A stretch of DNA of 64,000 nt, taken from positions 1,173-65,172 of the forward strand of contig CBDHFM010000018.1 in assembly GCA_965262505.1 (NCBI GenBank), in the 5' to 3' direction. The translations under genes and the position numbers were made by a program. Below the pieces are notes generated by a model. It saw nothing but the letters and a program-made list of their open reading frames with translations, did not search any database and was not told where the DNA came from. Shown here one piece after another: positions 1 to 64,000 of this stretch. Position 1 is the first letter of the stretch. Each line of letters begins with the position of its first letter. Source of the stretch: Vicinamibacterales bacterium. Its GTDB lineage: Bacteria; Acidobacteriota; Vicinamibacteria; Vicinamibacterales; UBA2999.

Positions 1-70
1 GTACTGATTGGCAATGAGAATACTTGACTCGTGGTCTCGAACACAAGAGGACAGGCGGGCGCCCGGGACG

Positions 71-292
71 CTAGCGCTCGAAGAGCCGCCGGGCCACGCC
101 GGACTGGCGGATGATGCTGGACAGCGTGCCAAGCATGAGTGCGGCATGGTCCGGGACCGGAACGGTCGTCGTGGTGCTGCCGGATCGCTGCTGCAGGACG
201 ATGTGACTGCCACGCTGTCGAACGACTGAGAATCCCTGGCCTTCGAGAATTTGGCACACCTCGCGCCCAGAAAGGACGCGCAGTTTACCCAA
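71..292 (-). CDS. hicA: HicA-family toxin (mRNA interferase)
   Basis: LGKLRVLSGREVCQILEGQGFSVVRQRGSHIVL...VPDH...GTLSSI matches the HicA pattern. TTG start at 292 overlaps the end of hicB. Confidence 0.85.
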   Translation of the reverse strand: MGKLRVLSGREVCQILEGQGFSVVRQRGSHIVLQQRSGSTTTTVPVPDHAALMLGTLSSIIRQSGVARRLFER

Positions 293-512
293 CCGCGACC
301 TCGACGCGCGTGACGAACACTTCGCTGTGCAACCGTCGGGCAACCTCGGTCGGATCGGCGGACTCGAAGAACAGTTCTAACGCCTCAATGAGGCTGGTCC
401 TCGCGGTCTCGACCGTCTGGCCTTGGCTGGCAATATCGAGTTCTGGGCAGAGGGCGACGTACATGTCGCCCTCACGTTCAATGATGGCGGTCACCTGGCG
501 CGTGGATTCCAT
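285..512 (-). CDS. hicB: HicB-family antitoxin (short form)
   Basis: VTAIIEREGDMYVALCPELDIASQGQTVETARTSLIEALELFF is the HicB RNase H-like core; adjacent to hicA. Confidence 0.85.
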   Translation of the reverse strand: MESTRQVTAIIEREGDMYVALCPELDIASQGQTVETARTSLIEALELFFESADPTEVARRLHSEVFVTRVEVAVG

Positions 513-623
513 GGCGCAATGATAGCAGCCAGCGGGCGCTCGTCATCCCCGAGAGTTTCACGTATCATGCAGCGATTTTGTTGACATGGTGGCACTGAGA
601 ACATTGGTCCTCCTTCTGGAGCG

Positions 624-1619
624 ATGAGCGACCCTTCTCGACCCGTCAGCGGGTTCGTTCCCCTCGGTGACGTAGCCGGGGCGGTCGAACTGCCCGGCGG
701 TCGCGTCCTGACACGCCGCGCCGCCGCGGGCCAGGCGCGGCACCACTTCACCCAGCTCGACCAGGTGACGCAGCTCATCGGCGCGAGCGAGACCGACGCC
801 GATCTCGGCTTCATGGCGCGGTTGCTCGCGCTGTGTAGTCTGCCACGCACCAATCCCGGCGACCGGCTTCAGTATGTCCGGTGCAACGGGCCGTACACAC
901 TCACCATGACCGCTTCGACCGAGGGCGTGAAGTTACCCTACGGCAATATCCCTCGCCTGCTCCTGGCGTGGGTCTGCACCGAAGCGGTGCGGACGCAGCA
1001 GCGCGAGCTGGTCCTCGGCCGGTCGTTGTATGAGTTCATGGGGAAGCTCGGGATGGAGGATCACAGCGGCGGCAGACACGGCGAGCGGGCACGGCTGCGG
1101 AACCAGATGCGGCGGCTCTTTCGGTGCACGGTGGCGTTGGTCTATGAGGACGCGGGACGGGAAACGAGCGTGATTTCACCTATCGCCGATCGCACCGATT
1201 TTTGGTGGGATGAGCGCCGGCCGGACGCACCCTCGTTGTGGGACAGCAAGATCGAACTCGGGGAGAAGTTTTTTCAGGAGATCATCACACACCCGATCCC
1301 GATCGATCTGCACACGCTCAAGGCGCTTAAACGGTCGCCTCTTGGTCTTGATTTGTATCTCTGGCTCACCTACCGGACGTTCACACTCAAGGCTCCGCTG
1401 CGCCTTTCGTGGCGACAGGTGTACCGACAGTTCGGCCGACACCCATCCAAGGCGAACGATTGGCGCACCGTGGGTAACTTCCGTACGAAGTGTCTCCGCG
1501 AGTTCAAGAAAATCAAGCTGGCGTGGCCGGACCTGCACTACTCGACGGCCAAGGGCGCGTTGATTCTTTCGCCCTCGCCGCCGCGCATCGCGCCGTCGCA
1601 ACTACGCCTCGTCGAATAG
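624..1619 (+). CDS. repA: Plasmid replication initiator, RepA_C / IncW-like family
   Basis: LCSLPRTNPG...LPYGNIPRLLLAW...SLYEFM...LRNQMRRLF...PIPIDL...LDLYLWLTYR are typical RepA_C motifs. Confidence 0.85.
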   Translation: MSDPSRPVSGFVPLGDVAGAVELPGGRVLTRRAAAGQARHHFTQLDQVTQLIGASETDADLGFMARLLALCSLPRTNPGDRLQYVRCNGPYTLTMTASTEGVKLPYGNIPRLLLAWVCTEAVRTQQRELVLGRSLYEFMGKLGMEDHSGGRHGERARLRNQMRRLFRCTVALVYEDAGRETSVISPIADRTDFWWDERRPDAPSLWDSKIELGEKFFQEIITHPIPIDLHTLKALKRSPLGLDLYLWLTYRTFTLKAPLRLSWRQVYRQFGRHPSKANDWRTVGNFRTKCLREFKKIKLAWPDLHYSTAKGALILSPSPPRIAPSQLRLVE

Positions 1620-1648
1620 CCGCCGCTCAGGGCTAAGGAGTTTTCCCG

Positions 1649-2080
1649 ATGCCTCTCTCGCTTAATACATACCTCACCTTTGACGGCAACTGTCGCGAAG
1701 CATTCGAGTTCTACCGCTCCATCTTCGGCGGCGAGTTCGATTCGATCGGGACGTTCGGGGAAGCGCCCCCAGCCATGCCGACGGTACCGGACGATGAGAA
1801 GGAGCGGATTATGCACGTGTCGTTGCCGATCGGATCGAGCATCCTCCTGGGGAGCGACTGCGCCACACAGTTCGCCCCGGCGCCGGCAGTGGGCAACAAC
1901 TTCTCGATCTCCATCACGGCGGAGACCCGCGAGCAGTGCGACGCGCTCTGCGCGAAGCTCTCCGATGGCGGCTCCGTGACGGTGCCGCTCAGCGAGACGT
2001 TCTGGGGCTCCTACTTCGGCATGTGCACCGACCGCTTTGGCATCAACTGGATGGTGAGCTGCCCGCTGTCCCGCGGCTGA
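1649..2080 (+). CDS. VOC family protein (PhnB-like)
   Basis: YLTFDGNCREAFEFY...IMHVSL...GNNFSISI...ETFWGSYFGMCTDRFGINWMV. Confidence 0.9.
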   Translation: MPLSLNTYLTFDGNCREAFEFYRSIFGGEFDSIGTFGEAPPAMPTVPDDEKERIMHVSLPIGSSILLGSDCATQFAPAPAVGNNFSISITAETREQCDALCAKLSDGGSVTVPLSETFWGSYFGMCTDRFGINWMVSCPLSRG

Positions 2081-2093
2081 GGGGCGTTGTATC

Positions 2094-2279
2094 GTGGACC
2101 CGGCCAGGGCAAACGATGCGCGCACCGTGGACAACTTCCGCACGGACTGTCTCCGCGAGCTGAACAAGATTCAGCGCGCGTGGCCGAACCTCAACTGTCG
2201 CACCGTCAAGGGCCGGCTCGTTGTCGCGCCGTCCCGTCCACGCATCGCGCCGGCACAGCTCCAGCTCAGGGAGGAATAG
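2094..2279 (+). pseudogene. Diverged duplicate of the repA 3' end
   Basis: ANDARTVDNFRTDCLRELNKIQRAWP...RPRIAPAQLQL aligns to RepA ANDWRTVGNFRTKCLREFKKIKLAWP...PPRIAPSQLRL, 657 bp upstream. Confidence 0.9.
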
Positions 2280-2291
2280 CGTTTAAGAACA

Positions 2292-2663
2292 ATGCCGCTG
2301 CTGACTCAGAACCGCGCCGGCGAAAACGCGAGAGAGCGGCGGCAACGAGCCGGCCGCCGCGCGCGGGGCGTGTATACCGTCTGCGGCGCCGCGAAGGACG
2401 ACCCGGCGCGGAACCTCTGCGCCACGTGTCGGCACCACGCGCGCGGGCGGACCGCACGGTATCGGCAGACCGGGCGCGAGGCCGAAGTCATCCGGCTGCG
2501 CGAGTCCCTAAGGGTGTGTATCTCGTGCGGTCAGCGCGAGGCGGCGCCGGGATCGGTGTACTGCAAGTCGCGCCGCGCGTGCCGGCGCTACACCTGGCGG
2601 AAGTACGCCAAGAAAGTTGAGAGAACGTCACAGCTCAGTCTCAGGGAACAGCCTCATGCTTGA
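2292..2663 (+). CDS. Hypothetical Cys/Arg-rich protein (several CxxC)
   Basis: CATC, CISC and YC...AC motifs; ORF only. Confidence 0.4.
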   Translation: MPLLTQNRAGENARERRQRAGRRARGVYTVCGAAKDDPARNLCATCRHHARGRTARYRQTGREAEVIRLRESLRVCISCGQREAAPGSVYCKSRRACRRYTWRKYAKKVERTSQLSLREQPHA

Positions 2664-2833
2664 CACACACGCGGCGTTCAGACGGTTGTAAGGCGGGGTC
2701 AGGGGCGTGTGTGCGGAGTGGAGGTTCGCCCTCGTCCTGATCGTGGTGGGCGTGTTCAGCGCGTTGTTCTTCGACCGTCTGTTCGAGCGCCTGGGCGGCC
2801 AGTAGCGCCGGCCGGTTCTAGCTGGTTGATTTA

Positions 2834-3130
2834 GTGGATTTCTGGCCTGTCTTGCTCTTCTGGCCGGCGGTGGCGCTGAGCGTGCTGGCGGCCTCGTTCG
2901 GACTGGCCCGCAGACGTCCAAGGCCGCTGCTGGTGGCTGCGGCCCTGGTCGGGCCGGCTTCGGCGTACCTCGCGTTGACACCGCGCTTCTTCGTGTGGGG
3001 GTTGTTTCCGGTCGGCGTGTATCTCGTGGCCGCGGTCGCGACCCGACGAAACCACATTAAGTTGGGCACGGCGCTGGTTGCCGCGAATACCACGTTCTTT
3101 GTGTTGCTGGCTGTCACGATATTTGGCTGA
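2834..3130 (+). CDS. Small integral membrane protein
   Basis: 98 aa with about 4 hydrophobic segments. Confidence 0.65.
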   Translation: MDFWPVLLFWPAVALSVLAASFGLARRRPRPLLVAAALVGPASAYLALTPRFFVWGLFPVGVYLVAAVATRRNHIKLGTALVAANTTFFVLLAVTIFG

Positions 3131-3297
3131 GTCCGGGTCGCGGAAGGGTTGCAGCGCAGTGGCTTGACGCGCCGGGATGCGACGTCTATCGGGCTCGAGG
3201 ATGCCCCGTAGGACGCGACCTCGGGCCTGGCACCCCCCTCTGGCCGTCCGGCGCCGGTAAATCGCGCCTGGGGGCCGCTCAGCGCCTCGACCGGGTG

Positions 3298-3468
3298 ATT
3301 TCCACAAAACCCTGTGATATGAGAGGTTTTTCCACGGGTAAACAGGAAGAGTTCACCCCTAAAAGTATCGGGTAAACGGGAAGAGTTCACTCCTAAAAGT
3401 ATCGGGTAAACGGGAAGAGCGTACAAGTAGTACTGATCAAGTAGTACGTACCTCCAAGTACGTACAGG
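3298..3468 (-). promoter_or_regulatory. Iteron origin-like module 1
   Basis: 34-bp repeat gggtaaac(g/a)ggaagagttcac(t/c)cctaaaagtatc at 3336, 3370 and 3404 (partial). Two TTTCCAC boxes 30 bp apart (3298-3306, 3328-3335). GTAC-rich block at 3420-3468. Confidence 0.75.
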
Positions 3469-3820
3469 CCGGTGGCCTGTTTATCGTTTGGTTCTTAAAG
3501 GGCTGAAAAAGGCTCGACCCGCCCGTCTGTTGGCGGGGTCAATGAGGGGACGAGCTGCGACCAGGCCTGATTTCCTCATAAAACAGCCGACCGGGTGTTC
3601 CCAGTACAGCAACAGCCATGAGTAATCTGAAGCAATTGGCCTCCCTTTTGGCGAGGCGTAACGCCATCGACGAAAAGATTGCGGCTCTGATCAACCATCC
3701 AGCCCTCAGAGGTCCTATCGGGGAGTGGATCGCCCAGGAAATATTTAAGGTGACGTCCTGCGCCCTAGGGTTTTCTTGGACACTTGATTGCGAGAGAGTT
3801 CTCGCAGGAGGAGTGTCGAG

Positions 3821-4180
3821 ATGAGGAAGCACGTTGAGGAATCGGTGGCGACCGGCGTGGCCGCCGGGCGCGGCCGTGGGGGTCGGTTCTCGGCCGGGCG
3901 CAAGCGTGAGGTAGTGCTGCGTCTGTTGCGCGGGGAGGACCTCGAGTCCGTGTCGCGGGCGGTGGGGATCACGGCGGCGCGGGCGGCGCACTGGCGGGCT
4001 CAGTTTCTGGCTGCGGGGCAGGCGGGCCGAAAGAGCCGCGCACCGGATGCTCGGGACGACGACCATCGTCGGCTGCAGGCCAAGATCGGCGAGCTGCTGA
4101 TGGAGACCGAGTTACTGTACGCGAAGGTGGACCAGCTGGAGGCCGGCGGCCCTTTGGCCCGGCGGAGGTCGACGCGATGA
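3821..4180 (+). CDS. IS transposase OrfA (HTH)
   Basis: RFSAGRKREVVLRLLRGEDLESVSR; RBS aggaggag; ATGA overlap with orfB. Confidence 0.85.
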   Translation: MRKHVEESVATGVAAGRGRGGRFSAGRKREVVLRLLRGEDLESVSRAVGITAARAAHWRAQFLAAGQAGRKSRAPDARDDDHRRLQAKIGELLMETELLYAKVDQLEAGGPLARRRSTR

Positions 4181-5070
4181 GTGGCGCCCAGTCGATCTCC
4201 ACCCGTCGGGCGTATGGCGTGCAGCGGGTCTGCCGCGTGTGGCACCGCGCCCGCTCCAGTGTGTATGCGCGGCGGCAGGCGACCCGGTCTCCTGCACGGT
4301 GTCGTCGCCGCGGGCCGATCGGCGCGGCCCCGGACGACGTCCTGGTGGCCCACCTTCGCCGGGTGCTCGAAGCCGCGCCGTTTCATGGCGAGGGCTACCG
4401 CACAGCCTGGGCGAAGCGGCGGGTCGCGGGGATGCGCACCTCGAAGGAGCGGGTGCGCCGGTTGATGCGCGAGCACGACCTCCAAGCCCCGCCGCGCGCG
4501 GGCCACGCGCATGGGCCGACGGCGCACGACGGGACCATCACCCCCGAGGCGCCCGACGTGATGTGGGGCACAGACATGACGGCCACCGTGACGGTCGCCG
4601 AGGGGGCGGCCTTCGTCTTCGTGGCCGTCGATCACTGCGCGACCGCATGCATCGGGCTCCATGCCGCCAAGCGCGGGACCCGCTTCGAGGCCCTGGAGCC
4701 GATCCGCCAGGGCCTCCGCGAACGCTTCGGGGGCATCGGCGACGGCGTGGCCCGTGGGCTGCGGCTGCGTCACGACCACGGGTCGAACGACTTGGCCGAC
4801 GATTTTCAACAGGCGGTCGCGTGCTTCGGCATCGAAAGCTCCCCGAGCTTCGTGCGGGAGCCCGAAGGCAACGGCGTCGCGGAGCGCTTCATCCGCACGC
4901 TGAAGGAGAATCTGTTGTGGGTGCGGAGCTTCGAGACGATCGAGGAGCTCCGCCTGGCCGTGCTCGAGTTCAAGCGGACGTACAACGAGCAGTGGATGCT
5001 GGAGAAGTACGACTACCGAAGCCCGGCCCAGGTGCGACGCGACCTCCTCGGGCTGGACGCGGCGGCGTAG
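4177..5070 (+). CDS. IS transposase OrfB (rve DDE)
   Basis: WGTDMT...VDH...HDHGS...GNGVAERFIRTLKE...YNEQ. Confidence 0.9.
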   Translation: MSGAQSISTRRAYGVQRVCRVWHRARSSVYARRQATRSPARCRRRGPIGAAPDDVLVAHLRRVLEAAPFHGEGYRTAWAKRRVAGMRTSKERVRRLMREHDLQAPPRAGHAHGPTAHDGTITPEAPDVMWGTDMTATVTVAEGAAFVFVAVDHCATACIGLHAAKRGTRFEALEPIRQGLRERFGGIGDGVARGLRLRHDHGSNDLADDFQQAVACFGIESSPSFVREPEGNGVAERFIRTLKENLLWVRSFETIEELRLAVLEFKRTYNEQWMLEKYDYRSPAQVRRDLLGLDAAA

Positions 5071-5953
5071 AAGCGAATACCGTCAAACCACTGTCCAAGA
5101 ACCCTGAGGCGGTACAGACGCTGGCAAAATCCGCGATTCAGAAGGGCTTCGACGGCCGGGTTACATACGGTCCGCTGGCCGGACAGACGGTGAATGTGAA
5201 GTGGTACGGCAAGCGCGAGGGGCTGCTCGACATCAATCCAGCCAGCGTCCCGGACAACTACCTCGTGCTGACCGGGCCGAAGGCGGAGGCGACGACCTCA
5301 AAAGGCCAGACCCGGCCGTTGGTGATCACAGAGGTGTTCCTGTTCGATGCGTCGCCGCTGGTGGATCGGTTCAAGGTGCAGAAACGCAGACTTGGCGTCG
5401 CCGCCTACGTGCGGCAACACGAGTGGGAGGAGGCGAGAGTCTATCCGAAGGCGGCGCTCGGCGCACGAATGACGCTAACCGATGCGCAGCGAGAGGCGTT
5501 GAAGCTGTTCGCTGAGCCGAAGCGAAGCAGCTCCCACCCACATCAAAACAGCCCCGGATAGCCTCCGCACGCCAAACGCATCCACGGCTGTGCCGTCCTT
5601 CGCTTGTCTGTTTACGATTAGTGAGAAATGGGCCTTGAGTTGGCCCCGCCCAGCGGTGCCATGGTAAGACGCCGCCGGGTGAGCGGTGGTCGGACCGTGT
5701 CCTCCACAGGGCGCCGGCCCCGGTGGACTGGCGTTACTGGTCGGCCGGTCTGGTGGCAAGGGTCGCGAGGGCGTTCAAGGACCTCCCCACACACGTGACG
5801 CCGACAGCATCGAGGACGCGATTCGAGCAGGACGCTGCCAGACCGTTGTACTCATCGAATACGTGGTCCACCGCGTCAGGGTTCACCCACACGGTTTCGC
5901 GCCGTGGTCCTCGGTCATTGCCATCAGTCGTCGCATCGTTTCGTCCCTCCCTT

Positions 5954-6643
5954 CTACTTCGGGAACTCCCCGAACTCTTCGTAAAACTCTTGGCGGAAAG
6001 CCTCTAGCTTCCCGTCCAGTTCTAGCCGGTCGCGGAACTCATCGAGGAACCGTTGACGCGCCGCCTTGCGTTGCTCCGGGTCCAGCAAGCTCCGGACGTC
6101 GGTACACTCAACCGGCACGTCGGCAAGCTGGCGCGTCACGTCGTCAATCTTGGCTGTCAGCGTCTCGCCGGCCTCCGCGAATTGCAGCCGGGCCACTCGA
6201 AACCGTTACTCAAACGAAACGGGGTCAACGCCGACCGGGCCTTGGTCTAACCAGGCCCCGCCGTCAAGGTATGCCCGCCGCGCAAATTCCAAGTCACTCA
6301 ATGTCGCGCAACCCCAGAAATCCGCCGCCTCAATCACTCCCTCCGGATTGTTGGCCGCGACGGCCGCGGCCCAGTCCCTGAGCATCAGTTGCCGCTTCTC
6401 CTCGCCGAGTTTCAGATGGGTCTGATAGACGCCCAGCAGGCGCCCCCACTCGGTCACCCATTCCCGCAAGCCGGGGCTGTTCTCCCACGCGGACGCAAGC
6501 TCGGCCGGCTCAGGGTTGGCCGATTCGGACGGCGCGTCAACAACCGCCGCGGGGTGCTCGGGGGACACGTCCTCCCCGACCCAACTCCCAATCAGCCAGA
6601 GAACGAACAGCACGCCGAGGATTCCGCCAATGACCTGTGCCAT
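5954..6643 (-). CDS. Hypothetical membrane-anchored protein(s): two in-frame ORFs separated by one TAA
   Basis: 6206-6643 (N-terminal TM segment) and 5954-6196 share a frame; TAA at 6206-6208. Confidence 0.5.
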
Positions 6644-6716
6644 GGTGCCCTCCTCTCAGCCAGTCTCAAACCCGCAGACGCGACACGCCCGACGACGGAA
6701 GTGGAAACGCTCACGG

Positions 6717-6938
6717 CTAGCGGTGAATGAGGCGGTCAATCTGATCCTGTGCGACCCATAAGATCGGCTCGCCTGATAGATCCGTGTCGAGTTCTAGGCG
6801 GTCACGGCGCGGGGTGTCAAAGATAAACAGCTCGGCGGTGGTCAGCCGGTCAATGGCGGGCTCGCGCGGTCCGACGTACCCTAGCGTGTCGATGAGGCGG
6901 TGCGCCTGGGCGCGGGTGAGTCGGGCGGTCGTGGTCAT
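6717..6938 (-). CDS. Hypothetical protein
   Basis: ORF preceded by the RBS-like gagggtg. Confidence 0.45.
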   Translation of the reverse strand: MTTTARLTRAQAHRLIDTLGYVGPREPAIDRLTTAELFIFDTPRRDRLELDTDLSGEPILWVAQDQIDRLIHR

Positions 6939-6987
6939 CGTTCACCCTCTAAGAGTTCCCAGGCGTAATCGAGGCAGTGATTATCTC

Positions 6988-7254
6988 TCAGTGCGTCGAC
7001 GGGAAATTGCTTGAGCTGCCATCGGGAAAGGGTAGACAGCCACCATCGGCGCGCAGCACGAAGGGCAACGAGAGCGCCACGGGCAGGAGAATGAACGGAG
7101 ACTCGTCTCGGACGGTGATGACATAGTGAATCCCGGCGGCGTACGTCGCCGGCAGGGCCGCGAGGACCGCGAGCGCCATGAGGAACGCGCGCCAGCGCGG
7201 GCGCGCCGGGTGGCGCACGCGGCACGCATACCAGAACAGCAGCAGCGCGGGCAC
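6988..7254 (-). CDS. Hypothetical small membrane protein
   Basis: Hydrophobic ORF only. Confidence 0.35.
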   Translation of the reverse strand: MPALLLFWYACRVRHPARPRWRAFLMALAVLAALPATYAAGIHYVITVRDESPFILLPVALSLPFVLRADGGCLPFPDGSSSNFPSTH

Positions 7255-7269
7255 GCCGACGACACGCCC

Positions 7270-8170
7270 TTAGAGGGGCGTGCGGTCGAGTCGTTCGATG
7301 TCCCATGCGTTGCGCCCGGCGTCGTACCCCCGGACGTACGCCGCTTCTTCGACACAGCGCCGGCCGTCGGCGCGGGTCATGTGGATCACCATCGCGATCC
7401 CGTCGACGACGCCCCGACAGGTGACGTCCCACGGGAGATCGCCGCCGCCCTGCATGGCGCAGCTCGCCACACGCGAGAGGGCACTCTCGGCGTTGTTGGC
7501 GTGAACGGTGGTGAGCGATCCGCCGTGGCCGGTGTTGAGGGCTTGCAAGAGATCGGCGGCCTCGCCGCCGCGCACTTCGCCGCCGACGATGTGATCGGGG
7601 CGATGGCGCAGCGCATGACGTACGAGATCGCGGATCGTGACAGCTCCCTCTTGGAGCCCGCGCGCCTCGAACCGGAGACAGTTCGGCGAGTCGATCCGCA
7701 GCTCTAGCGTGTCCTTGATGGTGACGATCCGCTCGTCGCCGGGGATGAGTGCGATGAGGGTATTGAGCAGCGTCGTCTTGCCGTTGCCGGTGCCGCCGCT
7801 CACCAGGATATTGCGGCGCGTGTGCAAGGTCCGCTCGGCCGCAAGGCGGATGTGTTCGGGGAGCGCGCCTTGTTCGACAAGCTGTGTCGCTGAATAGGCA
7901 CGCGTGCCGAAGCGCCGGACGGTGATCGCCACATGCGGGCTGGCCGGCGGGACGCAGATCGCCACGCGCGACCCGTCGTCCAGCCGGGCATCGAGAATCG
8001 GCGTGGTGGCCGCGTCTAGCGCCGGCGCGTCGATCTGCGTCAAGCGGCCGCGACCTTCCAGCCACACGTTCCCCGGCCCGTTGATCATGATCTCGCTCAC
8101 GTCCGGGTCTGCGAGCGCCGCCTCTCACCCCGGTAAAAGGGTTTCAGGAGGTCCAGCGCGTCGTGTCGGC
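7270..8170 (-). pseudogene. virB11: Degenerate VirB11/CpaF-type ATPase (second copy)
   Basis: Paralogue of 41352-42458. 5' frameshift; altered motifs GGTGNGKTT, TIKDTLEL and IVGGEVRG versus GSGKTT, IEDTLEL and IVVGEVRG in the intact copy. Confidence 0.8.
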
Positions 8171-8404
8171 TCATAGCCGTCCTGTCTGTTTGGCGGTCCA
8201 GTATGGGAGGTCGGCGGGCAGATAGTAGGGCTTCAAGTAGACGCGCCGGGGGGGGAGCGATTGCACGCCGTCGTACGGGAGACAGATCGCCTGACAGTTC
8301 CCGAGGAGAGCGAAGTCGCGCGGCTGAAAGAGCGCCTCGCGCCGTTCGTGAAAACTCTTACTCGCGCCGACGCTGCCGCGCCCGCCGCCGGCCTGGGCGG
8401 ACAT
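8171..8404 (-). pseudogene. C-terminal relic of a VirD4-like coupling protein
   Basis: GSVGASKSFHERREALFQPRDFALLGNCQAI...YLKP matches the C-terminus of 42458-45106. Confidence 0.85.
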
Positions 8405-8465
8405 GAGGTTGATGCTGCTCGATTTCGCTGATTCGTTGATCCAGTCATCTATTCAGAACCGTTCT

Positions 8466-8724
8466 CGTGACCCGTCCCGTGTCCCAAGATCGTGGTCACG
8501 CGGCTGGAACAGCATATTTGGTCACGAGTACCACATCGTGACCCGTCAGTGTTCCACCGAAACCCGTCATTCAGCCCCATGTTTAGCGCCGTCTCTCAAC
8601 AGCCCGTGACCCACCGTTGAGAGACGCCGTGACCAGAGCGACCCCCCCCAAAGTCCCTTTTTTGGTCACGCCGATGGAACATTGGCCCTGTCAATGTTCC
8701 ACGCCGCGAGGGGTCGCTCTGGTC
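8466..8724. promoter_or_regulatory. Repeat-rich site upstream of the recombinase
   Basis: Seven CGTGACC motifs in both orientations. Perfect inverted repeats at 8590-8600/8616-8626, 8631-8645/8710-8724 and 8675-8684/8692-8701 (7-bp spacer). Confidence 0.7.
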
Positions 8725-8832
8725 TGATTTATCCCTCCGGGAAGGGGGAGAAACCCCACGCGCCCGCGCCTCGTCCGGGGACGAGCGTCGCCGCCGAAAC
8801 CCCCGCCGCCATCCCGATCCATAATTCCACTT

Positions 8833-9795
8833 ATGGATCATCTGACGACTGCCCGATCGGAGCCCGAGCGAGGCTCGATCTCATCCCCGACGACGGCTGA
8901 GCTAGGCTCGACCGCCCGCCGCCTGGTCCTCGCCTCTGTCAGTCCGAACACCCGCGAGAGCTACAGCCGCGCCCGCCGCCAGTTCGACACCTGGCGCGGC
9001 CATCGGCCCCTGGACGACTCGACCCTTGCCGCCTACCTGGCCGCCCTCTACGACCTTGGCCTGAGCCCGAGCGTCGCCGCCTTGGCCGTCGCCGCCGTCC
9101 GGTTTCGCGCCCGCCTGTCCGACCACCCGGACCCGGCCGGGAAAGCGACCGGCCGCGTCCTCGCAGGCTTCCGGCGCACCGCCGCCGATCGCGGCCGAGG
9201 CCGCGCCGACGCCTTTACCGCCGACCACCTTTCGGCCGTCCTTGCCACGTGCCACCGTCCGCGAAAATCCCGGCGCGGCATCGAGGCTCCGCCCGCCGCC
9301 GCCCGACGCGGCCGCCTGGACGCCGTGATCGCGGGCTTGCTCTTTATGGCCGGGTTGCGCCGATCTGAAGTAGCGGCGCTGCGCTGGTCCGACGTGACCG
9401 ACGCCGACGCCCCAACCCCCGGTATCCTTGTCCGCGTCCGAACCTCAAAAACGAACCCGACCGGTGAGACAACCGATCTCCGGTACGTCAAGAACGGTGT
9501 GGCAGCCGCCCTCCGCTCGCTCCGGGCCGAGACGCAGCCCGAGACGAGCGATCGCGTGGTGCCGCTCACCCCGCGCTCCCTCGCACGGCGCTTTATCGCC
9601 GCCGCCGAGGCCGCAGGCATCGACCACCGCATCACGGCCCACTCCGGCCGCATCGGTCTCGCCTCCGAACTCACCCGCCGTGGCGCATCCACCACGGATG
9701 TGATGCTGGCCGGAAACTGGCGCACCGCCCGCATGGTCGCCCACTATTCGGCCGGAGCCACCGCCGAACATGGCGCGGTCGCCCGTTACCTTTAA
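8833..9795 (+). CDS. Tyrosine recombinase, Cre-like
   Basis: Catalytic residues in GLRRSE, SKT, HSGRIG, GNW and MVAHY. The C-terminus resembles Cre (HSARVG...AGGW...VMNY). Confidence 0.85.
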   Translation: MDHLTTARSEPERGSISSPTTAELGSTARRLVLASVSPNTRESYSRARRQFDTWRGHRPLDDSTLAAYLAALYDLGLSPSVAALAVAAVRFRARLSDHPDPAGKATGRVLAGFRRTAADRGRGRADAFTADHLSAVLATCHRPRKSRRGIEAPPAAARRGRLDAVIAGLLFMAGLRRSEVAALRWSDVTDADAPTPGILVRVRTSKTNPTGETTDLRYVKNGVAAALRSLRAETQPETSDRVVPLTPRSLARRFIAAAEAAGIDHRITAHSGRIGLASELTRRGASTTDVMLAGNWRTARMVAHYSAGATAEHGAVARYL

Positions 9796-9810
9796 CGGCT
9801 CGTCGCCCGC

Positions 9811-10083
9811 GCCCCACCACGGCCAGGGCCGCCCAGGCCCAGGTCGAACCCGTCACCCACGGCCGAGCGCCCACGCCACCGGCCGCTCCCCCCTTCCTCA
9901 CGGCCGAGCCCTCCGGCGAACGGTCGCACGAGTGCCCCACCACGGCCAGGGCCGCCCCGGCCCAGGTCGAACCCGTCACCCACGGCCGAGCGCCCACGCC
10001 ACCGGCCGCTCCCCCCTTCCTCACGGCCGAGCCCTCCGGCGAACGGCCGCACGAGCGCCCTACCACGGCCAGGACCGCCCGGC
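9811..10083. repeat. 123-bp tandem repeat (x2.2) built of ~41-bp subunits
   Basis: Units start at 9811, 9934 and 10057. CACGGCC cores at 9818, 9858, 9899, 9941, 9981, 10022 and 10064. Confidence 0.9.
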
Positions 10084-10173
10084 CGCAGACCTCCCCACGC
10101 CCGCGCCCCCAGGTTTCGCCCGTCGCTCGTCCTGTCGTAAACGACCATCAACAATGCGGCTTGCCGCTAGTAC

Positions 10174-10335
10174 TTGTACGTACGTGGTACTTGAGTACGT
10201 ACTTGTTTAATGAAGTTGTGGGTTTTCAGCGAGCCAAAGGCGGTCAAGTTGTGGGTTTTCAGCGAGCCGAAGCGAAATGAAGTTGTGGGTTTTCAGCGTG
10301 GAAAACCACCCTGATTCACGTCCTTCTGTGGAAAA
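10174..10335 (+). promoter_or_regulatory. Iteron origin-like module 2
   Basis: GTAC block 10174-10207; aagttgtgggttttcagcg at 10213, 10246 and 10280; GTGGAAAA boxes at 10298 and 10328. Confidence 0.75.
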
Positions 10336-10930
10336 CGGCCCGGCCGGTAAGAGCCCTCTACTGCCGTGATCGAGCCGTTGTCAAGGCCGGAGTCCCGCGT
10401 TAGCGGGAGCAGAGCGTCAGCGGAGCGCCTTGACTGCGGAGAGTCGCGGCGCAGCTTTTCCCCCCGGCCGGGCCGTGTCAACAATTGTTGTCCGGCACCG
10501 TTTCACCCCTCCCGCGAGTGCGACCGGCGCACCCGCTCCGCCGTCCCGCGCGGCCTCGACCGCCAGCCCTCCCACGTCGGAACCCCAGGAGCTTCCCGCC
10601 GCGACGCTCGACACCATCCGCCACCACGAGTACCACCCATCCGCCCGCCGCTCGACTCCCCCGCCGCCAGAGCAGAAGCACGAACACCACCTCGAGCCTT
10701 GCCGTCTCTACCCGTCGCCTGATACTTTCGCGCCCTCCGAACATCACGGGCCGTGCGGTTCCGCTCATCTTCCCCGCTTGCCGCGCCGGGCCCCTGGTTG
10801 CATCGGCGCACGTGCCGCGTGCCAAGCCGCTTATGCTGGCCTCCGGCCCTTGTCACGGCCCCCGCGTATCCGACGCTGCCCGGTCCCGGCGCGGCTGCGC
10901 TGTCCCTCACGTCAGGGTTTCGCCGGTCCG
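10298..10930 (+). repeat. Long conserved, apparently non-coding module (copy of 38270-38900)
   Basis: Collinear similarity with 38270-38900 and amino-acid changes in all frames inspected. Confidence 0.8.
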
Positions 10931-10982
10931 CTTCGACTTGTGAAAGCGGAACCGGCAACCCTGAACTCAGGAGGAAACAACG

Positions 10983-11252
10983 ATGACCGAAACCACGAAC
11001 AAGCCCGTTGACGAAGTTCGGATCGGCCGCGTCAAAGCGACCATCTGGCGCAACCTCACCGACGATGGCAAGCCCCGGTACAATGTGGTGTTTGCTCGCC
11101 TCTACAAAGACGGCGATACCTGGGCGTCAAGCCCGAGTTTCGGGCGGAATGACCTGCTGGTACTCGCCAAGGTGGCCGACCTCGCGCATACCCGCGTCCT
11201 ACAGCTTCCCCAGGGGTCCAACGGCGAGGACAACGGCACGGCGGCCGAGTAA
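10983..11252 (+). CDS. Small putative ssDNA-binding (PC4-like) protein
   Basis: RIGRVKATIWRN...YNVVFARLYKDGDTW...SFGRNDLLVLAKVADLAH; strong RBS (caggagg). The fold assignment is inference. Confidence 0.6.
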   Translation: MTETTNKPVDEVRIGRVKATIWRNLTDDGKPRYNVVFARLYKDGDTWASSPSFGRNDLLVLAKVADLAHTRVLQLPQGSNGEDNGTAAE

Positions 11253-11267
11253 CCGCCGCGCGGAGAG

Positions 11268-11309
11268 ACGGCGAAGCGGGTTACGCTGCCGCTTCGCCGT
11301 TTTCTTTTG
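11268..11309 (+). terminator. Intrinsic terminator
   Basis: 12-bp stem acggcgaagcgg / ccgcttcgccgt followed by tttcttttg. Confidence 0.8.
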
Positions 11310-11699
11310 TACGGCTTTCTACGATGCCCGTTCCACGATGACGCTCCGATGCCAGCGCCGCCGTTAACGCCGTGCGCCCGCGTGGTGAGCATAGCACGAG
11401 ACGAATACGGTGACGGGTTGCTGCTGGCGTCAGACTGAGACAACAACGGACAGCCACCCGTCTTCTGGAACCCAGTGCGTGTGGCCGTATTCTTCCCGCG
11501 CCAACGGCTCAGGGTCGATGTAGTCACAGGCGTAGTTTTCTCTCGCGTAGTTCTATCTCGCACTGGTTAGACCCACGCGGAAGCCGCTCACGCCAGGGTT
11601 CGGAGGACCTGCCCGCCAGCCGTCGTGCAATTCTGTATCAGCCGGCGTTTTCTCGGCCAGAAAATCATTGATCCATAGGCTTCCTCTATCGGATCGGGT

Positions 11700-11903
11700 T
11701 TAGGGCGCCAGTCTGGCGTCGAGCCGCCGGAGGAACAAGCGGCCGAGCAACATAACTATGTGCAGCCTGAAGGTGGAATCCTCGTCGTCCGACAGGCCCG
11801 GATGCGCGCCCTCGGGGTGAAGCCTCTTGAAAACGCCGTTGACGAGATTCTTGCCCTGGTTGCCCCATTCGTTCAGGGCCACGCTGAGGAATGGCGGTTG
11901 CAA
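11700..11903 (-). pseudogene. Possible C-terminal relic of an abortive-infection-type protein
   Basis: GVFKRLHPEGAHPGLSDDEDSTFRLHIVMLLGRLFL reads like a real protein C-terminus; family recalled only loosely. Confidence 0.3.
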
Positions 11904-11927
11904 GTTCGCCAGCCGGCGACCAAGCGA

Positions 11928-12188
11928 TCATTTCAGTGGGGCAATGCTGCCAGGCGTCTCCAGGCGCTTTGCCAAATCCCAGGCCTCTTTCAGTTCCGCT
12001 TGCCGAAGTAAGGCCCACTCGACCACCAGACCGAACGCTCGCGGCGGAAGCTGCCCGTGCAACACGGTCAAGCTGTCGATTGCCACGACCACTTCCTCTC
12101 CACCATACGCGGCGTGGAAGTGCGGCGGCCCGTGGTCGTCAAAATACATACGGATGACGATTCCGTAGAACCGGCAGAGTTCAGGCAT
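11928..12188 (-). CDS. DUF4160-family protein
   Basis: MPELCRFYGIVIRMYFDDHGPPHFHA. Confidence 0.85.
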   Translation of the reverse strand: MPELCRFYGIVIRMYFDDHGPPHFHAAYGGEEVVVAIDSLTVLHGQLPPRAFGLVVEWALLRQAELKEAWDLAKRLETPGSIAPLK

Positions 12189-12465
12189 TTTTGGCCAGAA
12201 GCTGGGCCCCCGACATCACGTCCGTCACGACCTTGCCGGTGAGCTGCAGGTAGAGCGCGTCCGGGCACAGTTCGCCGTCTTCTCCCCAGGCGACCCCGCC
12301 GGCCGGAGCCAGATGCACCGTCTCGAAGCACGCGCGGTCATGCCAGTTCTTGAAGACGCCACGCCCTGCCAGATGCGCCAGGTCGATTTCCCCCGCCGTA
12401 CCGTCCGAGTACCGAAGCCAGATTTGGTATCCCTCTCGTGGTTCCACTTCAGTTGGCCGAATCAT
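12181..12465 (-). CDS. DUF2442-family protein
   Basis: VEPREGYQIWLRYSDGTAGEIDL...VAWGEDGELCPDALY. Confidence 0.85.
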   Translation of the reverse strand: MIRPTEVEPREGYQIWLRYSDGTAGEIDLAHLAGRGVFKNWHDRACFETVHLAPAGGVAWGEDGELCPDALYLQLTGKVVTDVMSGAQLLAKNA

Positions 12466-12495
12466 CTCCCCTCCTTTATCCGTGCTTCGCCAGAC

Positions 12496-12780
12496 TCATG
12501 ATGATTCAAGCTCCGCGCAGCGACGATCAATGAACCGGCGGATTTCATCGTTCATCTTCGTGCCAGCGACGGTGCAAGCAATCTTGAAGCGCCGATGTTG
12601 CGCCCGTGGCAGGTCGACCGTTAAGCGTGCGTACTCTGGTTTTACAGCTATCTGTAACTCTGTGTTAACAGATAGCTGTTTGTCTGTGTCAACCCCAGCG
12701 CCGCCTCTGACGAACGTGTTGATGTCGTCAGACGTCGGGTGTCTGTTGGGGACTGGCTTCGTCAGAGTTTTCTTGATCAT
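12496..12780 (-). CDS. ParG-like ribbon-helix-helix partition protein
   Basis: C-terminal RLTVDLPRAQHRRFKIAC...MNDEIRRFI; directly follows parA. Confidence 0.75.
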   Translation of the reverse strand: MIKKTLTKPVPNRHPTSDDINTFVRGGAGVDTDKQLSVNTELQIAVKPEYARLTVDLPRAQHRRFKIACTVAGTKMNDEIRRFIDRRCAELESS

Positions 12781-13399
12781 AGAACGCTCCGATTTCTTGC
12801 ATGACTGTTGCAAACTCCTGGCTCGCCGGGCTCTCGGGCGCCCACTCGAAAATCGTCTTTCCCATGGTGAGCGCTTCCGCGATCGCCACGCGGTTGGCGA
12901 CGGCGGCCCGGAGCAACGGAATACCGTGGTCCGCGACATGTTCGCGGATCGAACGGCTCAGCACGGTGTTGATGATGACACGTGAAACCAGAAACACAGC
13001 TTTCAGTGCTTCTTTATATTGCCGCGCATCTTGGACCTGTTGAATGGTGGTCTGGCTGGCCCAATCGGACGCGCCGGACGCCTCGATGGGAATCACGATC
13101 AGGTCCGAGGCGATAATCACCGCGCGGCTCACGGCTTCGGCGCGCGGCGGGCCATCAATCACAACATGGTCATAGTTGACGGCATGGCCCAGGATTTCCT
13201 GCGCCATGTTGCCCCGAGCGAGTGCCATCACGGGAAACGTCATCGCGTCTCGACGCGCCGCCCAATCGTTCGTGGTCCCTTGTGGGTCCGCGTCGATCAA
13301 CAGGGTCTTGGCCCCTTGCCGCTGCAGGTAGTCGGCGGCGTTGGTGGAGAGGGTCGATTTGCCCACCCCGCCTTTTTGGTTAAGGAAGGCAAGAATCAT
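12728..13399 (-). CDS. parA: ParA (type Ib / ParF-like) partition ATPase
   Basis: NQKGGVGKST deviant Walker A, IDADPQG and IDGPP; ATG at 13399. Confidence 0.92.
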   Translation of the reverse strand: MILAFLNQKGGVGKSTLSTNAADYLQRQGAKTLLIDADPQGTTNDWAARRDAMTFPVMALARGNMAQEILGHAVNYDHVVIDGPPRAEAVSRAVIIASDLIVIPIEASGASDWASQTTIQQVQDARQYKEALKAVFLVSRVIINTVLSRSIREHVADHGIPLLRAAVANRVAIAEALTMGKTIFEWAPESPASQEFATVMQEIGAFYDQENSDEASPQQTPDV

Positions 13400-13670
13400 T
13401 GTGCCCGTGTATCTGTGAACACGGTCATCATTGTGACACGTTAACACGTGCGTGGAAGCGCTTTGAACGCTCTGCGCCGGGGCCAGCGGCGCCAAGACCG
13501 GAGCTGTTTCCGGCGCGTCCGCTCTCGGCCTCGCGTTTCGGCCCGCGCCGCCCACAGAGGGAAGCCGTCCGCGTGCTGGGGCCAGCAGGGCCGAGTCGCG
13601 CCCATGAGTAGGGCGCGCCGTGTCGCGGGGGCCGAGCCAGGCGCCACCGGGCAGGGCGTCCCCGCCTCGC

Positions 13671-14171
13671 TCATTCGGATACTTCGCCCTCCTCGATGAG
13701 GGTTTCGAAGCGGTCGTAGTCATTGGTCAAGGCCTGGGCGAGGGCGAAGAGCTTGGTGACGGCGTCTTTCGCGCTGGTAACGCGCACCTCGATCCGATCG
13801 CGGCTGACCGAGACGCCGGCCGGCAGGCTGGCGAGCCGTCCGTGGAGAGCGTCCACGGGGACCGGGACTCGAATCCCGGTGCGTCTGGCCTGGCGGAGTG
13901 CGGTCCACACCCGGTCGCGGCGGGCTTCTTCGTCCCGGAATGGGGCGTGCTTCTGGAGCGTCCGGAGCTGGCGGAGGAGCGTGGTGCGCGAGAGGGTACG
14001 GATGGAGCCGGTCAGCTCGGCCCCGAAGGCCCGCATCAGGGTGGCCGCCCGGGCGCGCGAGACGCCGAAGAGCGCTTCGAGGTCGCGGCGGGTGAGGAGC
14101 GGCCGGTCGAGCGCGACAAGCTGCGCGATGGCGTCTGGGAGGGCGAGGAGCCACCGGGGTCTAGTGGGCAC
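13671..14171 (-). CDS. Hypothetical protein, possible N-terminal HTH
   Basis: LTRRDLEALFGVSRARAATLM. Confidence 0.65.
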   Translation of the reverse strand: MPTRPRWLLALPDAIAQLVALDRPLLTRRDLEALFGVSRARAATLMRAFGAELTGSIRTLSRTTLLRQLRTLQKHAPFRDEEARRDRVWTALRQARRTGIRVPVPVDALHGRLASLPAGVSVSRDRIEVRVTSAKDAVTKLFALAQALTNDYDRFETLIEEGEVSE

Positions 14172-14289
14172 CGTACTGACCTGTCAACCCGTTTCGGGCA
14201 TGGAGGTTAGGAGGATGTTGCGGAGGCATGCCTTAGGTAATATTAGTAGACGGTCGTCTAGAATTCAAGCTGGGCGGGTGCCGTGGGTG

Positions 14290-14317
14290 GCGCTACATAA
14301 AGGACGTTATGTTACGA
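14290..14317. other. dif-like (XerC/D-type) recombination site
   Basis: GCGCTACATAA-AGGACG-TTATGTTACGA: 11-6-11 layout with CATAA/TTATG inner arms. Confidence 0.6.
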
Positions 14318-14449
14318 TATGTGGGCCGTGACGAGGCCACCCGCGCGGATGAGCGCGTCGACGCCGCGCTACGTGCCGCGACCCGATATGAGCGTGGCGC
14401 TCCGGACCCGCATCTGCGCCTTGGCGTGTCGGCACCGCCGGTACGGCGC

Positions 14450-15404
14450 CAGGATGATCTAGATACTCGAGCACGTTGCGCTGCTTGTGGATCTGACACC
14501 GTTGCAGCACGGCGGCGGCACCGAACGTCTGGGCCACGGCCGTGTGGAGGGCCTTCGCGCCATCAAGGATCACAAGCAGGCTGCGATCGGTGCGGAGGCC
14601 GCGGCTCTGCAGGTTGGTCAGCAACCCCTGACACACGGTCGTGTTCTCGGTGGCGCCTTCCCACACGCCCAGGGCGTGTTTTTGGCCGGTGACATCGATG
14701 CCCAGCGCGACGACGATACAGTGGGTCCCCACGTGCACGCCGTCGAGCAGCAGCACGGCGAGGTCGAACTCGGCGAGCGGGGTGGCCCGCCAGGCGTCGA
14801 GTTGCGCCTGCGTCTGGGCCACGAACCGCCGACTCACCGCACTCCTGCTCGTGCCCCGGGTGCGAACGTCCGGGGCCGGCCCAGGGGCTCCAGGCGTCGG
14901 CCATGCTGGCGCGTCGCCACGCCCACGAGCATCTGCTCAACGACGCGCCGGTTCAGCGGGTCGTCCCCGGCGAACGCCCGGAACGTGGGCAACGCGACCT
15001 CCTGGCCGGCGTGCCGGACGCGCGGGCGGCGCAGCGCCACCTTGCGCCCGCCCAGGACGGCCTCACTAGGCGCATGGCCCGCCCGCGAGGCACGCCGCTC
15101 GGGTTGATGCGCATACCGGGGGCCACAGACCGCCACGCGGTCCTCCTCCAACATCGCCTCGAGGACGTTCAGGCCCGACGCGACGACCAACGCCTGCAGC
15201 TCGGTCTGCGTGTCGACCAGGATATCGACCAACGGCAGGTGCCGAAGCGCCGGCGACGATGATTGGCGACGACGGATGACTGTGCGAGACTTCTTCACGG
15301 CGGCTCCTTTCTGGGGGCTTCGGCCCCAGGTTTTTCCCACCGGCCGTATAGCACGACCAGCAGGGAGCCGCCGCTTCAAATTTCAACAGCTACCGGGGCA
15401 TCCC
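14450..15404 (-). mobile_element. Truncated, frameshifted IS256-family element
   Basis: LLDGVHVG...VVALGID...DGAKAL...QRCQIHKQRNV split over two frames; left end near 15404; C-terminus missing. Confidence 0.85.
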
Positions 15405-15448
15405 CGCCGCGGCGATAAGGGTGCCGAGATCATCGGCGAGGTGTAGAA

Positions 15449-17284
15449 GTGAGGAAAATCGACGGCGACGCGAAGAGTATCCGCAACATGCTGGGCGGCT
15501 CCAAGTTCGCCATCGACTACTACCAGCGCGAGTACCGCTGGGAGACCAAGCAGGTCGCCGAGCTAATCAAGGACCTCGCCGAGAAGTTCCTCGAGAGCCA
15601 CGAAGCGGGTAATGAGCGCGGCGCCGTCGCGCAGTACGGGCACTACTTCCTAGGCTCCATCATCATCAGCGACAAGAATGGGCAGAAGTTCATCATCGAC
15701 GGCCAACAGCGCCTGACGTCGACGACTCTGCTGTTGATCCACATCCACCGCCAGCTCGAGAACCAGCAGCAGAAGGCGCAACTCGCCGACCTCATCTTCT
15801 CCCAGAAGTTCGGCACGCGTTCCTTCAACCTCGCCGTCCCTGAGCGCACACCCTGCATGGACGCACTTTTCACCGGGGAACCCTTCGACGACACCGGCCA
15901 GCCGGAGTCGGTGGTGAACATCCTCGCGCGCTTCCAGGACATTGAGGAAGACTTTCCCGACGAACTGGCGGGCGAGGCCCTGCCGTACTTCGCGGACTGG
16001 CTGATCGAGAACGTCCACTTCATCGAGATCACGGCCTATTCGGATGCGGATGCCTACACGATCTTCGAGACGATGAACGACCGGGGCCTGTCCCTGACCC
16101 CAACCGACATGCTGAAGGGCTACCTGCTCAATAACATCACCGACGTCGATCGCCGCAACGAGGCCAGCCGCGTGTGGCGAGACCGCGTGGCGAGGCTCCA
16201 ACAACTAGGGAAGGAGGAGGACGCCGATACCGTCAAGGCCTGGCTTCGCAGCCAGCACGCCCAGACCATCCGCGAGCGCAAGCGCGGCGCTCAGCCACGC
16301 GACTTCGACCTCATCGGCACCGAGTTCCACCGCTGGGTGCGCGACCACGAGAAGCCCCTTGGCCTCACCGCGAGCCCAGCCTTCGGGCGCTTCATCCAGG
16401 AAGACTTCGACTTCTACAGCCGCTGGTACGAGCGCATCTGGCAGGCGGCCGAGACCCTCACCCCCAGGCTCGAGGCCATCCACTACAACGCCCAGAACAA
16501 GTTCACGCTCCAGTACCCCGTGCTCCTCGCGCCGCTCCGGCGAGCCGATAGCGACGACCAGATCCATCGCAAGCTGCGGATCGTCGCCGGCTACCTTGAC
16601 ATCCTGATCGCCCGACGGATCTGGAACTGGAAGGCTACTAACTACTCCACCTTGCAGTACGCCATGTTCCAGCTGGTCATCCTGGCAATCCGCGGCAAGT
16701 CTGTTCCCGAGCTGGCCGACATCCTCATCAAGCGTCTCGACGCCGAGGATCACTCCTTCGCCAGCAATGAACGCTTCCACCTGCACGGGATGAACGGCCG
16801 ACAGATCCACCGCCTGTTAGCCCGCATAACGGACTACGTCGAGGCAAGTTCCGGCCAAGCGTCCCGCTATGCCGAGTACATCCAGCGACGCGGCAAGAAT
16901 GGCTACGAGGTTGAGCACATCTGGGCGAACCACCCCGAGCGTCACACCGATGAGTTCGCACACCCCAGCGACTTCGCCGAGTACCGTAACCGCGTCGGCG
17001 GGCTCCTGCTCCTGCCCAAGAGTTTCAACGCCAGCTACGGTGACACACCCTACGCCGAGAAGCGCGAGCACTACTTCGGCCAGAACCTGCTCGCCCAGAG
17101 CCTCCACGAGACCGCCTATGACCACAACCCGGGCTTCCGCAAGTTCCGCGAGGAGTCGGGCCTGCGCTTCCAGTCGCACGCCGAATTCAAGAAGGCGGAC
17201 CTCGACGCGCGGCAGGAGTTGTATCGCGAGATCGCCGAGCAGATCTGGAGCCCGGACACGCTTCGGCGGGAGGTGGATGCATGA
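15449..17284 (+). CDS. GmrSD-type (DUF262 + DUF1524 HNH) nuclease
   Basis: IDYYQREYRW, DGQQRLT, FETMNDRGLSL, EHIW and GGLLLLPKSFNASYG. Confidence 0.88.
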   Translation: MRKIDGDAKSIRNMLGGSKFAIDYYQREYRWETKQVAELIKDLAEKFLESHEAGNERGAVAQYGHYFLGSIIISDKNGQKFIIDGQQRLTSTTLLLIHIHRQLENQQQKAQLADLIFSQKFGTRSFNLAVPERTPCMDALFTGEPFDDTGQPESVVNILARFQDIEEDFPDELAGEALPYFADWLIENVHFIEITAYSDADAYTIFETMNDRGLSLTPTDMLKGYLLNNITDVDRRNEASRVWRDRVARLQQLGKEEDADTVKAWLRSQHAQTIRERKRGAQPRDFDLIGTEFHRWVRDHEKPLGLTASPAFGRFIQEDFDFYSRWYERIWQAAETLTPRLEAIHYNAQNKFTLQYPVLLAPLRRADSDDQIHRKLRIVAGYLDILIARRIWNWKATNYSTLQYAMFQLVILAIRGKSVPELADILIKRLDAEDHSFASNERFHLHGMNGRQIHRLLARITDYVEASSGQASRYAEYIQRRGKNGYEVEHIWANHPERHTDEFAHPSDFAEYRNRVGGLLLLPKSFNASYGDTPYAEKREHYFGQNLLAQSLHETAYDHNPGFRKFREESGLRFQSHAEFKKADLDARQELYREIAEQIWSPDTLRREVDA

Positions 17285-17364
17285 TCCTCACAATATGGTG
17301 CTCCTGCCGTCCCGTTGGAAAGTGACCGCGCCGCCGGGCGGGCGCGCTCGGCTAAACTCTCGTC

Positions 17365-17608
17365 ATGAACGTTTTTCAGTCGCTCAAGAATGACCGTGTG
17401 ACGCTCGTCAAAAAGAACGGGCACCGGTTCGAGAATCTGTCCGCGTCAGTTTAAACCGGTCTGATCTTGACGGACAACCCGAAAATCCCGATTGAGGATG
17501 GCGACCAGTTTGAGCGACAACTGCCGAGCGGAACTATCAACTTGAACCTGTTCAGCCCAGAAAACTGCTTAGACAACGGGGTCTACCTCACCTCCCTGTT
17601 TGGCTGAA
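17365..17608 (+). pseudogene. Gene relic with an in-frame stop
   Basis: MNVFQSLKNDRVTLVKKNGHRFENLSASV*TGLILTDNPKIPIEDGDQFER; TAA at 17452. Confidence 0.45.
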
Positions 17609-17610
17609 CG

Positions 17611-20388
17611 GTGGACGTTCATCGTCACGGGACCAAAGACGAGACGACTCGCGAAGCAGAAATGAATGGGCCGCACAACATGGACATTCTTCCCTTCTGG
17701 GGAAAGGCCCGACCTCGCAATCCCGACCGCGGGCCGAAGTGGCATCCGTTGGTATTTCACTCCCTTGATGTGGCCGCCGTGGGGGAATATTTACTGGCAC
17801 GGCATCGCGGGTTGGACGAGGGACTCAGTCGCTTGCTGGGGCTTCCGCGTGAGGACGCTGCCCCGCTAATCTGTTTCTTGCTCTGTCTCCACGACATCGG
17901 CAAGTTTGCCAGGAAGTTTCAAGCCAAGGCGCCGGAGTGGTACCCGACGTGCTTTGGCGACGACCCCGCCAACCTGGCGGCCCATTACGATCATGGCGGC
18001 GGGGGGTTCCGCCTGTTCGAAGCCGAATCCGACCGCTTCAACCTGCCGGCCGGATCCGGCGTTTGGCGGCCCCTGATCTCAGCGGTCACCGGCCACCATG
18101 GGACGCCGCCGGAACCACGCATCAATGAAAGCCTGACCACGCTGCGAAGCGACTTCGGGCGGGTGGGAATTGAAGCTGCGCACCAATTTATCCAACAGGC
18201 GCATGGGCTGTTCGCTCCGCCGGAAGACCTTCCGGCGCTTGATTGCCGGCGGGCGCGTCGCGCGTCGTTCGCCGTCGCCGGCGTTGCCGTGCTGGCGGAC
18301 TGGATCGGATCGAAGGAGGAGTGGTTTCCCTATCGTGATCCGGTTCAAGACATTGAGGCGTATTGGAACGATGCGCGAGAACGAGCGAAACATGCAGTCA
18401 CGGAGGCAGGCGTACTGCCCGCAGATGTGAGACGTCACCTCGGCTACGGCGAGTTGATCGATCCCCGAGCCGTGCCGAGCCCGATGCAGGATTGGGCGCG
18501 GAAGGTGCAGCTCCCGTCCGGCCCGGCGCTGTTCATGATTGAGGACGAGACTGGGAGCGGCAAGACGGAAGCGGCGCTGATGCTCGCTCATCGACTGATG
18601 GCTTCCGGTTCGGCGGATGGCCTCTACGTGGCGCTGCCCACCATGGCCACGGCCAACGCCATGTTTGACCGGCTCGCGGTTGCGCACCGCCGTCTCTTCG
18701 CACAAGACGCCGAGCCGTCTATCGCCCTGGCGCACGGCGCGCGCGCCATGCACGAAGGCTTTCGGGCAGCGATGTCGCGCGGCTGGCGATTCGAAGCGCC
18801 CTATTCCAATGCGCGGGGACCGGAAGAAGCCTCCGAAACCACCGCATCGGCTGCCTGCGCGGCCTGGATCGCCGACGACCGGCGGCGATCTTTTCTGGCC
18901 GATGCGGGTGCCGGCACCGTCGATCAAGCGCTGTTGTCAGTGCTGCCGAGCCGTTACCAGTCGCTACGGCTCCTGGGTCTCATGCGGCGTGTGCTCATTC
19001 TCGACGAGGTGCACGCCTACGACGCCTATATGCAGCGCGAGATGGAGCGGTTGCTCGAGTTCCAGGCGGGGCTCGGCGGCTCGGTGATCCTGCTGTCCGC
19101 GACGCTGCCGCTGTCCGTCCGCAAGCGGCTGACCGACGCCTTCGCCAAAGGGCTGGGAAGGGATGTCGGCCCGGCCAGCCCTGGCATGGATTACCCCCTG
19201 GCCACGGTTTGCGCGACTGACATTGATTCATCCACGAAGGTAGCGGGGCGAGCCGGGCGGGCGCGCACGCTTCCGATGCGATTCCTCCGCTCTTCGGACG
19301 AGGCGTTGGACGAAGTCGAAAAGGCAGCCAGCGCTGGCAACGCTGTCCTCTACATTCGCAATACTGTCGACGACGCGTTCAACGCCCACGCGGTCCTGAA
19401 GGCCCGCGGACTCGCGCCCCGTCTCTTCCATGCCCGATTTGCACTGCATGACCGCTTGAAGATTGAAGGGCAGGTTGTGGAGAGGTTCGGCAAGCGCAGT
19501 GTTACCACCGGTCGCACAGGCCAGGTGCTGATCGCGACGCAGGTGGTCGAGCAGTCGCTCGATCTCGATTTCGATGTCCTGATCACCGACCTCGCCCCTA
19601 TCGATCTGCTGATCCAGCGCGCAGGAAGGCTCTGGCGCCACGACCGCCCGGAACGCGAAGGCCACCCGGAACTGCTCGTGGTGGGCCCCGAACCCGTCGT
19701 CGATGCGGACGAGCGATGGTTCGACCGAGCCTTTCCGCGTGCGAAATACGTCTATCGGGATCACGCACGTCTCTGGCTGACTGCTCGGGCGCTGGAGGAT
19801 GCCGGCGCCATCGAGAGTCCCGTGGGCTTGCGGGCGCTCATCGAATCCGTCTATGGAGATGATGTCGAGGCGCGCCTCCCGGATGCCTTGCAGGGCAGCT
19901 TCTTCGACGCCGAGGGCCGGGCGGGCGCAGAGCGCGGCGTTGCAACGACAAACGTGCTCAACCTTACCAAGGGCTACGTGCGAGACGGCGGCGCCTGGGA
20001 CAGCGACGTTCGAACACCAACCCGGCTCGACGACGATCCACAGGTTACGCTGCGGCTCGGTCGCGTCCGCGATGGCCGTATCGAGCCCTACGCCCCCGGC
20101 GAGGCGACGGACGAGCCATGGCGGCCGTGGCGGCTCAGCGAGGTGAATATTGCAGCGCGGCACGTTGGGGGCGAGGCCGTGCCGACGGAGCACGTCGAGG
20201 CCGCGCGAGCGGCGAAGGCAGACTGGACGCGGTTCGACGCGGAAAAGATCCTCGTCGTGCTCGACAAGGCCGCTACGGCTGGCACATCCTTGTCTGGATC
20301 GGCGGCGGCGGCGGGCGAGGCTCCGAACGAGGTCCTCCTGAGCTACGATCCGCAAGGGGGCTTGACGTGGAAGCGGAGCAAGGCGTGA
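17611..20388 (+). CDS. cas3: Cas3 HD nuclease-helicase
   Basis: HSLDV, LHDIGK, ADWIGS, ETGSGKTE, DEVH, QVVEQSLD and QRAGR. The true start may be a downstream ATG. Confidence 0.95.
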   Translation: MDVHRHGTKDETTREAEMNGPHNMDILPFWGKARPRNPDRGPKWHPLVFHSLDVAAVGEYLLARHRGLDEGLSRLLGLPREDAAPLICFLLCLHDIGKFARKFQAKAPEWYPTCFGDDPANLAAHYDHGGGGFRLFEAESDRFNLPAGSGVWRPLISAVTGHHGTPPEPRINESLTTLRSDFGRVGIEAAHQFIQQAHGLFAPPEDLPALDCRRARRASFAVAGVAVLADWIGSKEEWFPYRDPVQDIEAYWNDARERAKHAVTEAGVLPADVRRHLGYGELIDPRAVPSPMQDWARKVQLPSGPALFMIEDETGSGKTEAALMLAHRLMASGSADGLYVALPTMATANAMFDRLAVAHRRLFAQDAEPSIALAHGARAMHEGFRAAMSRGWRFEAPYSNARGPEEASETTASAACAAWIADDRRRSFLADAGAGTVDQALLSVLPSRYQSLRLLGLMRRVLILDEVHAYDAYMQREMERLLEFQAGLGGSVILLSATLPLSVRKRLTDAFAKGLGRDVGPASPGMDYPLATVCATDIDSSTKVAGRAGRARTLPMRFLRSSDEALDEVEKAASAGNAVLYIRNTVDDAFNAHAVLKARGLAPRLFHARFALHDRLKIEGQVVERFGKRSVTTGRTGQVLIATQVVEQSLDLDFDVLITDLAPIDLLIQRAGRLWRHDRPEREGHPELLVVGPEPVVDADERWFDRAFPRAKYVYRDHARLWLTARALEDAGAIESPVGLRALIESVYGDDVEARLPDALQGSFFDAEGRAGAERGVATTNVLNLTKGYVRDGGAWDSDVRTPTRLDDDPQVTLRLGRVRDGRIEPYAPGEATDEPWRPWRLSEVNIAARHVGGEAVPTEHVEAARAAKADWTRFDAEKILVVLDKAATAGTSLSGSAAAAGEAPNEVLLSYDPQGGLTWKRSKA

Positions 20389-22082
20389 CGGGTGCGATGT
20401 CAGCTAAACCGGCCCACGTCGTCTTCAACCTGATCAACGAACCGTGGCTGCCTCTGCGGCGTCGTAGCGGCACCGTCGAGCATATCCAACCGTGGCGGAT
20501 CAACGAGCGCATCAGCGAAGACCCGTTCGTCTCCTTCGCGTGGCCCCGGCCGGACTTCAACGGCGCGGCGCACGAGTTTCTTGTCGGCCTGCTGTCCACG
20601 ACCGCCGCTCCCGCGGACGACGACGAATGGAAGGACTGGTGGCTGGATCCGCCGCCGCCGGATGTCCTTGAGCCATGTTTCTCGACGGTCGCTCACGCCT
20701 TCGACCTGGACGGACCCGGACCGAGGTTTCTCCAGGACCTCGACCCGCTCGATGGCGCCGAAGACAAGGAAATTGCAGCGCTCTTGATCGACACGCCGGG
20801 CGCACAGACGCTGCGTAAGAACGCGGACCTATTCGTGAAGCGAGGCGGAGCGCCAGTATTTTCCCGCGCCGCCGCCGCGATGGCGCTCTTCACATTGAGC
20901 AACTACGCGCCTGCGGGCGGCGCCGGGCATCGCACGTCGCTGCGAGGCGGCGGCCCGATGACAACGCTGCTCGTCGCGGACCACTCCACGTACGGCAGCA
21001 CCCTCTGGGGTCGGCTGTGGCCCAACGTCGAGAGTCGGGAGCAAATCGAAGCGCGCGCGAGCGAGGCGACTCTGGACGACGATGTCGAGAGGGTATTTCC
21101 CTGGCTCGCTTCAACCCGTACCTCCAACCTGAAAGCCGGCGGCAAATCGACAACCCCCACTGACGTCCATCCCTTGCAGGTCTATTGGGGCATGCCTCGG
21201 CGCATTCGACTGCTGTTCGAAGACGCGAACGGTCGCGGATGCAGCCTCACCGCCGCGGAAGACGCCGTTGTCGTAACGAGCTATCGGACCAGGACCTACG
21301 GCGCCGACTACTCGGAAGGATTCGAACACCCGCTAACCCCCTACTACCGTCAGAAGGCAACGGCCATCGCCAAGCTTCCCGGTCACCCCAACCCAGGCGG
21401 TATCAGCTATCGCCTGTGGCCAGGGCTTGTCGTCCGGAGTAAGGACGGACTTCGCGAACCCGCGCAAGTTATCCGGCACTGGCAGCAAGAGCGGGTACGG
21501 AGTGCGAGCGAGTCCAGGTTTGCCGCCTTTGGCTATGACATGGACAACATGAAGGCACGTGCCTGGAGCGAAGGCGAGATGCCGCTCTGGTTCCTTGATG
21601 ATGAGACACGCGATTGGCTTGGTGAATTCATCCGCCGGGCAACGGCGGGTGCCAACACCGTCTCTCGCCTGGTGACGGGAGCCGTGAAATCCGCTCTTTA
21701 CGACCGGCCCAAGGACGCCAGCGGAGACTACGGGTTTATCGCCGAACGTTTCTATCGAGAGACGGAAGGAGCGTTCTACGCGGCTCTCGGCGCCGCCGTG
21801 GCTGCGATCAGGAACAATCCCGATAGCGACGACCCCACCATCGAGGCGCGCCGGCGCTGGGCGCCGATCATGGAAAAGGTGGCACTGCACCTGTTCGACG
21901 AGCACGCTCCCTCCGAAGGGTTGGAGGACCGGAAGATGCATCGCCACGTGAAGGCGCGGTTCTTGCTGACGCTCGCACTTTGCGGACGTGGAACGGCAGG
22001 TAAGTCCCTGTTTGATGGCGATCTAGGTATTGCCTCACCCGAAACCAGGCAGTCGCGGAGAGGTCCGGAGGAGGTAGCATGA
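20385..22082 (+). CDS. cas8e: Type I-E large subunit Cas8e/Cse1
   Basis: FNLINEPWLP, GGAGHRTSLRGGGP and WGMPRRIRL; GTGA overlap with cas3. Confidence 0.92.
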   Translation: MTGAMSAKPAHVVFNLINEPWLPLRRRSGTVEHIQPWRINERISEDPFVSFAWPRPDFNGAAHEFLVGLLSTTAAPADDDEWKDWWLDPPPPDVLEPCFSTVAHAFDLDGPGPRFLQDLDPLDGAEDKEIAALLIDTPGAQTLRKNADLFVKRGGAPVFSRAAAAMALFTLSNYAPAGGAGHRTSLRGGGPMTTLLVADHSTYGSTLWGRLWPNVESREQIEARASEATLDDDVERVFPWLASTRTSNLKAGGKSTTPTDVHPLQVYWGMPRRIRLLFEDANGRGCSLTAAEDAVVVTSYRTRTYGADYSEGFEHPLTPYYRQKATAIAKLPGHPNPGGISYRLWPGLVVRSKDGLREPAQVIRHWQQERVRSASESRFAAFGYDMDNMKARAWSEGEMPLWFLDDETRDWLGEFIRRATAGANTVSRLVTGAVKSALYDRPKDASGDYGFIAERFYRETEGAFYAALGAAVAAIRNNPDSDDPTIEARRRWAPIMEKVALHLFDEHAPSEGLEDRKMHRHVKARFLLTLALCGRGTAGKSLFDGDLGIASPETRQSRRGPEEVA

Positions 22083-22624
22083 CGGACTCGACACAACAGA
22101 GCGCCGCGTCGATCGCTTACGAATGGTGGCGCCGCCTGCATCCACTGAGTGTCCCGCAGTCCGGCGCCCAGCGTGCGGCGCTTGCCCGCATGCGACGGGC
22201 GGCCGCCCCGATTGATGTGATACAGGAGCCAGAAGCGCTGCGCCTTATTGCAAGGCTGCCGCGGAATCCGGACCGGGTTGCCATGCTCGCTGGAATCCTG
22301 GCATGTGTCCGCGAGTCCGACGACCGGCGCGTCGCCCGTGCCGTTGGCCGCACGACGCTTGACGATGAGCAGTCAGCCCTCATGTCCGAAGGCCGTTTCC
22401 GCCGCCTGCTTCAGGTGCAGGACGGCGAGCTCATGGAAGCCATGCGCCGGCTTGTCCGCATGACCAAAGGGACGGCCAACGTCCGTGACCTGTCTTCCGC
22501 GGTCCTCTACTGGGGCGACGGGGTGAAGAAGCGCTGGATATTCGATTACTACGGCGTTGCCGACAGCATCCGGTCGGACGCGGGCGCGTCAGTGTCGTCG
22601 GCTAGAACGCAACTCGAACAATAG
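22079..22624 (+). CDS. cse2: Type I-E small subunit Cse2/Cas11
   Basis: EWWRRL...MSEGRFRRLL...WIFDYY; operon position. Confidence 0.9.
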   Translation: MTDSTQQSAASIAYEWWRRLHPLSVPQSGAQRAALARMRRAAAPIDVIQEPEALRLIARLPRNPDRVAMLAGILACVRESDDRRVARAVGRTTLDDEQSALMSEGRFRRLLQVQDGELMEAMRRLVRMTKGTANVRDLSSAVLYWGDGVKKRWIFDYYGVADSIRSDAGASVSSARTQLEQ

Positions 22625-22634
22625 GAATCTGAGA

Positions 22635-23687
22635 ATGGCTGATTTCCTGCAACTGCATCTCCTCACTGCCTACGGTCCGTCCAATCTGAACCGCGACGAT
22701 ACCGGTCGTCCCAAGAGCGTCGTCTTCGGCGGCGTGCCTCGCTTGCGCGTGTCCTCGCAGAGCTTGAAGCGTGCCTGGCGGACGTCCGACGTCTTCAATG
22801 CGAAGCTTGACGGCCACCTCGCAGACCGCACGCAACGGCTGGGCAAGGCCGTCTTCGATCGCTTACGCAAGGGCGGCATGGAGGACGACTTGGCTCTCAA
22901 GACCGCCCGCGGCATTGCCGGCGTATTCGGCAAGATCAAGAAGGAGCAGGACAAAGATCCCACCTTCACGGAACAGCTCGTCTTTGTGTCCCCGGATGAG
23001 CAAGAGAAGGCGTTCGCGCTTGCCGACAAGGCCCTCACCGGAGAAGCCCTTGAGGACCCTCAGGCGGATGACCTACTCCAGAAGGTGGATACGGCCGCAG
23101 ACATCGCGATGTTCGGGCGCATGCTGGCCGATAATCCGAAGTTTAACCGCGAGGCGGCGGTGCAGGTTGCGCACGCCATGACGACGCATCGCGCCATTGC
23201 AGAGGACGACTACTACACTGCCGTCGACGATCTGAAGTCCCGTGAGGAGCCGGACGACGCTGGCGCCGGATTTATCGGCGTCCAGGAATTCGGCGCCGGC
23301 GTCTTCTACCTGTACGTCTGCGTTGACCGAGGGCTTCTCCTCCGAAACCTCGACAATACACAAGCCGTGCATGACGCCAGCCTGGCCGCGCTCGTCGAAG
23401 CCTCCGCGACCGTTGCGCCCGGCGGCAAGCAGGCGAGCTTCGCGAGCCTCGCCCGCGCCGTCTATGTCCTTGCCGAGAAGGGGTCCGCTCAACCGCGGAG
23501 CCTCGCTGCTGCCTTCCTTAAACCCGTCACGGGGACCAATCAGGGAGAGCACTCCATCATGGCGCTGGAGGAATATCGGGATCGGCTCGATACCGCGTAC
23601 GGCTCCTGCGCGGATGACCGGTACACGATGAATATAGAGAAAGGCGAGGGAACGTTGCACAGCTTGCTCGCCTTCGCGGTGAGCTGA
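22635..23687 (+). CDS. cas7: Cas7
   Basis: SNLNRDDTGRPK, RVSSQSLKRAWR, DIAMFGRM and DYYTAVDD. Confidence 0.95.
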   Translation: MADFLQLHLLTAYGPSNLNRDDTGRPKSVVFGGVPRLRVSSQSLKRAWRTSDVFNAKLDGHLADRTQRLGKAVFDRLRKGGMEDDLALKTARGIAGVFGKIKKEQDKDPTFTEQLVFVSPDEQEKAFALADKALTGEALEDPQADDLLQKVDTAADIAMFGRMLADNPKFNREAAVQVAHAMTTHRAIAEDDYYTAVDDLKSREEPDDAGAGFIGVQEFGAGVFYLYVCVDRGLLLRNLDNTQAVHDASLAALVEASATVAPGGKQASFASLARAVYVLAEKGSAQPRSLAAAFLKPVTGTNQGEHSIMALEEYRDRLDTAYGSCADDRYTMNIEKGEGTLHSLLAFAVS

Positions 23688-23769
23688 CCTGACCCGGCGG
23701 AGCGGGAACCAGACGCCTGTTCATGAATGGTTTCGACGTCTTGCATGAAATTTGATCGGTAATGGACTG

Positions 23770-24501
23770 ATGCGCTTTCTGTTGTTCACTCTCTATGCCC
23801 CGATGGGATCGTTCGGCGAGATAGCCGTCGGCGAACGCCGCATGAGCTGGGCGCGGCCAGGGCGCTCGGCGGTCCTTGGGCTGGTAGCCGCTGCCCAGGG
23901 GATCGAACGCGCGAATGAAGCTGCTCACCAGCGACTGGAAGCCAGCCTCTACTATGCCGTCAGAACGGACGCGCCGGGCCGGCCGCTGCTGGACTATCAC
24001 ACCGCCCAGACTCCAAAGGCCCGCAGGAGCCAAACGTTCGCAACGCGGCGGGAGGAACTGGAGCCGGACGATCTCAACACCGTGCTATCCGTCCGCGAGT
24101 GGCGGGTAGATGCCTGCTTTACGGTCGCCCTGTGGCCGCGGCCTGACCAGGCCGCAAACCTTGACGAGATCGTCGGCGCTCTGCGGTATCCTCGTTTCTT
24201 GCTCTACGTCGGGCGCAAATCTGGGCCTCTCGGCCTGCCGCTCAACGCCGAGATCATTGAAGCCGATACGTTCCTGGCGGCCTTCGACGCCCGGCAGCCG
24301 AACGACGAAGAACGCAAGATCTTGCAACGCACTTACGTTGACGGCACAGCCCGCGGCGGAATCGCGTGTGACCACGACGCACCGGGAGCGCCTGGCGAAA
24401 CCCGCCTTGAACGGCGGCGCGATGCGGTTGCCAGCCGTGCACGCTGGCAGTTTGCGGACCGACTGGAACGAGTCGTGGTCCCGGAACGCAGCGAGGCCTG
24501 A
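23770..24501 (+). CDS. cas5: Cas5e
   Basis: LYAPMGSFG, PGRSAVLGLVAAAQG, DYHT and YVGRKS. Confidence 0.93.
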   Translation: MRFLLFTLYAPMGSFGEIAVGERRMSWARPGRSAVLGLVAAAQGIERANEAAHQRLEASLYYAVRTDAPGRPLLDYHTAQTPKARRSQTFATRREELEPDDLNTVLSVREWRVDACFTVALWPRPDQAANLDEIVGALRYPRFLLYVGRKSGPLGLPLNAEIIEADTFLAAFDARQPNDEERKILQRTYVDGTARGGIACDHDAPGAPGETRLERRRDAVASRARWQFADRLERVVVPERSEA

Positions 24502-24506
24502 CAGCG

Positions 24507-25193
24507 ATGTTGTATCTCTCCCGCGCCAGCCTCAAACGCGACGCCTCCGTGGCGGCGCTCGCGCCCCTGCTGCTGGGGAAGTCTGGGAGAGGCGGCCACA
24601 CCGGGCAACCGGGGCATCATCTCGTGTGGTCTCTCTTCGCCGATGGTCCCGATCGGCAGCGTGACTTTCTCTGGCGCGAGATGGATACCGGCGTGTTCCT
24701 CATCCTGTCCGCCCGTCCGCCGGAGGATCGGCATGGACTGTTCGAAATCGCGGAACCCAAGCCGTTCACGCCAACACTCGAACCCGGAGATCCGCTGAGA
24801 TTCTCGCTGCGTGCCAATCCCGTACTCCGTCGTCGCGATCCCGCGCGCCGTCGTTCCGTCAAGCACGATGTGGTGATGGACGCGCTACGGTCCCATGCCA
24901 ACGGCGATCGTGCCGTTCATCGGCGCGCCGCCGTCTGGGAGCAGGGCCTCGCATGGCTCGAACGACAGAGCGGAAGTGCCGGGTTTGCGTTCGATCCGAA
25001 ATGTGTGCGAGTTGACGGCTACGAGCAGTTGCGCGTGTCACGTAAAGGATCGCCCGCGATGGCGTTTTCGACGCTGGAGTTCGAAGGGCTGTTGACGGTC
25101 AGTGATCCTGACGCTTTTCTGTCGGGTATCGCGCGCGGCTTCGGTGCTACCAAGGCGTATGGCTGCGGCCTGATGCTGATTCGCCGGGCGTGA
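24507..25193 (+). CDS. cas6e: Cas6e
   Basis: MLYLSR, FSLRANP and the C-terminal G-rich loop GFGATKAYGCGLM. Confidence 0.93.
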   Translation: MLYLSRASLKRDASVAALAPLLLGKSGRGGHTGQPGHHLVWSLFADGPDRQRDFLWREMDTGVFLILSARPPEDRHGLFEIAEPKPFTPTLEPGDPLRFSLRANPVLRRRDPARRRSVKHDVVMDALRSHANGDRAVHRRAAVWEQGLAWLERQSGSAGFAFDPKCVRVDGYEQLRVSRKGSPAMAFSTLEFEGLLTVSDPDAFLSGIARGFGATKAYGCGLMLIRRA

Positions 25194-25239
25194 TTGAGGG
25201 CTATGCGATGGTCCGCCGAACATTGCTCCATTACGGATT

Positions 25240-25630
25240 CAGAGGGACCGCAAGCGGAATGGGGTGACATCCTTCAGCGAATCGAGGACGGCGACAATCA
25301 ACAAACGGAGTTCAAGCGCGGCCGGGAGACCTGTCGGCCGTTGGCAGAGCGATCTGCGCGTTTACGAATGCCGCCGGAGGCGTCATCATCCTGGGAGTCG
25401 AAAAGCGTTGGTGCTCAGGAAAACGCTGAGCACGCGCACGACCGCCTGACGTCATTTCTGCACACCGGTTGCAGCACACCGGTCTCCGCTCGCACGGGAC
25501 GTCACGAAGATCCCAGTGAGTGGGTGCTTGGGTGGAAGTCCCACGCCAGCAGGGATTCGAGCCGATACGTTCCGACTGGGAAGATCGCCATTTGCTTCCC
25601 CGGACAGCGCTTCGTGACAATGTCATCTGA
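25240..25630 (+). pseudogene. Frameshifted AlbA_2/Schlafen-like domain relic inside the cas operon
   Basis: ILQRIEDGDNQQTEFKRG, then in a shifted frame LSAVGRAICAFTNAAGGVIILGVE. Confidence 0.7.
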
Positions 25631-25681
25631 CGCTGGGTACGGCCCGGAACGTGCGGCCGGTTCAACGGAGGATCGGGACTG

Positions 25682-26918
<1,237 letters not shown>

Positions 26919-27023
26919 TCGTCAGAAATCGGGCCGCGCCCCTCGGTCCAGAGACAGGCGAGCTAAACTGGTGCGCTTGGTGGCATCCAGTAACACCTTC
27001 TCAATTAAAGCGTTGTAGGAAGA
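26919..27023 (+). promoter_or_regulatory. CRISPR leader
   Basis: Lower-GC stretch between cas2 and the first repeat. Confidence 0.7.
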
Positions 27024-27235
27024 GTGTTCCCCGCGCGGGCGGGGATGAACCGCGGCGGCAGCAGAGTCTGACGATGCTCTGGACGTGTTCCCCGCGCGGA
27101 CGGGGATGAACCGTGGATTCGACCGGACAAGCGGCTCTCTATCTAGTGTTCCCCGCGCGGGCGGGGATGAACCGGCGAAGAGCGTAAGAGTTTCTGCCCC
27201 TGTTAAGTGTTCCCCGCGCGGGCGGGGATGAACCG
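27024..27235 (+). CRISPR. Type I-E array: 4 repeats, 3 spacers
   Basis: 29-bp GTGTTCCCCGCGCGGGCGGGGATGAACCG at 27024, 27085 (one G>A change), 27146 and 27207; 32-bp spacers. Confidence 0.97.
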
Positions 27236-27339
27236 GGGGCATTGATGGGTCGGCGTGGGGCGGCTCGCCGGTTCGGCGACTTCCGCCCAAGCCAGTGCTA
27301 CGCTTCCATCCGATTTGGGTTCATCACTGAGCATGATCC

Positions 27340-27897
27340 ATGGGCACCTTCGTCGCTATTGACTTCGAGACCGCCACCACCAGCCGCGACAGCGCCTGCG
27401 CGGTCGGCCTTGCGGCCTGCAGCGGCAGCCGGATCGTGCTCTCGCGGACCTACCTGATCCGGCCGCCAGCCAGGCAGTTCACGTTCACGGGGCTCCATGG
27501 TCTCGGTTGGCAGGACGTGCGCGACGCGCCCACCTTCGCCGAGCTGTGGCCGACGCTCCGCGCCTGGGTCGACGACGCGACGTTCGTCGCCGCCCACAAT
27601 GCGCCGTTTGACCAGAGCGTCCTGCGCGCCTGTTGTGCCAGGTACCGGCTGCACCCGCCGCGGACGCCGTTCACCTGTACTGTGCAGCTCGCGCGTGCGC
27701 AGTGGGGAATCTCCCCGACGAAGCTGCCCGACGTCTGCCGCGAGCTTCGCATCCCGCTCCGTCACCACGACGCTGGAGCGGATGCGCTGGCGTGTGCGCG
27801 CATCGTTCTCGCGGCCGTGGCCGATGGTTGGCGTCCCGGGAAGCGCCGGCGCCGTCGAGGCGTCGTCACACGTCTTGAACAGCGCGCTAGGTTCTAG
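27340..27897 (+). CDS. DEDDh 3'-5' exonuclease (DnaQ-like)
   Basis: ExoI IDFET, ExoII AHNAPFD, ExoIII HHDAGADA. Confidence 0.9.
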   Translation: MGTFVAIDFETATTSRDSACAVGLAACSGSRIVLSRTYLIRPPARQFTFTGLHGLGWQDVRDAPTFAELWPTLRAWVDDATFVAAHNAPFDQSVLRACCARYRLHPPRTPFTCTVQLARAQWGISPTKLPDVCRELRIPLRHHDAGADALACARIVLAAVADGWRPGKRRRRRGVVTRLEQRARF

Positions 27898-27901
27898 TAG
27901 G

Positions 27902-27967
27902 GAGTCCACAACCGGACGGGATTGCAGAAAGGAACGGTTGTGCACCCCTCTGGCCACAGACGGGTTT
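27902..27967 (+). other. res-like site A
   Basis: 27922-27967 is 40/46 identical to the reverse complement of 34511-34556; 5' part shared with 32521-32563. Confidence 0.7.
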
Positions 27968-28079
27968 CCATGGTCAGATCGAGACGTTCTTTACCATCAG
28001 GTTGACGAACGTTTCAGATGGCGGTTCCGCGTGCGGACCAGCCGAGTGTGGCACCGGGCCACTCCTTCCGGATGCGTCG

Positions 28080-30755
28080 TTAGTTGCCCCAGCCGTAGCC
28101 GACCCGCACGTAGTAGTAGGCCCCGTTGAAGCCCCACGGCGTGTACTCGCTGTACTTCTCGCCGACAGACATCGCGCGCGCACTCTCGTCCGGGTAGGTG
28201 TTGAACGCGTTCTGGGCACCGAGGGCCAGCGTCGTGCCGCCGCCGAGGGCGACGCTCGCTTCCAGGTCGACGATCGGCTTGCCGTCGAAGAAACCTTGCT
28301 CGATGCCGCCCGAGGGCAGGTAGACCTGGGCGAAGCCGCTGTCGTAGTCGTACCAGCCGCCGAAGTAGTTCACCCGCCCGAGAAGGCTCACCCGCCCGAC
28401 CTGCTGGGTCAGCCCGACGTTCCAGCGGCTGCGCGGCAGCGCGTAGGTGAACTCGGCCAGACGCCGGTCGTTGAGCAGCCCCTTCTCGTTGTCAGTCACC
28501 TTGGTGTCGGTGTAGTTGAAGACGGCGCTGATGGTCGTGTTGCCGCGCAGCGCGAGCGGCGTGAAGGTCGACACCAGATCGATCCCCTGCGACGCGGTCG
28601 CGAACGCGTTCGTGAAGAACCGGAACCGCCGCAGGTCGCGGGCGGCCGTCACGCCCTCCGCCAGCAGGGTATCGATCTCGTCTGCGGTGAGGGTGAAGTT
28701 GCTCGTGATCCCGATCCGGTCCGAGACGTCGATCCGGAAATAATCGGCCGTGACGCTGAACTCCCCGGTGTCGAAGACGACGCCGGCGGTATAGTTGATC
28801 GACTGCTCCGGGGCGAGCGGCACGCCGCCGCGTAGCGCCGCCACCGGCGAGATCGACGGGATCGTGCCGTTGTTGACCAGATCGCCGAGCGCCGGGTCGA
28901 AGATGGTCGAGATGTTGAACCCGTTCTGCTGGCCCGGCGTCGGGGCGCGGAACCCGCTGCTCACGCTGGCGCGCACGAACCCGACCCGGCCGGAGACCTT
29001 GCTGTTCATCGTCGTGCCGAAGTCGTCGAAGTGCTCGACCCGGACGGCCGTTCCGAGCGTCCAGTCGTCCTCGGCGCCGGTCAACTCGACGTCGCCGTAG
29101 ACCGCGACGCTGCGCCGGCTCCAGGTGCCCGCAGCCAGCGGCCCGTAGCCGAAGAACCCGTTGGACCCGGCGGAGAACCCTTGCCCCCGGCCATAGGGAC
29201 CGACCGTCCACGACGCCGGGTCGCCGGCCTGGGTCTGGTACTGCTCGTTCCGCCATTCCGCGCCGGCCGCGAGGTTGATCATGTCGCTGGCGGCGTAGGA
29301 CACGTCGGCGTTCAGGCCGATCTCCCGCTGCCGGTTGCTGCCGAGATTGAACGCGGTGGGCGTATCGGGGCCGAGCGAGGCGTTGACAGTGTCGGTGATG
29401 AACAGATCGGTTTCGTGAGCCCCGACCGAGCCGCTCACGTCCCAGACGACGCCGGCCGCAGTCAAGCGGCGGATGCCACCCACAAACGACAGGTCCTGCG
29501 CCTCACCGCCGAAGCTCGGCGTGAAGCCGCCCGGAAACCGCTCCCGGAACGAGAAACAGTTCGGGTCGTCGAACACCTGCTGCAGGGCGACCGGGTCGGC
29601 GACGTGATCGGTGATGGCCACCGTCGGGCAGTTCGCCGAGCCGGTGCCTGCCGCCATGAGCGCGTCGCCGATCAGCAGCGTCTGGCCGCCGTCGAGGCTG
29701 AAGACGCCGCCCCGCGTGTTCGGGTTTCGGAAGAAGAAGCCGCCGGTCACTTTCTTACTGGCGTAGTTGGTGTGGCTGTAGACCTGCAGGCCGTTGTCGA
29801 ACAGGTTTCCGAAGTTCCCGAATAGCTTCAGGTCGTCCTCGAGGTCCGGCGATCCCCAGACCTGCGGCGTATCGGACCGCACGTCCGTGTTCCCGGCCCC
29901 GATGAGCGCGATCGCATCGCTGCGGGGCGCGCTCCGGTTGGTCGGGTTCGACCCTCCGTACTCCAGGCTGAGGTTGGCGAAGCCGGTGGCGCCGAGAGGC
30001 AGGCCGACGTTGGCGGCGACGTGCATCGCCTCGCCGTCGCCATCGCCGAACGTGCCGGTGTTGAACTCGAGGGCGCCGCCGGAAGGAGCATCCTTGAGCT
30101 GGAAGTTCAGCACGCCGGCGATCGCGTCCGAACCATACTGCGCCGCCGCGCCATCGCGCAGCACCTCGACCTGCCGTAACGCAATCGACGGAATGGCCGA
30201 GATGTCGGGGCCCTGCGATCCGAACGCCACGCCGTTGCCGCCGTGCCAGTCGATGATCGACGACCGGTGGCGGCGCTTGCCGTTGACCAGGACCAGCGTA
30301 TGGTCCGGGGCCAGGTTGCGCAGCATCACCGGCCGGACAACCGTGGACGCATCGCTGATCGGCTGGGTGTTGACGTTGAACGACGGGACCACCGTGCGGA
30401 GCTGATCCTGCAGGTTGAGGGTCCCCTGCCTGGAGAGGTCGGCGGGCGAGAGCACGTCGACCGGCACCGGCGACTCGGTCACCGTCCGCGGCTGCGCGCG
30501 GGAGCCGACGACGACCGTTTCCTCGGTAAAACCGGCCAGCAGGTTTTGGACCTCCTCGGGCGACAGCCCGAGCGCCTCGACCTCGTCCGGCGTCATCCCG
30601 AGCGCGCGGCCGAGCGCCTCGATCGGCTCCTGCGGTTCGTCCTGTGCCGCGCCGCGGGCGTCGGCCGCGACGGGCGCCCAGAGCAGCGCCAGTACGGCCA
30701 GCGCCGCAACACCGCGCGCCGCCAGATCTCTCGTCTTCAGAGGAGTTGGTTGCAA
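28080..30755 (-). CDS. TonB-dependent outer-membrane receptor
   Basis: Signal peptide, ETVVVGSR box, plug LVLVNGKR...IEVLRDGAAAQYGSDAIAGV-like motif, aromatic C-terminus. Confidence 0.92.
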   Translation of the reverse strand: MQPTPLKTRDLAARGVAALAVLALLWAPVAADARGAAQDEPQEPIEALGRALGMTPDEVEALGLSPEEVQNLLAGFTEETVVVGSRAQPRTVTESPVPVDVLSPADLSRQGTLNLQDQLRTVVPSFNVNTQPISDASTVVRPVMLRNLAPDHTLVLVNGKRRHRSSIIDWHGGNGVAFGSQGPDISAIPSIALRQVEVLRDGAAAQYGSDAIAGVLNFQLKDAPSGGALEFNTGTFGDGDGEAMHVAANVGLPLGATGFANLSLEYGGSNPTNRSAPRSDAIALIGAGNTDVRSDTPQVWGSPDLEDDLKLFGNFGNLFDNGLQVYSHTNYASKKVTGGFFFRNPNTRGGVFSLDGGQTLLIGDALMAAGTGSANCPTVAITDHVADPVALQQVFDDPNCFSFRERFPGGFTPSFGGEAQDLSFVGGIRRLTAAGVVWDVSGSVGAHETDLFITDTVNASLGPDTPTAFNLGSNRQREIGLNADVSYAASDMINLAAGAEWRNEQYQTQAGDPASWTVGPYGRGQGFSAGSNGFFGYGPLAAGTWSRRSVAVYGDVELTGAEDDWTLGTAVRVEHFDDFGTTMNSKVSGRVGFVRASVSSGFRAPTPGQQNGFNISTIFDPALGDLVNNGTIPSISPVAALRGGVPLAPEQSINYTAGVVFDTGEFSVTADYFRIDVSDRIGITSNFTLTADEIDTLLAEGVTAARDLRRFRFFTNAFATASQGIDLVSTFTPLALRGNTTISAVFNYTDTKVTDNEKGLLNDRRLAEFTYALPRSRWNVGLTQQVGRVSLLGRVNYFGGWYDYDSGFAQVYLPSGGIEQGFFDGKPIVDLEASVALGGGTTLALGAQNAFNTYPDESARAMSVGEKYSEYTPWGFNGAYYYVRVGYGWGN

Positions 30756-30835
30756 CGTGCTCTCCCTTCTGTGTATGTCCGTGTGGTGCTCTCACTGTAC
30801 CGCCACGGATTTCTTGGACAGCCGGGTGAGTGTAT

Positions 30836-31726
30836 TCACGCGGCCGTGGTGAGCGCAAACGCGCGACGGACGACGGCGGGTGCGCGGAAGCCGAGTCGCT
30901 CGATCAACCACTGCTGGTTATAGGTCTCCTTGAAGGTGCGCAGCGCCTGCTGCAAGTCCTCGACATCCGTAAAGTGGCGCACCCACAGCAGCTGTTCCTT
31001 GAGGGTGCGGAAGAACCGTTCGATGCAGCCGTTCCCCTCGGGCTGGCGGACGAAGGCCGGTGATGACACGATGCCGAGGAACCGGAGCTCGGCGTGAAAG
31101 TCGTTGCTCATGTACTGACTGCCGTGGTCGTGGCGCATCGTGAGCCCGCTCGCCACGCCGGCGGCCATCGTCCCGAAGTGATCTCGGACGCCCTGGCGCA
31201 CCGGCTCCAACGCCTCGAAGCGCGTGCCGTACTTCGCCGCGTGTAGTCCCACACATTCGGCCGTGCAGTGATCGATCGCCCCGAAGATCGTGACGTGGCC
31301 GTCCGCCAGCGTCACGGTGGCCGTCGCATCGGTGCCCCACATCACGTTGGGACTGGCGGTGACGATGGTGCCGTCGTGGGGACGGGCGGCGACCGGCGTG
31401 GGCAGCCGCGCAGGGCCGAGCAAGTCGGCAGCGCGCATCACGACCAACGTCCGACGTTTCGACGTGCGCAGCCCCTGCACCCGCAAGCGCGCCCAGATCT
31501 TGCGGTGCCCTTCGCCGTGGAACGGACTCGCGGCGATCACGGCCCGGACCGCGGCCGTCAGCTCCGCATCCGACTGGGGCGGCTTGGGTCCGCGCTTGGC
31601 CACCGGCGTCGGCCGGGCGGGCCGGTTCCGTTGCGCGTAGACCGTCGAGCGCGGCACCTGCCACACGCGCGTGACGCGGGCGATGCCGTACGGCCGGTGA
31701 GTGGAGGGCGAAGTCTCGTGACTCAT
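30836..31726 (-). CDS. IS transposase OrfB
   Basis: WGTDAT...HDHGSQY...GNGCIERFFRTLKE. Confidence 0.9.
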   Translation of the reverse strand: MSHETSPSTHRPYGIARVTRVWQVPRSTVYAQRNRPARPTPVAKRGPKPPQSDAELTAAVRAVIAASPFHGEGHRKIWARLRVQGLRTSKRRTLVVMRAADLLGPARLPTPVAARPHDGTIVTASPNVMWGTDATATVTLADGHVTIFGAIDHCTAECVGLHAAKYGTRFEALEPVRQGVRDHFGTMAAGVASGLTMRHDHGSQYMSNDFHAELRFLGIVSSPAFVRQPEGNGCIERFFRTLKEQLLWVRHFTDVEDLQQALRTFKETYNQQWLIERLGFRAPAVVRRAFALTTAA

Positions 31727-32115
31727 CGCTTCGACCTCCACCAGCCCAAAGGGCGGCCGGCCTCCAGGTGTCGAATCTTCTCGGCCAGCCACGCCTTGTC
31801 GGTGGCGAGATCCGCCACGACGCTCTTGAGCCGCCGCGTGTCCGCGCCCTCGACGGCGACCTCGCGATGCTTGAGGCGGGCCTCACCGACGGCCACGAAG
31901 TCGTCACGCCACTGCGAGAGCTTCGCCGCCGTCACGCCATGGCGACGACTGAGGCTCTCGAGTGATTCCCCCTTGAGGACCTCGATGACCACGGAGACTT
32001 TTCGTCGCGCGGACCACCGCCCCGTGCCGACGAGCGCCCACGAGGCTGAGGCCTCTGCGGTCGCCCTCCGGGCTCCCTCCGAGGCCTCAGCCTCGTGCTG
32101 TTTTCCCTTGGACAT
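31723..32115 (-). CDS. IS transposase OrfA
   Basis: RWSARRKVSVVIEVLKGESLESLSR; ATGA overlap with orfB. Confidence 0.85.
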   Translation of the reverse strand: MSKGKQHEAEASEGARRATAEASASWALVGTGRWSARRKVSVVIEVLKGESLESLSRRHGVTAAKLSQWRDDFVAVGEARLKHREVAVEGADTRRLKSVVADLATDKAWLAEKIRHLEAGRPLGWWRSKR

Positions 32116-32520
32116 AACTCATTCTCCTTCTCGCAGAAGGCTGTCAAAAGAAATCGTGGGGCGCGGGAGTGTGGTGCTCTCACGGGCTACGGGATTGCTC
32201 CTATCGGCTTGTGGTTCCAGAACCCCATCATTGCGTTTTGTCGGCGTTTCATGAGGAGAGTCTACGCGCTGAGCCACACAACGACGAACCACCCGCCCAC
32301 GAGCGACGTACACTGCCTTCTGGTCGCTTCGCCAGAAATTCTACCGCTCGGTCTGGAATTCCTTGAGGTCCGCGCGGATCACCGTCGTGACATTCTCGGT
32401 GGCGGTGGCGGCGATATCGGCGATCGCGTCGGCGACGGTCAGGACGTCGAGATGTAGTTCAGACCACTGGACGTGGCGAGCGACATGTTCAGGATGGATG
32501 GGGCACTACTAGCAGGGAGG

Positions 32521-32563
32521 GAGTCCACACCCGGACATATTGCAGAAAGGAACGGTTCTGCAC
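32521..32563 (+). other. res-like site B
   Basis: TGCAGAA-aggaacgg-TTCTGCA palindrome at 32541-32562; direct repeat of site A. Confidence 0.65.
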
Positions 32564-32637
32564 GTCCGCGAGCTCGTCGAGCGGGCCGACCGCGAGGTGG
32601 AGCACCTGATCGCGCGGTTCCACCCGATCCTTTGGCC

Positions 32638-33846
32638 CTATGCCACCGCCTGCTGCAGTCGCAGGTCCCGCGTGTGGTACGCCTTCAAGGTCCGCCGGCC
32701 GTCTCGTTCCCGGTAGAACACGATGGACTCCTCGCGTGCCGCCGCAGCAGACGACTCAAGCTCGCTGACCCAGCGCTCCATGCGCGACCGGACAGGGGCG
32801 AAGCTGTTGTCCCGGATGGTGTCGATCGCCCGGATTCTTTTCTTCAGGCTTCGCCCGCCTCCAAGAGTTCGGATCACGTGTGCCGCGGTGTCGGGCAGGC
32901 CCCACGGCAAGGACTCGAACCGGCCCAGCTCATCCAGATCCTGCTGCAACTGGTGTCGGAATGTCGTCAATGGATCGCGATCGAGCAGCGTTCTGAAGGT
33001 GCTTGCGCACTGTTCGACTTTCCTGCGTAGCAACGCCTGGCGGCGCTCCGCGTAGTACAGATCGTCCTGAAGCGTCAGATGCAGGCGGAGCGCGTCGGCC
33101 CGGAGATCCGTGAGACTCGACAGCACGAACAGATCGATGTCGGACACGGCCACCATGGCGTCGTGCTCCGAGCGAATCTCCCTTATGGCAAGGTGTCCGA
33201 ACTTGCGACGCAGCAACGTGACGTCACGCTTGGCCAAAACGAGTCCGCTCTTCATGCCGTCGGTGAACCGCTGGCTGTGCTCGAACTGCGAGCCGATTTC
33301 GTCGATCTGTTCGGCTGCGCTCTCGAACCGAGCGTAGTCCTCGGCTTCCATGAGGTGACGCACGCGCTCCAGGTTCTTGGACAGCGCGCCGAGGGCCTGT
33401 TGCACGCGGTCGAGCCGCGCACCGGTTATCACCGACGAGACGGTCATGAAGAGCAACACCGGCGCCACGACCGGTATCAGGGCGGTGCTGGCAGCGACGA
33501 ACGGCGCCTGCGCGACGACCCCGGTCGACCCCATGACCGCCGATCCGACCCCTGTGCCGATGGTCATCAGCGTCTGGGGATTGACGGTCGCCAGGAACAC
33601 GTTGCCGGCGAGCAGAGACGATGCAGCCGTGCTGCCGGCGCCGAGAAGCGGTGGCAGCCAGGTGCTCTCGATCACGCCGGCCGACTGGAACGGGCGCGCT
33701 GCGGGCCACGATGCGCGCAGTGCATCACTGGCCTCCCGACCGAGGTCGACCAGGGCGATTTTCGCGTATCCCTCGTGCGTGAGAATCTGTCCAACTGGGC
33801 CTTGCGGTACCTGCGGGACCTCTGGTTGGAGACCGAGGATGCTCAT
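32638..33846 (-). CDS. Hypothetical protein: hydrophobic N-terminal region plus long helical/coiled-coil region
   Basis: 402 aa, RBS aaggagg, directly downstream of the resolvase. Confidence 0.75.
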   Translation of the reverse strand: MSILGLQPEVPQVPQGPVGQILTHEGYAKIALVDLGREASDALRASWPAARPFQSAGVIESTWLPPLLGAGSTAASSLLAGNVFLATVNPQTLMTIGTGVGSAVMGSTGVVAQAPFVAASTALIPVVAPVLLFMTVSSVITGARLDRVQQALGALSKNLERVRHLMEAEDYARFESAAEQIDEIGSQFEHSQRFTDGMKSGLVLAKRDVTLLRRKFGHLAIREIRSEHDAMVAVSDIDLFVLSSLTDLRADALRLHLTLQDDLYYAERRQALLRRKVEQCASTFRTLLDRDPLTTFRHQLQQDLDELGRFESLPWGLPDTAAHVIRTLGGGRSLKKRIRAIDTIRDNSFAPVRSRMERWVSELESSAAAAREESIVFYRERDGRRTLKAYHTRDLRLQQAVA

Positions 33847-33870
33847 GCGTCCTCCTTGACCCTTTGCAAA

Positions 33871-34446
33871 TTATGTGGCACGGGTCCTGTGGGTCGAAGT
33901 CCGCGCGAGCAGACGCGAGACGGTGGCGGGGTGGACCTTGAAGAGGCGTGCGGCGGCGGCGGCCGTCTTCTCGCCTTCCGAAACCATCTTGCGAATCGCG
34001 GCTTGCTGCTGCGGGGAGAGCTTGGGGCGGCGGCCCCCCACGCGCCCTTCCTGCCGGGCGGCCTCGACGCCGGCCTGGGTGCGTTCCCGCAGCATGGCGC
34101 GCTCGAACTCCGCGAAGGCTCCCACCATGTGCATCAGCATCCGGCCGGCCGGCGTCGTCGTGTCGATCGCCTCGGTCACGCTCCGGAATCCCGCGCCGGC
34201 GTCCCCGAGCTGCGCCATGAGCGTGAGCACGTCGCGCAGCGAGCGCGAGAGCCGATCCAGCTTCCACACCACAACAACGTCCCCGTGGCGCAGGTGCGTG
34301 AGGAGCTGGAGGAGTTGGGGCCGATTCCACCGTCCGCCTGAGGCCTTCTCGTGAAAGATGCGCTCGCACCCCGCCGCGGTCAACGCCGCCACTTGCGCCG
34401 CGGTGTCCTGATCGTCCGTGGACACGCGGGCGTACCCGATCAACAT
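33871..34446 (-). CDS. Serine resolvase/invertase
   Basis: MLIGYARVST, VVWKLDRLSRS, FAEFER and a C-terminal HTH. Confidence 0.93.
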   Translation of the reverse strand: MLIGYARVSTDDQDTAAQVAALTAAGCERIFHEKASGGRWNRPQLLQLLTHLRHGDVVVVWKLDRLSRSLRDVLTLMAQLGDAGAGFRSVTEAIDTTTPAGRMLMHMVGAFAEFERAMLRERTQAGVEAARQEGRVGGRRPKLSPQQQAAIRKMVSEGEKTAAAAARLFKVHPATVSRLLARTSTHRTRAT

Positions 34447-34556
34447 TGCAGAACGGTATCGCCAATCCCCTTGATTCGGCAATACCGTTTTGCAACGCCT
34501 AAGCCCTTGCAAACACGTCCGGGGCCAGAGGGGTGCACAACCGGTCCTTTACGCAA
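34445..34556. other. res site C, upstream of the resolvase
   Basis: Inverted repeat tgcagaacggtat...ataccgttttgca plus the site-I-like segment 34511-34556. Confidence 0.7.
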
Positions 34557-34739
34557 GTGGTTTCGCTGTGGAGCCGCGGCGCGCCCGCACGGCACCGGCC
34601 GGGGGTCCAGACACCAAAGACTTTGTCGTGCGCGGGCTCGGCTTCCTGGAGTTGGCCGGCGCGGATGCGAGGAGCCCTTGGCGTTCGAGGTGGGCCAGCA
34701 TCTCGGTTGCGCCCAACGTCTCTAGCGTCCACCGGTCGG

Positions 34740-34812
34740 GGCGATTCCAGCCGGCGTCCTTGAGAAGATCGTCGATCTTGACCCGGGAAAAGGCTTCGGT
34801 TGTTCGACTCAT
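34740..34812 (-). pseudogene. N-terminal relic of a type I R-M HsdR
   Basis: MSRTTEAFSRVKIDDLLKDAGW resembles HsdR N-termini; the frame decays afterwards. Confidence 0.55.
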
Positions 34813-34896
34813 ACGCCTGACCGTGAATCAGACGGGCTGACCGGCGGCACCGCACGGAGGAGCGGCATTCCGTGTCGGTCCGTACGGTACTGGGAG

Positions 34897-35151
34897 TCAG
34901 CCGAGCAACCGGAGGATGGCGACGACCGCACCCACGATCGCGACGGCTTGCAAGAGCATCGCGCGGTAAATATCGGCGCGGAGTGCGTTGATCGCACCGT
35001 GCAGTGTGGCGACTTCGGCGCGCAGCGTCTCCGGCGTCACGTGCTCACCATGCTCGGCTGCTTGGCGGATGGCATCCGCCAGCACATCGGCCTGGGTACG
35101 TTCGATGCCGGCCTCGGTCAACTGGCGGGCTATGGTGAGTGAATCGAACAT
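34897..35151 (-). CDS. DUF1640/CCDC90-like small coiled-coil membrane protein
   Basis: MFDSLTIARQLTEAGIERTQADVLA...C-terminal TM segment. Confidence 0.7.
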   Translation of the reverse strand: MFDSLTIARQLTEAGIERTQADVLADAIRQAAEHGEHVTPETLRAEVATLHGAINALRADIYRAMLLQAVAIVGAVVAILRLLG

Positions 35152-35459
35152 CGGATCTACCTGAACCGCTCTACCCGGACGCCTCCCGGTCGGTCTCCCG
35201 TCCTCAACGAATCCGGTGACGGACGGTGTGCGGATTGGCGCGAAACGGTCCGCATGACCGTCCGCGAGCGTGGCTGCGCGACCGAGGACAAGTATACCGT
35301 GCGGCGGCCCGCCGCCGGCCGTGTCGCTGACGCCGCAGGCGCTGGTGTCCTTCCTGAATAGGAAGATCTCAAGGGGAGCGACCCGCCCCGGCAGGTGTGA
35401 CGCAGGAACACCTGCCGGGGCCGAAAACCGGAGGGTTTTAGATGGGTCGCTCCCCTACC

Positions 35460-35630
35460 TCCCCCCTGTACCTATTTTCTGTACGTGGGAGTGGTACGTT
35501 GTGTTGGAATATGGTTGATATGAAATGACTTAGCTGGTACTGGGGTGTAAGTTCAAGTGTGACTGGGGGTGTAAGTTGAGGCTCCGGAGCTGCTTACACC
35601 TCCCGTCCGGCATCTCTGGTGTAAGTTCGG
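35460..35630. repeat. Iteron-like GGTGTAAGTT cluster with an AT-rich flank
   Basis: Copies near 35544, 35568 and 35618; inverted gcttacacc at 35592; AT-rich 35490-35540. Confidence 0.55.
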
Positions 35631-35936
35631 GCCTCAGTCTTGTTGTGATCCGCTGACAGGGCTGATCACACCCTCGTCCCGTTCCTGTCTTCATCGTCGT
35701 CCCGCTCCGTGACTTCGACTCCCATCCCGCGCCCGATCTCCGTCACGTTCGCCACCTTCTGATTCCCGTTGATTGCCGTGATCGACGCCCTCCCAACCTG
35801 AATTTATGGCACGAGTGTTGTCATCCGTTTACTGTTCTGGATCCAGTGTGGGTGTATCTTCAGTTCTGGCTCGGGACCGGCGTGGTTCGTCTCGTCGCGC
35901 GGCCTCTTTGGCGCCGCGGGCGGCAGGCGGCGGAAC

Positions 35937-36893
35937 TCACGAGCGGAAGCCCAGCAACGGGTCATCACCGAAGGCCTTGGCCACGTGGTTGAGAAGCTGT
36001 TCGTAGCCTACTTCCTTGGTGAGCGTTCGGAAATCCTGGTCCTCGTGAAGTGGCTGTCCGTTACTGTCTCGGACGGTCCACCGGCAGCGCACGTATACCT
36101 TGAACTTCTTCTCACTCAGGCGTTCGTGGATCTTGACACTGGGCGTGTAGAAGGCAGCGATCAGCTGCAACTGCTCGCCAACCTGCGGCTCCAGCTTGAG
36201 CGCGTCAAGGTGCGCCTTGGCCTCGTCATCGAACAACAGGCTCAGCATGAATTGGTATCGCTTGTCCGCCACCTTCGAGCCGAAGAACCTCGAAAACGAT
36301 TCAAGGTTCTGAATCAGGAACACGATGTCGCTGTACGGCGACTCCAGCGACAGCTTCTTGAGTCGGCCGCGTAGCAGACCGGTGAGATCCTTCAGCTTGA
36401 GGTCCTGTATCGCGAGGTCGATCGCCTCGACGTATTCGACCCAGTTGAACCTGTACCCCATGAACGCTCGCGAGATGGGTGTTCCTGGGCGAGGATGGGC
36501 GGGAAAGAGATCTGACACGTGTTCGCCGTCGAGGAACAGATACTGATTGTGCACGAAGTGGACGAACAGGTTCGAGAGCTTGATGTCGCCAGTGCGCTTC
36601 CCGCTGGCGTCGGAGAGGGGGATGCGGCGGTCGAGCCGAGGGAGCAGGTCGAACAGGTTCCGCGCCTGCGCCGACAGCAGGATCAGCGTGCCCGTAAGGC
36701 CCCTGGTGAACTCGAAGTACAAGCGACGCTCCGGGCCGCTCTCAGGCATCGACACCAGCCTGCCTCTTTCGCCTTGGACGACGCTTTGAGGTACGAGGTG
36801 GCTCAGCGCGGCGGCGAGATCGTCGACCTTCGCGTAGATTTCCCTGATCAAGCGGCGGATGTCCTGGATCAGGTAGCTGACGCTCCCGTGCAC
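35937..36893 (-). CDS. Hypothetical protein (orphan)
   Basis: 318-aa ORF with globular composition. Confidence 0.7.
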   Translation of the reverse strand: MHGSVSYLIQDIRRLIREIYAKVDDLAAALSHLVPQSVVQGERGRLVSMPESGPERRLYFEFTRGLTGTLILLSAQARNLFDLLPRLDRRIPLSDASGKRTGDIKLSNLFVHFVHNQYLFLDGEHVSDLFPAHPRPGTPISRAFMGYRFNWVEYVEAIDLAIQDLKLKDLTGLLRGRLKKLSLESPYSDIVFLIQNLESFSRFFGSKVADKRYQFMLSLLFDDEAKAHLDALKLEPQVGEQLQLIAAFYTPSVKIHERLSEKKFKVYVRCRWTVRDSNGQPLHEDQDFRTLTKEVGYEQLLNHVAKAFGDDPLLGFRS

Positions 36894-37318
36894 GACAACT
36901 TAGCCAAGAGCGAGCGTCTTGCTGACGACGAACGGCGCACTGCGCTTGTGCGCCGTGACGGGCTCAGAGCCGGGCCTATGTTTAAAGAACAGGATGGCAC
37001 CTTACAGCAACGGACCGCTTCGGTGATAAAGCACCCCCAGGACATCCTGGTCCGTGGCATTCGCCCTCTTCTCTTTCCGCCTGCTCGCTCTGCCCACTCG
37101 AGGACCTCCAGCACATCGGCCCCAGCCGGAACGCGCGAGCGGGAGGGGCCGGCCCGCCAGCCGGAGCCGGCCTGCGATACCGCGACCGTGGGGATGTCGG
37201 ATGACCACGGTGGAGGTGACCATGCACCGTGACCATTTCGGGAATGGTACCGCGGCGGGTCACGGTAACGCGCGTGGTCGCTGCGGCGACCGCCGACGGG
37301 ACTGCCAGCCTGGCCCGT

Positions 37319-38112
37319 TCAGGCAACCTCTTCAGCCCAGCGGCCGACGGGGATCCATTCCGGCACCCTCTTCGAGCGCCACGTCCGTCCGCTCGTGATC
37401 GCCGCCCTCGCCCGGCCGCTCCCGGCACAAACGGCATCGAGGACGCACATGCGCCTCAAGGCTCCGTTGATGTCGCCGTACGCCTCGCGAAGGCGGCCGA
37501 GTTGGCCGTGGCCAATGCCGGCCACAGCGCGGCGTGCTGCACGCCCCACGTGCGGACCGCGCTCTCCGTCTCGTCCTCCGCCTGCACAAACAGGAACGTC
37601 GCCCACTCGCCGTCAAGCGCGATCGGCAGTTTGTGGGGGAATTACCGGTACTGCGCCCCGACCGCGCTCTGGTAGAGCCGGTGTGGCAACACCTGCTGCG
37701 AGATCCCCAACGCGGTCAGCGCGCTGACCTTCTCGTCCTCGGTCGGGAGCCACGCGGCGTGCGGATGTTCGAGCACGTAGTCGAGCGACAGCAGCCGCCG
37801 CAAAACAACATCCGGCGCAGCCGGCCGGCGGTGCCGGACGTGTTCGGCTCCGAGCGTCCGATAGATGCGCCGGGCCGCGATCCGGCAGATGCGGAGCCGG
37901 GAGCCGTTCCAGGGCTGTTCGACCGCGTGCTTGCGGCACCGGCGGACGAAGCGGTTGGCGAGCGCCGGATTGGTCCGGCCGATGAAGGCGAGGTAATGCG
38001 AGCGGAGGAACACGCCGCTGTGCAGGCAGACCAGCGCCAGCCACTCGGCTTCGCGACGGGTCCAGCCGACCCGCACGAGAGCGTCCGTCCGGTCCCGAAG
38101 ATGGGTGATCAC
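37319..38112 (-). pseudogene. Inactivated paralogue of the CLHSG protein at 45079-46032
   Basis: GWTRREAEWLALVCLHSG. In-frame TAA at 37642 (YR*FPHKLP versus RYFVHKLP). C-terminal ITSGRTWRSKRV lies in another frame. Confidence 0.85.
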
Positions 38113-38145
38113 CGGCCCGTAAACAATGCGGCGTACCGCTTGTAA

Positions 38146-38307
38146 TTGTACGTACGTGGTACTTGAGTACGTACTTGTTATATGGATGTGTACCTTTTCA
38201 GCGAGCAAAAGCCGGGTAATGTGTACCTTTTCAGCGAGCCAGAGCGAAATGAATGTGTACAGTTTCAGCGTGGAAAACCACCCTTATTAACCTTTTGTTG
38301 TGGAAAA
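38146..38307 (+). promoter_or_regulatory. Iteron origin-like module 3
   Basis: 34-bp GTAC block identical to 10174-10207; atgtgtac(c/a)(t/g)tttcagcg at 38186, 38219 and 38253; GTGGAAAA at 38270 and 38300. Confidence 0.75.
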
Positions 38308-38900
38308 CGGCCCGGCCGGTAAGAGCCCTCCGGTGCCGCGATCGAGCCGTCGTCAAGACCGCAGTCCCGCGTTAGCGGGAGCAGAGCCTAGCGGAGCGCC
38401 TTGACTGCGGAGAGTCGTGGCGCAGTCTCTACCCGGTGCCGGGCCGCGTCAATAATTATTGTTCGGCGTTGTTTCACCCCCCCCCGCGAGTGCGATCGGC
38501 GCACCCGCTCAGCCGTTCTCAGCGCGTCCTCGACCGCCAGCCCTCCCACGTCGGAACCCCAGGAGCTTACAGCCGCGACGCTCGACACCGTCCGCCACCG
38601 CGAGTACCAACCATCCGCCCACCGCTCGACCCACACGCCGCCAGAGCAGGAGCACGAACACCACACCAAACCTTGCCGTGTCTACACGTCGCCTGATGCT
38701 TTCGCGCCCTCCGAACATCACGGGCCGTGCGGTCCCGCTCATCTTCCCCGCTTACCGCGCCGGTCTTCCGGTTTACCACCACGGCGCACGGCCCGAGAGT
38801 CAACCCGCTCCGCTTGCCTTGCAGTTGTCACGGTCCCTGCGATCCCGAGGCTGCCCGGTCCCGGCGCGGCTTTGCTTTCCCACCGCGCCAGGGTTTGCCT
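38270..38900 (+). repeat. Second copy of the conserved non-coding module
   Basis: Collinear with 10298-10930. Confidence 0.8.
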
Positions 38901-39119
38901 CCGCTTGCTTCCGCTCGCGCCGGACCTCCGCCCGGTGTTCAAATCCCGGCAACGTCGCCGGTTGTGAACCAGGGCGAGAGAACGATAGAATAGCTTTCCG
39001 TTGTGGCATGGTTTAGGTGCCTCTTACACTTGGGCCGAATCACCCCGAAGCGGCCCGCCTCTCACGCGGGCCGCTTCCTCTGTACGACCTCCCGACCGCC
39101 CGGCCGAACACCCGAGAGC

Positions 39120-39656
39120 CTACTCCGGCACCCGCGCCGCCCACAAACCCACGCCGCGCGATCGTGCATCATTTTCAAGCGCGATGAACTCCGTCCGCCG
39201 TGCATACGCGAATCCACGGACCGCTCGCGCGTACCCTTCCCGCACAAGCGCCGCGTTGAAATCCACGCCCCGCACCACGACGTACCGTAACCACCGGCCG
39301 TACATATCCTCCCGGTCCCCGGTCCGGTCCGTCGTCAGGTCTATCGTCATCCCCGAGAGCACCGTCTCCGCCAGCGCCGCCGCTTCCGCGCCGTAGTACT
39401 CGACCGGCCGCGTCGGGTGCTTTGTCTCCGGCGTGTCAATCCCCACCAGCCGAACCGTCGCCGGCGCGCCCTCGACCTGGACCTCGATCGTGTCGCCGTC
39501 AATCACGCGGACGACGTACGCCGATTGCGTACTTTGCGCCGCGCCCGTCCCCGTGGTCTGGATGACCGCCCCGACTCCGACGTACAGGCCCACCGCCCAC
39601 ATGCCCGCTTGCACGAGTCTCCGCCATCCACTCGCCCGCTCCGAGAGCTGCCACAT
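39120..39656 (-). CDS. Thermonuclease (SNase-like), membrane-anchored or secreted
   Basis: RVIDGDTI, VRLVGIDTPE, DMYGR and LVREGYA...GLW. Confidence 0.9.
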   Translation of the reverse strand: MWQLSERASGWRRLVQAGMWAVGLYVGVGAVIQTTGTGAAQSTQSAYVVRVIDGDTIEVQVEGAPATVRLVGIDTPETKHPTRPVEYYGAEAAALAETVLSGMTIDLTTDRTGDREDMYGRWLRYVVVRGVDFNAALVREGYARAVRGFAYARRTEFIALENDARSRGVGLWAARVPE

Positions 39657-39830
39657 GCTGCCCCCCTCACGGCCGAGTCCGCGCGTCCGACGGACCCACC
39701 GTACGCCGGTGCTCCCCCTCGTCAAGATGCTCCGCGTTGCTCCGCTCCCGCTTCGCGGGACTTCGATCTTGACGTCGGCTCCGCGCCGTCAACAATCGCC
39801 CTTGTCCGTCCGCGCGATCTCCGGCCGATG

Positions 39831-41009
39831 TTAACGGGACGGCGAAACCGTCTCCCGCTCCGCCTCCCGTGCCGTTTCCCGTGCCGCAATCTCCGGCTCC
39901 GGTTGTAAAGGGCGTGCGGCCGGATTGTGTTCGCGTGGCTCGTCGGGTGTCAGTTGCCGCCGTCCCGCGTCCTTCTCGATCGGGTGCTCGATCTCGATCG
40001 CTCGTGCCCGCTCGACCATCCAATCCGCCGCCTTTTGTGCATCCACCGCCGCCATGCGAATCTCTTTTGGATCGTTTTCAAGAGCCTTGATCCAGGAGCC
40101 CACGTACGCCGTCCCGTGCTGCGGTTTATGGCCCACGCCTAATTCCTCCCCCGCCATCATCGCGGCCATTTCCGCCCGCAATTCTTCCCGCGCGTACGAC
40201 TGCGATCCGAACCCCTCATGTTTCACCATCGTCGGCCGATTGAGCCGATGCTCCGCACCCGTCGCATGACCAATTTCATGGAGCGCCGTGTTCGAGTACC
40301 CCGTTTGCTCCGAGAATTGAGACGGGTGCGGCAGCACCACCCGATCGAGTTCTTTGTTGTAGTACGCCCGATCGCCTTCCTGATGAACCACGGTCGGCCC
40401 GTCCTTTTCATTGCCATGCTTAACCAAGCCCTCGACTCGCTTATTCGCCTCCCACACCGGAGCATCTTTCGTGACGAGGGGCGATAGTTTCAGCCCCTCC
40501 GTTTGCTCGACATTAAAGACGGTGTGTACTTTGATCATCGGCCGGTCCCGCTGCGTTTCGGTGTACTGCTTATGGCCGTCCTCATTCAGACGCGGTAGAC
40601 CTTTCCCGTCCTTTTCGAGTTGCCGATCCTTGTACGCGACGTACACAATCGGTGTGCCCTTTTCGCCTTTGCGAACGTGCCCGCCCGCCTCCGAAATCTG
40701 CCGGTAGCCGCCCCATCGCGGATCGTTGTACCCCTTCTGGTCCCCCGTCACCGCCAGGAACATCGCATTGCTCCCGCGATAGCTCTTATCTGTGGTGAAG
40801 TTCCGTTGACTTATCCGCTCGCCCGGTTCCCACGGCTTTTGCCACGGTGCCCGTTCCGCCTTGAGTGCTTCAATCATCCGGGCCGCAAATTGCTCATGGT
40901 ACGCATCTATGCGGGCCGGTTTCCCCGTCGCTTTCCCTGTCGCTGGCTCCGCCACTGGCTCCCGACCACGGCCCGCCGCCGCATCCTCGCCCGCGTGCTC
41001 ATCCGCCAT
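39831..41009 (-). CDS. ardC: ArdC-family antirestriction ssDNA-binding / zincin-like protein
   Basis: PWQKPW, YRGSNAMFL, DPRWGGYRQI, FNVEQ, LHEIGHATG and YAREELRAE. Confidence 0.9.
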   Translation of the reverse strand: MADEHAGEDAAAGRGREPVAEPATGKATGKPARIDAYHEQFAARMIEALKAERAPWQKPWEPGERISQRNFTTDKSYRGSNAMFLAVTGDQKGYNDPRWGGYRQISEAGGHVRKGEKGTPIVYVAYKDRQLEKDGKGLPRLNEDGHKQYTETQRDRPMIKVHTVFNVEQTEGLKLSPLVTKDAPVWEANKRVEGLVKHGNEKDGPTVVHQEGDRAYYNKELDRVVLPHPSQFSEQTGYSNTALHEIGHATGAEHRLNRPTMVKHEGFGSQSYAREELRAEMAAMMAGEELGVGHKPQHGTAYVGSWIKALENDPKEIRMAAVDAQKAADWMVERARAIEIEHPIEKDAGRRQLTPDEPREHNPAARPLQPEPEIAARETAREAERETVSPSR

Positions 41010-41082
41010 TTGGTATTCCTCCGTTCCTCTCTGTGTTCACCGTGACCCATGCCACGCGGACGGCCGCGCCGCTGTCCCTTGC

Positions 41083-41319
41083 TTACCCGTCAAGCTCGTC
41101 GGCCGGTAGCTCATCAACGCTACCGAACCACGCATCGAGTGTTGCCCTGTTCTCGACTGTCACCGGCCGCCCCGTCCGCAGCATCCCCGCCACCGCATTG
41201 CAAAACGCATCGTGCGTCGTGGCATGAACCGGGGACAGCGTGCCCGCCGCTAACTGCCGCGCGATTTCCTTCCCGGTGTGTTCCCCGGTTGCACTAGGTT
41301 TCGAGCGAAACAACCCCAT
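41083..41319 (-). CDS. Hypothetical protein
   Basis: ORF with RBS gaaagggagg. Confidence 0.55.
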   Translation of the reverse strand: MGLFRSKPSATGEHTGKEIARQLAAGTLSPVHATTHDAFCNAVAGMLRTGRPVTVENRATLDAWFGSVDELPADELDG

Positions 41320-41351
41320 TGTCTGTACCTCCCTTTCGTTCTGTTAGTCGC

Positions 41352-42458
41352 TTACACGCCCGGCAGCGGCAGCGGCACATCCGTTTCACGGGTCGCTGTC
41401 GCCGTCCGCTTGTTGTCGCTAGCCGTCGTCGCCGTGCGCTTCGTCCCGCTGGCTTTCGCGGGCCTCCGCTTCGCGCCGGTTGCCTTGACCATCTTCCGCT
41501 TCGCCTTCGCTGCCACCGGCCACACATCTTCGACAATCCACCGATTTGCCGCCGCGTCATAGTCCCGCACCCGGACCATATGACTCACCTTCCGCACGCC
41601 CTCCGCCGATCGCGTTTGTTGAATCACCGCCTCAATCCCATCGACCACCCCTCGACACACGACCGAGAACGGCAACGCATCACTCGCTTGCATCGCGCAC
41701 GTGGCGAGCCGTGAGAGCGCCGCCTTCGCATTGTTGGCGTGGACTGTCGCCAGCGACCCGCCGTGCCCGGTGTTCAGTGCTTGCAGCAGGTCCGCCGCTT
41801 CCGCGCCCCGGACCTCCCCGACGACGATGTGATCCGGACGGTGCCGGAGCGCATGGCGCACCAACTCCCGAATCGTCACCGCCCCCGTCAGTCCCCGCGC
41901 TTCAAACCTCACACAGTTTGCCCGCCGCAATTGAAGCTCTAGCGTGTCCTCGATCGACACGATCCGACCGTTGACCGGCAGCAGTGACGTGAGCGCGTTG
42001 AGCAGCGTGGTCTTCCCGGACCCCGTGCCCCCCGAAATCAGAATGTTGCCGGAGCCTTGCAGCACGGCCCGCGCCGCATCCACAACCTCCGCCGCCACCG
42101 ATCCACTTGCCACCAATTCCTCAATCGTGAACGCCCGCCCGCCGAACCGCCGAATTGTGATCGCCGCACAGGGCGAGGCCGGTGGTGAGCAGATCGCCAC
42201 GCGCGAGCCGTCCGCGAGCCGCGCGTCAATAATCGGTTCACTCTGCGGATCGCGCCCGAGCGGCCGCGCGATCTGAACGGCCGCCCGGAGCACCGCCGCC
42301 GCATCGAGATCCGGCGCGTCCACCTGTTCAATCAGACCGCGCCGCTCAATAAAGACGCTGCCCGGTCCGTTGACCATCACTTCTGATACCTCGTCGTCAT
42401 CGAGCACCGATTCAAGCCCCGGTAAGAACGGCCGTAAATCTTCTAAAGAGAGTGACAT
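41352..42458 (-). CDS. virB11: VirB11/TrbB/CpaF secretion ATPase
   Basis: EVMVNGPG, GGTGSGKTT, IEDTLEL, RPDHIVVGEVRG and NTGHGGS. Confidence 0.92.
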   Translation of the reverse strand: MSLSLEDLRPFLPGLESVLDDDEVSEVMVNGPGSVFIERRGLIEQVDAPDLDAAAVLRAAVQIARPLGRDPQSEPIIDARLADGSRVAICSPPASPCAAITIRRFGGRAFTIEELVASGSVAAEVVDAARAVLQGSGNILISGGTGSGKTTLLNALTSLLPVNGRIVSIEDTLELQLRRANCVRFEARGLTGAVTIRELVRHALRHRPDHIVVGEVRGAEAADLLQALNTGHGGSLATVHANNAKAALSRLATCAMQASDALPFSVVCRGVVDGIEAVIQQTRSAEGVRKVSHMVRVRDYDAAANRWIVEDVWPVAAKAKRKMVKATGAKRRPAKASGTKRTATTASDNKRTATATRETDVPLPLPGV

Positions 42459-45106
42459 TAGACCTTCCCCGCTTCCCGTGCCCGCCAGTACCCCAACTCG
42501 CGCGGCAGAAAATCCGGTTTGAGATAACACCGCGTCGCATCGTGCGCCTGTTGCCCGTCGTACGCTTGCACGATCGCTTGACAGTTTCCCAGGATGATGA
42601 AATCCCGAGGATGAAATAACGGCTCGCGCTTTTCGCTAAACGCTTTGCTCGCACCCACGCTCCCCGCGCCGCCGCCCGCCGCACCCGTCAACACCGACGC
42701 GCTTGCCCGTTGCGTTTGCTCCGACACGGTATAACTCGCTTTCATCCGCGCCACTTGCCCGCACATCCCACTGGCGAGTTGTGCCGACGCATCATCGGAG
42801 AGCGACAAGAACACCCGCGTACGAAGTGTTTGCAGCAACGCCCGCCATGCTTCCCCTTGACCCAGGACCGCCCGTAACGATGAAATGCTTTGCGTCGCCA
42901 CGATCGGCACCAATCGACATTGCCGCGTCAGGGCAAACGCCTTTTCGTCTCCGCTTGGATCGTCCTCCCCTACCGTGGCGAACGCCTGATACTCGTCACA
43001 CAGAAACATCGCCGGGCGGAACACGCGCGACGGGTCCGCTTGCATCAACGCCGGACGACGCAACAACGTATGCAGCCAGGATTGTTTCAGCATCACGCCC
43101 ACCGCCCGCGCGAGTGCCGCGTTTGTGCCCGCTGGCATATTGAGCGCCAGCACCGTGCCCGACTCGATCACCTCATCCAATGGCGGCAGCGGACGCCGCT
43201 CCACCGCGACCGCCCGTGCCGAGCCGCCCCCCGCTACCTTGTCGTCGGCCGGTACGCCCGCTCGCCCGTTCGGATCAGGAGGACAGAACACGTCCGCAAT
43301 CTCCGGCAGATCGAACACCGACAGGAACACCGACAAGCCCTCTACAACCGTCGTCGCCACTTTCTTATCGAGCTTCGACCAATCATGTTCGTACCACCGC
43401 CGCACCGCCGCCAGGCGCAGACGCCCCGCGCGGCCCGCGCCCGCAACCCGCTCTCGCTCCCACTCACCTTTTAGATCGCGGAGCGCTTGCTCCGTTTCCT
43501 CCGACCATGCCGCCACCCACTCCCCCGGTCGATCCTTCGACTCCGACACCTTAAAGACCTTTGCGAGCTCGGCGTTTTGCGTACGGAGCTCACGCGCCGC
43601 CGCGCCTGTCAGGTACAGGCGATCTCCCCCGGCCGTGTGCTCTAGCTCATCCAACATCCTGGCGATGCGTTCTGGCTCGATCGAGCAGCGGTACACGTCC
43701 TGCAGCGTCACCCACCCACCTGGACGCATCCGGTGCAGTTCGATGATCCACCGCACGAGGTTGGTGTACGCCTGTTGCCAAAACGGCTCGTGCCCCTTGC
43801 CGAACAGTTGATTGATGAGACTCGCAATCGTGTACGCCAGCGAGTAGCTATCGAGCCAGTGCGCCCCCAACGGATTCCACGACCACCGCCCGCCGAGCCC
43901 AAGCTCAACATAATCCCCGCCGCGTTTCGCCTCGACCAACACATCCCGGACCTGATAACAAAAATCGCCTTTGACCTCTAGCACCAGCCCGGCCATGCGC
44001 CGCGCCGGATCGTCCGCTTGCCACGACAGCAGTTGTTTGGCGAACGGTCGCATACACGCCGAGGTTTTCCCGCTCCCGACCGCGCCGCAAATCAACATGC
44101 CCGTATAGAGTCCCCGCTCAGGCACCACGAGCCAGCCCGGTTTCTCTACTTCGCGCAGTGCCACCGGATGATGGAGTTCCCCGACGACGAGCGCCGGACC
44201 CGCATCGTCCCGCGTTAACGGCCAAGCGGGCAACCGACCGACCCCGCCCGCACGACGGTGCGATTCAAACCAGACCCGAGTAACCCCTTGCATCACCGCC
44301 CAGGAGCCCACCAGGGCGATCCCCGGCGCGAGGTAATGCCACAGCCGCGCCGTCTCATGGAGCAGCGGCGAGCGCCCCGCCAGCAGCCCCACGACCGGAT
44401 CAGCCGCCGCCCCAGGGAACGGCAGGAACCGCCACCAGATCACGCCGACCGCCCCCACGATGAGCGGCCGTCGTAACCCTTCCTGTACAAGCAACGCCGA
44501 CCAGGCCCGCCAGGCCCGCGCGAGCTTCGACCGGGCAACCTCCCCCACCGTCTCACCCCGAGACGCCATCCACATGCGACCAGCCGCATGCACACCCGCC
44601 CAGGAGCCCACCAGGGCGATCCCCGGCGCGAGGTAATGCCACAGCCGCGCCGCCTCATGCAGCAACGGCGAGCGCCCCGCCAGCAGCCCCACGACCGGAT
44701 CAGCCGCCGCCGCAGGAAACGGCAGGAACCGCGCCCACGTCACGGCCAGCCCCACCACCAGCGCCGCGCCGTGCAGCCCCGACGCCATCACGAACGCCGA
44801 CACCGCCCGGACGGTCCGCGTCCCCCATCGCGCCGCGACCTCCCCCACCGTCTCACCCCGAGATGGCGGAACCCACCACCACACCGCTTCCGCGCCCGCC
44901 CAGGAGCCCACCAGGACGACCACCGGCACGAGGTAATGCCACGCCCGAATCGCCGCGTGTACCCACGGCGACCGTTCCGCGAGTTCTCCGATCAGTACGT
45001 CAGTCCCCGGCGTCGGAAACGGTACGAATTGCCACCACAGGACCGTCCCGGCCAGGACCGCCGACGAGAACACCGCGATCACGTCACCACCCGCGCGGAC
45101 CGCCAC
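42458..45106 (-). CDS. virD4: Type IV coupling protein (VirD4/TraG-like) with a triplicated N-terminal membrane module
   Basis: GAVGSGKT, LEVKGD, LCDEYQ and ATQSIS motifs; three 100-aa repeats at the N-terminus. Confidence 0.85.
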   Translation of the reverse strand: MAVRAGGDVIAVFSSAVLAGTVLWWQFVPFPTPGTDVLIGELAERSPWVHAAIRAWHYLVPVVVLVGSWAGAEAVWWWVPPSRGETVGEVAARWGTRTVRAVSAFVMASGLHGAALVVGLAVTWARFLPFPAAAADPVVGLLAGRSPLLHEAARLWHYLAPGIALVGSWAGVHAAGRMWMASRGETVGEVARSKLARAWRAWSALLVQEGLRRPLIVGAVGVIWWRFLPFPGAAADPVVGLLAGRSPLLHETARLWHYLAPGIALVGSWAVMQGVTRVWFESHRRAGGVGRLPAWPLTRDDAGPALVVGELHHPVALREVEKPGWLVVPERGLYTGMLICGAVGSGKTSACMRPFAKQLLSWQADDPARRMAGLVLEVKGDFCYQVRDVLVEAKRGGDYVELGLGGRWSWNPLGAHWLDSYSLAYTIASLINQLFGKGHEPFWQQAYTNLVRWIIELHRMRPGGWVTLQDVYRCSIEPERIARMLDELEHTAGGDRLYLTGAAARELRTQNAELAKVFKVSESKDRPGEWVAAWSEETEQALRDLKGEWERERVAGAGRAGRLRLAAVRRWYEHDWSKLDKKVATTVVEGLSVFLSVFDLPEIADVFCPPDPNGRAGVPADDKVAGGGSARAVAVERRPLPPLDEVIESGTVLALNMPAGTNAALARAVGVMLKQSWLHTLLRRPALMQADPSRVFRPAMFLCDEYQAFATVGEDDPSGDEKAFALTRQCRLVPIVATQSISSLRAVLGQGEAWRALLQTLRTRVFLSLSDDASAQLASGMCGQVARMKASYTVSEQTQRASASVLTGAAGGGAGSVGASKAFSEKREPLFHPRDFIILGNCQAIVQAYDGQQAHDATRCYLKPDFLPRELGYWRAREAGKV
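44250..45050 (-). repeat. Three in-frame 300-bp repeats inside virD4
   Basis: caggagcccaccagg...aggtaatgccac recurs at 44301, 44601 and 44901. Confidence 0.95.
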
Positions 45107-46032
45107 AGCGCCCCCGACGTAATACCCGGCCCGCCGCTCCCGCTCATTTTTGCCGTCGTCCCCCCTGCGCCGTCGCCTGCTAATTCGGCGTACCGATCCA
45201 ACGCCGCTTGCGACCCGCCGTACTTCGCTAACCGCTTCACATCGCCCGCGTCAATCGCTGAAATCAGATCCGCCAGTTCCGCCGCCGCCGCGACCCCGGC
45301 CGCGCCGCTCGTCGCCGTGCCGCCCGCCGCCGTCCACTCCGCCAACACCTTGTCAGCCGACGCCAGCGGATCGTGGCCCAGGCCCACGACCACCACCGCC
45401 ACCGTCCGGCCCTTCGCTATCAACGTCGCCCACACGTCCGCGTGCGCGTCTCCCCACGTCCGCAACGCCGCCGCCGAGTCGTCACCCGCCTGGACGTAGA
45501 CGAACACGCCCCCGTTGTGATCGAGTGCGACCGGCAACTTGTGAACGAAGTACCGTGTTTGCCCCTTCCCGCGTCCGTCCTTCGCCGTGTACACGCGCCG
45601 AGGCAGCGCCGCCTTTGTCACTCCCACCGCCGTGAGCATCGCTACCTTTTCGTCCTCCGTCGCCAGCCACGGGCGATCCGCATGATCGACCACGTAATCG
45701 AAAGCCAACACCCGCCGCAGGAGCAAGCCCGCCTCCGATGGCCGTCGCCGGTATCGAATATGCTCCGCGCCGAGCGCCCGGTACACCTCCCGGCCTTGGA
45801 TGCGAACGACCCGCGCCGCCGTCCCGTTGAACGGCTCATCGACGGCGATCCGCCCGCAGCGTTCAATAAACCGCGACGCATCGGCCCGCCGCTCACTCCC
45901 AATGAAGTTCAGATATTGCGAGCGCAGGAACGCGCCGCTATGTAGACAGACAAACGCGAGCCATTCCGCATCGTCCCCTGTCCACCCAAGCGCAGCGAGC
46001 GCCGCCGCGCGTTTCTTGACATGGCCGATCAT
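45079..46032 (-). CDS. Conserved hypothetical 'CLHSG' protein, possible wHTH / Replic_Relax-related
   Basis: LGWTGDDAEWLAFVCLHSGAFLRSQY; paralogue at 37319-38112. Family assignment is inference. Confidence 0.75.
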   Translation of the reverse strand: MIGHVKKRAAALAALGWTGDDAEWLAFVCLHSGAFLRSQYLNFIGSERRADASRFIERCGRIAVDEPFNGTAARVVRIQGREVYRALGAEHIRYRRRPSEAGLLLRRVLAFDYVVDHADRPWLATEDEKVAMLTAVGVTKAALPRRVYTAKDGRGKGQTRYFVHKLPVALDHNGGVFVYVQAGDDSAAALRTWGDAHADVWATLIAKGRTVAVVVVGLGHDPLASADKVLAEWTAAGGTATSGAAGVAAAAELADLISAIDAGDVKRLAKYGGSQAALDRYAELAGDGAGGTTAKMSGSGGPGITSGALWRSARVVT

Positions 46033-46049
46033 GCTGTGCGGTCCCTTTG

Positions 46050-46697
46050 TTATTCACCAGAGGACACAATCCGATCCCCCTGTAAAAAGCTGATGACAAT
46101 CCCCATCGGGTTCCAGATGACAAGCTCCGCAGGAATTTGTGTCAGAAACCGGAATTGCAACGACACCGACCACGACTCCCGCCCAATTTCCTGCCCGGCC
46201 CGCCACCGAATCAGATCGAATGTGGCCGACGCCCCATGCGGCTCCGCCGGTTGCGGCAGGATGCGAACCTGTACGTTTTCAACCCACAATTCTTCCGACG
46301 CGAGCCCGGCCGCCACGAGCGCAATCTCGTCCGACTGCGACCCGAACGCCTCATTCGCAATCGGCGGAGTCAGAAACCGCAGTGAACGTGTCCAATACTC
46401 CTCGACACTCCCCGCCCGACGCCCGTAGTGATCCACGATGAACCGATGCAGAAAATAGCCGGTGGTCGGATCGCGCGGGTCCGCTTGCGCTTCCATCGCG
46501 GCGTACAGCACCGCCTCCGCCCGGCCGACCTCATCAACCCGCACGATGATCGGTTTCGGGGGCGGAGCCCACGACACCCGGACCAGCACGATCAGCAGCA
46601 GCACCACCGCCGCGCCGAGCGCCCCGGTGAGTATCCGCAGATGCCGCGCCGCGTGCATTTGCTCACCCCAAATCTCCGCGAACTCCCGCGCCGCCAT
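46050..46697 (-). CDS. virB8: VirB8/TrbF-like
   Basis: Single TM segment, IIVRVDEVGRA and a C-terminal NPMGIVI motif. Confidence 0.85.
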   Translation of the reverse strand: MAAREFAEIWGEQMHAARHLRILTGALGAAVVLLLIVLVRVSWAPPPKPIIVRVDEVGRAEAVLYAAMEAQADPRDPTTGYFLHRFIVDHYGRRAGSVEEYWTRSLRFLTPPIANEAFGSQSDEIALVAAGLASEELWVENVQVRILPQPAEPHGASATFDLIRWRAGQEIGRESWSVSLQFRFLTQIPAELVIWNPMGIVISFLQGDRIVSSGE

Positions 46698-47629
46698 TAC
46701 ACCAGCCCTCCGGTTTTCGATATCCGCGCCGCTTGCAGCGCCCGCGAACCCGCGCCGGATGACGTGGTGCCCGCGCCCGACAGCAGCATCGACGCGAACG
46801 ATCCGACCTGTAACGACCCCAACAGCGCCGCGACGCCGAACAACAGCACCATGAAGAAATTTTGCATCAGCGTGGAGAATCCTTCGGCCGTCTGATACGG
46901 CCCCGGAGCCGACAACCCTCGCAAGACTTCGACGCCCACCTGTGAACTCACCCGAAAGACCGCCGCCGCAATCGCGGAATAGAGCGAGTACGTCAGCATT
47001 GTTTTGAACCAGCCCCAAAACAAGAACGACAACGGCGGCAGCACCAGGAACGGAATAAACACCGGCCCCAGGAGCAGCGCAATCGTGATTGCCAATTGCG
47101 CCCACACGATCTGTGCGAGGCCCACGGTGTACACCACGAGCATGACCAAGAGCATCAACACCCAAAAAATCAGGCCGGTGATCCCGGACATGATCGCCGC
47201 CATAACAGCGCCCCACATGCGGATCGGATTCATAATCCCAGGCATCGAAGGCGTCAGCATCAAGTTGTCGTACATCCCCCGAAACATATTTTGAAGTTCC
47301 GTCAACATTTGCTCGCCCGCGCCCGCAATGATGACGCCGTGCAGCCAGCTTCCCATGCCCGTAATCACATCGGGCACCGTCAACGAAAGACCGGGAAGTG
47401 GCGTCGTATAAAATTGCAACATGCCGAGCGGAATGGCGAGGGTGATAATCATTTTCACCACCGACGCCATGTTGACGCCGCCGCCCGACAGCGCCATTTG
47501 TGTACCCGTCCACACGATGACGATCAACGACAAGCCCCGCCACAGATCCATTCCCGCCGCTAGCATCTGAGGCGCAACCGCCGCCGCGAGATCCTGCGCG
47601 AAGTTCTGCCAGTTTTCTACAGGGTTCAT
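46697..47629 (-). CDS. virB6: VirB6/TrbL-like
   Basis: Polytopic; LGPVFIPFLVL...FWGW. Confidence 0.85.
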   Translation of the reverse strand: MNPVENWQNFAQDLAAAVAPQMLAAGMDLWRGLSLIVIVWTGTQMALSGGGVNMASVVKMIITLAIPLGMLQFYTTPLPGLSLTVPDVITGMGSWLHGVIIAGAGEQMLTELQNMFRGMYDNLMLTPSMPGIMNPIRMWGAVMAAIMSGITGLIFWVLMLLVMLVVYTVGLAQIVWAQLAITIALLLGPVFIPFLVLPPLSFLFWGWFKTMLTYSLYSAIAAAVFRVSSQVGVEVLRGLSAPGPYQTAEGFSTLMQNFFMVLLFGVAALLGSLQVGSFASMLLSGAGTTSSGAGSRALQAARISKTGGLV

Positions 47630-47639
47630 GGAGTGCGCC

Positions 47640-48206
47640 TTACGGCGCGTCCGCTGCCGCGCGTGCCGCGATACCTTCCGCCTGTTCGCGGGCCGCGTTC
47701 GCCGCATCGCGGACCGACGCCACGATGCCCCGTGGCGTGAGGCCCGCGCCCGTTTCGTACGGGAACAGCAGATCCCACGCCCCGCCCGCGATCGCATCCT
47801 CTAGCTGTGTTAAGACGCTGGCCTGATTCGTTGTGACCGTCGCAAGCTGCGTCTCCCACGCCACGGCTGCCGCCGCCGTGTTGTTTTTGAGTGTGTCCAC
47901 ATCCACGAATAGCGGCCGCCCTTCCGCCGCTCGTGCTTCCAACGCCGCGACTTGAGCGGCCGATCGTTCGGCCGCTCGTGCCGCAACGGTTTCATGCGCG
48001 GCCAGCGTGGCCGCGTGACTTTCCCGAATCTCGACTAGCAGCGCCGCCAGCTCCGCCCGCTCCGCCCGAGACGACCCGCCGCCGCACGCCGCGCTGCCCA
48101 GGAGCAGCGCCAGCCCCACCACCAGGGCCGTCGTCACCAGCCCCAATCTTGCGACGACGGGAAGTACCGCGCCGCGTCTTGCCGGTCCGTCCGCTCGCCG
48201 TCCCAC
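47640..48206 (-). CDS. Putative lipoprotein, entry-exclusion candidate
   Basis: Hydrophobic signal ending LLGSAAC; lies between virB5 and virB6. Confidence 0.5.
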   Translation of the reverse strand: MGRRADGPARRGAVLPVVARLGLVTTALVVGLALLLGSAACGGGSSRAERAELAALLVEIRESHAATLAAHETVAARAAERSAAQVAALEARAAEGRPLFVDVDTLKNNTAAAAVAWETQLATVTTNQASVLTQLEDAIAGGAWDLLFPYETGAGLTPRGIVASVRDAANAAREQAEGIAARAAADAP

Positions 48207-49231
48207 GCCGTTTCAAAATCGGCCAGCCCGGTTTGCCCCGCGATCACACTGGCCGCCCACGCCGCCCGCGCGGCCCGGCGTGCCCGTTCTTCCTCATACG
48301 CTTCGCGTGCCCGCTTCGCCGCTTCGTACGCTCGTAATTGCCCTTGCGCGAGCGCGATCTCCGCATTGGCCGTGAGCGCCGCCAGCGTCGCTTGCGGAAT
48401 CCGTTGCTCACGCGACAAGTCATCCAACCGCAGATCCGCGAGTTTGGCCGACGATGCGCCGACCTGCTGTACCAGGAAACTCGCCGCATCCGCTTCCGCG
48501 TGCGCGTGTACCAGCGTTGCCGATCCAAGCGCGTCTCGGCCCGCCTCCTCCGCCATCAGCCTACTCACCAGAGCCGCATCGCCGGTCATGCTGTTGAACT
48601 CTGTAGCCGTGAGCAACGGCGCGACCTCCCCGGCCGTTACCATGTCCTCCCACACGCCGCGATAGCTGCGCGTGCCGTCCCCCATGTCCGCGAGCGACGC
48701 CAGCACATCGAGGTTCGCGCCCTCATTCGGCAGCGCCCACGACGCGAACGCACCCGCGAGCGCCGCGCTTGTGTTTGTCGCGGGCCGCTCCCCGAGCAGC
48801 GCCGTGGACGCCGGAGCAAGTTCATTCAGCCACGCGCCTACGTCCGTCACGCCAGGAATCCGTTGCAGGTACGCGCCGATACCCGAGGGGTCTGTTGCTA
48901 ACCCCGTGCCGTCCTTCGCCATCGCCCATTGCCGATCCATCATGTCCCGCACCCGGCCCAGGTTCCCCGCCGCAGGGCTGTTGCTTGCCAGTTGCGTTGT
49001 CATGTTTAAGACCCCATCCATCGACCGAAGCTGGCTCGCCATCTCTCTGATTTGCGACACCAAATGTCCGATCTGGACGATCTGATTTGCAATAATGATC
49101 CCGTCGCAGTTGATGGAGAAGAAGCCGATCCCCCCGCACGCTTGGACTCGCTTCGTGGCCCACGGTGCCATCGTCAGGACTGCCACCATCGCCGCGCCGA
49201 TTACCACCGCCCGCCAGCTTGTTGCCATCAT
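48134..49231 (-). CDS. VirB5/TrbJ-like
   Basis: Signal peptide, IANQIVQIGHLVSQI helical region, operon position. Confidence 0.7.
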   Translation of the reverse strand: MMATSWRAVVIGAAMVAVLTMAPWATKRVQACGGIGFFSINCDGIIIANQIVQIGHLVSQIREMASQLRSMDGVLNMTTQLASNSPAAGNLGRVRDMMDRQWAMAKDGTGLATDPSGIGAYLQRIPGVTDVGAWLNELAPASTALLGERPATNTSAALAGAFASWALPNEGANLDVLASLADMGDGTRSYRGVWEDMVTAGEVAPLLTATEFNSMTGDAALVSRLMAEEAGRDALGSATLVHAHAEADAASFLVQQVGASSAKLADLRLDDLSREQRIPQATLAALTANAEIALAQGQLRAYEAAKRAREAYEEERARRAARAAWAASVIAGQTGLADFETAWDGERTDRQDAARYFPSSQDWGW

Positions 49232-50589
49232 CGGAACATCCTTTCAGGGTGAGCCGCAGGACGCGGCATCAGGAAATCGCCCGTCATCCAGATCCGGAGC
49301 CGGTGCCCGGCCCGAATCGTGATAGTTGGCAGACGATTGAGAAACCGATCAAGAATTTGCGACGACGATTGCCCGAGTCCTTGACTGACGCCGGACTGAA
49401 ACCCCGACCGCCCACCTTCATACGGGTTGCCCGAACCTTGCAACGTGAGCCCCGCAATCGCTCCCACCGCCCCGGCCGCTGCGAACATGGCGAAGTAGTG
49501 TCGATTCACCTGGTCAAGCAACGCGCCCTCACCAAGACCGTTCAGCCCATGAAACGCCAGATTCACCCATCGGCCATCCGGCAGAATCAACCGATGGAAT
49601 CCGACCGCGAGCCGACTCTGATCCTGCGCCCGGACAGGCTGCGCCGTCCCGAGAAACCGCGCCCCGCGCGGAATCAAAATCCGCTGTCGGTCCGACGAAT
49701 AGAACGGGATCGACACTTGCGCCTCGACCGGCCCCGCGAAATCCCCGGAGAGTTGGGTGACGAGCACCCCCGACACCACCGACCCCTCATAGACTCGCTC
49801 AAACCCAGGCGGATCGTTCGGCGTCGTCAGTGTCACCGCATCGGCCGAGGCCGTGATCGCTGGCCCCGTCACACCCGGTACGGTCCGCTCCCACGGCGGT
49901 AATTCCTCCGCGCCGCCCGCCGCCGCTGTTGCCGCGTCCGTGATTTGACTCATCAGTGCTAGCGGATCAAACGGCGCGGGCACAGACGCCGCAGGCTCCG
50001 CTTGCGCCGCTGCCGCCGCCGCCTCCGCTTGCGCCGCTGGCGCGACCGCGCTGATGACTGGCGCGGGCCGGAATGTCTCGACCAGCGCCGGAGTCCGCAA
50101 CGACCGCGCCCGCCGTTCCAGACTTTCTAACCGCAACCGCGCCCGGAGTTCGATCTCATCCGGCGTGAGCATCACCCCCGGCCCGCCGCCGCGCCCGACC
50201 GCGCCTGTAGCCGGACCATCTTGCACACCGTCACCCGGCCCGACGCCGAGCCCCGCCGCCACGCCCGCCGCGCCGCCGAACATGGACGCGAGCGCTTGCT
50301 CCGCGTCCGCGTCACGCTGCGCTTGCTCCACAGCCCGTGCTTGCAACCGCGTTTGTTCCTCCTGCAAATCCGTCAACCGCGTTGACAGTTGTGCGACTTG
50401 CCCGCTCCCCGTGAGGTTCGGCTCCGTTCCTGCCAACGCCTCCGCTGCATCCTCACCCGGCGTACTCCACATCGTTGACAACACCAGCCCGACCAGCACC
50501 ACGGAGAAGAACCCGATCCCCACCGTTCGCAGAATATTGGGCGGCAGCGCCCCGCCCGGATCTTTAATAATCTTTTTCCATTCCTGCAT
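49228..50589 (-). CDS. virB10: VirB10/TrbI-like
   Basis: GSVVSGVLVTQL, IPRGARFLG and LPTITIRAGHRL. Confidence 0.9.
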   Translation of the reverse strand: MQEWKKIIKDPGGALPPNILRTVGIGFFSVVLVGLVLSTMWSTPGEDAAEALAGTEPNLTGSGQVAQLSTRLTDLQEEQTRLQARAVEQAQRDADAEQALASMFGGAAGVAAGLGVGPGDGVQDGPATGAVGRGGGPGVMLTPDEIELRARLRLESLERRARSLRTPALVETFRPAPVISAVAPAAQAEAAAAAAQAEPAASVPAPFDPLALMSQITDAATAAAGGAEELPPWERTVPGVTGPAITASADAVTLTTPNDPPGFERVYEGSVVSGVLVTQLSGDFAGPVEAQVSIPFYSSDRQRILIPRGARFLGTAQPVRAQDQSRLAVGFHRLILPDGRWVNLAFHGLNGLGEGALLDQVNRHYFAMFAAAGAVGAIAGLTLQGSGNPYEGGRSGFQSGVSQGLGQSSSQILDRFLNRLPTITIRAGHRLRIWMTGDFLMPRPAAHPERMFR

Positions 50590-50591
50590 TG

Positions 50592-51383
50592 CTATGGTCC
50601 CGTCCGGCGCGTTGTCAGCGACCACGCCAACCGCTCCCCGTTCACCGCGAGGAACCCCGACCCAAGCACACGCGGCAACACGTACACCGACCCCACCATG
50701 CCCTCAACCGTCACCGCTTCGACCGTTCCCGTGTCGCCAACCTCATACACGACTGGCGCGACCGCTCGCGTCCGCACGTACGTCCGCTCCCCGTCATGCC
50801 ACATTCCTTCGACAAAGAACGGCCCCGCCCGAGGCTCCCGGATGAACTCATACACAAATTGCAACTGCCGAGGGTACGCTTCGCGCCCCGCGTCTAGCTC
50901 CGCCTGGCTTGCCAATCGGGCCGCGTCTACCCGCTCGACCGCCGCCGCTTCCGCAACCGCGACCGCGACCCACGCCGCCGCCGAGGATCGCGCCGCCGCC
51001 GCCACCGTGGCAACCGGCGCTAAGACCGGCCCGGTCCCCGGTCCTTCCGCCGCGCCCAGGCGCACGACTGCATCAACCACGCCCTCACTGCGTTCGATCA
51101 CCACCACCGGCAGGACCGCGCCCGAGGCCGTCAGAATGACAAGGTTCGATTCAGCGCCCGCCATCAACGGCCGGACAAACGCCAAATGCGCCGCCGCCGA
51201 CACGTCCCAGTACTCCGCGTCGCCCACTACCACATTCACGATTGTTTCCGCGCGTGGCAACACGAGCGTCGTCACGTGCCGCACTCGCGTGGTCACGGTG
51301 CGCGGCTCGTCGTCCTGTTGTGCCGCCGCCGAGCTGGTCAGCACGCCGACGAGCGCCACGAGTACCGCCGTCCACTTTCGCAT
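50592..51383 (-). CDS. VirB9/TrbG-like (second)
   Basis: HVTTLVLP...VVGDAEYW...FVRP...WHDGERTY. Confidence 0.8.
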   Translation of the reverse strand: MRKWTAVLVALVGVLTSSAAAQQDDEPRTVTTRVRHVTTLVLPRAETIVNVVVGDAEYWDVSAAAHLAFVRPLMAGAESNLVILTASGAVLPVVVIERSEGVVDAVVRLGAAEGPGTGPVLAPVATVAAAARSSAAAWVAVAVAEAAAVERVDAARLASQAELDAGREAYPRQLQFVYEFIREPRAGPFFVEGMWHDGERTYVRTRAVAPVVYEVGDTGTVEAVTVEGMVGSVYVLPRVLGSGFLAVNGERLAWSLTTRRTGP

Positions 51384-51416
51384 CCCGTCCCCCTCCCGTG
51401 AGAATCCGCAACGCTG

Positions 51417-52331
51417 TTACCGTTTAATCACCCAATTCGCCACCACGGACCCGCCGACGAGCGCCCCCACAATCGTGTACCGCTTCCGCTTCGACATGGG
51501 CTGTTGCGGCCGAGGCCGCACATCACCCCACTCCGTCCACAACTCGCCAATCACCAACCGCCCAGGGCCAAGCACATGATCCGCGACATACAACCCGTCA
51601 TCGTGTAGCTGATACGCCACCAGCGTTTGAGTCCCGTCCGTCGTGTACTCGTACAGCGCGGGCGTTTCCTGTGCCCGCGACCGCAGATACGTCAATCGAC
51701 CGTCATGCCACAATCCTTCGACAAGAAACGGTGCAGCCCGCGCCCGCGCCTCTAGCCGGTACGGAAACTCGATCCGCCCCGGATACTCCCCGAGCCACGC
51801 CGCCGCGAGTGCCGCGTGCTCCGCTCGCACCACCGCCACATCCGCGATCGCCGCCGCCTCGACCCCCGCGAGCGCCGACAACGCCTCCGCGTGTGTCACC
51901 TGTTCCGCCGCCAACTCCGCCGCGGCCGTGAAGGCCAGCGGCATCGCCCGGCCGAGCGTGCCCCCTCCGACGACGGGCGGATCGATATAGACCACCAGAT
52001 CCGGATCGTCGTCCGACGACTCCGACACCAGCAGCGCCCACACCCGGCCGCTCTCACCAACGAGCGTTACGTTGCTGGCCGCCGCCGCCTCTAGCGGTTT
52101 GATGTACGCGACGTGGCCGGACACCGACACGTCCCAGTACTCCCCGTCACCCGCCACCACATCCACAATTGTTTCCGACGCCGGTACAACCACCGTCGTC
52201 GTGTGCCGCACTTGCGTCACCACCGCGATCGGCTCCCCCTCATCGATCACCGTCCGAATCCCTTGAGCCTGTACGTTGCCCGCCAGCGCCAGCAGCGCCA
52301 GCAGTGCCAGCGGTCCCCGCTTCTCTCTCAC
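51417..52331 (-). CDS. VirB9/TrbG-like (first)
   Basis: HTTTVVVP...VAGDGEYW...YIKP...WHDGRLTY, plus a C-terminal TM segment. Confidence 0.8.
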   Translation of the reverse strand: MREKRGPLALLALLALAGNVQAQGIRTVIDEGEPIAVVTQVRHTTTVVVPASETIVDVVAGDGEYWDVSVSGHVAYIKPLEAAAASNVTLVGESGRVWALLVSESSDDDPDLVVYIDPPVVGGGTLGRAMPLAFTAAAELAAEQVTHAEALSALAGVEAAAIADVAVVRAEHAALAAAWLGEYPGRIEFPYRLEARARAAPFLVEGLWHDGRLTYLRSRAQETPALYEYTTDGTQTLVAYQLHDDGLYVADHVLGPGRLVIGELWTEWGDVRPRPQQPMSKRKRYTIVGALVGGSVVANWVIKR

Positions 52332-52535
52332 GGTCCCCCTCCCTTTCCGTCCGTTCCCCGACCCGCGCGACCTCGAGCACGACGCCGGCCAGGCCGGCGA
52401 CGCCGGGCCGCGTCCTCCCACGCTCCGCAAGCGACCCACTACCCGGCCCACCCACCACGAAATCAACGAGAGCGCCACGTACACACCCTCGATTCACCCG
52501 AAACCGCCCGCCCGCGCCCTTGACGCGCGGACACG

Positions 52536-54974
52536 CTACCCAACGCCGCCCACCGCTGGCTCCCGATCCCGGCCCGCCGCCAGCCGCACGATCGCCCCCT
52601 CGACACCCCACCGCTCGACCGCCGCCGCCCGTCGTGCCGCATCGGTGGCCGACGACGTATAGAGCCAGTAACTTTCGGGATCAACCACGAGCTTGAGTAC
52701 CGCCGCCGCGTTCGACCGGCGTAAAAACAATTCCCGTTTCGGTTCCAGCCCTCGAATCGTTTTAAGCTCGTCCTCGGAGAGCCCGAACGTCGCCGCGCCC
52801 GCTGCCGGAAAATCGGGGTTTGCTAAAAAGAGTCGTGTGGGCATCGACTCTAAAAGCGTTTGCGTCCCCGGCGTGGCCGTCAGGTCCGTCACGCTTTGCG
52901 TCGCCAGCACGAGCGCCGCATTGCGCTTCCGCCAGGTTTTTGCCGCCTCGACCAGCCGCGCCAGGACCGTAGGATCGCGCAAGTACCGCCACGCCTCATC
53001 GACCACCATCAGCTTGAGCCGCCCGATCTCCCCCGGTGCCTCGATCTCCGCCCGGAGCTTTTCGAGCAGGTACAAGAGCGCCGCCTCGCACCAGTCCTCA
53101 TGTTCGACCGCCCCGGCCAGGTCGATCACTTGCCAATCTCCCAGGGTCAGATCCGCCTCGTCGGACGGCGGATTGTCAAACCACCGTCCCCACACGCCAG
53201 CCCCATGCCACCGCGACAGCGCAGGCCACATCAGACGCGGCAACGACCGCGCGAGGTTTCCCAGGGACCGGCGCGGGCGCGGGAGCGCATACAAATCCTC
53301 AATCCGCGACCGCACTTCCGACAAATCGCCGCTCTGCGGCTCCCACCCGCCAATCTTGAGCAGCCGCAGCACCCAGGCCGACAGGAATTGCATCGACCGT
53401 TCCGAGTGTTCCAGGGCGAACGGCCGCAGCGCGATCGCATCGTCCTCCGGTGAGACTTCCAGATAGCCGCCGCCGAGGAACTGTGTCAGCGACCGATACG
53501 ACCCGCCCAGGTCAAGAATCAACACACGCGGGTTGTATTGCAGCGCTTGCACGAGCAGATAGTTCAGCGTGAAACTTTTCCCGGCCCCCGTGGCCCCGAG
53601 CATCAACGTGTGGCCCACGTCGCGCCCGCCGAACAAGTCATAGTGATACGGCGTGCCCGAAGTCGTCTCGAACACCGTGAGCGCGGGCGCGTCAAGGTGA
53701 GCGCACCGCGCCTCCCCGCGCGGAGCCCCGAACAACGGCGCGAGCGTGGCCGCTACCCCCGCCGACACGAACACCACGCGCGGATTCCGCGCACGCGGTT
53801 GACCCGGTAAGCGCCCGAACCAGACCGCCAGTTGCCCGTACGTTTCCCGCGTCACCTTCGCATCGAGCGCCCCGAACACCCGGCCCAGGTCCGCGCCCCA
53901 CTGGTCAAGTTGTCCCGTCGTCCCCGGAATCACGATCGACAACGCGACCTCCCCGTACCCCACGCCGTCCGCTTCGAGTTCCACGAGCGCCGCGCCCGCG
54001 CGGTCCGCTTCAATCGTGGCCGCCGCATCTTCCATCGCGGCCGTGGTGCCCTCTTTTTCTTGCATATGGGCACCCATCGAATACCGCTTACTGAAGTAGT
54101 GCCGTTGCGTTGACCGCATTTTGCTTCGCGCCGCGTTCCGCGCCCACGGTCGCCATTCCAGCACCACCGTCATGGGCGCTTGAATCCCGCCGTACAGATC
54201 CCCCAGGGCGTTCGCCGTTACGTTGGCCGGTGGCGCAACGCACGACCACACCCCTATTTGCTCCCCGCCGACGTGCAACACGTCCCGATCGGCCGCCAGG
54301 TCCGCGCCCGCCATCCGCCAATTCACCCCCGCATCGGTCCGCGTCCCTTCGACCCATGCCCCGACCCCGCCGTTCACGAGCCGGTACAGCACCCGCGCCG
54401 CCGCCAATGATGACAAGAGCACAATCTCCGTCGCGTCACTCACCCGCGCGACGCTGGCCGACACAAGACTCTCGTGAGTGTTGACGGCCCGTTCCAGATC
54501 GGCCGCGAGATAGACTGACTCGTGAGGATGCTGCCGCCGCTTCCGCCATTGCTCCGCCCGCGAGCGCAACCACCCACCACGTCCGTTACGTTGCTCGACC
54601 CCGTGACGCAGCCGAGGATTGAAACACCAGACCGCATGAACCGACACATCCTGCACACGGTCCGCGAGGAACGCGAACCGTTTCCGTTGCGCGAGCGCCG
54701 CAATGTCCCCGAGCCCGGCCGGGGGATCGGGAAATCCCACCGCCCGCCGTTCCATGATCCAGGAGAGCCGCATCCCGTCCGGCAACCCCGACAACATTTG
54801 TTGCCACCGCCCGGATACCGCATCGAGATCCGCCGCCGAGCGCCCATCTACCGCGACCGTCGCCACCGTCCCGACCGTCACTAATTCTCCGCTCAGGGTC
54901 AGGCACGTCCGATCCGTCACCCACCCCCAGTACGGAATCTCATGCGCGAGCGCCCCCACGTCCCCCTCAATCAT
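52536..54974 (-). CDS. virB4: VirB4/TrbE ATPase
   Basis: GATGAGKS, LDLGGSY, VVDEAW, RKRNA and ATQS. Confidence 0.93.
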   Translation of the reverse strand: MIEGDVGALAHEIPYWGWVTDRTCLTLSGELVTVGTVATVAVDGRSAADLDAVSGRWQQMLSGLPDGMRLSWIMERRAVGFPDPPAGLGDIAALAQRKRFAFLADRVQDVSVHAVWCFNPRLRHGVEQRNGRGGWLRSRAEQWRKRRQHPHESVYLAADLERAVNTHESLVSASVARVSDATEIVLLSSLAAARVLYRLVNGGVGAWVEGTRTDAGVNWRMAGADLAADRDVLHVGGEQIGVWSCVAPPANVTANALGDLYGGIQAPMTVVLEWRPWARNAARSKMRSTQRHYFSKRYSMGAHMQEKEGTTAAMEDAAATIEADRAGAALVELEADGVGYGEVALSIVIPGTTGQLDQWGADLGRVFGALDAKVTRETYGQLAVWFGRLPGQPRARNPRVVFVSAGVAATLAPLFGAPRGEARCAHLDAPALTVFETTSGTPYHYDLFGGRDVGHTLMLGATGAGKSFTLNYLLVQALQYNPRVLILDLGGSYRSLTQFLGGGYLEVSPEDDAIALRPFALEHSERSMQFLSAWVLRLLKIGGWEPQSGDLSEVRSRIEDLYALPRPRRSLGNLARSLPRLMWPALSRWHGAGVWGRWFDNPPSDEADLTLGDWQVIDLAGAVEHEDWCEAALLYLLEKLRAEIEAPGEIGRLKLMVVDEAWRYLRDPTVLARLVEAAKTWRKRNAALVLATQSVTDLTATPGTQTLLESMPTRLFLANPDFPAAGAATFGLSEDELKTIRGLEPKRELFLRRSNAAAVLKLVVDPESYWLYTSSATDAARRAAAVERWGVEGAIVRLAAGRDREPAVGGVG

Positions 54975-55284
54975 GCCCGCCGCTCTTAATCACAAGGATG
55001 TACGGCGACGTATCGAGCAGCAGCCCGGCATCGTACCGACTCCGATACCGAATCGCCGCCCGAACGACCATCACCATATTTTCGTCATACCGCCACGCGA
55101 AGAACCCCGCCACGTACATCAGCGTGAACGTCACCACGCCCAAGAGCAGACTGTTCACCGTGTTCCACAGGCCCGCGCCCAACACCGCCGACATGAGGAA
55201 AAATCGACGTTCGACCCCCATGATCGTGAGCGGTTGACTCATGACGCCGTACCCGTGCCAGATGCGAGTGCCACGGCTCGCCAC
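54967..55284 (-). CDS. virB3: VirB3/TrbD-like
   Basis: SQPLTIMGVERR followed by two TM segments. Confidence 0.85.
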   Translation of the reverse strand: MASRGTRIWHGYGVMSQPLTIMGVERRFFLMSAVLGAGLWNTVNSLLLGVVTFTLMYVAGFFAWRYDENMVMVVRAAIRYRSRYDAGLLLDTSPYILVIKSGGHD

Positions 55285-55286
55285 GG

Positions 55287-55565
55287 TCAGAACATCCAGG
55301 TAATGAAGTTCGCCGCGCCGAGCGCCATCCCCAGGCCGAAAATGATCCCGGCCAGCGCGGATTTGCTGCCGCCCTCACCGAACGCGAACATCAGCCCGCC
55401 GACCACGATGGACACGAGCGCCAGGCCCCGCGCGATCGGTCCGGTGAACGCCGTAGATAAGTTCGCCACCGCATCCACCCAGGGCGACGTGCCTTGCGCT
55501 AGAACCTCCGCCGGTACGATCATCACCGCCGCCGACACGACCATCACGATTCGTAGTACTGCCAT
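55287..55565 (-). CDS. virB2: VirB2/TrbC pilin
   Basis: Signal peptide; SPW...FTGPIARGLALVSIVVGGLMFAFGEG. Confidence 0.9.
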   Translation of the reverse strand: MAVLRIVMVVSAAVMIVPAEVLAQGTSPWVDAVANLSTAFTGPIARGLALVSIVVGGLMFAFGEGGSKSALAGIIFGLGMALGAANFITWMF

Positions 55566-55586
55566 GACCCCTTCCCTTTCGCGTTG

Positions 55587-55784
55587 TCAGCGTGACGAGA
55601 AATGCCACCAGTAGAGTGTCAGCGCGTACAGGACCATCCCCACGCCACCCGCCAGGCCCCGCGCGATCACCGCGTGTTCCCCGGCCTCACGAGGGAGATA
55701 CCGGAACATGAGCCCCGCAACCGTCATCGCGCCCATCGACAAGAACCACACCACTTGAGGCCAGACACTCGGATTTGTCTTCAT
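55587..55784 (-). CDS. Small membrane protein
   Basis: Two TM segments; in operon. Confidence 0.6.
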   Translation of the reverse strand: MKTNPSVWPQVVWFLSMGAMTVAGLMFRYLPREAGEHAVIARGLAGGVGMVLYALTLYWWHFSSR

Positions 55785-56104
55785 CCCTCTCTATGCTTCC
55801 CGCTCGCATCCTCCGCGAGCCGTTCCGATAGTTCTGGATCTTGCCCCGCTCCGCGCCGGATCGCCCGCTCGACCACATCGACCTTGCTTCCGATCGCGCC
55901 CAACGACAGCGACCGCGCCGCGATATAGATCCCCGTGGCGAGCGTTGCCAACGCGAGACTTCCATGAGCGCCGATATACCACCCGTAATCGCTCACGAGT
56001 ACTTGCCAGAACGGCCGCAGGTACGCGAGTTCGACCCACAGGCCCCACGTCGCCACGGCCCCAACCGTCATCGTCAAACCCAACGCCACCCGCCACGGCT
56101 TCAT
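55781..56104 (-). CDS. Membrane protein
   Basis: Two TM segments; translationally coupled to its neighbours. Confidence 0.65.
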   Translation of the reverse strand: MKPWRVALGLTMTVGAVATWGLWVELAYLRPFWQVLVSDYGWYIGAHGSLALATLATGIYIAARSLSLGAIGSKVDVVERAIRRGAGQDPELSERLAEDASGKHREG

Positions 56105-57024
56105 ATCTCAAAGACCTCATTCATGTCTCGACTGCCGCCGCCGCGCCCGCCGCGCCGACTGCCGCTGCCCCCGCTTCCCGCGAGCGCCCGGCGCACGAAG
56201 TCCGCTGCGCCGCCCGCCGCCGCGTACATCTGAAATCCCGCCGCCGCCTTTGCCCGGACCGTCGCCCCGCTGTAGTGCTGCGATGCAACCTCGACACTCG
56301 CCCGGCCCGCCCGGCCCGCCGCATCGGTGTACTCAATGTGTGCGTCAGGAAACAGCACCTTGCCATCCTCCGACACCGGAAGCGCTAACTCGCCCGCCAG
56401 CCGCCGCCGCTCCGCGTCTGCCGCCTCGCGGCCCTCCCCTTGCCGCACCCGCTCCGTCCCCCTGGCCACCGCGCCCTTGAGTTCAGCATCGACCCGCACC
56501 AGCGTGACGCGCCCGCCCTCCGCCTCGATCCGCTCCGACGCATCACACGCGGCCCGGTAGACGGCGCAATCGTGGTCTAGGTCCGACGCCTTGACGACCC
56601 CGGACCATCCGCGTTGATCCTCCCGTCCGGCCCGCGCCCATAAAATCTGTGCCCGCTCGACTCCGGCAGGCGTCGCCACCACAACGGCGAAGGTGCCCCC
56701 GTTCGGACCCGTCCCCTCGACCCGTTCAATCCACCCCGCCCGTTCCGCTTTCGCGATCCCGCGCCCCCCCGCGTATGGGTGTCCGTCAAACTGTTGTGTG
56801 ACCAGATCCGCGAACGCCACCGCGCGGAACGCCGCCGCGGCCTGGACCACGCCATCGACCCGATCCGTAAACTCCCGGCGCGGTTCCCGCGCGACATGCT
56901 CCCGCCGATGCCCCGTCCGCGCCGGTTCCTGTGACCGCTCCGCCGCCCGGTCAAGACCCGGGCGTGACGACTCATCCTCCCGGTCAGGAACCGGCGACGG
57001 CTCGACTTCCAGATCAATATTCAT
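56101..57024 (-). CDS. Relaxase candidate (Replic_Relax / MOB_C-like, PD-(D/E)XK type)
   Basis: wHTH-like N-terminal region, DLDHD, FPDAHIEY...SVEV; first gene of the tra operon. Assignment is inference. Confidence 0.55.
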   Translation of the reverse strand: MNIDLEVEPSPVPDREDESSRPGLDRAAERSQEPARTGHRREHVAREPRREFTDRVDGVVQAAAAFRAVAFADLVTQQFDGHPYAGGRGIAKAERAGWIERVEGTGPNGGTFAVVVATPAGVERAQILWARAGREDQRGWSGVVKASDLDHDCAVYRAACDASERIEAEGGRVTLVRVDAELKGAVARGTERVRQGEGREAADAERRRLAGELALPVSEDGKVLFPDAHIEYTDAAGRAGRASVEVASQHYSGATVRAKAAAGFQMYAAAGGAADFVRRALAGSGGSGSRRGGRGGGSRDMNEVFEI

Positions 57025-57100
57025 GGCTCCCGGAATCCGTGACAGGTTCGGGCGCTGGACGATGCGGGCGTGCCGCACGCCGGGAGCCCGTCCACGGTCA

Positions 57101-57523
57101 TCAGGTCACGAATCGCCATCGCCGCGTTCCTTTCATCGTCCCGCCCCGCCCGGTCTCTCTGGGTGGCCCCTCGTCGTCCCGCCACACGCGCCCACACACG
57201 CGGCACACGGGCCGAATACCCACGTGTCTGACGGCTGGGGCGATGGTTGTGGATCGAGGGGGCCGAGGGGAAGGTGTATCCGTCACGCGCCGGAGGCGGC
57301 GCCGCGCGCGGTAGGCCCGTTGGCGATCCCGGTGATCGAGCCGGCCTTCCAGGCTGCGCTGATGCCGCGCGTTCGCCTGCCGCCGTTGACGGCGTTGCGC
57401 GGTCGCGCGACAGTGATCCCCACAGTAGGCCTGCCCCCGGTAGCAGGACCCACAGATGGAGAACACCGTGCCGCACCCCGCCCCGCGGCACCGCACCGTG
57501 CGCCACGCCACGGCTCTGGCCAT
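57101..57523 (-). CDS. Cys-rich putative Zn-binding protein
   Basis: CRGAGC, CGSC, YCGDHC and CRVC motifs; Arg-rich helix. Confidence 0.6.
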   Translation of the reverse strand: MARAVAWRTVRCRGAGCGTVFSICGSCYRGQAYCGDHCRATAQRRQRRQANARHQRSLEGRLDHRDRQRAYRARRRLRRVTDTPSPRPPRSTTIAPAVRHVGIRPVCRVCGRVWRDDEGPPRETGRGGTMKGTRRWRFVT

Positions 57524-57808
57524 CGCCCCTGCACGCCGCGCCGGCTGCGCCGTGTGAGGAGGCGGCGTGGCGTGACGGGGGAGACCGACCGACCGGCGTG
57601 GGCGTACGGAGGCGCGCGTCCAGGTGGGCGGCGATCACGCGCACACACGACTCCCGACGCAGGCGCGATCGCTCGCGCGCGACCGGCGCGTCCCTCGCGG
57701 GTCAGCCGGTCAGGTCGCTCGCAGACGCGCCGATCGCCGGCTCGCGCACGGCCGCGTCGCGTGCGTTCCTGGCGCCGCCTCGACCCGCGGCCGCCCGTCG
57801 CCCGCGCA

Positions 57809-57973
57809 TCAGGTGCCTGCCCCGCCCCGCTGCGACAGCCGCATCACGCCCAGCCGGAGCAGGACCAGCGCCAGGAGCAGCTGCCCGAGCAGCGGGCGGG
57901 CCGATACTGGTTCCGGCTCAGGTTCGGGTTCGGGTTCCGGCTCAGGTTCGATGCCACCGCCACCACCGGGGGG
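57809..57973 (-). pseudogene. Relic C-terminal sorting tail of a surface protein
   Basis: PPGGGGGIEPEPEPEPEPEPVSARPLLGQLLLALVLL...; upstream frame is broken. Confidence 0.65.
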
Positions 57974-59124
57974 TCAGTGCCCCACCACCACCACCGTCAC
58001 CGGGGGGAGTGCGGCAGTCCCGACGCCGAACAATAAACCCGTGATCAGACCGCACCACCGAGTGCGGGCCGCCCACTGATTCGCAGGTCGATTCGCAGGC
58101 AGTTTCCCTTCATGCAGCCACGCCTCCAACCGCAGGATCTCTACATCAAAACTTTTCGCGCTTGTAGAAACTGGAGATCGTGCTGAACCTGCGCCGGGAG
58201 TGGGCACGGAACGCGCGTGGTGCTCGCGCTCAAGGGGGAGAGTATCCGGTTTCGGCGGGATCGTGTCGCCTGAACTGGAAGACACTCTCCGGGAGATCCT
58301 GTCTGACGGAGAAACGTGGTCTGGCACACCAGTGCCACGTGCTGCTGCTGATGCAGATGCTCGCGGACGGCGACCCGTTGCCGACGCTTTCGGATTTGCT
58401 GGAGGAGTATGGTACGGGACGCGACCTGGCAGTGGCACTGTGACCGAGACCATACAGGTCTAAATAACGGGATCCGATCTGAATGTCCATACCTACACCG
58501 ACCTGCGGAAAGACTCGATACCACCTGTGCGGCGAGTTGTCCACGCACCGCTGTTCTTCCCCCTCCGCGAAGTCCACACGGTACCGTCCGTCTGGCTCTC
58601 GCTGAACCGGTTCACACCCAGCCACGCAGGAACGGTCCGTGAACTTCCAGTACCCGAGTCCGAGAAGTAGGTGTGGAGACACCCGCGCATGCTCCAACAA
58701 TCGCCAGTACAGCGCCGCAACGCTGACCTGTCCCACACAGGTTCACACGACGGCGCGCTGTACGGTGATTGTCTGCCCCTGACGTTCTTCTCCGCGGAAA
58801 TCTTGGTAAATGAGGTCTCGCCGGCGGTTGTGCACGTAGTCCACCTGGAGGCGGAACTTTTTCGTTCCCCACGTCACCCAACCGCCGGGCGGTGTACAGC
58901 AGGACTCCCTGTGCACGTACACCGTGAACAGCGGCGAGACGCTGATGCCCACGTCGCCCCACGACGGCGTCGTGGTTCCCTGCGCGTGGACAGCCCGCGC
59001 CGCCGCGCTACCCGCCCGCGCCGTGGCAATCAGGACAAGCCGGATCGTTAACGCGCCGCCGCGCCGTAGGCTGCGACCGGAGGGGGGGTCTCTCATCTTT
59101 CCTTGTAGCTGGCGTCCTCAAGCA

Positions 59125-59346
59125 ATGCTCGCCTACAATCCAGAGAATATGACCGAAGACGAACGAGAACACCTGCTCAGCACGGTGGGCCAGGCGCACG
59201 CGGGCCTGTCCGAGGTGGCTCTCAAGTTGCGTTTGGGATTGCCACCGAAAACACCGGTGCTCAAGACCGCGATCAAGGCCGAGCGGGTGGCCTTCGATCT
59301 CAAGCGCTCGCTTCAACGGCTCGAGGTGAAGGACGTTAACCTATAG
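59125..59346 (+). CDS. Hypothetical helical protein
   Basis: ORF directly upstream of 59354. Confidence 0.55.
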   Translation: MLAYNPENMTEDEREHLLSTVGQAHAGLSEVALKLRLGLPPKTPVLKTAIKAERVAFDLKRSLQRLEVKDVNL

Positions 59347-59353
59347 TGAACAC

Positions 59354-60079
59354 ATGCAAGATCGATACGCTGGGGATGTCGGGGACTTCGGCAAGTTCGC
59401 ACTGCTCCGCGCTCTCTGTAGAGGCAGGTCCCTCGGTGTCTGCTGGTACCGCACGGACGCCGCTGAAGAAAAGAACAACGACGGTCGGCACTTGGACTAC
59501 CTCCGAAAGAACGAGCGGTTCGAGTACCTGGACCCTGAGGTCTTCAACGGCCTGAAGAGATTCGTCGAGTCGTTTAGGGTCGATCCACGTCGCCGATCAG
59601 TAGCCCACCTTGAGAAGTTGGGACTGCTTCCGGATACGGCTCGTTTTCATAAGGCTCTGTGCCCGACAGGCGCGGCGAACAGTGACCAGCGCCGAGCATG
59701 GGCGACGGGGATGACTGAGGTGATGGACGGCGCTCAGCTCGTCTTCCTTGACCCGGACAATGGACTGGAAACCGCGTCGCCTAACCACAAGAGCGTTCTG
59801 TTCTCTGAATTGAAATCCCTGAGATCGCCCAGCCGGGCACTACTCTTTTACCAACACCAGACTCGGCGCAAAGGTGGTGCTCGCTCGGAATCCGATCACA
59901 TCCGCAGTCGCCTTGAGAGGCACACGGACAGTCGTGATGTCGTGGCGGTTCGCCTCAAGCCCTACTCGTCCCGCTTCTACTTTCTGCTCGACGCTGATAA
60001 GGCGCTGCGTGACAGACTAAGAGCCTTTGCCGATCGCTGGTCCTCTGAGTGCGAGCCGTTCTTATCGCATCGGTCTTGA
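59354..60079 (+). CDS. Hypothetical protein, possible SAM-MTase-like fold
   Basis: MQDRYAGDVGDFGK and LVFLDPDNG motifs. Confidence 0.7.
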   Translation: MQDRYAGDVGDFGKFALLRALCRGRSLGVCWYRTDAAEEKNNDGRHLDYLRKNERFEYLDPEVFNGLKRFVESFRVDPRRRSVAHLEKLGLLPDTARFHKALCPTGAANSDQRRAWATGMTEVMDGAQLVFLDPDNGLETASPNHKSVLFSELKSLRSPSRALLFYQHQTRRKGGARSESDHIRSRLERHTDSRDVVAVRLKPYSSRFYFLLDADKALRDRLRAFADRWSSECEPFLSHRS

Positions 60080-60166
60080 CCTCATCTTGGGCAACGTAAA
60101 ACACTTCTGGGAATTCGCCCTCAAGCGCGCTGTGAGTCTCCGGTGTGATCCGAGATGACAGCCTGC

Positions 60167-60580
60167 CAGGATGCTGAAGAAGTCGGTGCAATGGACGATA
60201 TCAGACTCATGGCAACGAACCGTGCCGGGGTCTCCTGTGCGGCACCGGCGGCCACCAGTTGCCCGGGAAGAGTCCGCCGCCGTTAACCCGTGCCGTTAGG
60301 GACACGTCGCCACGAGGGGGCCGCATTCGCACGAGGTTGTAGGCGGTCGCCGCGAAGGTCACGATCCAATCGACGACCGCCCCGGCCCGATGGCGTAGCG
60401 TCCGCAGTCCGCCAACCGTCTTCAGCTAGCCGAAGACCTGCTCGACCAACGTCCGCTTCCGTTGACTGACGTGGTAACCGGGATGCCGGGTGGTCCGGCC
60501 GTCGATGGCGCTGTAGCGGATCTTCTGCGCAATGTGCGGGGTCACCGCCAGCGCCTGGACCTCGTCGACGAAGCGCGTTA
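60167..60580 (-). mobile_element. IS5-family relic (3' part)
   Basis: RHPGYHVSQRKRTLVEQVFG*LKTVGGLR...AATAYNLVR; end motif gacttcttcagcatcctg. Confidence 0.75.
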
Positions 60581-60685
60581 AAACGATCACACGGCGCGCG
60601 CCGGTGTTAACCGAGGTTCGCCGAGGCGGGAAGGTCGTCGACCCAGAGTCGCTCCTGCGGCATGAGAATCGACACGACGAGCGCC

Positions 60686-61606
60686 TTACAGGTCTTCCCC
60701 GGAGAAATAATCCTCGTCGATCCGGTTGACCGTATACCGGATCCGGGTGCGTACGCCGATCTCGTGGACAACCATGAGACGCGCGAGTTCCGCCCCGTCG
60801 ATCAGGACGATGCGCTTCGGACTCTTGGCCACATAGTCCGTCGCTGACCGCGTGAACCCGGCGGTGGTCACGAACACGCCCTTGGTCGTGTTCGCCGCAT
60901 CGATCGCCCCGGCGAAGTTCCGAAGGTCGCCTTCACTCACGGTGGTGCCGGCGGCGTATTTCTTGGCCTGGAGATACACCTCATCCAGCCCGAGCGCGTC
61001 TTCCCGGATCGTGCCGTCGATGCCTCCGTCACCCGTCCGCCCCGTCACCTGGCCTCGCGCGGCGTCGCCCCCGCCATAGCCCATGGCGATCAGGAGATCC
61101 ACCACCACGCGTTCGAGAAACGCAGAGGGCTCGGCCCGCACTCGATCCAGGAGATCGGCCTCCAGCGATTGATGTAATTGCGCGGCGGCATGGTCCAATG
61201 CTTCCTCCGGTGTATCCACCGCATCGTCCGGCCGCGTGGGTGCGGAATCCTGGTTCTTCGACGGCGCCTTCCTCCACGCGACATACGCTGGGTAGTGACG
61301 AAGGAGTTGCATGTCGATCCGCGTCGGCGATTGGACCAGCAGTTGTTCGCCGGCCGCCGCCAGCCGGTAGACGCCACGCTGGACTTTTTCCACCAAACCA
61401 GATCTCTGCATATGCACGAGTGCCCAGCCAACCCGATTCGCGAACTTTGTCACCTTGCCGCTGGGCAGCAACTCGTGTAACGCCTCGGGCGTGCGCCCTT
61501 CGGCGGCCGCGACACGCTGGCGCACCTCGACCACCGACGTGTCCGCGCCGCCAGCGAACGCCGTGAGGGTTGAGAGCATGAGCGATTGAAAGTCAGGGAC
61601 TGGCAA
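60686..61606 (-). CDS. mrr: Mrr-family modification-dependent restriction endonuclease
   Basis: MPVPDFQSLM N-terminus; GDGGIDG...YLQAKKY; GVFVTTAGF. Confidence 0.92.
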   Translation of the reverse strand: MPVPDFQSLMLSTLTAFAGGADTSVVEVRQRVAAAEGRTPEALHELLPSGKVTKFANRVGWALVHMQRSGLVEKVQRGVYRLAAAGEQLLVQSPTRIDMQLLRHYPAYVAWRKAPSKNQDSAPTRPDDAVDTPEEALDHAAAQLHQSLEADLLDRVRAEPSAFLERVVVDLLIAMGYGGGDAARGQVTGRTGDGGIDGTIREDALGLDEVYLQAKKYAAGTTVSEGDLRNFAGAIDAANTTKGVFVTTAGFTRSATDYVAKSPKRIVLIDGAELARLMVVHEIGVRTRIRYTVNRIDEDYFSGEDL

Positions 61607-61648
61607 TGAGTCTTCCTCCGTTCTGTCTACACCACCGGGGGCTAGACG

Positions 61649-61880
61649 TCACGCGGACGACTCGACGGGAGCCACCACGATCGCCCCGATCCGTCTGGCG
61701 GTGTCGGTGAAATATTGGATTTCCTCTGGCGTGAGCGGACGGCCGAGGATGGTGCGTTCGCGGCAGGACAGCCATTTTTTGAGCACCTGGTAGCCACCGA
61801 GTTTATAGGTCCACACCTGGGCGGGGATGTTGCGCCAGAAGGTGCGGGCGTTCAGGTAGATGTCGAACGTGCGCGGTATT
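61649..61880 (-). pseudogene. C-terminal relic of a type ISP R-M enzyme
   Basis: FWRNIPAQVWTYKLGGYQVLKKWLS. Confidence 0.7.
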
Positions 61881-61889
61881 GTTTGCCAC

Positions 61890-62210
61890 CGACAGGCCCG
61901 TGAACGTCGCCGCCTCGTTGCCGGCCGCATCCTGGATCGCGGGACTCGATCCGTCCTCCGGACCGAAGTAGCTCAACATCACAGCGTCCATGACCGCGAC
62001 CGGCGAGGCCAGATGCAGGAACACGTGGTCGGAGTGTACCTCCACGTAGTCGACGGTCCGTTCCTCCGCAGAGCCTCCCCGCGGAGTGACGCGGACCTGG
62101 AAGTCTGTCGCTGCCGGGGTTGACCCTGAATCGATCTCCTCGTCGTATTCCAACCATAGAATCCACGCTTCCACTGCGTACCCCACCAAGGTAGGTTCGG
62201 TGGTATCGCT
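61890..62210 (-). pseudogene. SwmB-like repeat fragment of a large surface protein
   Basis: DTTEPTL...LEYDEEID...PAATDFQV...LSY...IQDAAGNEAATF...VANNT. Confidence 0.7.
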
Positions 62211-62249
62211 CTGGGTATGCGCCTTCGGTACGAGAGACATTTCCAGATC

Positions 62250-62530
62250 GTGTACCGGTCGTTGGCGCCGCGGGTCGACAGGTTCTGCACGGTGTTGACC
62301 AGGTGGGCGAGGTTGCGGCCGAGGCGGTCGAGCTTCCAGACGACGAGTACGTCGCCCGTCCGGAGCGCGCGCACGCAGCTGTCGAGTCCCGTGCGGTCGT
62401 CGCGTACGCCAGACGCGAAGTCGTGGTAGACGTTGACGGCGTCGACGCCCTCGGCCCGCAGCGCGTCGCGCGGCGGGTCCAGCGACTGGGAGCCGTCCGC
62501 CTTTGAGACGCGAGCGTAGCCGATCAGCAT
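62250..62530 (-). pseudogene. Truncated serine resolvase
   Basis: MLIGYARVSKADGSQ...VWKLDRLGRNLAHL, then fused to unrelated DNA. Confidence 0.85.
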
Positions 62531-62556
62531 GTGTCGTAAACGGTCGTTTGCGACAC
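62531..62556. other. res-like palindrome of the second resolvase
   Basis: gtgtcgtaaacg-gt-cgtttgcgacac. Confidence 0.55.
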
Positions 62557-62959
62557 GCAGGCGAGGGCGCCGTCCGGCACGCGTGCGCGGCCAGACGAAA
62601 CGGAACCCCCGGCGGTATTCTTCCGTTGCGCGTCTGCACCGTCCTGCCACGCGGTGACCCGTTTGTGGCCGTACGAACCCGCGACGGCCACGCGCATGCC
62701 GACGCCGGCGCTGAGCGGGTCCGGTGTCAGCCCCAGCATTCGCCCCTTGCTCCTCTTGCCGGCCACGCGGCAGCCGGTTGTGTGCCGCACGGGATTCCCG
62801 ACGGCCGATCGGATTCAGGCTTCGGTAGCCATGCCGAGGCGGGTATCCAACGGAAGATTCGCGTTCCACGTCAGACCATGGAAACGACTCGTCGTGGCCG
62901 CCAGGTTCTGGCGAGTGTCGTCCACGTTGGGCTGCCAGAGCCGGCGCTGAGGCTGCCAC

Positions 62960-63020
62960 CGTGGCGTGGCTCGGCGCGCTCAGCGTCACCGTGAGGGTCT
63001 CGTCCGGCTCGTCCACCGCG
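62960..63020 (-). pseudogene. Calx-beta-like fragment
   Basis: DAVDEPDETLTVTLSAP. Confidence 0.55.
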
Positions 63021-64000
63021 TCAGAACTTGAACTTGACCTCGCCCACCACGGTCCGCCGGAGCAGGTCGCCGAAGATGTGCTGCTGAACGGTCTGGTTCA
63101 ACAGGTTGGTCACCTTCACCGTCGTCGTGACGGCGCCACCCTGCCACTTCACCCCGACGCTGGCGTTCACGGTCGCGTACCCATCGGTGTAGCCGTGATA
63201 CCCCGCGGTGAGGACGTCGCTCCAGAATGCGTCGGTGGCGGCGTTCACCGAGGCGGAACCCAGGAGCCGCGACCCGTTCCACGTCACCCCGGCGTTGAAT
63301 CGGTGCGTCGGGGGCAGGTTGAGCTCCGCCGGCAGATGCGGGTTCGGATCGTCCAGAATCTCCGGTTCGGACTGCCACGAGTAGTTGATGGACGCGGCCA
63401 CCGCCCGTGAGACCTGCTGCTCGAGCCACAGCTCCACGCCGGTCTGGCGGACCGGACCCAGATTCAGGTAGGTGAACGCGGTGCGCGGCAGAAAGATCCC
63501 GCGCTGCGCCATGAGGGCCAGCACGACCGGCGGGAGCCGCCAGCCGGGCGGCGGATTGGCCGCGGTGTACGGGTCGAGTGACCGCGGCAGGGAGACGAAG
63601 TTGATGGAATCGTCGCGGCGGTTGACGTAGAACGAGCCGCCGAGCGTCGTCCCGCGCGGGAGCACGCCCGCGTAGCTCACTTCATACGCCGTCAGCGATT
63701 CTTCCGTCAGCTCGTCCTGAGACATCCCGCCGATCGGGATGTCGCTGCCGACCCCGGCGACGACAAGCGGAAACGGTTGGGCGACCGCCGGCTGCAGCAC
63801 CGGCGGCAGGAGCGGCGCGAGGGCGCTCAGGTCCACAGGACTAACGATACTGGTCTGCAGCGCGTTATTAATGACCGACGGCGCGCGGAAGGCCCGGTTG
63901 TACGACAGCGTGATGGAGTGATCCTCGGCCGGCTTGACGAGGAACGCGATCCGCGGCGAAACCTTCGGATTGGAGAAGTGGCCGAACTTGTCCACGCGCC
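63021..64000 (-). CDS. TonB-dependent receptor, C-terminal part (runs off the window)
   Basis: Beta-barrel pattern, VTNLLN...C-terminal Phe. Confidence 0.85.
   Translation of the reverse strand, partial: RVDKFGHFSNPKVSPRIAFLVKPAEDHSITLSYNRAFRAPSVINNALQTSIVSPVDLSALAPLLPPVLQPAVAQPFPLVVAGVGSDIPIGGMSQDELTEESLTAYEVSYAGVLPRGTTLGGSFYVNRRDDSINFVSLPRSLDPYTAANPPPGWRLPPVVLALMAQRGIFLPRTAFTYLNLGPVRQTGVELWLEQQVSRAVAASINYSWQSEPEILDDPNPHLPAELNLPPTHRFNAGVTWNGSRLLGSASVNAATDAFWSDVLTAGYHGYTDGYATVNASVGVKWQGGAVTTTVKVTNLLNQTVQQHIFGDLLRRTVVGEVKFKF

Follow-up and report, generated by a model that had tools for sequence, protein, structure and literature searches.

Probable replication origins of a diversified RepA_C replicon family in a soil Acidobacteriota genome: one beside its repA and two putative orphans

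The RepA_C rep-oriV origin type is already known. In Salmonella genomic island 1 (SGI1), whose Rep (S003) belongs to this initiator family (RepA_C, PF04796) together with the RepA of Xanthomonas pXAC64 and the protein described below, oriV lies immediately downstream of rep, as was proven by deletion, and contains, besides a DnaA box, iterons of 17 bp in four copies (RKGGGGGHRATTATGCG) and three 8-bp repeats within an AT-rich region (PMC7433901). Enterobacterial RepA_C plasmids typed as IncN by MOB-suite have the same order as the loci studied here, i.e. repA, a terminator, a DnaA box abutting the first iteron, the array and an AT-rich region; in the example CP093127.1 the box is TTATCCAC and abuts eight iterons. 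The classical iteron origins (RK2 oriV/TrfA, pPS10, F ori2/RepE, R6K gamma/pi) and Vibrio chromosome 2 with RctB also combine, as here, a tandem winged-helix initiator with iterons, DnaA boxes and an unwinding element of short repeats, but their initiators belong to other Pfam families. Finally, P1 incA and F incC are iteron sets that are not the primary origin and control copy number or incompatibility; they lie beside their rep gene and have neither an unwinding element nor DnaA boxes. We found no described plasmid origin for Acidobacteriota in the literature searched, and what is found first here is a large, diversified family of such origins in soil members of this phylum.

The DNA that we analysed (hereafter, the window) is a stretch of 64,000 nucleotides from a Vicinamibacterales genome made of a 5.4-Mb chromosome and 29 small contigs. 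It carries a repA gene and three modules sharing one layout, in which a small hairpin is followed by a GTAC/TACTTG block, three repeats and two GTGGAAA boxes:

624 to 1619, plus strand: repA, replication initiator of 331 aa (Pfam RepA_C, PF04796, E = 2e-28)
2094 to 2279, plus strand: remains of the C-terminal part of another repA (62% identity to the intact protein, residues 274-331)
3298 to 3480, minus strand: module 1, putative complete oriV (hairpin 3480-3464; TACTTG/GTAC unwinding block 3466-3421)
3419 to 3336, minus strand: three module 1 iterons, CTCTTCCCGTTTACCCGATAC, starting at 3419, 3385 and 3351 (34-bp period)
3335 to 3328 and 3306 to 3298, minus strand: module 1 boxes, proximal GTGGAAAA and distal, DnaA-type TGTGGAAAT
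10156 to 10335, plus strand: module 2, putative orphan origin (hairpin 10156-10167; TACTTG/GTAC block 10169-10207)
10213, 10246 and 10280, plus strand: starts of the module 2 iterons, AAGTTGTGGGTTTTCAGCG (periods 33 and 34)
10298 to 10305 and 10327 to 10335, plus strand: module 2 boxes, proximal and distal (TGTGGAAAA)
38128 to 38307, plus strand: module 3, putative orphan origin (hairpin 38128-38139; TACTTG/GTAC block 38140-38179)
38184, 38217 and 38250, plus strand: starts of the module 3 iterons, ATGTGTACCTTTTCAGCG (periods 33 and 33; two changes in the third copy)
38270 to 38277 and 38299 to 38307, plus strand: module 3 boxes, proximal and distal (TGTGGAAAA)

The repeat period is 33-34 bp throughout (TRF reports module 2 with a period of 33 and 2.7 copies), in every module exactly 30 bp separate the starts of the two boxes, and the pair GTGGAAA(A)-N22-GTGGAAA, present three times in the window, is expected 0.08 times from shuffles. 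A preliminary description of this DNA had recognised these three modules, and every detail that we checked was correct, including the identity of the 34-bp GTAC block of modules 2 and 3 (TTGTACGTACGTGGTACTTGAGTACGTACTTGTT, 10174-10207 and 38146-38179); the short hairpin that opens every module is an addition. The same description counted only one recognisable rep gene, which is right for intact genes and leaves out the RepA C-terminal remnant at 2094-2279.

One of its proposals is not supported, namely that the GTAC-rich block stands in for a classical AT-rich element. The block is itself the local AT-rich region, the least stable 40 bp, with a GC content of 0.40 versus about 0.66 in the flanks, and in most of 43 modules the minima of nearest-neighbour stability and of GC content fall on it. 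The unit conserved in it among Acidobacteriota is TACTTG in triplicate (three repeats of this type are found in the blocks of this genome and in those of relatives), GTAC counts varying from 0 to 4; in composition, stability and repeats the block thus corresponds to an AT-rich unwinding element with short repeats. GATC is a methylation and sequestration signal at E. coli oriC, and a similar role for GTAC is unsupported speculation: over the whole genome GTAC occurs about as often as expected (ratio 0.96), the sole dense chromosomal cluster is an integrated module, none occurs at dnaA, and many relatives' origins lack it.

The boxes, judged by their letters, qualify as putative DnaA boxes. The distal one of modules 2 and 3 fits the consensus TTWTNCACA (TTTTCCACA), as had been claimed, and that of module 1 (ATTTCCACA) has one mismatch to it; the region upstream of the host dnaA contains ATTTCCACA and two TGTGGAAAA, that is, the box variant three times. 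There are 13 occurrences of TTTTCCACA on the 5.4-Mb chromosome versus 52 on the 1.6 Mb of small contigs, where it is 13-fold denser.

The suggestion that such modules are origins of one replicon family depended on their association with rep genes, and this association is found genome-wide. The genome has 43 full-length repA genes (45 matches to the RepA_C family), and a scan for the architecture alone returns 49 modules, of which some 43 have repA sequence within 2.5 kb; module 1 belongs with these in having directly repeated iterons beside a rep gene, which modules 2 and 3 do not. About 35 full-length repA have a TTTCCAC box beyond their stop codon, most often some 120-150 bp away, with the GTAC-dense block about 100 bp past it in constant orientation; this fixed orientation after most of the 43 stop codons bears out the idea of origin-type modules. 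They come after repA stop codons and terminators, not ahead of genes. Of 41 repA loci taken from other Acidobacteriota MAGs, 24 have this layout after the gene, the combination recurring in MAGs labelled Vicinamibacterales, Bryobacterales and Terriglobia, and RepA is at most 43% identical to the RepA of any PLSDB plasmid.

These loci resemble SGI1 and pXAC64 in that oriV comes directly after rep and a terminator and has a small number of iterons, a DnaA box and three short repeats in an AT-rich region. The iterons of Vicinamibacterales loci (GGGGGCGTTTATGCG) match the SGI1 consensus at 14 of 15 positions, and the constant half of the SGI1 iteron reappears in this genome as GTTTATGCG (contigs C21 and C8). 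They differ from SGI1 in the number and spacing of iterons (three at a period of 33-36 bp, versus four 17-bp direct repeats), in having two boxes in the same orientation, 30 bp apart, one of which abuts the last iteron, in an unwinding block of TACTTG units (in this genome also GTACGTAC) with a hairpin ahead of it, and in their host phylum, Acidobacteriota. The IncN-typed CP093127.1 differs by its eight iterons at 21-24 bp spacing (GTACATCCGACCCCC), its single box, its truly AT-rich flank and a RepA only about 30% identical to that described here.

RepA and iterons vary together. Their pairwise identities correlate with r = 0.60, a value reached by none of 2000 permutations, and at or above 95% RepA identity the iterons are the same. 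At 90% identity the RepAs form 26 clusters, and the genome has roughly 20 iteron types. An exception is provided by C13 and C26, whose RepAs are more than 90% identical and whose iterons differ, the RepA differences being clustered in two patches. We conclude that differing iterons between conserved flanks reflect a diversified RepA/iteron specificity, which presumably lets many related replicons coexist, and we infer, as the preliminary description did, that incompatibility has diversified through the iterons. The small contigs form a mosaic pool in which 38% of the DNA is at least 97% identical to another contig or to another part of the same contig; some look like assembly concatemers, so that the presence of many replicons in one cell is presumptive.

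The window RepA scores 100 bits against RepA_C (cut-off 26). Its AlphaFold model (pLDDT 69.6, pTM 0.67), which is of moderate confidence, finds domains 2-3 of RctB as its best Foldseek matches (E = 8e-7, prob 1.00), followed by co-crystal entries that we take to be RepE54-DNA scaffolds and then by a Rep WH1 domain; we found no sequence similarity to solved structures. The model thus points to the tandem winged-helix (WH1-WH2) initiator fold. Copies of this repA that are 98% and 94% identical lie on contigs C17 and C2, and iterons identical in type to those of module 1 are found 650-830 bp downstream of them. In the window the gap is 1.7 kb and contains the repA remnant, detected by self-blastn (1441-1603 versus 2098-2260) and by tblastn, and two small ORFs. 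The remnant is the trace of a rearrangement in this interval, and we think that insertion or rearrangement explains this distance. Module 1 is therefore read as the likely cognate origin of the window repA, the two forming the sole complete replicon of the three, with putative present activity.

Modules 2 and 3 share hairpin, block and boxes with the repA-linked modules, and their iteron core TTTCAGCG is that of repA-linked iterons on C9, C11 and C24. Their mutual homology extends beyond the module, over about 790 bp (10150-10933 versus 38122-38906, 83.6% identity). The neighbouring features are:

10336 to 10982, plus strand: conserved non-coding stretch of about 645 bp (palindrome CAACAATTGTTG at 10479-10490), its 3' part of about 450 bp being the leader of an 89-aa gene
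10983 to 11252, plus strand: p89, the 89-aa protein gene, which adjoins four of the five 'family II' modules
37642 to 38127, minus strand: truncated gene of the 'CLHSG' protein family, pointing away from module 3, its start about 20-35 bp from the module hairpin
38308 to 38906, plus strand: copy of the p89 leader without the p89 gene (palindrome CAATAATTATTG at 38450-38461)
39120 to 39725, minus strand: SNase, beyond the leader copy
39831 to 41009, minus strand: ArdC, after SNase

Neither tblastn nor a RepA profile detected a repA or a RepA remnant beside these modules, no RepA matching either was found anywhere in the genome, and none of the repA-linked iterons of the genome equals the full iteron of module 2 or 3. 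A metagenome scan with the iteron TGTNNNTTTTCAGCGAGC, an over-degenerate pattern, gave a single match per locus among the matches listed, with no arrays and no cognate repA, and we read these matches as chance. Module 2 has no nucleotide similarity to PLSDB plasmids. Copies of this kind in the genome have 3, 3, 2, 2, 1 and a truncated 2 iterons, two-iteron copies of module 2 being found on C2 and C4; a truncated second copy with the module 3 iteron type lies at C23:52445-52573, cut off by what we read as a serine-recombinase gene fragment. This falling iteron number fits decay as well as function.

The stretch after these modules occupies the place of repA. It has five copies, 84-98% identical, which differ by 1-nt indels and have no codon periodicity (23:15:13), so that it cannot be considered coding; nor is it a degraded repA (best E = 1.5 in six frames with a profile HMM of 43 RepAs) or a known structured RNA (zero Rfam matches at gathering score, one chance-level match at E < 1). 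Only short, chance-level matches were found in 60 related genomes, and homologous sequence sits upstream of p89 genes on other metagenome plasmids. The module 3 flank loses its homology to module 2 at about +640. The p89 protein has 614 homologues at E <= 0.001, none with a Pfam domain or a name; in one other plasmid its gene follows T4CP-VirB11-SNase on the same strand. On the hairpin side there is no consistent gene. The truncated CLHSG copy aligns (tblastn) to residues 1-204 of an intact 317-aa copy at 45079-46032, the first 27 or so codons of its ORF merely traversing the GTAC block, and the CLHSG protein is not the missing initiator, its copies not being generally beside modules.

We therefore consider it very probable, from the sequence comparisons above, that the modules are oriVs of iteron-type theta replicons with a RepA_C initiator, module 1 being cognate to the window repA and modules 2 and 3 being orphan origins, so called because no cognate RepA was found. 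Their activity is putative, and their repA side appears to be replaced by the leader of an 89-aa conjugation-associated gene. They would thus be the opposite of P1 incA and F incC, the whole origin being kept and the rep gene missing.

Modules 2 and 3 might instead be active secondary origins, served in trans by a RepA from another plasmid of the pool or from one missing from the assembly, much as RK2 oriV is driven by TrfA in trans. Both have kept every cis element intact and at its proper distance, the iterons are near-identical within each module, the 34-bp block has stayed the same in both, and among their copies it is the entire iteron set that changes between conserved flanks, a pattern suggestive of selection together with a partner. 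In addition, the variable half TGTGTCCC of the copy at C23:680 is also that of the repA-linked module at C12:94000 and occurs in a Bryobacterales locus. However, the lack of any repA-linked iteron in the genome equal to their full iteron, and the sister copies reduced to two iterons and to one, or truncated, make this rather unlikely.

P1 incA, F incC and cloned iterons behave as decoys or incompatibility determinants, and extra iterons in trans exert incompatibility. Modules 2 and 3 could likewise titrate or handcuff RepA, and so control copy number or exclude rivals, which would suit orphan iteron arrays on conjugative backbones amid at least 20 related specificities. We think this doubtful: a target replicon with matching iterons was not found in the genome, and a decoy has no need of the full unwinding block and DnaA boxes that have been kept. 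A bolder version, to which we give a small chance, is that conjugative plasmids carry complete Rep-less origins, fused to the leader of an early-entry gene, as weapons or parasites. If so, orphan origins would titrate the RepA of a rival, producing targeted incompatibility on arrival, or would hijack a resident RepA and replicate without encoding one, and whole-set iteron swaps between identical flanks would be an arms race by cassette exchange.

That modules 2 and 3 are part of the conjugative transfer apparatus (an oriT or a leading-region entry signal) is very improbable. It is true that a SNase-ArdC-T4SS operon adjoins and is transcribed towards the modules, that p89, which elsewhere ends a T4CP-VirB11-SNase operon, and a truncated CLHSG gene are neighbours, and that the block forms 8-bp hairpins as single-stranded DNA (z = -2 to -3). 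But about 43 further modules with exactly this architecture go with repA and not with genes of the T4SS or CLHSG, and the transfer-linked part is the p89 leader, found without any module on other plasmids. If CLHSG copies are taken as the candidate relaxase neighbour of a MOBC/CloDF13-like oriT, no module lies upstream of 24 of the 26, and in the other two, one of them a dead copy, a module is nearby. The least credible reading of all makes the modules promoter/operator arrays, or else partition centromeres, to which a repressor or a protein of the ParB/ParR type would bind. Direct repeats spaced by some three turns of the helix do resemble the parC/parH type and ParA is encoded 2.4 kb from module 2, but ParA is near only one of the three window modules, module 2 has no sigma-70-like promoter, the modules follow repA rather than precede genes, and the iterons co-vary with RepA.

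Returning to the reading as RepA_C origins, and by analogy with characterised iteron plasmids and SGI1, RepA monomers, each with two winged-helix domains, would bind the three iterons, each composed of a conserved half GTTTnnnCG (then ATAG in many) and a variable half of 6-8 nt that would set specificity. Host DnaA would bind both GTGGAAA(A) boxes, of which the proximal one directly adjoins the last iteron, and the two proteins would jointly open the adjacent low-stability block with its three TACTTG, leading to helicase loading. A rearrangement would have pushed module 1 to 1.7 kb from its repA, and recombination would have put the non-coding leader of the 89-aa gene where repA normally sits in modules 2 and 3, which could then fire only with a matching RepA in trans.

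Acidobacteriota are among the most abundant soil bacteria, but genetic tools for them are almost lacking. For shuttle vectors, the minimal replicon defined here, repA plus an origin of about 180 bp, offers a concrete point of departure. How easily conserved flanks permit the shuffling of origin cassettes is seen in the orphan origins. The notable part is the scale of RepA/iteron diversification: the RepA clusters and iteron types of this genome are a natural dataset for a RepA-iteron recognition code, in which the C13/C26 pair points to two candidate specificity patches, and the genome itself is a system for studying how incompatibility groups split.

To judge from their sequences, the three modules of the window represent the type of origin that is standard for a family of RepA_C replicons, and the preliminary description was right in its main point, namely that this is an iteron replicon family diversifying its specificity. 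The features on which the argument turns are the following.

624-1619, repA, the intact initiator gene
2094-2279, RepA C-terminal remnant, additional to the intact gene
3298-3480, minus strand, module 1
10156-10335, plus strand, module 2
10983-11252, p89, a gene of 89 aa
37642-38127, minus strand, truncated CLHSG-family gene beside module 3
38128-38307, plus strand, module 3

All three modules were found where they had been reported and have a common layout, with iterons at the 33-34 bp period first described and one GTGGAAA(A)-N22-GTGGAAA box pair each (three in the window, 0.08 expected from shuffles). A short hairpin precedes every GTAC block. The 34-bp GTAC block is indeed identical in modules 2 and 3, whose homology extends far past the module itself, over ~790 bp; their distal box, TTTTCCACA on the opposite strand, fits TTWTNCACA as proposed, and that of module 1 is ATTTCCACA.

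The window RepA carries a RepA_C domain (PF04796, E = 2e-28), and its structural model (pLDDT 69.6, pTM 0.67) matches in fold domains 2-3 of RctB, together with co-crystal entries that we take to be RepE54-DNA scaffolds, so that RepA is predicted to fold, as iteron initiators do, into tandem winged helices. By tblastn the genome holds 43 full-length repA copies, on nearly every small contig and with three on the chromosome; about 35 of the 43 have a TTTCCAC box 3' of the stop codon, most often at ~120-150 bp, and a GTAC-dense block ~100 bp beyond it. Compared in the orientation used for the window modules, these origins begin with a hairpin, AACAGGCCnnCGGCCTGT, followed by a GTAC/TACTTG block and then by iterons, usually three, spaced 33-36 bp, each made of a conserved half (GTTTnnnCG, in many followed by ATAG) and a variable half of 6-8 nt. 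The proximal box, (A/G)TGGAAAAC, is fused to the last iteron; ATCACAG and the distal box, TTTTGTGGAAAAC, complete the layout. A scan of the genome for this architecture alone returned 49 modules, and the association with rep genes, on which the original reading depended, holds: for ~43 of them repA sequence is no more than 2.5 kb away, and these are invariably 3' of repA. A distant RepA (26% identical; C14:12994-13911 and C16:37252-38169, on two other contigs of this genome) has an origin of its own, with three GCGACAAAGTGCCCGTG iterons abutting GTGGATAAC and then an oppositely oriented TTTTCCACA box; the pair forms a second and deeper branch within this replicon type.

Initiators and iterons vary together. 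Over 34 repA-origin pairs, RepA identity correlates with iteron identity (r = 0.60, a value reached in 0 of 2000 permutations): at 95% RepA identity or more the iterons are identical, and at 60-80% they have little in common beyond the constant half. Clustering at 90% identity gives 26 RepA clusters, alongside roughly 20 iteron types. There is one exception, the RepAs of C13 (10678-11625) and C26 (46482-47432), which are >90% identical and are paired with the variable halves TCGGGG and TGATGG, respectively. Their differences cluster in two patches (window RepA residues ~75-100 and ~271-290), and we infer these to be candidate specificity determinants.

One element of the preliminary description has to be abandoned, namely the idea that the GTAC block stands in place of a classical AT-rich element. 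Within ±400 bp of most of the 43 modules, both the GC minimum (0.40 versus ~0.66) and the minimum of nearest-neighbour stability fall on the GTAC/TACTTG block, so that this block, relatively AT-rich for a 65%-GC replicon, is the predicted unwinding element. The corresponding block in other Acidobacteriota is CTACTTGTTCTTTAACTACTTGTTCTTTAACTACTTGT, typically with three TACTTG units and 0-4 GTAC sites, so that the richness in GTAC is lineage-specific. As for the boxes, one copy of ATTTCCACA and two of TGTGGAAAA lie inside 35 bp ahead of the dnaA gene on the chromosome (C30:3113829-3113860, by our reading the putative rpmH-dnaA intergenic region), and TTTTCCACA occurs 13 times on the chromosome versus 52 times on the small contigs. 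The box of the plasmid origins, being the same variant as that upstream of dnaA, is probably the DnaA box of the host.

That module 1 belongs to the window's repA as its cognate origin is indicated by its iterons, CTCTTCCCGTTTACCCGATAC, which are those found 650-830 bp downstream of the repA genes of C17 and C2 (98% and 94% identical to the window copy, respectively). In the window the distance is 1.7 kb, and the interval contains ORFs of 143 aa, 123 aa (Cys-rich) and 98 aa (membrane) as well as the RepA remnant. The 98-aa ORF recurs on C8, again with a repA remnant on one side and a module on the other.

For modules 2 and 3 the origin-like account stands as regards architecture but is incomplete. 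Their repA side has been replaced by non-coding DNA. This stretch of ~645 bp is conserved, shows 1-nt indels and lacks codon periodicity; a RepA remnant was sought in it and none was found, nor was there any Rfam match. A hairpin lies in it immediately 5' of the p89 ribosome-binding site. Its 3' ~450 bp are homologous to DNA that precedes p89 on unrelated plasmids from metagenomes, which indicates that in these modules and their relatives (family II) recombination has joined an origin to the leader of p89. The relatives include C2:66722 and C4:39067, with two iterons each, and C23:680, with one. Family II keeps the full origin architecture, and its iteron core, TTTCAGCG, is common to repA-linked origins on C9, C11 and C24; no repA-linked iteron anywhere in the genome equals those of module 2 or 3. 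The variable half at C23:680, TGTGTCCC, recurs in the repA-linked origin at C12:94000, and the downstream flank of the C23:680 copy is 98% identical to that of module 3, running into the same SNase-ArdC-T4SS region. The swapping of iteron sets between identical flanks would be explained most simply by homologous exchange via the conserved block and boxes.

We therefore regard modules 2 and 3 as putative orphan origins; they may be debris, origins fired in trans or incompatibility decoys. The CLHSG protein was considered as the missing initiator and rejected, because the copy beside module 3 is dead (an intact one lies at 45079-46032) and the family is not generally adjacent to modules.

Several further observations concern family II and p89. 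A copy at C23:52445-52573 has two iterons of the module 3 type and is then broken off; on our reading of C23:52445-52600 the origin is interrupted after iteron 2 by the start of a serine-recombinase gene fragment, apparently a case in which recombination has broken an origin. A 123-bp tandem repeat (9809-10084; 2.3 copies, 95% matches, 41-bp sub-period) sits between a tyrosine recombinase gene (8833-9795) and the module 2 hairpin, and related repeats lie ahead of the family II copies on C2, C4 and C23. The p89 family (82-95 aa) is widespread, with 614 matches at E <= 0.001, mostly on plasmid-sized contigs, among which we found no Pfam domain and no name; on one metagenome plasmid (L086) p89 is the last gene after T4CP-VirB11-SNase. 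The window gene has a long conserved non-coding leader, in which a perfect 12-bp palindrome (10479-10490 and 38450-38461) differs symmetrically between the two copies, CAACAATTGTTG versus CAATAATTATTG. This suggests a site for a dimeric protein, or a hairpin under selection.

The genome (7.0 Mb) comprises a chromosome of 5.4 Mb plus 29 further contigs, each 12-121 kb long. The window's own contig, C18 (67 kb), is a conjugative plasmid-like element with repA, a tyrosine recombinase, ParA, GmrSD, type I-E CRISPR-Cas, a TonB-dependent receptor, a resolvase and a T4SS set (VirB4, VirB6, VirB8-11, coupling protein, ArdC, SNase); from its ORFs we also read a putative IS3-type element at 3788-5070. 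The CRISPR-Cas locus (17611-27238; Cas3, Cse1, Cas7, Cas5, Cas6e and Cas1, with repeats at ~27023-27238), in which Cse2 and Cas2 were not identified, adjoins the GmrSD gene (15449-17284). A 100-nt tRNA-Leu(CAA) called by ARAGORN (52461-52560, minus strand) straddles the junction of a 355-aa CagX-like ORF (51417-52484) and an 812-aa VirB4-like ATPase ORF (52536-54974), and is probably a false positive.

Of the DNA of the small contigs, 38% is common, at >=97% identity, to another contig or to the contig itself. At the same threshold self-repeats make up 81% of C13, 88% of C28, 35% of C16, 46% of C20 and 37% of C26, and inverted duplications of some repA-origin units are also seen there; such features may be concatemer or foldback artefacts of assembly, or real dimers. 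The small contigs may be variants within a plasmid population, together with artefacts of assembly, instead of 29 plasmids sharing one cell.

This kind of replicon is already known, since a similar layout is seen in SGI1 and in an IncN-typed plasmid. In SGI1, which encodes a RepA_C protein, deletion analysis placed oriV immediately downstream of rep; its four iterons of 17 bp (RKGGGGGHRATTATGCG) are accompanied by a DnaA box and by an AT-rich region containing three repeats of 8 bp (PMC7433901). By our own count the iterons of Vicinamibacterales loci L029-L049, GGGGGCGTTTATGCG, match the SGI1 consensus at 14 of 15 positions. The plasmid typed as IncN by MOB-suite (RepA ~30% identical) has repA, a terminator, a TTATCCAC box abutting eight iterons, and an AT-rich stretch. 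What is new is the host phylum, Acidobacteriota, and the divergence of the window RepA, whose highest identity among 1100 PLSDB matches is 43%. Its nearest relatives all come from Acidobacteriota MAGs labelled Vicinamibacterales, Bryobacterales or Terriglobia. Also new are the combination of three iterons, spaced 33-36 bp, with a pair of boxes set 30 bp apart, the TACTTG block, and the degree of paralogous RepA_C expansion (45 matches in this genome versus 0-1 in each of 60 related genomes). Our literature search found no paper on acidobacterial plasmid origins; the replicons described here are of use for acidobacterial genetics and for the study of Rep-iteron specificity.
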